Origin: Deinococcales bacterium | GTDB taxonomy: Bacteria; Deinococcota; Deinococci; Deinococcales; JAAFIG01 | Length of the DNA: 20,241 bases | Assembly (NCBI GenBank): GCA_043778225.1 | Contig: JAYWGM010000060.1 | Location: forward strand, 1-20,241 | Direction: 5' to 3' | Shown: positions 1 through 20,241 of the stretch, one piece after another | How the letters are laid out: each line of letters opens with the position of its first letter | Numbering within the stretch: position 1 is the first letter of the stretch | Translations under genes and position numbers: made by a program | The notes under the pieces: generated by a model | What the model saw: the letters and a program-made list of their open reading frames with translations, nothing else | What the model was told of the DNA's origin: nothing | Databases searched by the model: none

Positions 1-86
1 TCTACTGCACTACTCGCCTTTTGGTAGTGCTGTTGGAGTTCTTCGGCGGTGTGTTGTAGCTCGAGTTTTATTTTTGCTCTACCCAT
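1..86 (-). CDS. 5' part of a CDS running off the window; N-terminus resembles IS630-type winged helix-turn-helix (transposase OrfA-like) proteins
   Basis: Manual translation from ATG at 86 gives MGRAKIKLELQHTAEELQQHYQKASSAV(E/D), matching the recalled 'hs.eEL.qrYr.a...vEr' start of IS630-associated HTH proteins. TAAAAT lies 6 nt upstream. Not in the ORF track. Confidence 0.5.
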   Translation of the reverse strand, partial: MGRAKIKLELQHTAEELQQHYQKASSAV

Positions 87-119
87 TAAACTATTTTAAT
101 AGATTATCCGAGTTTCTTA

Positions 120-971
120 TCATTTCAAAAAACTTGATGCAAACTCAAATCCATCTTTAGCATTGGTCTCGAGCCGACCCCATGCCAAATTTGGGTCGTG
201 CGGCGGACAAATAAGGGCTGCTTCTTCGTGCCAGACTGGAAATAATCTTTTTCGAGTCTCGAGTGTCGTGACTGGGTAAAGGTCGTAACCCATGATGTAC
301 GGGTAAGCCACATGGGCGCTGGTGGGCAGTAAATCGGCGGTGTAAATCAGCACTTGCCCATCCGACTCGAGCCGTACCGCACTCTGCCCAAGGTTATGCC
401 CCGGCACTGGCAAGAGGCTCAGTTCTGGGTAAATCTGAGCCATGCCATCGAAGGTGTCAAACAAATTTGCCTCGATAATCGGTTCAAAATTGTGGCTGTT
501 GTAGCTGGCGCGGTTGCGCTCATGGGTGTGGGTGGCATCGTGCAATTCTTGGCTCGAGACAATGTACCGCGCATTCTTAAAAGTTGGCTCGAGTAAGGGT
601 GTGGTGTTGCGCCCAGCGTGGTCAAAGTGTAAATGGGTATTAATGACTAAATCTATATCGTCTGGCTCGAGTCCGATTTCTCGTAGGCACGAAAAAATTG
701 TTTGGTCGCGGTCTACGGCAAAGATGGAGTCAAACTTTTCACCGCTTTTGTCATCCATGCCAGTTTCGACCAAGATATTTTTGCCGTGCAATTGGATTAA
801 AAGCGGATTGATTCGCAAGGTAATACGGTTTTTTTCGTCGGGTGGGCATTTTTTTTCCCATAGTACCCGTGGCACAGTGCCGAACATTGCGCCGCCATCC
901 AAGGCAAACTTGCCATCGGTCAGCGAATAGACATCGGCAATGCCAATTTTTTGATGTTTAACCCAAGTCAT
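120..971 (-). CDS. MBL-fold metallo-hydrolase, YtnP-like (putative lactonase)
   Basis: LDGGAMFGTVPRVLW, THLHFDHAG (HxHxDH), PGH, ADL.PT.AH and IMGYDLYP motifs. Confidence 0.9.
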   Translation of the reverse strand: MTWVKHQKIGIADVYSLTDGKFALDGGAMFGTVPRVLWEKKCPPDEKNRITLRINPLLIQLHGKNILVETGMDDKSGEKFDSIFAVDRDQTIFSCLREIGLEPDDIDLVINTHLHFDHAGRNTTPLLEPTFKNARYIVSSQELHDATHTHERNRASYNSHNFEPIIEANLFDTFDGMAQIYPELSLLPVPGHNLGQSAVRLESDGQVLIYTADLLPTSAHVAYPYIMGYDLYPVTTLETRKRLFPVWHEEAALICPPHDPNLAWGRLETNAKDGFEFASSFLK

Positions 972-1089
972 GGCAACAGCTTACCCTGTAACGACTTTTC
1001 AAGAAATGCTGACAAGGCTTGAGGCGCTTGGTAATGAGAAGTTTCTTGGCTAACAGTCAACGAAACTTCTTTGGGTGTTAAAATTCGCC

Positions 1090-2097
1090 ATGACAATCAA
1101 TGTGGCAATTCTAGGAGCAGGCAATATCGCAGCGACCCATTACCGAGGTTATGAAAAAGCAGCTGCAAAACTGGTGGGGTTTGTTGAAGTCAATCCCGAA
1201 ATGCGTGCCAAGCGAGAACTCGAGTGGTCAGCCCCCGGTTTTGGCTCGTTAGCAGCGCTACTCGAGACTGTCAAACCCGAGGCGGTGTCGGTGTGTACCC
1301 CCAATGCTTTTCATTTGCCGCTGACGCTCGAGGCAATTAAAAACGGTATCCATGTGCTGTGCGAAAAACCATTGTCGCTGAGTCTAGCCGAATGCCAAAC
1401 CATGATTGATGCAGCCCAGCAGGCGGCAGTGGTACTGCAAACAGGGCATCATTTGCGCTCGAATTGGTATGTCCAAAAAGCCAAACAGATTATTGAGAGC
1501 GGTGAACTCGGTCGGGTCACGTTTGTGCGTTTGCGTCAATCGCACGATTGGGGAGGCTCGGGGCGTGTACCCGAAACCTTTAGCACTTATGCCAAGGCTG
1601 GCGGCGGAACACTTTTAGACAATGGCTGTCATCTGATGGATTTGGCACGCTACTTAGCTGGCGATGTGCAAAGTATCTATGCCCAAATTGCTACCTTGGC
1701 GTATCCTGTCGAAGTCGAAGACTTGGCTTTGGTACACCTCGAGTTTAGCAGTGGTGCGCTTGGTAGTGTCGAGAATTCTTGGTCAAGTGTTGGTTTTGAA
1801 GAGGGCTTTTGGATTTATGGTACGAAAGGCACACTCGAGTGCAATTTTGCAGGAGCGCAACCTCGCCAGTTACTGCACTATCACCGTGCCAGCCAACCTA
1901 GCGAATGGGGCGCACGCGACACCACAACCCATAAAGTCGGCAATGAAGGCGGGCATTTTGCCCAAGTGGCGGCTTTTTTGGAAAGCATTAAAAATAAAAC
2001 GCCAGCCATCTGCACAGGTGCAGATGGGCGCGAAAGTGTCCGCTTGGTTTTAGCGGCTTATCAGAGTGCCAAAGAAAAAAGGATGGTGGTGTTATAA
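1090..2097 (+). CDS. Gfo/Idh/MocA family oxidoreductase
   Basis: ILGAGNIA Rossmann motif, CTPNAFH, HVLCEKP and GGGTLLDNGCH. Start moved from GTG 1075 to ATG 1090 because TGt-TAAAAT (1079-1084) lies 5 nt upstream of it. Confidence 0.92.
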   Translation: MTINVAILGAGNIAATHYRGYEKAAAKLVGFVEVNPEMRAKRELEWSAPGFGSLAALLETVKPEAVSVCTPNAFHLPLTLEAIKNGIHVLCEKPLSLSLAECQTMIDAAQQAAVVLQTGHHLRSNWYVQKAKQIIESGELGRVTFVRLRQSHDWGGSGRVPETFSTYAKAGGGTLLDNGCHLMDLARYLAGDVQSIYAQIATLAYPVEVEDLALVHLEFSSGALGSVENSWSSVGFEEGFWIYGTKGTLECNFAGAQPRQLLHYHRASQPSEWGARDTTTHKVGNEGGHFAQVAAFLESIKNKTPAICTGADGRESVRLVLAAYQSAKEKRMVVL

Positions 2098-3074
2098 AAA
2101 TCCTGATTTTAGGCGGCACTGCCTTTCTTGGTGGGCATTTGGTCAAAGCAGCCTTAGAAAAAAACCACGAGCTGACCCTTTTTCACCGAGGCAATCGCAA
2201 CCCATTTCCAAAGCTCGAGAATATCCTTGGAAACCGCGAAACCGACCTTGGTATATTGGCTGGGCGCACTTGGGATGCCGTGATTGATACCAGTGCCTAT
2301 GTGCCAAGAATTGCAAAAATCAGCGCTCAAGCCTTGGGGGCAAGTGTTGGGCGCTATTGCTTTATCAGCACCATCAGCGTCTACCAAGACGTTACCAAAG
2401 CCCACGACGAAAACGCGCCAGTCGCCACCCTCGAGCAAGATACCGAAGAAGTCAATGGGGTCACTTATGGCGCATTAAAAGTCTTGTGCGAAAACGAAAT
2501 TACCCTCGAGTATGGCAATCGGGCTTTGCTGCTCCGTCCGGGCTTAATTGTTGGCGCACAAGACCCATCGGACAGATTTACTTATTGGGTAGACCGTGTG
2601 GCAAAAGGTGGAACGGTGCTTGCACCGGGTCATCCAAATACGGGGGTGCAATTTATAGACGCACTCTCGTTGGCACGGTTTACAATTCACGCCCTCGAGC
2701 AAAATTTAAGTGGCACATACAACCTCAATGGGCAAGCGACCTCAATGCAGCAAGTTCTCGAGACCATCGGGCGCGTGGTTAGTTCGGATGCAAAGTTTGT
2801 TTGGGCAAACCAAGCCTTTCTCGAGCAGCACAAGGTCAATCCATGGATGGGCGCGGACAGCTTACCGCTTTGGATACCAGATTTAGATGCGACCACCGAT
2901 GGCACAAATACTGCGGCAGCCCTAAAAGCTGGACTCGAGTTTCGCAGCCTTGAAGAGACTGTGCAAGAAGTTTTTGAATGGTCGGCGACTCGAGAAAACC
3001 ACACTTGGCGCAGTGGCATCAGTCAAGAACGCGAAGCAGAACTTTTGGCGTGGCTCGAGAACCCAAGGGTATAA
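2094..3074 (+). CDS. NAD-dependent epimerase / isoflavone-reductase-like extended SDR; probable ATA start
   Basis: The frame upstream of the called TTG (2139) reads (I)KILILGGTAFLGGHLV, the Rossmann motif. Also WDAVIDTSAY, FISTISVY, YGALK (YxxxK), RPGLIVG and LPLW. Confidence 0.88.
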   Translation: MKILILGGTAFLGGHLVKAALEKNHELTLFHRGNRNPFPKLENILGNRETDLGILAGRTWDAVIDTSAYVPRIAKISAQALGASVGRYCFISTISVYQDVTKAHDENAPVATLEQDTEEVNGVTYGALKVLCENEITLEYGNRALLLRPGLIVGAQDPSDRFTYWVDRVAKGGTVLAPGHPNTGVQFIDALSLARFTIHALEQNLSGTYNLNGQATSMQQVLETIGRVVSSDAKFVWANQAFLEQHKVNPWMGADSLPLWIPDLDATTDGTNTAAALKAGLEFRSLEETVQEVFEWSATRENHTWRSGISQEREAELLAWLENPRV

Positions 3075-3078
3075 CAAT

Positions 3079-3103
3079 AAAAAACGCAGCCCCTTTTGGC
3101 TGC
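3079..3103 (-). terminator. Intrinsic terminator downstream of the K+ channel gene
   Basis: Minus strand reads GCAGCC-AAAAGG-GGCTGC followed by GTTTTTT. Confidence 0.6.
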
Positions 3104-3135
3104 TGATAGGTAAGAGTGTATCACCATATTCGATA

Positions 3136-3180
3136 TTCTTGACCTTAAAGCAGCACCTAACGGGCTTAGGTCGCTTCGTC
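3136..3180 (-). repeat. Copy A of a ~45-nt intergenic structured repeat
   Basis: Minus-strand gacgaagcgacctaagcccgttaggtgctgctttaaggtcaagaa matches 20188-20231 (+) at 36 of 45 aligned columns. Confidence 0.7.
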
Positions 3181-3184
3181 AAGT

Positions 3185-4162
3185 TTATGCACTTGAGCCG
3201 TCCAGTGCGGCATTTTTGACTGGCTCGTATTCATGAAGTTTTCTGACATCTATGGCAGCCCCGCCGTATTTATCTTGAATGTACATCTCCGAAAACTTGG
3301 CATTCCAAACAATTTCTTCGGCTTTGTACGAACCCCTTGCGTGGACTTTTTGAAACAAGACATCATCTAAGCCATGAATCACCACCAATAACTCGGCTTG
3401 GCTTTGGTCAAGGTCGGCTTCGTTCATGCCCCACAACGGACTTTCTGGCGTAATCGGATGCACCAGCGTCCATGCCATACTAAAAAAAGCCACTTTGGCA
3501 CGCTCGAGACGCAAATTATAAAAACGCCGCATTCTGCGCCCAGCTACCATTTCAAACCTTGAAAAATTGACTTGGGCTTCGATGTCGATAATTTCGTTAC
3601 GATAACCGTTGGTAATCCGAAACATCAGCCCTAAACCGTCTTGAAATGGCGACACCAGCGCGTTTTTGCTCCACAAAATTCTCGAGACTGGCTTAGAAAA
3701 CCTCGAGAACATCACGCCAGTAATCAAAGCCGCAATCAGTAGACCCAAGAAAGCCTCGATGCTCGAGACCACATGAGCCGCTACGCTGTTTGGCGAGATA
3801 TGCCCATAGCCAATCGTGGACAGCGTTTCGACACTAAAAAAGAAGCCACGCCAAAAGGTGTCTTTGACTTCGTTGGGTGTACCGGCATAGAGCGCATCTG
3901 GACCGCATAGCAGATAAATAAAGGCAAAAACCAGATTGATTAAAATAAAGACAACCGTGACGAGCGTAAAAAACATTGTCCACGACATCGAAACCAGTGC
4001 ATAAAATGGGCTGAGGCTCGAGAACCACCCCAAGCCCACCCGACGGGTATTAAAACTGCCATCTTTGTTGAGAAAGCGGGTGGACTGTTCGGCTTGAACC
4101 CGACCGATGCCAAGGTCATCTGGAATTGGTAGCTGGATTGGCGCTGATTCGGTTGGCGACAT
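3185..4162 (-). CDS. Inward-rectifier potassium channel (KirBac family)
   Basis: FFFSVETLSTIGYG pore/selectivity filter, two TM helices and a cytoplasmic Kir domain (LMFR, WTLVHPITPESPL). Start taken at the second Met (MSPTES) because TATAAT sits 7 nt upstream. Confidence 0.93.
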   Translation of the reverse strand: MSPTESAPIQLPIPDDLGIGRVQAEQSTRFLNKDGSFNTRRVGLGWFSSLSPFYALVSMSWTMFFTLVTVVFILINLVFAFIYLLCGPDALYAGTPNEVKDTFWRGFFFSVETLSTIGYGHISPNSVAAHVVSSIEAFLGLLIAALITGVMFSRFSKPVSRILWSKNALVSPFQDGLGLMFRITNGYRNEIIDIEAQVNFSRFEMVAGRRMRRFYNLRLERAKVAFFSMAWTLVHPITPESPLWGMNEADLDQSQAELLVVIHGLDDVLFQKVHARGSYKAEEIVWNAKFSEMYIQDKYGGAAIDVRKLHEYEPVKNAALDGSSA

Positions 4163-4205
4163 AGGCAGCATTATAAAGAGTAAAAGTCATTTTTTTCTAA
4201 AAAAC

Positions 4206-4445
4206 TTATCGAACTATGGTTTGAAGGCTTCGTTTTTTTCGAGCAGGCTTTTTGAGTTTCATTTCTAATACCCTATCTAAGCTGTCAAATAGTGTCATCG
4301 CTTCATCTTGGTTTATACCTGTTCGCGCAGATATTTCAGAACCTAAAGCAAAAGCAGTTTCCAACAACAAACTTCGTATTTGCAATAGTTCATCTTGTTC
4401 AAAGACGACAACGATAATTTCACCAGATTTTGAAATTCTTTTCAT
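4206..4445 (-). CDS. Small hypothetical protein (79 aa), AT-rich
   Basis: ATG-started ORF filling the gap between two co-oriented genes; no recognisable domain. Confidence 0.6.
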   Translation of the reverse strand: MKRISKSGEIIVVVFEQDELLQIRSLLLETAFALGSEISARTGINQDEAMTLFDSLDRVLEMKLKKPARKKRSLQTIVR

Positions 4446-4464
4446 GGTGTAGGTAAGAATTAAA

Positions 4465-5559
4465 TTAGCGGCTCGGTTGCTCGAGTTGTGCCAGCACTGC
4501 CCCAGTTAAGCCATTGACCGCCACCACCCGTTGGTATTTTGCCCCGCCTGTCACGACGGTGCTGACAAATGGGCTGGTCAGGGCTTGGGTCACCAGTCTG
4601 TCGGGGGCTGGTTCGCTCAGGTTAAAGCGCAGGGTCAGGACACCGTTTTCGACTCGAGTTGAAGACAGGGCAACTCCGTACCCACCTGTTGGTTTTTGCC
4701 CTATAAAAAAGCTAATGGCACTGCTGCGTGTAAAGTCGAGGCTTGGGGCGCTGGGCAACGGAATTTGATTGCCATTGATGATTTGCCATGTCTGGGCAAA
4801 ACTCGAGTTGCTTGTGTCCCAACGCAATAAGGGTTGCGGGTTGTTGTAGGCTGCGTTCGAGCCATTTAGCAGCGAACGAACAGTCAGTGGTTCGGTGTTG
4901 GTAAAACCACCCAATAAATCTAGCGGTAAGCCGACTTGGACATACAGGGCGGTTAAATTTACACGGTCTGGGCGTGGCGTAAGATTGAGGTAAGCATCGG
5001 GGATGTTTGGATACTCGAGCAAGGCGACGGCAAGTGGCTGCTTAAATTTTTCTTGTAAATAACTTTGCAGTGCGTCAGATTCGGCGTTGTTCAGTTCGCC
5101 AACGCCGCGCAGACCCGCATTGCGTTCTTTTATCTCGAGTCGCAACTTAGAATCTTTGGAGAGTTCTTCGCGGCGACCGACATCAAACCATTTTTTACCG
5201 TCAAAGTAATACAGCGCTTGCACCGCATCTCGAGTTAAAACGCTCAGGTCAGCAGTCAATGGAATGGTTGCCACCGACAGCACTTCACGAATTGGCTTTG
5301 GGCGACTTTGTAAAGTTGCAGCACCATTAACGCTGAGTGAATTGGGAACTGCCAATGCGCCAATCAGGGCTGTGCCACTCAGGGTAATGGTGTTATTCTC
5401 GAGTTGTAGCGCCCGAGTTTGCCCCGCCTCGAGTTTGCCATAAAAAATCGTCTGGCGTTCTTGGATACCATACAAAACAATATCGGTGATGGTGTACTCC
5501 GAGGGCTGAAAAGCACAAGCCCCAAGTGCCAAAAGTAAAACGCCAAAAAGAATACGCAT
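4465..5559 (-). CDS. Lipoprotein with C-terminal PrcB (protease complex subunit) domain
   Basis: Signal peptide with lipobox LGAC; C-terminal GQKPTGGYGV...VTQALTSPF is typical of PrcB_C. Confidence 0.8.
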   Translation of the reverse strand: MRILFGVLLLALGACAFQPSEYTITDIVLYGIQERQTIFYGKLEAGQTRALQLENNTITLSGTALIGALAVPNSLSVNGAATLQSRPKPIREVLSVATIPLTADLSVLTRDAVQALYYFDGKKWFDVGRREELSKDSKLRLEIKERNAGLRGVGELNNAESDALQSYLQEKFKQPLAVALLEYPNIPDAYLNLTPRPDRVNLTALYVQVGLPLDLLGGFTNTEPLTVRSLLNGSNAAYNNPQPLLRWDTSNSSFAQTWQIINGNQIPLPSAPSLDFTRSSAISFFIGQKPTGGYGVALSSTRVENGVLTLRFNLSEPAPDRLVTQALTSPFVSTVVTGGAKYQRVVAVNGLTGAVLAQLEQPSR

Positions 5560-5668
5560 AAGGCTATCCTAAGGCTTGGTTGGGCTTTAAGTATGAACAA
5601 AAGCTCAAAATACCCTTAACGGTCTCGAGCAGGGAATCTAACTCATGAATTTGTATTATAATGAAACC

Positions 5669-5953
5669 ATGAAATCATCTGTAAAAACCATTGGTACAGG
5701 CGGGCAGATTTACTTAGGCAAAGAATTTGCTGGGCAACACGTCTTGGTGACACAAACCGAGACAGGTGTTTGGCAAATCAAAACCGCTGATGTGATTCCA
5801 CACAGTCAGCGGTTTTGGCATCAACCCGAAGTGGATAAACTGATGCAGCAGGCATTGGCTGAATCTGCTGGGCGGACGGCTCGAGCCAGCACAGAAGAAG
5901 AAATGGAAGAATTGTTCGCTCGTGCTTTGAAATATGCAGAAGAACGGACATGA
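5669..5953 (+). CDS. AbrB/MazE-like putative antitoxin
   Basis: VKTIGTGGQIYLGKEFAG swapped-hairpin-like N-terminus and acidic helical C-terminus. ATGA overlap with the next gene. Start at 5669 because TATAAT lies 6 nt upstream. Confidence 0.65.
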   Translation: MKSSVKTIGTGGQIYLGKEFAGQHVLVTQTETGVWQIKTADVIPHSQRFWHQPEVDKLMQQALAESAGRTARASTEEEMEELFARALKYAEERT

Positions 5954-6225
5954 TTGAACTGGATATGAACCAAGCCAGTTTCCAAACATCATTTTTCCAA
6001 CTCGAGAAAGCTGAGGTTATCAGTGTTACCAATGCTTGCAAAAAAATTCGTCAGCTAACATGGGAACAATTCTACCAACATTCGGGTTTTAACTGGGAAT
6101 GGATTTCTGGCAAAGAATACTATACTTTTCGTGTGTCTGATAAAATTCGCGTGGCTGCGCTGAGAAAAGGAAATTTGTTGGAGCTACAAAGAATTTTTAC
6201 TGACCATGACAGCGCCTATGCCTAA
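5950..6225 (+). CDS. RelE/ParE-like putative toxin
   Basis: 91 aa with YTFRVSDKIRV and C-terminal DHDSAY, a RelE-superfamily-like pattern; translationally coupled to the upstream small gene. Confidence 0.6.
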   Translation: MIELDMNQASFQTSFFQLEKAEVISVTNACKKIRQLTWEQFYQHSGFNWEWISGKEYYTFRVSDKIRVAALRKGNLLELQRIFTDHDSAYA

Positions 6226-6974
6226 AGTAAACCATAAACCATTCGAGCATTCCGACTGGTGATTTTTTCTATTTCTACAAGCTCGAGTTTGCGTACCATC
6301 GCCAGCGTCTCGAGGGTATGGTGCAGGTACTCTGGGCGGTTTGGTTTACCGCGAAACGGTATCGGCGATAAATAGGGCGCATCGGTCTCGATTAGCAGCC
6401 GATTTTCTGGAACAATAATAGCCGCCTCACGGATTTTCTGGGCGGTTTTATAGGTTAGGTTTCCAGCGAACGAAACATAAAATCCCAGTTCTAAACCCGT
6501 CTCGAGCAATTGGGTATCGCCAGCAAAACAATGCAGAATGCCTTGTGTCCAGCCAGCGTTTTGCAAAATTGCGGCGCAGTCGGCAAAAGCCAGTCGTGAA
6601 TTGTCTTTATCGCGGCAATGAATCACAATTGGCTTTTTAAGCCTTCTGGCTAAATCGAGTTGCCACTCGAGACTTCTGACTTGATTTTGCGGTGTGGCAG
6701 CATCCCAATAATAATCCATGCCACTTTCGCCAATACCGACCACTTTTTGATGCAGGGCTAATTGCTCGAGAACTTCTATCACTTGGCTTGAGACCAGGTT
6801 GGCATCGGTTGGATGCAGACCGACGGTGGCATAGACATTGGGTAGCCGCTCGGCAAGCGCCAGACAACTTTTGGCTCGTTCTGGGTTAAAGCCAATGGCA
6901 ACCAAATACTCGAGTTGGGCGGCGCTCGAGTCTGGGTCTGGCACAGCATCCAAGTGGCAGTGGGTATCAATCAT
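6222..6974 (-). CDS. tatD: TatD family deoxyribonuclease
   Basis: MIDTHCHLD, GLHP, IGESGMDYYW, IHCRD, GILHCF and LIETDAPYL motifs. Confidence 0.95.
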   Translation of the reverse strand: MIDTHCHLDAVPDPDSSAAQLEYLVAIGFNPERAKSCLALAERLPNVYATVGLHPTDANLVSSQVIEVLEQLALHQKVVGIGESGMDYYWDAATPQNQVRSLEWQLDLARRLKKPIVIHCRDKDNSRLAFADCAAILQNAGWTQGILHCFAGDTQLLETGLELGFYVSFAGNLTYKTAQKIREAAIIVPENRLLIETDAPYLSPIPFRGKPNRPEYLHHTLETLAMVRKLELVEIEKITSRNARMVYGLL

Positions 6975-6992
6975 GAATACACGCTCCGCGTC

Positions 6993-7988
6993 TCATGGGC
7001 GCACGGTGATGTCTTGAATATGCTGCCAGTCCGACCAGCCTTTGATGGGTAAAGTGACTTGGACTTGCCACGTTACTTTGTTGTCGGTGGCGCAAAAAGT
7101 CGTGGCTGCACCTTCGGGAATTGGTAGCTCGAGCGCAAACTCGAGTTTCTCGCCGCTTCGCAAGAAGCGCTTTTCAGAGACCAAAACTGGGTGCTGAAAG
7201 ATAGGGACAACATGAGTGCTGCGATTTGTGCCACTGCCAGTCGAATAGGTTTCGCTCTGCACCAGTTTGACTTCGATTTTCTCGAGTTCGAGGTCGGCTT
7301 TAACAATGGTTTCAAAGCGAACCTGAATACTTTGACTTGGCTGGATTTCTAAAGGTTCAATCTCGAGCTTGACCGCCCCGAGTTTGGCTTGGGCAAGGCT
7401 GTTGCGTAAAAGTGTATAGCCGATAAAAACAATCACACCGCCAAAAATCAAACCGACTGGAATAGCAATAAAAATCGGCACTTGCGACAAAATAAAAAAT
7501 AATCCAATCAAAAAAACAAAACAAAAACCAAGACCAACCTGCATTCCAATTTTAGAGCCAACCCCAACGATTTGCGCTCGAACCGTGGGCGCAAGATATG
7601 CTGGTCCAAAGTCCACACTTGCCATGCTTGGCAATGCGCCAAAAATAAAATCGGTTTCGGCTTTGGTTTTACCAAACATTCCGCCAGACTCGGCACGAAC
7701 ATACCAATCCAGATTAGTGTTTGTGCCTCGGTAAGTAAACGGACCATCGGGCATTTCAAAGTTAAATGGCACTTCGGTGATTCCAGCATTCCAGTTTTCG
7801 GCAATTGTGGTTTCGGCTCGAGAGCCATGGTCGCCACTGCCACGCCCATGCGCCCGCCACTCACGAATCAACTGGATTTTGCCGCGTCCACCGTCTGGGT
7901 CGTGAATGCTGACCACACCAAAAACCATATCGCCAGCCAAGTAGACCCCATCAGGGCGGTCAAGTCGAATCTCGAGCTTAAAACTCAT
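6993..7988 (-). CDS. Hypothetical membrane protein with two arrestin/SpoOM-like beta-sandwich segments flanking two TM helices
   Basis: The N-terminal 'LEIRLDRPDGVYLAGDMVFG...PFTYRG...DWYVRA' pattern recurs in the C-terminal half; a central hydrophobic hairpin separates them. Shares an ATGA overlap with the upstream gene. Confidence 0.6.
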   Translation of the reverse strand: MSFKLEIRLDRPDGVYLAGDMVFGVVSIHDPDGGRGKIQLIREWRAHGRGSGDHGSRAETTIAENWNAGITEVPFNFEMPDGPFTYRGTNTNLDWYVRAESGGMFGKTKAETDFIFGALPSMASVDFGPAYLAPTVRAQIVGVGSKIGMQVGLGFCFVFLIGLFFILSQVPIFIAIPVGLIFGGVIVFIGYTLLRNSLAQAKLGAVKLEIEPLEIQPSQSIQVRFETIVKADLELEKIEVKLVQSETYSTGSGTNRSTHVVPIFQHPVLVSEKRFLRSGEKLEFALELPIPEGAATTFCATDNKVTWQVQVTLPIKGWSDWQHIQDITVRP

Positions 7989-8581
7989 GGGTTGCTCCTT
8001 TGCATTGCTTGGTAGTCATCATACAACTCCGATTCAATGCCCCGCAGGTCGTCCCTATATATTTCTAGAAGTTGCTCGAGTCGGGCGATTGCAGGGCGTG
8101 GAATTTCGCCCTCCGAGCGCCGCGCCCACGCAAGCCGTTTTTCGATGATCGCTTGGAGTTTCTCGAGGCTGAGACCAGTTAGGGTTATGAGTTGTACCCG
8201 AAAACCGGCTCGCTCGAGTTCTTGGCGATGATTTTGGTGCGAAGCAATCACCCACGTTTGGGCGCGTTGCCAAATAACAGGGCGTATCAGACGTGGCAAG
8301 CGCTGGGCTTCGTCGAGGAAGATGGTTTTGGCTCGAGGGATGGTTGGCTGCTTGCCAACCTCAGGCAGGTGAATATAGGGCGCATCTGAATACTTTTGGT
8401 GAATCGCCAAAAGATGGGTGGTTTTGCCGCGTCCTTTTTGTCCTAAAAATAAAATTGCGGTTTTAGGCTCGAGCAAAAACTCGGGTATATCCACTGCCAA
8501 GTCTGCCCGCTCCTCGAGTCTGCTTTCAGAAAACGGATTCCAACGCAAATGAAGGCTTAAAAAAGCTCGAGACGCAAGCAC
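7985..8581 (-). CDS. Small P-loop NTPase (AAA+-like)
   Basis: Walker A GQKGRGKT, Walker B IFLDE and N-terminal WNPF. GTG start with TACACT 6 nt upstream. Confidence 0.75.
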   Translation of the reverse strand: MLASRAFLSLHLRWNPFSESRLEERADLAVDIPEFLLEPKTAILFLGQKGRGKTTHLLAIHQKYSDAPYIHLPEVGKQPTIPRAKTIFLDEAQRLPRLIRPVIWQRAQTWVIASHQNHRQELERAGFRVQLITLTGLSLEKLQAIIEKRLAWARRSEGEIPRPAIARLEQLLEIYRDDLRGIESELYDDYQAMQRSNP

Positions 8582-8587
8582 CTATTC

Positions 8588-8597
8588 AGTGTAGACT
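8588..8597. promoter_or_regulatory. Overlapping divergent -10 elements (bidirectional leaderless promoter)
   Basis: AGTGTAGACT gives TACACT on minus (6 nt before GTG 8581) and TAGACT on plus (5 nt before ATG 8603). Confidence 0.65.
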
Positions 8598-8602
8598 AAG
8601 AC

Positions 8603-9499
8603 ATGACCATCGGCGCAACGGGGACTGGTACAGAAAGCATTCACCAAGGCAGTCAAGACCTTGATTTACTCGAGACCGCAGCTTTGGTGCGCTTGTTGGC
8701 TGGCGACCAAGAAAATGCCGTTAAAGCTGTGCTGGCGGTGGCTGATTCAATTGCCAAAGCCGTAGATTTAGCCGCCGAGCGCCTCAGCCTTGGTGGGCGC
8801 TTACTCTACGCTGGGGCTGGCACAAGCGGGCGTTTGGCATACTTAGACTCGAGCGAACTGACTCCTACTTTTGGCTGGTCAAAAGACAGAGCCGTGGTCG
8901 CCATGGCTGGCGGGAAAAATGCGGTTTTTCAGGCAGCTGAAGGCGCAGAAGACGATTTTGAAATGGGCAGAAACGACCTGCTGGCGCTAAAACCCACAAG
9001 CCATGATGTCCTGATTGGTATTGCTGCCAGTGGTGGTACGCCCTATGTTCTTGGGGCGCTCGAGCTTGCCAAAGAACATGGAGCATTGCGAATCGGCTTA
9101 TCGAACAATCCTAATACAAAAATTCTCGAGGTTGCCGATGTCTCGATTTTACTCGATACGGGTGCAGAGGTAATTTCGGGCAGCACCCGCTTAAAAGCTG
9201 GCACAGCCCAAAAAATTGCTTTGAACACGCTCTCGAGCGGCATTATGGTGCGCTTAAATAAGGTCTACGGCAACTTGATGGTGGACTTACAAGCCACCAA
9301 CATTAAACTGGTGGCTCGAGCTATTCGTTTAACACGGCTGGCGACCAATGCCCCCGACGACATGGCAGAAGCCGCCCTGAGCCAAGTGGGTTGGAATGTC
9401 AAAACCGCAATTGTGATGCTCGAGAAGAACTTATCTGCCGAAAGTGCCACGGCATTGCTTGAGCAATGTGCTGGTAGTGTGCGTCGGGCTTTGCAGTGA
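8603..9499 (+). CDS. murQ: N-acetylmuramic acid 6-phosphate etherase
   Basis: GAGTSGRL..LD.SE..PTF, EGAED, GIAASGGTPYV, GSTRLKAGTAQK and GNLMVD motifs. Confidence 0.96.
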   Translation: MTIGATGTGTESIHQGSQDLDLLETAALVRLLAGDQENAVKAVLAVADSIAKAVDLAAERLSLGGRLLYAGAGTSGRLAYLDSSELTPTFGWSKDRAVVAMAGGKNAVFQAAEGAEDDFEMGRNDLLALKPTSHDVLIGIAASGGTPYVLGALELAKEHGALRIGLSNNPNTKILEVADVSILLDTGAEVISGSTRLKAGTAQKIALNTLSSGIMVRLNKVYGNLMVDLQATNIKLVARAIRLTRLATNAPDDMAEAALSQVGWNVKTAIVMLEKNLSAESATALLEQCAGSVRRALQ

Positions 9500-9519
9500 G
9501 TAAGTGCTAGACTTTTTGT

Positions 9520-10239
9520 ATGTACCATAAAGACCTGAGGGCGCTCGATGCGCTCGAGCTATTGCCGCGTGTGATTCACAATGCCGATGAGGTCAATCCG
9601 GGTTTCTCGGCACTTGGTGCGGAGCTTGCGGGTCCACTCTGGGCAGAAGCGCCTGCCAATTGGCTGGGGCGAGTCACGGCTCGAGCCGAAGATGCACTTG
9701 GCAGTGTTTACCTTGTGCCGCCCTATAAAATGAAACGCCTGATGCCACTGATGCGCCAAATGCAGGAGTATGGCGTGATTGCGGCGGGGATTGACTTTGC
9801 GCTGCTCGAGATTGCCACCGAAACCCGCCCGCGCAGTGCCGCCGAACTGAGCGAACTCAAAGACGCGGCGGGTGTGCCTTTTGTGGTGGCTGGAATCCTC
9901 GACCCACGCGATGCCGAATTGGCTGCCGAAGCTGGCGCAGATGCAATTATTGCTTGCTCGAGCCTGAGCAGCATTATTGGCGGTCCGAGCTTGCCAAGCC
10001 TTGTGGCAGACATCCGCGATGCAGTTGGCGATACGCTGCTTTTTGCTCGAGGTGGCTTACGCAGCGGTTCGGATGTGCTGCGCTATATTGCGCTGGGTGC
10101 AGACTCGGTGGTCGTGCCGGGCAACTTAAACCCGCACCGAATACTCGAGGAATTTGTACAGGGAATGCGCTGGAGTGGCTGCTCGAGCCTAGCCGAAATC
10201 AACTACGACCTGATTTTTGAACCGATGTTTACCGATTAG
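9520..10239 (+). CDS. Alpha-hydroxy-acid oxidase / FMN-dependent dehydrogenase-like protein, catalytically degenerate
   Basis: LLPRV, PFVVAGILDPRDAELAAEAGADAII and GGLRSGSDVLRYIALGAD follow the family pattern, but the KG, SNHGGRQ, DGG and GRP motifs are altered. Confidence 0.7.
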   Translation: MYHKDLRALDALELLPRVIHNADEVNPGFSALGAELAGPLWAEAPANWLGRVTARAEDALGSVYLVPPYKMKRLMPLMRQMQEYGVIAAGIDFALLEIATETRPRSAAELSELKDAAGVPFVVAGILDPRDAELAAEAGADAIIACSSLSSIIGGPSLPSLVADIRDAVGDTLLFARGGLRSGSDVLRYIALGADSVVVPGNLNPHRILEEFVQGMRWSGCSSLAEINYDLIFEPMFTD

Positions 10240-10300
10240 GATTTATATCACGTACCGCGTTTGGTACAAGTAAAAATGGTGGCTCAGGTTTGGAGAACGC

Positions 10301-11068
10301 ATGATGCAACTCGAAACAGCCGTTCAAATAGCTGGGCATAGTCTGGTGGTATTGCAAAACACGACTCGAGACTCGAGTTTTCAGGAAAAAGCTGGAATCT
10401 GGTGGTATCAAACTCAAACCAACCTGAACGCCATGTTGACCAACACCGATTCTATGCCACTCGAAGTCAGCGCGGCGGCTCGAGCGTGGGGTCTGAAAAA
10501 ACAGTTGGTGATTCATCAGTTCTTAACTCCAGATTCGGATCAAATTGGCTTAATAGCCCGTTTTGCTGCGGCTGGTTTTGTTTTGACCAATCGTCATTAC
10601 CTCATGAACCAAGACTTAAAACTACAACTCGAGTTGCCTGTACCTTGGAGGGTTTTTTGCGCCGAAAATCAAAAACAAATTAAGCAAATCTCGAGCGCCG
10701 CCAAAGAAATTTTGTTGAATCTGGCTCAGTTGCCACCGTCGCCTTTGGGGGTGCGCTTGTACGCGGCTCAAGACTCGAGTCAAATTGTTGCTTGGGCGCG
10801 AGTTGCCCAATTACAGCCCGATACTGCTTGGTTGGACGATTTGTTTACGCGGGTGGCTTGGCGTAAACGCGGTGTGATGGCAAGTATTTTACAACGCATT
10901 GACCAAGATGCAATTACTTTTGGGGCGCACCAAATGCTGTTGTTTTCGGGGCAGCATAATCTCGAGTATCATCTTGGGCATGGGTATGAAAAAGTGGCAA
11001 TAAAATTGCGATTTGCTGCCCCACCAACTTGGTTTGAACGAATCAAAAATAAGTTCAAAGCAAGTTAA
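10301..11068 (+). CDS. GNAT family N-acetyltransferase
   Basis: C-terminal AWLDDLFTRVAWRKRGVMASIL (motif A) and LGHGYE; GGAG RBS upstream. Confidence 0.75.
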   Translation: MMQLETAVQIAGHSLVVLQNTTRDSSFQEKAGIWWYQTQTNLNAMLTNTDSMPLEVSAAARAWGLKKQLVIHQFLTPDSDQIGLIARFAAAGFVLTNRHYLMNQDLKLQLELPVPWRVFCAENQKQIKQISSAAKEILLNLAQLPPSPLGVRLYAAQDSSQIVAWARVAQLQPDTAWLDDLFTRVAWRKRGVMASILQRIDQDAITFGAHQMLLFSGQHNLEYHLGHGYEKVAIKLRFAAPPTWFERIKNKFKAS

Positions 11069-11484
11069 GCCTCGAGTTGTGCCTTAGCAGCTGTTTTCAT
11101 CGTGTCCGCTACCAGTGTGTACACCACACCCCAAGCCTCACGGACTTCGGTGGTGAATGCCAGTCCTAAACCCTTTTCTAAAGTCCAGATAAGCGCAGTC
11201 CCAACAGTTTCATAGTGTGCTTCGGTCACACCGTACCCCGCGTGACGTTGCCCAAGTAATTTTAGAGCAGGTAAGACCACATCGGGTTTGGTTAAATTGG
11301 TCACGGCAACACCCAGCATGGTCATGAGTTTCTTGCCTTGTTCGGTCATGTCGCCATGAAACATGGCTTTGAGACTCGGGTCAAGCTCGAATAAGCGTGT
11401 GTAAAATAAGTCGGCTGCCACAACCGCAATTGGTTCTACCTGAGCAAACGACGTTTGTACCAGTTCAATTTGATGTGCATTCAT
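11065..11484 (-). CDS. Single-domain globin (flavohaemoglobin/Vgb-like), 139 aa
   Basis: LFYTRLFELDP (B10 Tyr), EQGKKL (E7 Gln) and LGQRHAGYGV (proximal His). Start MNAHQ at 11484 with an AGAGGT RBS. Confidence 0.93.
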   Translation of the reverse strand: MNAHQIELVQTSFAQVEPIAVVAADLFYTRLFELDPSLKAMFHGDMTEQGKKLMTMLGVAVTNLTKPDVVLPALKLLGQRHAGYGVTEAHYETVGTALIWTLEKGLGLAFTTEVREAWGVVYTLVADTMKTAAKAQLEA

Positions 11485-11522
11485 AAAATTACCTCTTAAA
11501 ATCTCGAGCCGTGAATCGTGGG

Positions 11523-12887
11523 TTATGGTTGAGCCACAACTAAACTCGGTTGGTGGTTTTTCTCGTGACTCGAGCCTCGCCAAACGCGCCAAACGATACT
11601 GGGTACGAATAAAGAACTTGGTGGTTTGACCATGTTGCCCACGCTATGAAATGCTACGGTCAAGATTGGGTCATGTGCTGCTACCGTCAGTAATTTTGCA
11701 ATGTAGGCATTGATCAAATTAACTTCTGGTCCTCGTTTACCAATGGTTTCGGCAAAAGCAAAATCTGCTCCTGCTGCCAGCATCCAAGCGGTATCTACAA
11801 CCCCAGCCGCTTGCTTAAAAAATCGTTTGCCAATGCCTTTGATTCCAAGGTTCAGAGCGGTACTCAGGGCTTGGGCTTCGAGACTGGCAACACTCATGCC
11901 TTGTCCAAAAATTGGATTAAAACTACACATCGCGTCGCCCAATACCAAGAAACCTTCTGGAAAGGATTTTAATTTTTCGTAATGCCGTCGTAAACTTGCA
12001 GGGAATTTGTACGGCACAATCTCCGAGAGTGGCTCGGCGTTTTTAAGTAAATTGTACAATTCAGGGGTTGGTAAACTGCGAGTAAACTCGAGAAAACCAG
12101 CTTGGTCAGTTGGCGGATGATCGCCGTGCATTCCAATCAGGGTCACTGCCCATTGGTCATTTTCCTGAGCTAAAATTACTGCACCACGCTTTTGATTTGG
12201 GGCTTTTGGTGCAATAACCATCAGGGCTTTACCGTTCAAATCAGAGCTTGAACGCCGAAAAGTACGGGTTGAATACGCCATATTGACTTTGACTTCGCTT
12301 ACTTGAGGCGCAACAAAACCCATCCGCTCGAGCCAAACTGGGCTTTGCGAACCACGACCACTGGCATCCACCACCAAATCCGCTTTGAATTGCTGTTTGA
12401 TGCTGTCCACTTCGTACTGCACACCAATAACTTGATTGGCTTTGATTAATAAACCCTTCACAGCCACATCAGTCAAAGCCACCACATTCTTTAAGCTCAG
12501 AACACGATTACGAACCACCGCCTCGAGATTCGGACGACTGATTGCCACACCATGCAAATCTGAAGTTGCTGCAGCTAAAAAAGCCCCATTTTGAAACCAA
12601 GCACCGTCCTTGGTGACATCCAACAAAAGCGCCCCAGCTTTGACCAATTCGGACTGCAAATCTGGGAATAACCTCAGCAAAACACGGTAGCCAGCACTGA
12701 GTAACCCATGCGGATGCTGACCTTGAGGCACGCCCTTACGCGGCAACGTATTTTCTGAGAAAACATCACGCTCGAGTAGTGTGACCCGCTCGAAACGCTC
12801 CGAAAGCACCCGAGCCGCCAACAAACCGCTCATGCTTGCCCCAATCACAATCGCGTGCTTAGCGATTTGGATATTATTTTGATTCAT
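11523..12887 (-). CDS. FAD-dependent monooxygenase/oxidoreductase
   Basis: AIVIGASMSGL, RKGVPQGQH.H, LVVDASGRGS and LGDAMCSFNPIFGQGMS. Start MNQNN at 12887 with an AGAGGTGG RBS. Confidence 0.9.
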   Translation of the reverse strand: MNQNNIQIAKHAIVIGASMSGLLAARVLSERFERVTLLERDVFSENTLPRKGVPQGQHPHGLLSAGYRVLLRLFPDLQSELVKAGALLLDVTKDGAWFQNGAFLAAATSDLHGVAISRPNLEAVVRNRVLSLKNVVALTDVAVKGLLIKANQVIGVQYEVDSIKQQFKADLVVDASGRGSQSPVWLERMGFVAPQVSEVKVNMAYSTRTFRRSSSDLNGKALMVIAPKAPNQKRGAVILAQENDQWAVTLIGMHGDHPPTDQAGFLEFTRSLPTPELYNLLKNAEPLSEIVPYKFPASLRRHYEKLKSFPEGFLVLGDAMCSFNPIFGQGMSVASLEAQALSTALNLGIKGIGKRFFKQAAGVVDTAWMLAAGADFAFAETIGKRGPEVNLINAYIAKLLTVAAHDPILTVAFHSVGNMVKPPSSLFVPSIVWRVWRGSSHEKNHQPSLVVAQP

Positions 12888-12961
12888 AAAACCACCTCTT
12901 GTATCTCGAGGACGAAAAAACATGGAACTCGAAACACCTATTCATTTCTTTGACTTAACTA

Positions 12962-13168
12962 TTACGTTCCCGACTTCATAAAAACCAAAAAAGGTAAGCC
13001 AAGTAACACCACCAGTAGCAACAACAAACCAATCATTAGTACGCCAATCGGCACAATTTGCTCGAGATTCAACTGATACCCATAGCGGACAATCAGTCCA
13101 AGCACGATAAACACAACAACAAGATAAAGAAGGTACAGCACTGCAAAAATTATTATTTTAAGTCCCAT
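12962..13168 (-). CDS. Small two-TM membrane protein (68 aa)
   Basis: Two long hydrophobic segments, AAGGGA upstream of the ATG, and co-orientation with its neighbours. Confidence 0.6.
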   Translation of the reverse strand: MGLKIIIFAVLYLLYLVVVFIVLGLIVRYGYQLNLEQIVPIGVLMIGLLLLLVVLLGLPFLVFMKSGT

Positions 13169-13187
13169 GTCATCCCTTCTAATTCAC

Positions 13188-13310
13188 TTAAAAACTACCC
13201 ATGCCAGCCACTAAAACCGCGTAATTCCCTTGGGTCTCGAGGCTTGGCTTGACGTATGGTTTTTTGACGACGTTCACTTCGGTGCTTGGTGCTTCTTTAA
13301 CTTGATTCAT
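13188..13310 (-). CDS. 40-aa peptide with RiPP-leader-like KKPYxxPxL motif
   Basis: Manual translation: MNQVKEAPSTEVNVVKKPYVKPSLETQGNYAVLVAGMGSF*. Strong RBS AGAGGAG 4 nt before the ATG. Below the ORF-track cut-off. Confidence 0.75.
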   Translation of the reverse strand: MNQVKEAPSTEVNVVKKPYVKPSLETQGNYAVLVAGMGSF

Positions 13311-13373
13311 AATGCTCCTCTTGAAACAACCCCAGAACTTGATGGCTCGAGGGGGAAAATTGCGAATACTCAG

Positions 13374-15851
13374 TTATTTTTTGAGTAAGACACTGATTGA
13401 ATTTGAACTGCTGTTACCTGTGATAAAATCAAGTTTGCCATCGGCGTTAACATCGCCTGTGCTGACAACCCGAGCATTTTCACTGGGGCTATAATCGGTC
13501 TTGGCAGCAAAACTACCCGTACCCGTACCGAGCAGTACACTGGCGCTACCAGTAACCGAGCTAAAGTTGGCAGTAATTACATCGAGTTTGTTATCGCCGT
13601 TGAAATCGCCAATTTTAATGTCTATTGGGTTTGTACCAGCTATAAAATCGGTTTTTGGATTGAGACTGCCATAACCCGTGCCTAACAGTAAACTGATGGT
13701 ACTTGAACCTTGATTGACCACGGCTAAATCGAGTTTGCCATCGGTGTTAAAATCTCCAGCCGCTAAGCCTTTGGGACTCGAGCCAACAGGGAAATCGGTT
13801 TTTGTATCGAACGTTCCAATGCCAGTACCAAGCAATAAACTGATGGTATCTGCACTGCTATTGGCTACGGCAACATCGAGTTTTCCATCGCCGTTAAAAT
13901 CGCCCAGTGTGACATCTCGAGGGCTTGTACCAACCAGATAATCGGTTTTGGCTGTAAATACACCAAAGGCATTGCCGAGCAGCAGACTGATGGTATTTGC
14001 ACTATTATTAACGACCACCAAGTCAAGCGCACCATCGCCGTTCAAATCGCCATTGCTGATGGCGACAGCCCCAGCACCTACCGCATAATCGGTTTTGTTT
14101 GGAAATAAACCTAAACCATTTCCGAGCAGCAGACTGATGGTATTTGGATTCTGATTGACCACGGCAATATCAAGGTTGCCGTCGGCATTAAAATCCCCTG
14201 TGGTTAATGCACCCGGGTTTGCCCCTGTACTCGAGTTGAGGGGCGCTGAAAATCCTCCCCCGCCAGTGTTGAGTAAGGCATTGACTTGATTGCCTCCAGG
14301 ATTTGTGACCACCACATCCAAATGACCATCGCTGTTAAAATCGCCTGTGGTTAAACCAATTGGCGTACCAACCGTGGCTGTACTGACTTTAGAATTAAAA
14401 CCAGTCACAGCTTCTGGGCTACTGGCGATCCGAAAGCGGTAGACAATTGGTTTTAGGGCAGCATTATCCAAAGTTCGAGTTAAAAATTGAGTCAGGCTGA
14501 CTTCAACTTCTTCACCGCGCCTAAAATTGGTCGTAGGCGTATACACAAGACCATCACCAGGAAACGGGGTACTGTAATCGCCGTTGCTACTCGAGCGCCG
14601 CCCTGTTTCAGCACTGTTAATCACAAAGTTAGAACTTGTCGCATCAAACATTAGATCGCAAGTATTGGCTTGTACCACGGTATTGGCAGCTACAAACATA
14701 CTGTTTGGAATCGGTAAAACACTGGTCACACCGGGTTGATTACTAAAAAAATCTTGAGCCAATGTCGGTGTGACGGTGGCAGTTTCGACTCGGCAGAGCA
14801 GATCGCGTTGCACACCTGTACCAGTTGGGTTTGGGTAGCCAAAAATTCCACTGCTCGGCAAGGTACGGATATACCGTTTTCCACCAATTCCGGGCAATAC
14901 ATTTAAGTTCAGCACTTGCTCGAGTGAAGTTTGAGCGGCAATACTTTGTTCTTCTTGACTTTGCGAAGTGGCAGATGCAATGTCGTCGGCAACCACGAAC
15001 ACAAAACTAAAGGTAAATGGATTTTGACTGCGAATTGGTTTACGTGGCAACTTAAAAGCAAAGGTGACACGTCCCTTGAAGCAACTCGAGTTGTTGGTCA
15101 CAAAGGTGTAACCGTTTGGTGGGCTGGTCAGGGTACTCGAGCAATTGGCACTGGTTGGTGTCATACCAATGGTTCGTGCAGTGCCAGAAGTTGGTACACT
15201 CCGAGCCGTGTACCCATACTCGAGGACTTGCAGTGCTGGGTATGTGGTATTCAAAGCTACTTGCACCACATCGGTTTCGGCTTCGCTGTAAAGCTGCATA
15301 TCCGCCGCTTCTGGTTCGATTTCAACACCGTTACTGATACTCGAGCGCATACCATGCGTGGGTTTGATGGCACGGTAGGTCAATTCGCCCGTGGGTACAG
15401 TATCGGTGGCTGGGATAACCACATCTGCGCCATCTTTTAAGCTCGAGAACATTGTGCCAAGTTGAGTATTTAAGCTGGTAGCCACAAAGTTGAGGTTCTT
15501 AAAGCTGGTGGCACTAAAATTTGCAATATCAAAAGTGGCTCGGACATAGCGGGTTTTTGTGCCAAAGGTTTCGTTGGCATCTATAAACCCAACACTGTTG
15601 CGTTTAATGGCAATTTGCGAGGTGGTGTTGCCATTGGCAGTTAAGCTCTGGGTTTGCAACTTGCTCGAGACAAACGGCTTAAAGTTGCTGCGGCTGGTTG
15701 GATTTAATTCATCGCTAAAATCCAGTGTCACCTCGAGTAAACCAAGGGTTTTAACAGGGCTTGGAATGGAAGGTGGTTTTTCTATTCTGGTACTACCACA
15801 ACCAATCGTGGCAACAAGTAGTAAGGTAAATCCGAGGAACTGACGCATCAT
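13374..15851 (-). CDS. Lipoprotein with unknown N-terminal domain, Ig-like (Big_5-like) domain and seven FG-GAP/VCBS repeats
   Basis: Lipobox TIGC and AAGGAG RBS; seven GD(F/L/V)NxD(G/N)xLD motifs at ~49-aa period. Confidence 0.9.
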   Translation of the reverse strand: MMRQFLGFTLLLVATIGCGSTRIEKPPSIPSPVKTLGLLEVTLDFSDELNPTSRSNFKPFVSSKLQTQSLTANGNTTSQIAIKRNSVGFIDANETFGTKTRYVRATFDIANFSATSFKNLNFVATSLNTQLGTMFSSLKDGADVVIPATDTVPTGELTYRAIKPTHGMRSSISNGVEIEPEAADMQLYSEAETDVVQVALNTTYPALQVLEYGYTARSVPTSGTARTIGMTPTSANCSSTLTSPPNGYTFVTNNSSCFKGRVTFAFKLPRKPIRSQNPFTFSFVFVVADDIASATSQSQEEQSIAAQTSLEQVLNLNVLPGIGGKRYIRTLPSSGIFGYPNPTGTGVQRDLLCRVETATVTPTLAQDFFSNQPGVTSVLPIPNSMFVAANTVVQANTCDLMFDATSSNFVINSAETGRRSSSNGDYSTPFPGDGLVYTPTTNFRRGEEVEVSLTQFLTRTLDNAALKPIVYRFRIASSPEAVTGFNSKVSTATVGTPIGLTTGDFNSDGHLDVVVTNPGGNQVNALLNTGGGGFSAPLNSSTGANPGALTTGDFNADGNLDIAVVNQNPNTISLLLGNGLGLFPNKTDYAVGAGAVAISNGDLNGDGALDLVVVNNSANTISLLLGNAFGVFTAKTDYLVGTSPRDVTLGDFNGDGKLDVAVANSSADTISLLLGTGIGTFDTKTDFPVGSSPKGLAAGDFNTDGKLDLAVVNQGSSTISLLLGTGYGSLNPKTDFIAGTNPIDIKIGDFNGDNKLDVITANFSSVTGSASVLLGTGTGSFAAKTDYSPSENARVVSTGDVNADGKLDFITGNSSSNSISVLLKK
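13377..14400 (-). repeat. Intragenic ~147-bp tandem repeats encoding FG-GAP blades
   Basis: aatcggtt blocks at 13644, 13791, 13938 and 14085 (147-bp period); identical 25-mers at 13975-13999 and 14122-14146. Confidence 0.85.
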
Positions 15852-15878
15852 TTGTTCTCCTTTGAACGAACTGTTCGT

Positions 15879-15914
15879 AGCTTAGAATTGCTGCCGTAGC
15901 CTGAGCGTAGCCTG
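15879..15914 (-). promoter_or_regulatory. SARP/AfsR-type activator site and -10 element of the lipoprotein operon
   Basis: Minus strand reads CAGGCTACG-CT-CAGGCTACG-(10 nt)-TAAGCT: a perfect 9-mer direct repeat at 11-bp period. Confidence 0.7.
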
Positions 15915-15976
15915 TGTCGTTTGATTCGTCAGGCTCGAGAAAAGCAGCAAAACACAAACTGTGTCATGATGGTCTG

Positions 15977-18900
15977 GTGAATTCCGTTGCGCCCACTGAA
16001 ACGCAAACAGAATTAGAATTTCGCTTCTTTGGTGAACCCGAATTTTTTCTAGACAAACAAGAATTGCACCTGCCGATTCGTAAACTGATGGCTTTAATGG
16101 CGTATTTAGCTGTGGAAGGTTCTGGCTCGAGGTCAAAATTAGCCGGTTTACTCTGGTCGGAACTGGACGAAACCAGTGCCAGACGAAATTTACGCCAGCG
16201 CTTGTACCGCCTCAGCCCACCTGAATTAACGGCGTGCTTGCAAATCGAGAGCGATAAAATTTCTTTGGGTGTCGTCTCGAGCGATGTCCAAGATTTTACC
16301 AAAGCCATACAGCACAACAATTTTTTGACAGCCGTCAGACTCTACAAAGGTGTCTTTTTAGAAGGGCTTGAACTCGAGGATGCCAGTGCTTTTCACGATT
16401 GGTTGGATACCAAGCGCAACACTTTCGCACGGCAGTACCAACACGCCCTCGCCGAACTAGCCAACCAACTCGAGGCAGACGGACATTTTCTCGAGGCACT
16501 GCAACAGCATTTGTTGCTGATTGCCATCAACCCACTGCTTGAACTGCACCAGCGCCAGATTATGCGGCTGCATTTGCAACTGCGCCAACCCGCCGAAGGG
16601 TTGGCGGTCTTTGAGCGCTTTAGGGATTTACTGGGACTAGAACTTGGGCTAGAACCCACCCCAGAAACGCTGCTGCTTGCCAGCCAAATGCGCCAACAAG
16701 AAACGCAACTCGAGTCGGTGGTGGTGCAAAAAAGCATTCGTGGCTTTGTCTCGCGCACCCCAATGATTGGACGGGCTGGCATTTGGCAGCAATTAGAAAA
16801 GGCTTGGCAAGCTGGGCAAATGGTTTTTATCGGCGGCGAACCTGGCATGGGCAAAAGCCGTTTACTCGAGGAATTTGCGACCACCAGACCAACCCTAACT
16901 ACACTAGGGCGAATCGGCGACAGCAGCCTACCGTTTGCCACCCAAACCCGAGCGATTCGCGGTTTACTCGAATTAAACCCGCAACTAAGCCCGCCGGCTT
17001 GGATTCGTCAAGAACTCTCGAGGCTGATACCAGCCCTGCACGATACCGCACCTGAAGACCGTCCAGAATCGCGTTTACGATTATTTGATGCCTTTACCGA
17101 ACTGCTCTGGATGACCACCCAGAGTATTGACACGCATTTAATTGACGACCTCCAATTTTTTGATTCCGATAGTTTTGAAATGCTGCTGCACAGTTTCTCG
17201 AGGTTTCTCGAGCGCCCCAACCAAAAACGCCAAATTCTGGCTTTTCGGCATGGCGAATTAAGCCCAGCCATGCAGCACAGCCTTGACCAGATGATTCAAA
17301 GCGGCACCGCCACACTGTTGCAACTCGAGCCGCTCGATAACTTAGCTGTTCAGCACTTGGTGCAGCACTTATTCGGGGCAAATGTTGATTTATCTAATAA
17401 ATTGTACCGTGCCACGGGCGGCAATCCGTTCTTTGCGCTCGAGACCCTAAAAACACTGGTTGAATCGGATGCGCTGCAACAAAATACAGTCGGAAGGTGG
17501 GATGCCACCAATGCCGACCTCCCGATGCCGCACAGTGTCATGGCAGTGGTACGCGAACGGGTGGCGCGGCTTGGTTCAGAAGCCACACGCTTGCTCGAGA
17601 CCGCCAGTTTAGCGGGCGATACCTTTGCGCTCGAGGATATTCAAAACGCCACCACCCTGACCGAATTTCAAGCGCTAGAAGCCTTTGAAAAAGCCTTGGC
17701 ATTGCAACTGCTCGAGCAGCAAGCAGGTGGCTACCGATTTAGTCATGATTTGGTGCGAGAATCCATTGCTTCTGGACTTGGCACAGAACGACGGCGCTTA
17801 CTGCATAAAAAACTCGCGGTGAATCTCGAGCAGCGCGGTGGGGCAGCTACGCGCATCGCATGGCATCTCGAGCAGTCTGGGCAAGCTGTTCAAGCGGTGG
17901 GTTGGCGTATCAAAGCCGCCGAAGAAGCGGGGCGAGTCTACGCGCATCAAGAAGCGATCAATCATTACAAGATGGCTTTACAAGATGGAGCAGATGCTGC
18001 CCAAGCCTTTAAGATTCATCTTGTCTGCCTTGATTTATTTGGTTATTTGCACAATGCACAAGGTGAAATGGCAACCCTAAGCAACTTAGAAACGCTGGCT
18101 CTGGCTGACCCGCAACTGAGCGCAATCGTTGCCACAAAACAAGCCGATGTTGCTTATAAAACGGGTCGTTATCTGGATTGCCTCAAAGCTGGGCAGCGCG
18201 TGTTGGACACCAAAAATGTTAGTCTTAGCCTACAACTCGAAGGGCAGTACCACCGTGGTATGGCACTCGAGAAACTTGGACGAAGCCAAGAAGCCCAAGT
18301 TGTCTATCTGTTAGCCTTTGAACAATTAGTGTCTATGCCCGCAAAAAAGCAAATTGGTCTTTGTGTGCAACTCTGTTATTTATCGGTACAAAACAGCGAT
18401 TTTGTGGCAGCCGCCAACTTCCTAAAAAGTGCTTTTGAACTTTGCGAAACCCAGAACAGTCTACGGGGACGATCCCTTTGCTACAATGCCAGTGCGCGGC
18501 TGGCATTATCTCAAGGAAAGCGCCCAGAAGCCATCAAGGAACTTGAACTCGCCCTCAAAGACGCTCGAGCGATTTTTGATAGACGCTTACAGGAGAGTTT
18601 TTTATTCAACTGTATTCGTATTCATGTCGAAGCAGGCGAACTTGACATTGCCCAAAATAAACTCGAGGAAGTGATTAATTTACTACCAGAACCCTACGAA
18701 CCTCTGGCTGAAAGTAATTTACTGACCCGACTCGCCGAAATTCAAATGCTCAGAGGCAACCTTGCTGCCAGCCTCGAGTCTTATCGTAAAGCAGTACAAA
18801 TTGGAGCTTTGCTTGGTCAGTCACAAAATCATGTTTGGCAAGTGGTTGGTTTGTCGCGTTTACATTCACAAATTGGCGATTTGGCTGGCGCTCGCAGCGT

Positions 18901-19456
18901 TATGGAACAATTGCTTAAAGCCGCCAAAGAAGGTACTTACAACGACCATATTCTGGTACAAGCCCAACTGGCTGGCTGCGAATACGCCGAAGGTCAACTC
19001 GAGACGGCTAGGCAGCGCCTGACCCAGATTTTACAAACCAAACAAACCGATTACCGCGAAAACCGACACCATGCCATGTATCAACTTGGGATGGTCGAAT
19101 TGGCACGTCATCAGCCACAAAAAGCCTTAGCTGCCATTGCCCAAATAGACCATTCCAGCACAATCTTTGCTTGTGCCATGAGTATTCGCTTAAAGGCAAA
19201 CAGCGCCCTTGGCAACAAATTAGACAGCCAAGCCGCCGAAGCACTCTTAGCCAACACCAGCCTACCACCCTTGCAAAAACTCGAGTTATATGTTTCGTTG
19301 GCTAGGACATTAGCTAAAACCAGTGATTCCAAAGAAGCGGCTGTGTTTCAAGAACTTGCGAGTACGCAACGACTCGAGTTAGCAAGCAGTTTAATTTCGT
19401 ATCCAGATTTGCAAAGAACTTTCCTCGAGAAGCACAGTAACCCGCAACTCGAGTGA
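15977..19456 (+). CDS. AfsR-like SARP-family transcriptional regulator (wHTH + BTAD + AAA/STAND ATPase + TPR)
   Basis: KLMALMAYLAV..SRSKLAGLLW..ARRNLRQ wHTH; BTAD (LYKGVFLEGL..WL..R, LGLEPTPET); Walker A GEPGMGKS; IDDLQ; TGGNPFF; TPR-like tail. The ORF is open from GTG 15914, but GTG 15977 is preferred (TGt-CATGAT 6 nt upstream). The start is uncertain. Confidence 0.9.
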   Translation: MNSVAPTETQTELEFRFFGEPEFFLDKQELHLPIRKLMALMAYLAVEGSGSRSKLAGLLWSELDETSARRNLRQRLYRLSPPELTACLQIESDKISLGVVSSDVQDFTKAIQHNNFLTAVRLYKGVFLEGLELEDASAFHDWLDTKRNTFARQYQHALAELANQLEADGHFLEALQQHLLLIAINPLLELHQRQIMRLHLQLRQPAEGLAVFERFRDLLGLELGLEPTPETLLLASQMRQQETQLESVVVQKSIRGFVSRTPMIGRAGIWQQLEKAWQAGQMVFIGGEPGMGKSRLLEEFATTRPTLTTLGRIGDSSLPFATQTRAIRGLLELNPQLSPPAWIRQELSRLIPALHDTAPEDRPESRLRLFDAFTELLWMTTQSIDTHLIDDLQFFDSDSFEMLLHSFSRFLERPNQKRQILAFRHGELSPAMQHSLDQMIQSGTATLLQLEPLDNLAVQHLVQHLFGANVDLSNKLYRATGGNPFFALETLKTLVESDALQQNTVGRWDATNADLPMPHSVMAVVRERVARLGSEATRLLETASLAGDTFALEDIQNATTLTEFQALEAFEKALALQLLEQQAGGYRFSHDLVRESIASGLGTERRRLLHKKLAVNLEQRGGAATRIAWHLEQSGQAVQAVGWRIKAAEEAGRVYAHQEAINHYKMALQDGADAAQAFKIHLVCLDLFGYLHNAQGEMATLSNLETLALADPQLSAIVATKQADVAYKTGRYLDCLKAGQRVLDTKNVSLSLQLEGQYHRGMALEKLGRSQEAQVVYLLAFEQLVSMPAKKQIGLCVQLCYLSVQNSDFVAAANFLKSAFELCETQNSLRGRSLCYNASARLALSQGKRPEAIKELELALKDARAIFDRRLQESFLFNCIRIHVEAGELDIAQNKLEEVINLLPEPYEPLAESNLLTRLAEIQMLRGNLAASLESYRKAVQIGALLGQSQNHVWQVVGLSRLHSQIGDLAGARSVMEQLLKAAKEGTYNDHILVQAQLAGCEYAEGQLETARQRLTQILQTKQTDYRENRHHAMYQLGMVELARHQPQKALAAIAQIDHSSTIFACAMSIRLKANSALGNKLDSQAAEALLANTSLPPLQKLELYVSLARTLAKTSDSKEAAVFQELASTQRLELASSLISYPDLQRTFLEKHSNPQLE

Positions 19457-19478
19457 GTACAGTAACCCGCAACTCGAG
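19424..19478 (+). repeat. Tandem duplication delimited by three CTCGAG sites
   Basis: acagtaacccgcaactcgag is present at 19434-19453 and 19459-19478. Confidence 0.9.
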
Positions 19479-19635
19479 AATCCGTGCTTCCTCTATCTAA
19501 AGTCGTAGTCGTGCCGTTCACATTTTTCACGGCTACCTCACGCGGCTGGTTTCTCTCATGATACCTTGACTCACGTTAAGCCACCCTCGGGCAGGCGATT
19601 ACAGCCACCCTCAAATACTCGAGGGAAATAAAAGG

Positions 19636-20136
19636 ATGGATATTATGTTGAAAAAATTACTGCCGATTGCCACCGCTATTGCCCTGACCGCCGCTTTTAC
19701 CGTGCCAATGGCACAAACCAAAGCCACCCGTATTGGTTTTGTTAATGCCCAAGTTGTTTTACAAAATCACCCACAAGGCGCTAAAGTTCTCGAGGCTCAG
19801 AAAAAAGCCCAAACCGAACTCAAAGAACTTTCGGATAAAATCCAAGTGCTGCAGACCAAAATTACCAATGGCACAGCTACGGCTGCCGAGAAACAACAGT
19901 ATGAAACCTTGGTAAAAACCGGTCAGGCACGTTCAGCCCAACTCAAAACCCAAATTGATAAGCTGCTCGAGCCAATCACCAAACAAGTGGATACAGCCGT
20001 TGCTAAAGTTGCTAAAGCTCAGGGTTTTGTGCTGGTCATGGATAAAGCCATTGCTGCTCAGTCTGGTTTGGTGATTTATGCTGACCCAGAAGGCACAGAC
20101 CTTTCGGACGAAGTAATTAAAGAAGTTAAAAAGTAA
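19636..20136 (+). CDS. skp: OmpH/Skp periplasmic outer-membrane chaperone
   Basis: Signal peptide, RIGFVN, long coiled coil, VAKAQGFVLVMDK and IYADP..DLSDEVIK. The alternative start ATG 19645 has better AAGGA spacing. Confidence 0.88.
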   Translation: MDIMLKKLLPIATAIALTAAFTVPMAQTKATRIGFVNAQVVLQNHPQGAKVLEAQKKAQTELKELSDKIQVLQTKITNGTATAAEKQQYETLVKTGQARSAQLKTQIDKLLEPITKQVDTAVAKVAKAQGFVLVMDKAIAAQSGLVIYADPEGTDLSDEVIKEVKK

Positions 20137-20187
20137 GTAAATGATACCAAGTTATGTTAATCAGTTGTGTATTTTGACTGATTAACC

Positions 20188-20231
20188 GACTAAGCGACCC
20201 TGCCCGTGAGGTGCGTGTTTAGGGTCAAGAA
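20188..20231 (+). repeat. Copy B of the ~45-nt intergenic structured repeat
   Basis: gactaagcgaccctgcccgtgaggtgcgtgtttagggtcaagaa with outer stem GACCCT/AGGGTC; followed directly by a probable RBS (AAGGAG) for a gene beyond the window. Confidence 0.7.
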
Positions 20232-20241
20232 AAGGAGTGAT

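Follow-up and report, generated by a model that had tools for sequence, protein, structure and literature searches.

The window, that is, the whole stretch of 20,241 nucleotides analysed here, contains 132 exact copies of the palindrome CTCGAG, the first at positions 60-65 and the last at 19966-19971 (60..19971, unstranded; about one per 153 bp). They are distributed over 17 ORFs on both strands as well as over the spacers. This number, given as about 132 in the preliminary description, compares with 2.62 copies on average, and never more than 8, in 100 dinucleotide-preserving shuffles of the window. All three reading frames are used, as had been claimed, with 79 (CTC|GAG), 15 and 28 sites versus 8.5, 2.2 and 2.9 under synonymous-shuffle nulls, and 10 sites lie outside the ORFs of at least 100 aa. 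The dominant coding phase is exemplified by the site at 17438-17443 (+), located within the gene of a BTAD/AAA/TPR regulator and read as GCG CTC GAG ACC, i.e. as an in-frame Leu-Glu pair. At 10365-10377 two copies form an unstranded doublet, CTCGAGnCTCGAG, at a spacing of 7, which is the shortest spacing in the genome.

Six sites had been described as intergenic, and four of them are indeed outside every ORF of at least 100 aa. These (all unstranded) are found at 5624-5629, between the divergent ORFs 4465-5559 (-) and 5645-5953 (+); at 13346-13351, between ORFs 11523-12923 (-) and 13374-15851 (-); at 19473-19478, directly past the stop of ORF 15914-19456 (+), as the last of three copies 24-25 bp apart (19424, 19448, 19473); and at 19618-19623, 13 bp upstream of an OmpH-like ORF (19636-20136, +). 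The remaining two, at 11503 and 12905, lie within ~30 and ~6 codons, respectively, of the start of the longest ORFs and are intergenic only if the true starts lie further in.

Abundance and context of CTCGAG in the source genome

The source genome (G000) is a MAG of 107 contigs (the longest of 139 kb), which is 89% complete. Its 4.03 Mb contain 24,877 copies of CTCGAG, 26.7-fold over expectation, which makes it the top hexamer by count, and sites occur about once per 160 bases within and between genes. The enrichment is neither confined to one contig nor shared by other words: each of the 98 contigs that reach 5 kb has 4.0-10.6 copies of the site per kb, the trait is seen in the contigs of two samples, and the next unrelated hexamer does not exceed an O/E of 4.9. 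A literature search retrieved no published report of CTCGAG hyper-abundance in Deinococcales.

CTCGAG is equally dense in coding and non-coding DNA (6.17 and 6.18 sites per kb, respectively). Genes were called only crudely, as ORFs of at least 100 aa taken from the longest downwards, so that the 'non-coding' fraction includes some missed genes. The HIP1-like behaviour proposed for the word, independent of frame and strand and equally dense outside genes, is thus borne out. Genome-wide, the three frames hold 12,805, 4,383 and 4,560 sites, i.e. 59% of the coding copies are in the Leu-Glu frame. An amino-acid-preserving synonymous shuffle did not abolish the excess, as it left 2,299-2,367 CDS sites compared with the 21,763 observed (~9-fold), and each of the three frames stands at 8-14 times its shuffled value.

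The influence on proteins is visible in the Leu-Glu pairs, 12,812 of 18,516 (69%) of which are written CTCGAG, whereas elsewhere CTC and GAG account for only 9% and 23% of their own codon families. Glu is otherwise mostly encoded by GAA, as stated in the preliminary description (77% of Glu codons without a preceding Leu). Leu-Glu is also the most over-represented dipeptide (O/E 2.33), and the same excess reaches 2.17 and 2.77 in two other trait-bearing genomes, G141 and G140, versus 1.33 in their relative G142. The CTCGAG bias is therefore strong enough to override protein sequence.

Inter-site spacing is Poisson-like (coefficient of variation 1.00), and the sole periodicity, at distances of up to 600 bp in a genome of 107 contigs, is that of 3 bp. 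Pairs of sites occur 123 times at distance 7 and 30-53 times at each of distances 8-11; none occurs at distance 6, because this spacing would create GAGCTC. There is no flank consensus, with base frequencies of only 0.17-0.31 over ten positions on each side, and a dispersed repeat element (REP or MITE) was rejected, as nothing is conserved beyond the core word. The nine classes of sequences one change away from CTCGAG have O/E values of 0.15-1.41, compared with 26.7 for the exact word, as would be expected of an all-or-none reading.

Related genomes, imported DNA and other palindromes

All 19 genomes of the uncultured Deinococcales family of the source carry the trait. In a second family, represented by one genus, it is present in two of three genomes, G140 and G141 (8.6 and 7.0 CTCGAG per kb), while the third, G142, is without it (0.3 per kb). 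The trait therefore switches between close relatives. A milder, 5-11-fold excess was observed in four sampled genomes from three other families, and O/E values across Deinococcota form a graded series from 1.4 up to 27; in the high-GC relatives part of the count is owed to preferred CTC and GAG codons in frame 0. The genomes compared are MAGs of 57-94% completeness.

Sites are both created and retained. In 6.6 kb of orthologous DNA there are 33 sites in G141 and one in G142, the latter having mostly other Leu-Glu codings, 2-3 changes away, at the G141 site positions. Within-genus alignment showed CTCGAG to be conserved at 122 of 226 positions (54%) versus 23% for control 6-mers, and across genera at 25 of 44 (57%) versus 13%. 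Of 158 conserved Leu-Glu pairs, 119 (75%) agree in all six bases, compared with 2,380 of 6,992 (34%) for control codon pairs; the rows in these tests are related genomes and hence not independent, and above-background conservation is also expected under purifying selection. Imported DNA is without CTCGAG: the largest stretches devoid of sites, of up to 5.6 kb, are islands of low GC, with 31-39% GC in the top seven. One imported gene (38% GC) carries 10-13 sites in each of three species, and 6 of 17 site positions are common to all three. The contrast between G141 and G142, the filling of this gene and the conservation above control 6-mers, together with the excess over the synonymous shuffle, support the genome-wide process of site creation and retention suggested previously.

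Enrichment is indeed paradoxical for a restriction-type site, as noted in the preliminary description, the more so as 34 of the 64 palindromic hexamers in G000 are below an O/E of 0.1. Both extreme lineages, but not G142, are nearly devoid of one common set of ~30 other palindromic hexamers; the 85 kb of G141 hold 0-1 copies of these words where about 20 are expected. Across the phylum, the counts of GAGCTC, CTGCAG and GACGTC are in line with this depletion. In the four genomes with a 5-11-fold CTCGAG excess no general purge of palindromes is seen, and therefore the link between purge and excess rests on two lineages.

Possible origin of the excess

A bias towards CTCGAG exists in these genomes, operating on individual sites regardless of their context and differing between close relatives. 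The data fit biased conversion, uptake-linked drive, or weak selection on every site alike. Our tentative reading is that CTCGAG is a hyper-abundant HIP-type palindrome, which may be made and kept by a per-hexamer fixation bias at the DNA level that is blind to coding (a 'molecular drive'), and not by cellular use of each site. Point mutations would bring a sequence to within one step of CTCGAG, such sequences often being other Leu-Glu codings; the word-completing step would be preferentially fixed and the word-destroying one rejected, and copies would build up until mutation and drive are in balance, at about 5-8 per kb. As calculated from the genome O/E, this would correspond to a scaled advantage of roughly ln(26.7), i.e. 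about 3.3. We infer that the bias most likely acts through mismatch correction or gene conversion biased toward the exact word, and that the reader would be a protein with restriction-enzyme-like, all-or-none specificity, in frequently recombining lineages; a search for a reader protein for CTCGAG yielded none. Multiple genome copies, as present in Deinococcus and Thermus, would help such a bias.

We also propose, again tentatively, that a single candidate factor, switchable or mobile between lineages, might install CTCGAG in some 25,000 copies to serve as a genomic 'self word'. The same genomes would be purged of more than 30 other palindromes, the factor would have arisen or been lost within one genus (G140 and G141 versus G142), and a weaker form of it would occur in several Deinococcota families. 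If this were true, CTCGAG would represent a second, independent and denser HIP system, and the within-genus contrast would let comparative genomics find the HIP driver, which has been sought for 30 years.

An alternative, which we consider unlikely, is the coupling to methylation that Elhai (2015) proposed for HIP1, in which a CTCGAG- or TCGA-specific methyltransferase, possibly encoded by different genes in different genomes, would mark all sites, and methyl-dependent repair or strand discrimination would make and keep them. CTCGAG is a classical type II site, cassettes of an XhoI-family nuclease and methylase circulate in the phylum (7 of 364 genomes) and G000 has about 24 DNA methyltransferase genes. 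Outer-position variants (NTCGAG) are evenly and mildly raised for any base (1.5-1.6, dinucleotide null) and inner transversions are low (0.4-0.8), a pattern which resembles the outer-position bias of HIP1 and the off-targets of a haloarchaeal CTCGAG m5C methylase, as far as the available parts of PMC4390886 and PMC8112702, respectively, describe them. However, Elhai's key correlate, a cognate methylase in every HIP genome, was not seen among these incomplete MAGs. A co-occurring orphan CTCGAG or TCGA methyltransferase, which the preliminary description had envisaged, was sought and not found: among about 24 genes and five methylase families none tracks the trait in these MAGs of 57-94% completeness. 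The TaqI_C-bearing methylase is present in only 3 of 21 genomes searched, full-length orthologues of a 1,341-aa enzyme in 2 of 29 other genomes, and the D12 genes are common only to pairs of genomes. The trait-bearing genomes G000, G009 and G141 have no common methylase orthologue except one missing from many other trait-bearing genomes. Of 30 genomes, 5 contain a full-length counterpart (at least 51% identity; one of these is broken) of the sole small methylase common to G009 and G141, and none of the seven genomes of the source genus does. No orthologue of the XhoI-linked methylase was found in G000 or at the beta-class methylase loci retrieved for G009 and G141, and G140, the densest genome but only 58% complete, has no match in the five families. 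Furthermore, C-to-T decay is equally frequent at either cytosine (2,762 versus 2,696 products), and therefore there is no sign of one hypermutable m5C; nor was a Vsr-type mismatch nuclease found in G000 (89% complete). A single conserved orphan methyltransferase, as reported for HIP1, is thus disfavoured.

It is likewise improbable, in our view, that CTCGAG is a DNA-uptake signal, i.e. that the transformation machinery prefers CTCGAG-bearing DNA and word-bearing alleles spread by homologous replacement, with restriction barriers purging other palindromes. Uptake sequences such as USS and DUS are blind to coding and rewrite proteins, as CTCGAG does. The palindromes missing from both extreme lineages but not from G142 would fit this explanation, as would the correlation of palindrome spectra with that of G000 (Spearman 0.59 for G141 versus 0.15 for G142). 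Several methylase genes of G000 and G141 share 54-67% identity, compared with 32-48% for core proteins, which suggests gene flow between the two. Known uptake signals, however, are 9-12 nt long, non-palindromic and present about once per kb, and a 6-mer offers little discrimination. ComEC was detected in 20 of 22 genomes searched, and is intact in the trait-negative G142, so uptake genes do not separate the groups; moreover, palindromes are not generally purged from the four genomes with the milder, 5-11-fold excess, and no receptor was found. For HIP1 itself, the available part of a 2026 paper (PMC13756078) argues that it acts as an uptake sequence.

We regard it as quite unlikely that ordinary selection keeps each site because the cell uses it, for example as a 'self' mark or for the binding of a nucleoid or chromosome-architecture protein. 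This is what Xu et al. (2018, available part of PMC5861425) argue for HIP1, and conservation 2-4 times that of control 6-mers, synonymous positions included, would agree with it. On the other hand, the Poisson-like spacing has no phasing, genes and spacers do not differ in density, imported genes become populated with sites whatever their function, and the close relative G142 lives without them. A Chi-type recombination signal was rejected: no RecB/AddAB-type nuclease domain (PF12705) was found in G000, G007, G009 or G010, which leaves such a reading without its enzyme, and a palindrome cannot be strand-skewed.

Finally, practically no credence can be given to explanations based on base composition, on codon or dipeptide usage, on a mobile repeat or on faulty assembly, which the Leu-Glu majority and the codon preferences of high-GC relatives might suggest, as they are refuted by the shuffle (2.3 versus 21.8 thousand sites), the equal non-coding density, the unconserved flanks and the occurrence on all large contigs, in all family genomes and in both samples.

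Whatever its origin, CTCGAG marks native versus imported DNA in these genomes and skews codon and dipeptide statistics, which matters for gene finding, binning and the inference of selection in MAGs.

Comparison with known systems

The word itself is the recognition sequence of XhoI/PaeR7I, and the phylum has cassettes of the XhoI family. As a rule, genomes avoid restriction sites, whereas CTCGAG is enriched 27-fold; an XhoI-family type II restriction target was rejected on this ground and because the XhoI nuclease (PF04555) is found in none of the 19 family genomes (7 of 364 in the phylum) and the linked methylase has no orthologue in G000. VSP repair, the Dcm/Vsr system, is the textbook case of repair enriching a methylase site, but its effects are far weaker than the enrichment seen here and Vsr was not found in G000. 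The uptake sequences of Neisseria (DUS) and Pasteurellaceae (USS) are also hyper-abundant words spread across genes and spacers, thought to result from a blind drive, and they shape peptides. They are longer, non-palindromic and about 6 times sparser than CTCGAG; in addition, ComEC does not separate CTCGAG carriers from non-carriers, and neither a biased uptake nor a receptor is known here.

The closest resemblance is to cyanobacterial HIP1. It has resisted explanation since the 1990s, partly because it occurs in a single phylum, almost all members of which have it, so that few contrasts are available. HIP1 (GCGATCGC) and the alternate HIPs (GGCGCC, GCsGC, rCCGGy, GGGATCCC and TCGATCGA) are described in the available parts of Elhai 2015 (PMC4390886) and Xu et al. 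2018 (PMC5861425). Like HIP1, CTCGAG is a short palindrome and the top oligomer of its genome, occurs in all frames and in non-coding DNA, is conserved above control words and is not explained by codon use. Both are scarce in imported DNA and vary in intensity between related lineages, and the hosts of both have many restriction-modification genes and avoid other sites. The differences are that the CTCGAG host is non-cyanobacterial, as the preliminary description had it, and belongs to Deinococcota; that CTCGAG is not on Elhai's list in the available text; that it reaches about 6,200 copies per Mb versus 300-2,700 for HIP1; and that its 67% GC (4/6) is below the at least 75% of alternate HIPs replacing HIP1 (PMC4390886, same part). 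HIP1 shows a 10-90 kb periodic distribution (PMC5861425, available part), while for CTCGAG the distances covered, up to 600 bp, revealed only the 3 bp period. Among the incomplete MAGs searched, no cognate methyltransferase was found in every CTCGAG carrier, and the apparent absence of a conserved orphan methylase concerns the very element that underpins the leading HIP1 model. CTCGAG thus constitutes an independent HIP-like example in Deinococcota, and its graded series, the close relatives with and without the trait and the apparent methylase absence make the question of what makes a HIP testable by comparison.

Abundance of CTCGAG and its independence of coding

The genome to which the window belongs (G000; 4,029,277 assembled bases in 107 contigs, 89% complete, GC 48.7%) carries 24,877 copies of CTCGAG, i.e. 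one per 162 bp, against a zero-order expectation of 931, which corresponds to a 26.7-fold excess. The window itself (contig C60) contains exactly 132 copies, the first at position 60 and the last at 19966, as the manual count of the preliminary description had suggested; in 100 dinucleotide-preserving shuffles of the window, the mean number was 2.62 and the highest 8. By count, CTCGAG ranks first among the hexamers of G000, followed by its own overlaps. The enrichment is not shared equally by other hexamers, as the best unrelated word, CAAAAA, reaches 4.9 versus 26.7, nor is it confined to one contig, since 98/98 contigs with a length of 5 kb or more have densities of 4.0-10.6 per kb. Of all TCGA tetramers in the genome, 68% fall within CTCGAG.

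The sites have no consensus in the ten flanking bases on either side. Their spacing is Poisson-like (mean 161, CV 1.00), and periodicity, tested to 600 bp, was limited to the 3-bp codon period. A spacing of 6 never occurs, because it would create the avoided GAGCTC, and a small peak (123 cases) is present at a spacing of 7. The longest stretches without CTCGAG reach 5.6 kb and mostly coincide with low-GC islands; the GC content is 31-39% in the seven longest.

The nine classes of words differing from CTCGAG by one base have observed/expected ratios (O/E) of 0.15-1.41 versus 26.7 for the exact word, which argues that recognition is close to all-or-none. Relative to a dinucleotide null, the three variants at the outer positions were uniformly and mildly elevated (1.5-1.6), inner transitions were also up (1.4-1.6) and inner transversions were down (0.4-0.8). 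Decay of either cytosine of the word has left products of about equal frequency (2,762 versus 2,696), therefore a single hypermutable m5C is not apparent.

The density of the word does not depend on coding. In a crude gene set (3,412 ORFs that do not overlap, each 100 aa or longer), there are 6.17 CTCGAG per kb, versus 6.18 in the remaining 504 kb, counted as non-coding, and all three phases are occupied (12,805 sites as CTC-GAG, 4,383 and 4,560 in the others). When synonymous codons were shuffled within each gene, so that proteins and per-gene codon usage were kept, 2,299-2,367 sites were obtained versus the 21,763 observed in coding sequences; shuffling of the codon order left about 1,040. 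The motif is already part of the codon usage that both nulls preserve, which makes them conservative. The excess thus persists under an amino-acid-preserving null, and the earlier proposal that dipeptide usage alone cannot account for it holds. As many as 69% of the 18,516 Leu-Glu pairs are encoded as CTCGAG, while elsewhere just 9% of Leu residues are encoded by CTC and 23% of Glu residues by GAG. Leu-Glu also has the highest O/E of all dipeptides (2.33, versus 0.97 for Glu-Leu), i.e. the G000 proteome is itself reshaped by the word.

Several other features of the window were observed. An element of ~40 bp at 3136-3177, in the spacer between ORFs 2139-3074 and 3185-4171, seems to belong to a small repeat family, dispersed or tandem. 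It recurs in G000 as about 15 partial copies (23-43 bp, 88-100% identity) on 11 other contigs, with four head-to-tail copies at C51:61141-61307, and many genomes of f1, the uncultured Deinococcales family of the window, have copies of about 93% identity; the contigs of both samples branch at this element. The proteins encoded at 3185-4171(-) and 6993-7988(-) have domains better known from eukaryotes, one being an inward-rectifier-type K+ channel (IRK_C, Ion_trans_2) and the other arrestin-like (Arrestin_N and Arrestin_C, both weakly matched). An ORF with a globin domain is located at 11065-11592(-).

Distribution across Deinococcota and the palindrome purge

The nearest named records to G000 are labelled 'MAG: Deinococcales bacterium' (TatD protein, 83% identity), followed by Trueperaceae and Deinococcus at ~50%. 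CTCGAG was counted in 364 genomes of the phylum, a tally that includes the unpublished G324, on which no claim is based. All 19 f1 genomes (five genera, all MAG-grade) carry 4.3-6.8 copies per kb. In another family, f3, two members of genus g17 are even denser (G140, 8.6 per kb; G141, 7.0 per kb), and the third, G142, has 0.3 per kb. The 111 genomes of a second f3 genus, g7 (presumably Deinococcus), hold 26-1,372 copies each. In a 100-kb sample, G142 is ordinary (GC 50.7%, CTCGAG O/E 1.4). Protein comparisons indicate that G141 and G142 really are relatives: in 7 of 10 pairs the G141 protein shares 58-83% identity with G142, as compared with 32-48% with G000, and the remaining three pairs resemble paralogues. 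A cluster of three genes found at G000:C44:34633-37144 is present twice in G141. One copy, on G141:C157 (L253, L263), has 58-62% identity to the f1 version versus 49-51% to that of G142, and the other is G142-like; the former may be due to gene flow between the two trait-bearing lineages or may be an old paralogue.

Four genomes from three other families show an intermediate excess: G022 (160 kb sampled, O/E 10.7, 7-fold in non-coding DNA), G262 (100 kb, 7.1, 10-fold), G013 (80 kb, 5.0, 9-fold) and G019 (60 kb, 8.7, 5-fold). In each of them CTCGAG ranks first among hexamers under a zero-order or Markov-2 expectation. Their two out-of-frame phases exceed the synonymous null 3.5-23 times, a range that crude gene calls and high-GC shadow ORFs may inflate. 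The f1 family and G140/G141 thus lie at the end of a patchy, graded CTCGAG tendency across the phylum.

These extreme lineages also share a depletion of other palindromes. Among the 64 palindromic hexamers, 34 have O/E below 0.1 in G000 (e.g. GGCGCC with 3 copies, GACGTC with 1, CTGCAG with 13 and GAGCTC with 24), compared with 43 of the 2,016 non-palindromic classes. GGCC (131 copies) and GATC (O/E 0.13) are nearly missing as well. The purge is a signature of very heavy exposure to type II restriction, and ranks among the most extreme losses of restriction sites imaginable. A general anti-palindrome mechanism was rejected, as 31 of the 43 depleted non-palindromic classes include purged 4-mers and the rest match degenerate type II sites such as (GRCGYC, GGNNCC, GDGCHC). 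In 85 kb of G141 and in 26 kb of G140 the purged palindromes are down to 0-1 copies; they are also scarce in a 61-kb portion of G009, and G142 has normal numbers. Spearman correlations of palindrome spectra with G000 were 0.59 for G141, 0.42 for G009 and 0.15 for G142. Whole-genome counts of GAGCTC, CTGCAG and GACGTC were 0-25, 8-91 and 0-232 in most f1 genomes, 2, 38 and 111 in G140, 30, 46 and 10 in G141, and 384, 634 and 543 in G142. An obligatory link between purge and excess is weakened by the four intermediate genomes, in which a 5-11-fold excess is not accompanied by a general purge, so the association rests on two lineages.

Conservation and turnover of sites

The window was aligned to its relatives (within-genus DNA identity about 75%), which are related genomes and not independent observations. 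Within the genus, CTCGAG was kept in 122 of 226 site pairs (54%) versus 23% of 28,693 control 6-mers, and in other f1 genera in 25/44 (57%) versus 13%. At in-frame sites Leu-Glu was kept in 158/201 cases, in 119 of which (75%) all six bases were identical, as compared with 2,380/6,992 (34%) for control codon pairs with kept residues; for other Leu-Glu codings the figure was 15/24.

A 6.6-kb orthologous alignment of G141 and G142 (70.5% identity) contains 33 sites in G141 versus 1 in G142, which may represent gain or loss, and G140 compared with G142 gave 11 versus 0. The G142 counterparts of the 33 sites are mostly alternative Leu-Glu codings, such as TTAGAA, CTGGAA or TTGGAG, with a mean of 2.6 base differences versus ~1.7 at control 6-mers. 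An imported-looking methylase gene of 38% GC, common to G000, G001 and G003, has 17 CTCGAG positions, 6 of them present in all three genomes, 4 in G000 alone and 7 in the other branch alone, and some of the differences alter the protein. At the population level, 8 variant positions were found in low-depth contigs of two samples, none within CTCGAG, where only 0.3 would be expected.

Taken together, these observations speak for a fixation bias that is blind, works on each site separately and recognises the exact hexamer. In its favour are the equal density whatever the DNA encodes, the independent placement of sites, the all-or-none advantage of the word, the rapid gain of sites by imported genes, the tolerance of amino-acid changes and the existence of a close relative without a trace of the trait. 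We infer that the bias would act through biased mismatch correction or gene conversion, an explanation that we rank first, if tentatively.

Candidate drivers and comparison with HIP1

In the methylation-coupled model developed for HIP1, the cyanobacterial highly iterated palindrome, a methylase acts on the repeated word, and Elhai (2015, PMC4390886) reports a cognate methylase wherever such a palindrome occurs. About 24 DNA methyltransferase genes, belonging to five Pfam families, were identified in G000, and none of them tracks the CTCGAG trait. The orphan CTCGAG/TCGA methyltransferase suggested in the preliminary description was not recovered within these five families in MAGs of 57-94% completeness. 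The family models carry no specificity information, one pseudogene with an internal stop having been excluded from part of this analysis, and methylases of separate origins may recognise one and the same word. We consider the methylation-coupled model unlikely here. Individual candidates were rejected on their distribution: the HTH+Eco57I+TaqI_C methylase on C65 has full-length orthologues in G001 and G003 alone, the 1,341-aa Eco57I/TaqI_C enzyme on C93 in G009 and G141 alone, and the D12 (Dam-like) methylases, matched in 11/11 f1 genomes searched, do not make up a single orthologous group and are shared pairwise at most. A beta-class methylase with 66% identity between G009 and G141 is patchy, being full-length in G009, G146, G148 and G141, broken in G013 and present in 0/7 genomes of the window's genus. 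CTCGAG density within methylase genes did not discriminate as a residence-time filter (most have 3-7 per kb). G142 gave one marginal methylase match and otherwise none, and G140, the densest carrier (58% complete), gave none in any of the five families. Two G000 beta-class methylase genes, at C80:32170-33096 and C40:9581-11011, seem decayed, with internal stops; the C40 region is probably a recent import, given its GC of 31-32% and the absence of CTCGAG over 3.4 kb.

The XhoI nuclease family, found in 7/364 genomes by a phylum-wide scan whose matches served as the positive control, is present in 0/19 f1 and 0/125 f3 genomes, and was rejected as a driver because f1 has none. For the beta-class methylase adjoining the nuclease (62-79% identity among carriers), no orthologue was identified in G000, where the best matches reach 24-30%, or among the methylase loci compared from G009 and G141. 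One genus in a different family of the phylum has intact, convergent cassettes of both genes (L307, G156:C126; L308, G157:C417; L309, G015:C1:71001-80000; L310, G159:C8:32001-41000), and these genomes retain 1,400-3,900 CTCGAG. No Vsr was found in G000, and a Chi/AddAB role was dropped, as the RecB/AddAB nuclease domain was not found in G000, G007, G009 and G010.

A drive linked to DNA uptake, to which HIP1 is tied in a 2026 report (PMC13756078), seems about as improbable as the methylation model. ComEC was found in 20/22 genomes, and its intact presence in the trait-negative G142 speaks against a loss of uptake there. Slightly less probable still, in our opinion, is a function of each site for the cell, which has to be set beside both the retention of sites between relatives and the lack of the trait in G142.

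Full-text searches in the contexts of HIP, Meiothermus, Deinococcus methylome and Thermus palindromes returned no report of the CTCGAG phenomenon. New here are the contrast within g17, the palindrome purge common to the extreme lineages, the graded occurrence of the trait in other families and the systematic negative on methylases and XhoI-type genes. Among known systems, HIP1 and the five alternate HIPs described by Elhai (2015) are all cyanobacterial and do not include CTCGAG, and for HIP1 Xu et al. (2018, PMC5861425) describe a selection-like conservation together with a 10-90-kb periodicity.

Follow-up and report, generated by a model that had tools for sequence, protein, structure and literature searches.

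The window, the whole 20,241-nucleotide stretch of DNA that we analysed, carries the palindrome CTCGAG in all of its genes and spacers, and a first-pass annotation had proposed that the palindrome overwrites protein sequence at normally conserved positions. The features that bear on this proposal are as follows.

1..20241, no strand: CTCGAG palindrome, 132 copies, about 1 per 153 bases, in every gene and every spacer
8603..9499, + strand: murQ (N-acetylmuramic acid 6-phosphate etherase), 298 aa, 7 CTCGAG
8848..8853, + strand: CTCGAG in frame 2 of murQ; GAC TCG AGC (8846-8854) encodes D-S-S within LDSSE
9520..10239, + strand: divergent, shortened relative of FMN-dependent alpha-hydroxy-acid dehydrogenases, 239 aa, 7 CTCGAG
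9957..9962, + strand: CTCGAG in frame 2 of the 239-aa gene; TGC TCG AGC (9955-9963) encodes C-S-S, aligning with S-N-H
10046..10051, + strand: CTCGAG in frame 1 of the 239-aa gene; GCT CGA GGT (10045-10053) encodes A-R-G, aligning with the Asp of DGG
13374..15851, - strand: FG-GAP repeat protein, 825 aa, whose repeats keep Leu-Asp

The LDSSE, C-S-S and A-R-G contexts are indeed encoded across CTCGAG at 8848, 9957 and 10046. The murQ product scored 307.3 bits against NCBIfam TIGR00274 (cut-off 302) and aligned over residues 10-297 with PDB 4s12 (E = 1.4e-72), its LDSSE lying over the LDASE that solved MurQ structures carry; the Ala-to-Ser change adjoins the Glu of LDxxE, which is kept. Five of the seven aligned genomes of genus g1 have the site, including the host genome (G000), as does G009; the motif in the nine remaining aligned genomes of the family reads LDAA or LDAS, and Ala is found in all eight outgroups. 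The claim that MurQ had been overwritten stands in so far as the change is lineage-specific and coincides with the site, but Ser also occupies this position in 29 of 77 loci of non-enriched genomes, written AGC or AGT. Judged from these alignments, the replacement is plausibly a conservative, motif-linked change at a position that tolerates Ser.

We rejected the 239-aa protein as a true FMN-dependent alpha-hydroxy-acid dehydrogenase or oxidase: its Pfam PF01070 match spans only profile positions 206-301 of 350, at 47.8 bits its best NCBIfam hit falls short of the cut-off of 376, and it has no catalytic His or DGG Asp, A-C-S-S standing in place of the S-N-H-G of true oxidases and A-R-G-G in place of their D-G-G. 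HMMER placed its 'iiacs.s' over 'iwvsnhg' of L-lactate oxidase, which pairs C with S and S with N and leaves the His opposite a gap, and its 'fargg' over 'fdsg', with Arg on the Asp. Of the 18 aligned family genomes (the host included), 12, from four genera, have the site at 9957..9962, and A-C-S-[S/R/K/G] is the commonest reading among homologues (14 of 21); outgroups read TSG, HAG and DGL at the C-S-S position. At the DGG-Asp position all 18 aligned family genomes, again including the host, have Arg or Lys, the three outgroups have Gly, and the 21 homologues divide into Arg (19), Gln (1) and Lys (1). The family writes this Arg as CGA, CGC or AGG, with the site in just 8 of the 18 genomes. 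Orthologues from non-enriched genomes also lack the catalytic His and Asp, contradicting the proposal that the palindrome had turned SNH into C-S-S and the Asp of DGG into Arg. C-S-S and Arg are instead the consensus of a divergent family, which the palindrome exploits through synonymous codons, possibly with one Gly-to-Ser change also involved. The label 'normally conserved' suits real FMN-dependent dehydrogenases and, in part, MurQ, but not the 239-aa protein's own family.

The same annotation had set against these sites three K-L-D motifs of the FG-GAP protein that stop one base short of the palindrome, and these too are as described: plus-strand ATCGAG at 13581, 13728 and 13875 is in-frame AAA CTC GAT. 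All seven repeats follow D-x-N-x-D-G-x-L-D, their Leu-Asp codons being TTGGAT, CTTGAT (twice), CTTGAC and CTCGAT (three times). CTC before Asp was rejected as a 'half-site' signal; it makes up 23% of Leu codons before Asp and 25-27% before Asn or Lys, and because it is at least as common there, the K-L-D observation carries little weight beyond retention of the Asp.

Abundance and distribution of CTCGAG

The 132 copies in the window compare with 2.62 expected, and none of 100 shuffles reached that number. The 4.03-Mb host genome holds 24,877 copies (6.2 per kb, about 1 per 160 bases), a 47-fold excess over the 524 expected from dinucleotides, making CTCGAG its commonest hexamer; all contigs longer than 5 kb have 4.0-10.6 copies per kb. 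The 18 other genomes of the host family all have 4.3-6.8 per kb, and all 12 genomes of the four sister families have 0.03-2.9 per kb. By crude longest-ORF calls, 22,402 of the 24,877 copies lie inside ORFs, which cover 90.1% of bases, and 2,475 in the remaining 9.9%, the density outside thus equalling that inside; by the same crude calls the coding copies divide into 13,221 in frame 0, 4,514 in frame 1 and 4,667 in frame 2. CTCGAG in the host family therefore shows three hallmarks of a HIP-type palindrome: enrichment, occurrence in all frames and in non-coding DNA, and restriction to a clade relative to its sisters.

Gaps between copies are close to geometric (coefficient of variation 1.00), with depletion at very short gaps only, which rules out regular spacing. 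We also rejected the TCGA core as the true target, since outside CTCGAG it occurs at expectation (11,565 against 11,901). Among words one base away from the palindrome, outer-base and transition neighbours are 1.4-1.7x and inner transversions 0.37-0.53x, a pattern that looks like a mutational halo and is neutral as to a repair drive.

Codon choice and amino-acid replacement

Leu-Glu is the most over-represented of the 400 dipeptides in the host proteome (observed/expected 2.33), and CTC GAG encodes 69% of Leu-Glu pairs; outside sites, 9.3% of Leu residues are encoded by CTC and 23.6% of Glu residues by GAG. In orthologous columns, taken from reciprocal best hits between crude longest-ORF calls and 400-kb samples of each non-enriched outgroup, in which some pairs may be paralogues, Leu-Glu stands at 2.09-2.39 in the host and 1.09-1.39 in the four outgroup families, ranking first by host/outgroup ratio against three outgroups and second against one. 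Pairs found only in the host outnumber those found only in the outgroup (718/388, 626/281, 717/185 and 753/461), and genes with more Leu-Glu gains than losses outnumber the reverse in the same four comparisons (125 v 33, 105 v 23, 131 v 11 and 125 v 45). The pressure toward CTCGAG thus roughly doubles Leu-Glu in the host proteome. Total Glu is not raised, and x-Glu pairs other than Leu-Glu are depleted.

The replacements depend on context. Change to Glu following a conserved Leu is favoured over change following other residues, with odds ratios (ORs) of 2.8-6.1 for all ten residues tested (p = 5e-8 to 4e-36), as is change to Leu preceding a conserved Glu (OR 1.6-4.7, eight of eight residues tested), and Glu is kept in 64.6% of cases after Leu against 51.7% in other contexts; some host positions are counted repeatedly in these pooled tests, as 106 of the 576 genes occur in at least two outgroup samples. 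The reverse-direction control gave ORs of 0.67-1.36, none significant. Peptides of the other two frames follow suit: xS[SR] (frame 2) stands at 1.27-1.36 in the host and 0.98-1.08 in outgroups, and [APST]R[AVEGD] (frame 1) at 1.19-1.31 and 0.80-1.07, respectively. Amino-acid replacements do become fixed through the pull toward CTCGAG, in the host lineage only; the earlier suggestion that it fixes non-synonymous changes where selection permits is upheld by the Leu-Glu excess, the context-specific ORs and the null control direction.

Conservation of site-bearing positions

Same-genus nucleotide alignments of the window had 64-83% identity and broken synteny, and we used codon alignments of seven genes instead. 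To compare sites with conservation, we aligned six conserved proteins, containing 107 sites, with 8-11 outgroups each and scored difference from the outgroup majority. Codons within sites differed at 4 of 71 outgroup-invariant columns and those outside at 138 of 2,493, the former being a small sample whose 95% interval, estimated at about 1.6-14%, leaves room for a two-fold excess. The corresponding counts were 12/39 and 322/904 at columns at least 75% conserved, and 66/107 and 1,336/2,098 at variable columns. On the genus stem, too, rates were equal: 3 of 84 substitutions lay within sites, as did 149 of 4,176 unchanged columns. With rates equal in each conservation stratum and on this stem, the expectation that substitutions fall disproportionately inside sites failed, and the pressure is too weak to raise the replacement rate at conserved columns.

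Sites instead favour variable columns, where 49% of in-site codons lie, against 38% of other codons (p = 7e-4). Agreement between two outgroup families at both codons was seen for 62 of 350 frame-0 sites and for 9,130 of 30,376 pairs elsewhere. Overwriting of normally conserved positions is consequently not the rule. Some effect is nevertheless real at moderately conserved columns, as indicated by a slight excess of derived residues within sites where two outgroup families agree (165/575 against 3,738/15,046; OR 1.22, p = 0.04), including 31% v 19% for Glu and 63% v 44% for Ser.

At the level of whole genes we found no link between conservation and site density across 576 genes (Spearman rho = -0.06, p = 0.18; site densities of 18.7, 20.2 and 18.9 per 1,000 codons in the conservation terciles), which sits poorly with a simple picture in which constraint limits sites. 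Between genera, in small samples, presence of the site at a Leu-Glu pair shared with the host was independent of the host's state (38/46 vs 11/12 in G011; 37/51 vs 9/12 in G009); dependence was seen only within the genus, again in small samples.

Origin and reach of the pressure

We consider it probable, at roughly four chances in five, that a genome-wide, DNA-level pressure for CTCGAG acts on the host family, and that genes accommodate it chiefly through their choice of codons and to a lesser extent by replacing amino acids where constraint is weak. Existing Leu-Glu pairs take the codons CTC GAG, and replacements yield Leu-Glu in frame 0, x-Arg-x in frame 1 and x-Ser-Ser/Arg in frame 2. The strength of the pressure can be estimated at a few units of Ne*s because CTC GAG is in an approximately 100-fold odds excess among Leu-Glu pairs over out-of-site codon use. 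The source may be selection on motif number or else a molecular drive, whether through repair or gene conversion that is biased or, as with uptake sequences, through DNA that bears the motif being preferentially taken up and recombined. The chances seem evenly balanced that it is a true molecular drive of the repair/conversion or uptake/recombination kind rather than selection on proteins, and that it has rewritten some 9,000 Leu-Glu positions per genome throughout this Deinococcales family; that figure, about 0.7% of residues, is an estimate from 19,108 observed pairs against about 10,200 at an outgroup-like ratio.

A stronger reading has the drive overriding purifying selection and overwriting conserved, even catalytic, residues. 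In its favour, four of the 107 sites lie on outgroup-invariant columns (MurQ A->S, IleS I->L, and I->L and L->A in RpoB), and the MurQ change is lineage-specific, encoded by the site and beside the Glu of LDxSE; but replacement at invariant columns and on the genus stem was equal inside and outside sites, Ser recurs at the MurQ position in non-enriched genomes, the His and Asp are missing from non-enriched orthologues of the 239-aa protein (in which Cys-Ser and Arg are the commonest readings), and the retained Asp of the FG-GAP repeats is constraint winning. Overriding of this kind is therefore very improbable and already largely refuted. Still less probable is a cause at the protein level, in which selection favours Leu-Glu for some protein property, for example helix content or cold adaptation, and codon preference generates CTCGAG as a by-product: Leu-Glu is enriched in the amino-acid sequence, as this would predict, but the density of the word is the same outside ORFs, 41% of coding sites lie in frames 1 and 2, CTC and GAG rank as minor codons away from sites, total Glu has not risen, and the other x-Glu pairs are depleted.

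The lowest probability of all we give to a purely synonymous account, in which codon choice alone takes up the palindrome and leaves proteins unaffected. It would fit the 33 of 107 sites in the six conserved proteins that require no amino-acid difference from the outgroup majority, but it is refuted by the doubled Leu-Glu ratio in the same aligned columns (2.1-2.4 vs 1.1-1.4) and by context-dependent replacement with a null control direction. With a DNA-level pressure as the preferred reading, a short DNA word biases the amino-acid use of a whole bacterial family, here with a lineage-specific control, and doubles one dipeptide while halting at truly constrained positions, so that the strength of such drives is bounded quantitatively. 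Annotators should not take Leu-Glu, x-Arg-x and x-Ser-Ser in host-family genomes to be necessarily functional, and apparently lost catalytic residues should be judged against a protein's own family and not a distant enzyme family. If the pressure is a true molecular drive, no denser case would be known in which a DNA word reshapes a proteome, and it would offer a natural genome-wide probe of change-tolerant protein positions, with a drive strength measurable at a few Ne*s.

Among known systems, HIP1 (GCGATCGC) offers one comparison; cyanobacteria also have alternate highly iterated palindromes (Xu et al. 2018, PMC5861425; Elhai 2015, PMC4390886; PMC13756078). As these sources describe it in the parts drawn on here, HIP1 resembles CTCGAG in being a palindrome enriched tens- to hundreds-fold, present in non-coding DNA as well as in each of the three frames, clade-wide and spread by substitution; CTCGAG differs in phylum, word and length, and is about six-fold denser. 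Selection on amino-acid motifs was tested and rejected for HIP1, with no proteome shift reported in those parts, whereas CTCGAG shifts the proteome. HIP1 has cognate orphan methyltransferases in the model set out in the portion of Elhai 2015 used here (PMC4390886), whereas for three Pfam classes none is common to the five host-family genera sampled: 0 of 18 methyltransferase ORFs of the host genome (PF00145, PF01555, PF02384) has a full-length orthologue of at least 50% identity in all four other genera, all counted in incomplete MAGs. CTCGAG sites also differ from HIP1 in having, in a small sample, no between-genus conservation beyond equilibrium frequency.

Very-short-patch repair at CCWGG in E. 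coli, a repair tied to a methylated word, can raise the word's frequency through conversion of near-matches. No Vsr homologue was matched in the host genome, which is 89% complete, and, unlike under such repair, one-off neighbours of CTCGAG are not depleted. Literature searches found nothing joining CTCGAG with highly iterated palindromes, and nothing relevant, among the matches listed, on hyper-abundant or over-represented palindromes, XhoI and Deinococcota.

The closest precedent is that of uptake signal sequences (USS/DUS). These are asymmetric words of 9-12 bp at about 1 per kb, whereas CTCGAG is palindromic, 6 bp long and found about 6 times per kb. In Haemophilus, Actinobacillus and Neisseria such sequences co-evolve with the proteome (Findlay & Redfield 2009, PMC2817400). 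In the sections of that study on which we draw (PMC2817400), the motifs favour poorly conserved genes, a link that the rho of -0.06 gives no sign of for CTCGAG. The likeness lies in the peptides: in both, a hyper-abundant word approximately doubles those that it encodes, here Leu-Glu, and in both, motifs favour poorly conserved amino acids, the residues they encode being in other respects no less conserved than the rest (PMC2817400, same sections).

Abundance and DNA-level character of CTCGAG

The window contains 132 copies of CTCGAG, whereas dinucleotide-preserving shuffles of its 20,241 bases average 2.62 and never exceed 8. The three codon contexts named in the first-pass annotation are read correctly. 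In the 4.03-Mb assembly of the window's own genome (G000) the word is the commonest hexamer, with 24,877 copies (6.2 per kb), and its density is 4.0–10.6 per kb on every contig longer than 5 kb. All 18 other genomes of the family carry 4.3–6.8 copies per kb; in four sister families of the same order, the 12 genomes counted have 0.03–2.9 per kb. One of these sister families (f3: G020, G024 and G028) strongly avoids the word, the opposite of G000's family, with 128–457 copies in 4.2–4.8 Mb at about 70% G+C.

CTCGAG is a feature of the DNA. With genes called crudely as longest ORFs (3,531, covering 90.1% of bases), ORFs contain 22,402 of the 24,877 sites, an equal density inside and outside them; the coding sites read Leu-Glu (13,221), x-Arg-x (4,514) or x-Ser-Ser/Arg (4,667), depending on frame. 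CTC GAG encodes 69% of all Leu-Glu pairs in G000; away from sites, both are minor codons (CTC 9.3% for Leu, GAG 23.6% for Glu). TCGA not within CTCGAG is found at its expected count, and the spacing of sites is approximately geometric (coefficient of variation 1.00).

Directly adjacent copies are absent: a gap of 6 occurs in 0 of 24,770 cases, yet a gap of 7 in 123. The sequence CTCGAGCTCGAG would generate GAGCTC, itself nearly absent (24 copies in G000), and the 8-mer CCTCGAGG, with 243 copies, is 5–9 times rarer than CTCGAG with any other flanking pair (1,117–2,203 copies). Many other palindromes are nearly missing from G000: GGCC (131 copies, 17,745 expected), GGCGCC (3), GACGTC (1) and GATC (0.2×). 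Also present are 18 or more ORFs for DNA methyltransferases, belonging to three Pfam classes; together with the scarce palindromes, these represent a heavy restriction-modification load beside one hyper-abundant word.

Lineage-specific effect on the proteome

None of the other 400 possible dipeptides is as over-represented in G000 as Leu-Glu (19,108 observed, 8,208 expected; 2.33-fold); Ser-Ser stands at 1.58 times expectation, and Met-Glu and Asn-Glu are depleted. We compared G000 with the four non-enriched sister families (outgroups), each represented by 400 kb of a single genome, using reciprocal-best tblastn pairs as orthologues (141–202 genes per outgroup). Over shared aligned columns, observed/expected Leu-Glu was 2.09–2.39 in G000 versus 1.09–1.39 in the outgroups, and its G000/outgroup ratio ranked first among dipeptides against three outgroups and second against one. 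Leu-Glu pairs unique to G000 outnumbered those unique to the outgroup (718/388, 626/281, 717/185 and 753/461), as did genes with more gains than losses those with the reverse (125 v 33, 105 v 23, 131 v 11 and 125 v 45). The other frames left a weaker trace: xS[SR] reached 1.27–1.36 in G000 versus 0.98–1.08 in outgroups, and [APST]R[AVEGD] 1.19–1.31 versus 0.80–1.07.

Per opportunity, an outgroup residue was 2.8–6.1 times likelier to be Glu in G000 after a conserved Leu than after other conserved residues, each of the ten residues tested showing this (p from 5e-8 to 4e-36); all eight residues tested for replacement by Leu underwent it 1.6–4.7 times more often before a conserved Glu, and Glu itself was retained in 64.6% of cases following Leu versus 51.7% elsewhere. 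In the reverse direction, with Glu in the outgroup and another residue in G000, odds ratios were 0.67–1.36 and none was significant, indicating that the effect belongs to G000's lineage. These comparisons support the earlier proposal that pressure toward CTCGAG fixes non-synonymous changes.

Conserved columns and individual proteins

The annotation's headline went further, holding that the palindrome overwrites residues at normally conserved positions; as a rule, it does not. We built codon alignments of six conserved proteins (RpoC, RpoB, IleS, UvrA, SecA and MurQ) from 8–11 outgroup and 12–17 family genomes, and classified their 107 CTCGAG sites against the outgroup majority. The sites at invariant columns were MurQ A->S, IleS I->L, RpoB I->L and RpoB L->A.

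Table. CTCGAG sites in six conserved proteins, relative to the outgroup majority
No amino-acid difference: 33/107
Differing solely at variable columns: 42/107
Differing at columns at least 75% conserved in outgroups: 11/107
Differing at outgroup-invariant columns: 4/107
Not alignable: 17/107

Table. Codons off the outgroup majority, by column class
Invariant columns: in-site 4/71; out-of-site 138/2,493
Columns at least 75% conserved: in-site 12/39; out-of-site 322/904
Variable columns: in-site 66/107; out-of-site 1,336/2,098

Within each class of outgroup conservation, codons of these six proteins differed equally often inside and outside sites. Site placement does differ, variable columns taking 49% of in-site codons versus 38% of the rest (p = 7e-4). 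Among 106 genes sampled in at least two outgroup families, both codons agreed between outgroups at 62 of 350 Leu-Glu-frame sites versus 9,130 of 30,376 other dipeptide positions; where outgroups agreed, derived codons were slightly commoner in-site (165/575 vs 3,738/15,046; odds ratio 1.22, p = 0.04), an excess carried by Glu and Ser. On the stem of G000's genus, at columns conserved in four other genera and the outgroups, 3 of 84 substitutions were in-site versus 149 of 4,176 unchanged columns. Gene conservation did not predict CTCGAG density (rho = -0.06).

The individual cases concern three genes of the window:
8603–9499, plus strand, murQ
9520–10239, plus strand, gene for a 239-aa FMN-dehydrogenase-like protein
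13374–15851, minus strand, FG-GAP repeat gene

In MurQ, the site codons GAC TCG AGC do encode D-S-S within LDSSE. Ala follows Leu/Gln-Asp in 8/8 outgroups and 9/16 other aligned family genomes, while Ser-Ser occurs in all seven aligned genomes of G000's genus (G000 included) and in G009, a family member from another genus, with CTCGAG encoding six of the eight; the Ala-to-Ser change is a real lineage-specific replacement coinciding with CTCGAG. Strict conservation of the position does not hold, however, since Ser also occurs in genomes with little CTCGAG: of 80 MurQ loci from species genomes with 0–2.7 copies per kb, 77 were readable, with Ala in 42, Ser in 29 and Gly in 6, proportions biased by seeding with Ser-bearing proteins, so that the occurrence of Ser is what counts. 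These 29, mostly from Burkholderiales, read LDSVE or LDSAE with AGC or AGT codons.

Within one genus (g3), G009 has GAC TCG AGC (LDSS, with the site; locus L044) and G013 has GAT GCC TCA (LDAS; L043), a difference implying parallel gain, reversal or recombination. A metagenome MurQ set with LDSVE/LDSAE forms is 57–63% identical to G000 MurQ; its closest genome matches are Burkholderiales (Janthinobacterium, Massilia, Duganella and Rubrivivax; L320–L358), the identities of 55–64% referring to the set and not to the MurQ of the window. There are hints in these sequences of a murQ clade possibly passed laterally between phyla.

In the 239-aa protein, TGC TCG AGC (C-S-S) and GCT CGA GGT (A-R-G) had been read as overwriting the SNH and DGG motifs; true oxidases have S-N-H-G-G and D-G-G at the aligned positions. 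Its match to Pfam FMN_dh is confined to positions 206–301 of the 350 in the profile, and it scores 47.8 bits against the nearest NCBIfam enzyme model (cut-off 376 bits). Full-length orthologues from three non-enriched genomes (36–37% identity) show TSG, HAG and DGL in place of CSS, and A-G-G in place of A-R-G. Among 21 closer homologues, A-C-S-[S/R/K/G] is commonest (14/21) and the Arg of [A/V]-R-G-G is present in 19/21; some contain 0–1 Leu-Glu pairs versus 2.4–3.0 expected and probably come from genomes without CTCGAG enrichment, the Leu-Glu count being a proxy only. Both examples therefore fall: His and Asp were lost before the enrichment or independently. G000's family keeps a basic residue under varied codons (CGA, CGC and AGG for Arg; AAA and AAG for Lys), with CTCGAG there in only 8 of 18 aligned family genomes (G000 included), and the present residues are under selection of their own.

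The FG-GAP Leu-Asp pairs are the converse case, with constraint winning. The three plus-strand ATCGAG words are indeed in-frame AAA CTC GAT (K-L-D) with Asp kept; that they stop one base short of CTCGAG adds little, since Asn, Lys and Asp codons are preceded by CTC about equally often. Overall, the sequence observation and the general inference of the annotation stand, and its conserved-position headline and two of its three examples do not.

Strength, source and relation to known systems

A position-independent pressure maintains CTC GAG at most Leu-Glu pairs and draws neighbouring residues to Leu-Glu where the cost is small. Among Leu-Glu codon pairs, the odds of CTC GAG are in excess roughly 100-fold, from which we infer a strength of a few Ne·s units. 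Such a pressure would overcome near-neutral constraint but nothing stronger, in keeping with the equal rates at conserved columns. Between genera, in small samples, CTCGAG at a shared Leu-Glu was independent of G000's state there, a pattern better explained by sites being continually regenerated than by particular ones being conserved. The source may be biased repair or conversion, an uptake-and-recombination drive, or selection on motif number. No Vsr homologue was found in the 89%-complete G000 assembly, and each of the 18 methyltransferase ORFs of the three Pfam classes lacks a full-length orthologue in at least one of the four other genera sampled.

The pattern agrees with Findlay and Redfield's account of uptake sequences (PMC2817400), one difference being that CTCGAG shows no preference for poorly conserved genes. 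CTCGAG also resembles HIP1 of cyanobacteria; the portions of the HIP1 accounts considered here (PMC5861425, PMC4390886) report no proteome shift. Our literature search found no published report of hyper-abundant CTCGAG; the case is notable mainly for its size and its clean lineage-specific control.

Three genomes labelled as the same genus (G003, G006 and G007) share only 69–83% DNA identity over the window genes (window 1–20000), which are scattered across many contigs with poor synteny. The window also carries, at 3136–3179, a repeat some 40 bp long that forms a hairpin (-13.8 kcal/mol), with 20 further short matches in G000, including head-to-tail copies at contig C51:61141–61307, and many 86–93% matches in same-family genomes; copies in G009 often lie at contig ends.

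Follow-up and report, generated by a model that had tools for sequence, protein, structure and literature searches.

The 40-codon open reading frame on the minus strand of the window (the whole 20,241-nucleotide stretch of DNA analyzed here) is a genuine, conserved gene under purifying selection. It encodes the short form of a small-peptide family whose tyrosine-type leader resembles that of lasso precursors. We lean, without great confidence, toward reading its product as a short precursor-type peptide that would dock on an RRE encoded on another contig (C64), be phosphorylated at Ser39 and possibly be trimmed or decorated by an enzyme encoded on a third contig (C44). The peptide gene and its parts are as follows.

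13188..13310, minus strand: peptide gene, 40 codons plus TAA; by its translation, a short-form member of the Y-type lasso-leader peptide family
13315..13320, minus strand: Shine-Dalgarno sequence GAGGAG, four bases 5′ of the ATG at 13310-13308
13227..13256, minus strand: leader motif Tyr19-Val-Lys-Pro22-Ser-Leu24-Glu-Thr-Gln-Gly28, putative RRE docking site
13236..13241, minus strand: CTCGAG, coding for the invariant Leu24-Glu25 (codon comparison)
13191..13211, minus strand: C-terminal end, Val34 (Thr-equivalent) followed by Ala-Gly-Met-Gly-Ser39-Phe40
13194-13196, minus strand: Ser39, candidate phosphorylation site

An earlier reading of the sequence alone had described a strong ribosome-binding site followed by a 40-residue frame, 63 bp downstream of an FG-GAP lipoprotein gene, with an exactly spaced YVKPSL-ETQ-G leader motif. 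All of this is borne out. GAGGAG lies four bases before the ATG, translation of minus-strand positions 13188-13310 from ATG to TAA gives the identical 40 residues, 63 bases separate the lipoprotein stop at 13374 from the peptide ATG at 13310, and the leader reads Tyr19-x-x-Pro22-x-Leu24-x3-Gly28. The label "unannotated" was right in that the protein carries no name, but the exact 40-residue sequence is already present in a large protein collection (P0181, 4 contigs). Pfam and NCBIfam scans of the window peptide returned no match, and none of the NCBIfam lasso-leader models matched it at E ≤ 1; a paralogue on C50 matches one such model at 20.1 bits, the cut-off being 19. The predicted RNA fold of the region is ordinary (z 0.27). 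The sequencing runs listed for positions 12900-14100 include none of RNA; three DNA runs cover all or part of this stretch, two of them possibly from the source sample.

The bare leader motif is weak evidence, because the pattern [YFW]..P.L...G, at most 40 residues from the end of an ORF, matches 102 times in the six frames of this 4.03-Mb genome, mostly in implausible frames. What makes this ORF stand out is its match to a family profile, the retention of frame, start, stop and ribosome-binding site in its orthologues, and the pN/pS contrast over its last 27 codons. When searched as a single sequence, the window peptide retrieved from its own genome nothing beyond itself and one weak paralogue, so that a profile was needed to recover the family; among 60 relatives, the same search yielded one orthologue in the same genus, at 72% identity, with the other matches, all weaker, falling within the taxonomic family. 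A profile built from 15 peptides gave 14 matches, down to E 0.003, when all 92,973 small open frames in the genome of the window were searched with it. The window peptide, itself one row of the profile that it was matched against, scored E 3.5e-13 (1.3e-13 and 5.4e-15 in further searches). All 14 peptides are Tyr-type; 13 are long forms with an acidic tail and one, the window peptide, is a short form. The window itself, when scanned, contained no second family peptide.

Members share one or two basic residues, Tyr-x-x-Pro-x-Leu-Glu-x-His/Gln and an aromatic residue three positions on, followed by Leu, Thr/Val, Gly/Ala and then Ser with a hydrophobic residue. In alignment A1 (16 rows), Pro22, Leu24 and Glu25 are invariant and Tyr19 nearly so. 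The Leu-Glu pair is written CTCGAG in 24 of the 24 family peptides checked, and TTGGAA in the W-type lasso precursor on C92. Among the genomes sampled, the family is mostly confined to one family of Deinococcales: of the 18 genomes sampled from that family, 15 gave matches to a 16-row profile, with between 1 and 14 copies per genome, and none of 42 from four sister families did. In an evenly drawn sample of the phylum, 7 of 251 genomes had a match. A collection of 5.8 billion proteins contains 43 that match at E ≤ 0.001, the window's 40-residue protein included, and none of the 43 has a functional name or a Pfam domain.

We define short forms as those with at most 9 residues past motif position 16. 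Seven are known, spread over six genomes, six of them from a 30-locus sample of the best peptide matches and one from the search of relatives. Motif position 16 is Val or Ile in all seven. The short forms of the AGxGS type (the window peptide, one each in G001 and G011, and two in G014) all end in Gly-Ser-Phe or Gly-Ser-Ile (5/5), and the orthologues in G001, G011 and G014 share the stop position of the window peptide. Against the closest orthologue, that of G001 in the same genus, the last 27 codons give a pN of 0.12 and a pS of 0.67; constraint is far looser over the first 12 codons (pN 0.28, pS 0.41). The G001 gene differs by a 12-codon indel that stays in frame and retains both the stop and AGGAG. 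In a second genus, represented by G011 and G014, the short forms end in Gly-Ser-Ile at the same alignment position as the window's end. They adjoin an orthologous FG-GAP lipoprotein, 57% identical over its lipoN part (see below), and a homologue of the neighboring SARP-type regulator. The common end position in a second genus indicates that the truncation is old and has been maintained.

These comparisons bear on whether the window peptide might be a functionless long form in decay, cut by a stop codon. It is the sole short member in its genome and is missing features retained by most members, as a remnant would be. However, the stop occupies the same position in two genera, the ribosome-binding site is kept, pN is far below pS in the constrained part, short forms recur in six genomes, and the orthologues reveal neither a frameshift nor a loss of the start codon. 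We consider decay extremely improbable. The sequence-only reading had named a lack of conservation of the frame or motif at related loci as part of what would refute it; frame and motif are both conserved across two genera.

The gene upstream of the peptide encodes a lipoprotein with a domain structure that recurs throughout the family's loci.

13374..15851, minus strand: 825-residue lipoprotein with a signal peptide, lipobox Cys18, the lipoN domain and C-terminal FG-GAP repeats
about 14892-15797, minus strand: lipoN domain of the lipoprotein, about residues 19-320 (lipoN profile, E 1.4e-85)

We use lipoN as a name for the N-terminal domain of about 300 residues shared by the paired lipoproteins (alignments A2, A3 and A5). 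The C-terminal domains below it vary widely and include FG-GAP (FG-GAP_3 at E 9.9e-57 in the window lipoprotein), beta-helix, RCC1, Ig-like and endonuclease/phosphatase domains, among others. A lipoN profile matched 843 clusters at E ≤ 0.001 among 1.84 billion representatives, and in the 150 best of these lipoN starts within about 70 residues of the N-terminus. A Pfam scan of 19 lipoN proteins found no family that covers the domain. Its AlphaFold2 model is a beta-sandwich (mean pLDDT 78.2, pTM 0.78) for which Foldseek found nothing in the PDB at E ≤ 0.001, the best match being at 0.026 with a TM below 0.2. The highest Z from VIA-align over 48,161 chains was 6.8, to a WSSV envelope protein, a value that is common for unmatched models; carbohydrate-binding modules came in at Z 3-4. 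In a protein atlas no score exceeded 0.87, and the leads there, to cellulose-binding clusters, were weak.

The long forms are tightly paired with such lipoproteins. In this genome, 12 of 13 long forms stop no more than 8 bases away from the next start codon, and in 11 of the 12 that start belongs to a lipoprotein gene, whose product has both a signal peptide and a lipobox Cys. After the long form on C49, it belongs to a second peptide gene, which itself abuts a lipoprotein gene; the long form on C50 lies 37 bases from its lipoprotein gene. Throughout the 30-locus sample, long forms lie directly before a lipoN gene (23/23). Short forms follow a lipoN lipoprotein gene in 5 of 7 cases and precede one in none of the seven, and the window peptide has this reversed order, 63 bases after its lipoN lipoprotein. 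A promoter/terminator scan between lipoprotein and peptide found no site, with overall counts not above those of shuffled sequences, so the two genes are likely to be co-transcribed. Full-text searches returned no paper on the lipoprotein pairing; the supplements of the LPP paper discussed below might contain cases outside the Bacillota.

Such pairing could mean that an exported peptide binds the lipoN domain of its own lipoprotein as a ligand, a cofactor or an added strand, and that any enzymes are secondary. The close spacing of the long forms and the conservation of the N-terminal module beneath highly variable C-terminal domains would fit this idea. The peptide has no signal sequence, however, and no exporter was found in the stretches read. 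Moreover, lipoN genes are in excess, with 22 for the 14 peptides of this genome and 15 for the single one of G007, and co-duplication of neighbors accounts for the pairing with no need of contact. Given that G007 has 15 lipoN genes with a single peptide and neither of the candidate enzymes described below, the lipoproteins do not need the peptides. A co-fold of lipoN residues 19-320 (72-row alignment) with the window peptide (16-row alignment) scored 0.00 and 0.00, was run without controls and is evidence neither way. We regard direct binding as the primary role as very unlikely.

A lasso precursor has a core of at least about 14 residues, in which an Asp or Glu at position 7-9 closes the ring. 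The sequence-only reading had remarked on a Val at the lasso Thr(-2) position and a short core devoid of Asp/Glu, and had offered a non-lasso precursor as one option, beside a short signaling peptide and a partner of the lipoprotein or regulator; our analysis agrees on the residues and on the non-lasso character. The window peptide has the YxxPxL leader, but the penultimate Thr is replaced by Val34, the residues after it are AGMGSF with no Asp or Glu, the core thus comprises 5-6 residues, and the window contains no cyclase. With no more than 6 residues past the Thr-equivalent position, and no Asp/Glu among them to serve as acceptor, the peptide cannot form a lasso.

The same genome does hold one complete lasso cluster, on C92, comprising B2, B1, a cyclase, an adjacent precursor, an RRE-TylF methyltransferase, a glycosyltransferase-like protein and an HprK-like kinase. 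The cyclase-type Asn_synthase protein of this cluster (640 aa) is one of two in the genome above the Pfam cut-off, the other being on C88 (28.4 bits). The window peptide might be an extra substrate of the C92 enzymes, as the leader motifs are similar, Ser-Phe forms the C-terminus of the C92 precursor as well as of the window peptide, and the cluster has a kinase of its own. Set against this, the peptide has no ring-closing Asp/Glu and far too short a core, and the peptides track the C64 and C44 enzymes across genomes. The C92 precursor also has Trp rather than Tyr in its leader motif, a difference that separates co-resident systems in Bacillota (PMC13381572). The 15-row family profile, built without the C92 precursor, did not retrieve it from the genome. 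We think that the window peptide is hardly likely to belong to the C92 pathway.

Where, then, might its enzymes be? The sequence-only reading had seen no maturases, which is correct for the window, where none of the 20 ORFs scanned matched PqqD, Transglut_core3 or Asn_synthase, but not for the genome: matches to these families occur genome-wide, all of them on contigs other than the window's. Its proposed genome search for PqqD/RRE proteins turned up, besides the C92 cluster, a stand-alone lasso-type RRE on C64. This 83-residue PqqD protein (60.7 bits) has TbiB1 (1.7e-7) and TfuB1 (5.3e-6), both lasso RREs, as its nearest solved relatives. Its stop codon overlaps the start of a gene for a 297-residue P-loop protein that is related to the HprK-like kinase of the C92 cluster (BLASTP, 4e-10) and weakly matches HprK-related NCBIfam models. 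The RRE precedes the kinase in all seven of the relatives' loci inspected. The second candidate, on C44, is a 437-residue protein in which NTP_transf_5 (5e-28) is fused to a B2-type Transglut_core3 domain; it is surrounded by sugar-nucleotide and polysaccharide genes (DegT, RmlA-like, dehydratase, RmlD and flippase). A search of this 89% complete genome for a SipW-like LppS peptidase (TIGR02228) gave no match at E ≤ 0.01. LPP systems (see below) have an MsbA-like exporter, LppD; here, in the stretches read, no exporter gene adjoins the peptide gene, the fusion gene or the RRE-kinase pair.

The occurrence of these enzymes follows that of the peptides. Among 18 relatives of the same family, the kinase is present in 12 and the NTP-transferase/B2 fusion in 13. 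Kinase, fusion or both are found in 14 of the 15 peptide-bearing genomes, the exception being G007 with its single peptide, and the three peptide-less genomes of the family (87-91% complete) have neither. In five genomes the kinase and fusion genes lie side by side. In another family, four of the sampled genomes carry both enzymes and no peptide that the profile can detect. Because lipoN genes outnumber peptides, the peptides track the enzymes more closely than they track the lipoproteins. Since the enzymes lie on other contigs, the link rests on co-occurrence among related and hence non-independent genomes; it is suggestive and not a statistical test. With this qualification, the earlier suggestion of processing in trans gains genomic support from the C64 RRE-kinase pair and the C44 fusion, both absent from the three peptide-less relatives.

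Two further genes follow the peptide on the same strand.

12962..13168, minus strand: 68-residue hydrophobic protein, starting 19 bases past the peptide stop; no family found
11523..12923, minus strand: FAD-dependent oxidoreductase, with weak FAD-family matches that are all below cut-off; its start is probably the ATG at 12887

We considered the 68-residue membrane protein and the FAD oxidoreductase as maturases and rejected both, because neither is present at the syntenic locus of G001, where a globin gene directly follows the peptide gene. Being absent there, they are not conserved parts of the system.

On the other side of the lipoprotein gene lies a divergent regulator.

15914..19456, plus strand: SARP-type regulator with BTAD, AAA and TPR domains (Pfam BTAD 8.8e-12, AAA_16 2.6e-11 and TPR families)
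15876..15912, minus strand: direct repeats GGCTACG-n4-GGCTACG followed by GCTACG, a candidate SARP operator

The repeats fall within the 62-base intergenic region between the SARP and lipoprotein genes and have an 11-base period; only 3 GGCTACG tandems of this type occur genome-wide. In G001, the same element (GGCTACG, GGCTACG, then CAGCAAT.CTAA) stands directly before the peptide gene (L019:1039). SARP-type paralogues with BTAD-AAA-TPR architecture flank six peptide-lipoprotein loci of this genome. In G011, the SARP orthologue adjoins the lipoprotein, and the triad of SARP, FG-GAP lipoprotein and short peptide is kept in this second genus. The tie to the lipoprotein and the regulator that the sequence-only reading had envisaged is thus upheld by synteny, both in this triad and in the 23 long forms that precede lipoN genes.

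Taken together, the evidence suggests a mechanism for the precursor-type peptide that we lean toward. The leader element Tyr19-x-x-Pro-x-Leu would dock on the stand-alone lasso-type recognition protein of C64, and the HprK-like kinase, translationally coupled to that RRE, would phosphorylate the single conserved Ser39. The NTP-transferase/B2 fusion of C44 may then remove the leader by a cut near Val34-Ala35 and add a decoration to the phosphate. As no ring can form, the product would stay linear. Its expression would be tied to the upstream FG-GAP lipoprotein gene and the divergent SARP, and for this reason the product would most likely work at the cell envelope together with the lipoN lipoprotein family. 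One feature sits uneasily with this scheme: Ser39 lies 5 residues past the Thr-equivalent position, as opposed to +3 in the long forms and in LPP, so that the short form may be a poor substrate or none.

A different view would make the short form an unmodified small regulator, either a decoy that keeps the RRE occupied or a SARP ligand or target, which tunes how the long forms or its own lipoprotein are expressed or matured. The short form has neither the Thr found in 19 of 23 sampled long forms nor the acidic tail, and its position mostly after a lipoprotein and never before a lipoN gene sets it apart. The candidate SARP operator directly before the peptide gene in G001 and the retention of the SARP beside the locus in two genera also speak for regulation. 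In Streptomyces, the large SARP AfsR lies beside its small target gene afsS. The window resembles that arrangement in having a BTAD-AAA-TPR regulator by a small ORF and direct repeats with an 11-base period in the promoter region; it differs in that its small ORF has an RRE-type leader and is paired with a lipoprotein, the likeness being one of arrangement. Against a regulatory role, the most constrained part of the peptide takes in Gly-Ser-Phe/Ile at the C-terminus, residues for which a decoy consisting only of leader would have no use, and SARP TPR domains are not known to bind such peptides. Val or Ile at -2 is, moreover, compatible with processing, because Ile/Val(-2) recurs in phosphorylated lasso systems (Duan et al. 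2023; PMC10368454). We judge this alternative, the main one, unlikely.

Returning to the precursor-type peptide, a bolder extension would treat SARP, lipoN lipoprotein and peptide as a self-contained envelope module, in which a linear phosphorylated peptide, perhaps decorated with a sugar or nucleotide, partners or signals its own lipoprotein. Although we rate this as quite unlikely, its implications are of interest. The short form in the window would then be the minimal version, consisting of a leader and a five- or six-residue Ser-bearing core, and the LPP/paeninodin class would gain a role in dressing or reporting on diversified surface lipoproteins. Whatever the fate of that extension, the short form narrows the conserved need to the leader and a few residues with one serine, and offers a convenient minimal substrate for tests of the kinase and the peptidase. 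The ties to lipoprotein and SARP point to the cell envelope as the place to seek function.

The known system most similar to this one is that of the linear polyphosphorylated peptides (LPP; lppA-K-B-S-D-N) of Bacillota (Popov et al., Nat Commun 2026; PMC13381572). Linear phosphorylated peptides with lasso-type recognition were first described in 2026, for Bacillota only, and the authors state that the biological role of LPP is unknown. The precursor consensus given there is YxxPxVLxHQxIxFETxxS, with the spacing Y1-P4-[VL]6-H/Q9-hydrophobic12-T16-S19; the leader is cleaved off behind the Thr, and polyphosphorylation falls on the Ser at +3. Discrete lasso RREs recognize [Y/W]xxPx[L/V/I/F/A], and whether the leader carries Tyr or Trp decides which RRE is bound, which keeps the LPP and lasso pathways separate in one cell (PMC13381572).

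Both systems have a Tyr-type YxxPx[VL] leader, no cyclase in the apparent enzyme set and hence a linear product (predicted in our case). Both have a discrete RRE and an HprK-like kinase, LppB and LppK there and the C64 pair here, the latter in trans. The NTP transferase LppN has a possible counterpart in the NTP_transf_5 part of the C44 fusion, likened by description. A Trp-type lasso cluster in the same genome and a link to polysaccharide loci are further common points. The long forms here reproduce the LPP spacing (Y1, P4, L6, H/Q9, aromatic 12, T16, S19), and Tyr in 14 of 14 family peptides against Trp in the resident lasso precursor mirrors the Tyr/Trp rule.

The differences from LPP concern the peptidase, the gene organization and the host. 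No SipW-like LppS was found, and a B2 cysteine-peptidase domain fused to an NTP transferase is present instead, which makes it a different candidate leader peptidase. The precursor genes lie scattered, apart from those of the enzymes, and are multiplied to about 14 in this genome, each tied to a surface lipoprotein and many beside a SARP. The phylum is Deinococcota, so that the same logic would operate outside Bacillota. The window peptide itself departs from the LPP consensus, with Val34 in place of Thr and Ser at +5 instead of +3, whereas its long-form paralogues mostly fit.

Phosphorylated lasso systems, a comparison set that also includes the paeninodin type, provide the second point of reference. 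The BsfA/BsfK/BsfB1/BsfB2 system of Bradymonas sediminis (PMC10368454) combines a YxxPxL leader with Ile/Val for the penultimate Thr, as here; in a phosphorylated lasso precursor, Ile can stand for that Thr. The kinase, which acts on a core Ser, and B2 are both assisted by B1. A C protein cyclizes the Bsf peptides, whereas the window peptide offers no residue that could act as acceptor, and no cyclase is among its apparent enzymes. The resident C92 cluster likewise shares the leader logic, the Ser-Phe end of its precursor and a kinase related to that of C64, but has its own adjacent Trp-type precursor and a cyclase. To these known systems, the window adds a short variant in reversed gene order and a Tyr/Trp split within one genome, together with a suggestive pattern of joint loss of enzymes and peptides and a candidate SARP operator.

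The orthologous locus of a same-genus relative, G001, was compared with the window around the gene for the 40-aa peptide. The features concerned are as follows.

Window 11065–11592: single-domain globin (Pfam Globin, 1.5e-16; Met37 is the likely start)
Window 11523–13168: two genes between the peptide and globin genes, one encoding a hydrophobic protein (68 residues) and the other an FAD-dependent oxidoreductase (466 residues)
Window 15876–15912: GGCTACG-n4-GGCTACG repeats followed by CAGCAAT.CTAA, 5′ of the lipoprotein gene
L019:1039–1075 (the G001 locus): GGCTACG-n4-GGCTACG repeats followed by CAGCAAT.CTAA, directly 5′ of the peptide gene

Neither the hydrophobic protein nor the oxidoreductase, which is GG-reductase/halogenase-like with only sub-threshold family matches, is encoded at the syntenic G001 locus; thus, the two genes were either inserted in the window or deleted in G001. 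The globin shares 92% identity with its G001 orthologue, and its gene is the last of the operon, being followed by a terminator-like hairpin (11075–11055). Tandems of GGCTACG-n4-GGCTACG occur only three times in the whole 4-Mb genome to which the window belongs. Elsewhere in the window, a 331-residue protein (6993–7988) gave weak matches to Arrestin_N (9.3e-6) and Arrestin_C (1.2e-4), and a homologue of inward-rectifier-type potassium channels is encoded at 3185–4171 (IRK_C, 6.9e-20; Ion_trans_2, 7e-12).

Contig C104 (L047; C104:298–8964) carries, in tandem, three genes for lipoproteins with the shared N-terminal domain (lipoN) and a single family peptide gene, located 5′ of the middle one, indicating that some lipoN genes lack a peptide of their own. 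On contig C49, two peptide genes are arranged in tandem, end to start, 5′ of one lipoprotein gene (L053:2868–3157). In four genomes sampled from another Deinococcales family (G020, G028, G036 and G060), both candidate maturases, the HprK-like kinase and the NTP-transferase/B2 peptidase fusion, are encoded, adjacently in three of them, and three of the four also have 2–8 lipoN genes. The family profile search detected no peptide in any of these genomes. The precursors of these genomes may thus have diverged beyond the reach of the profile.

Contig C92 (L010), which bears the lasso cluster with the Trp-type precursor, also has an IMP dehydrogenase gene interrupted by an intein (L010:3939–6629; Hint and Intein_splicing matches), with its stop overlapping the beginning of the lasso B2 gene.

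All 24 family peptides examined (window 13236–13241 and 23 others) use CTCGAG for the invariant Leu-Glu pair in the leader motif. Palindrome drive acting on CTCGAG may be a partial cause of the invariant Glu that follows the predicted RRE-binding Leu. Unlike the family peptides, the Trp-type lasso precursor has TTGGAA at the matching codon pair.
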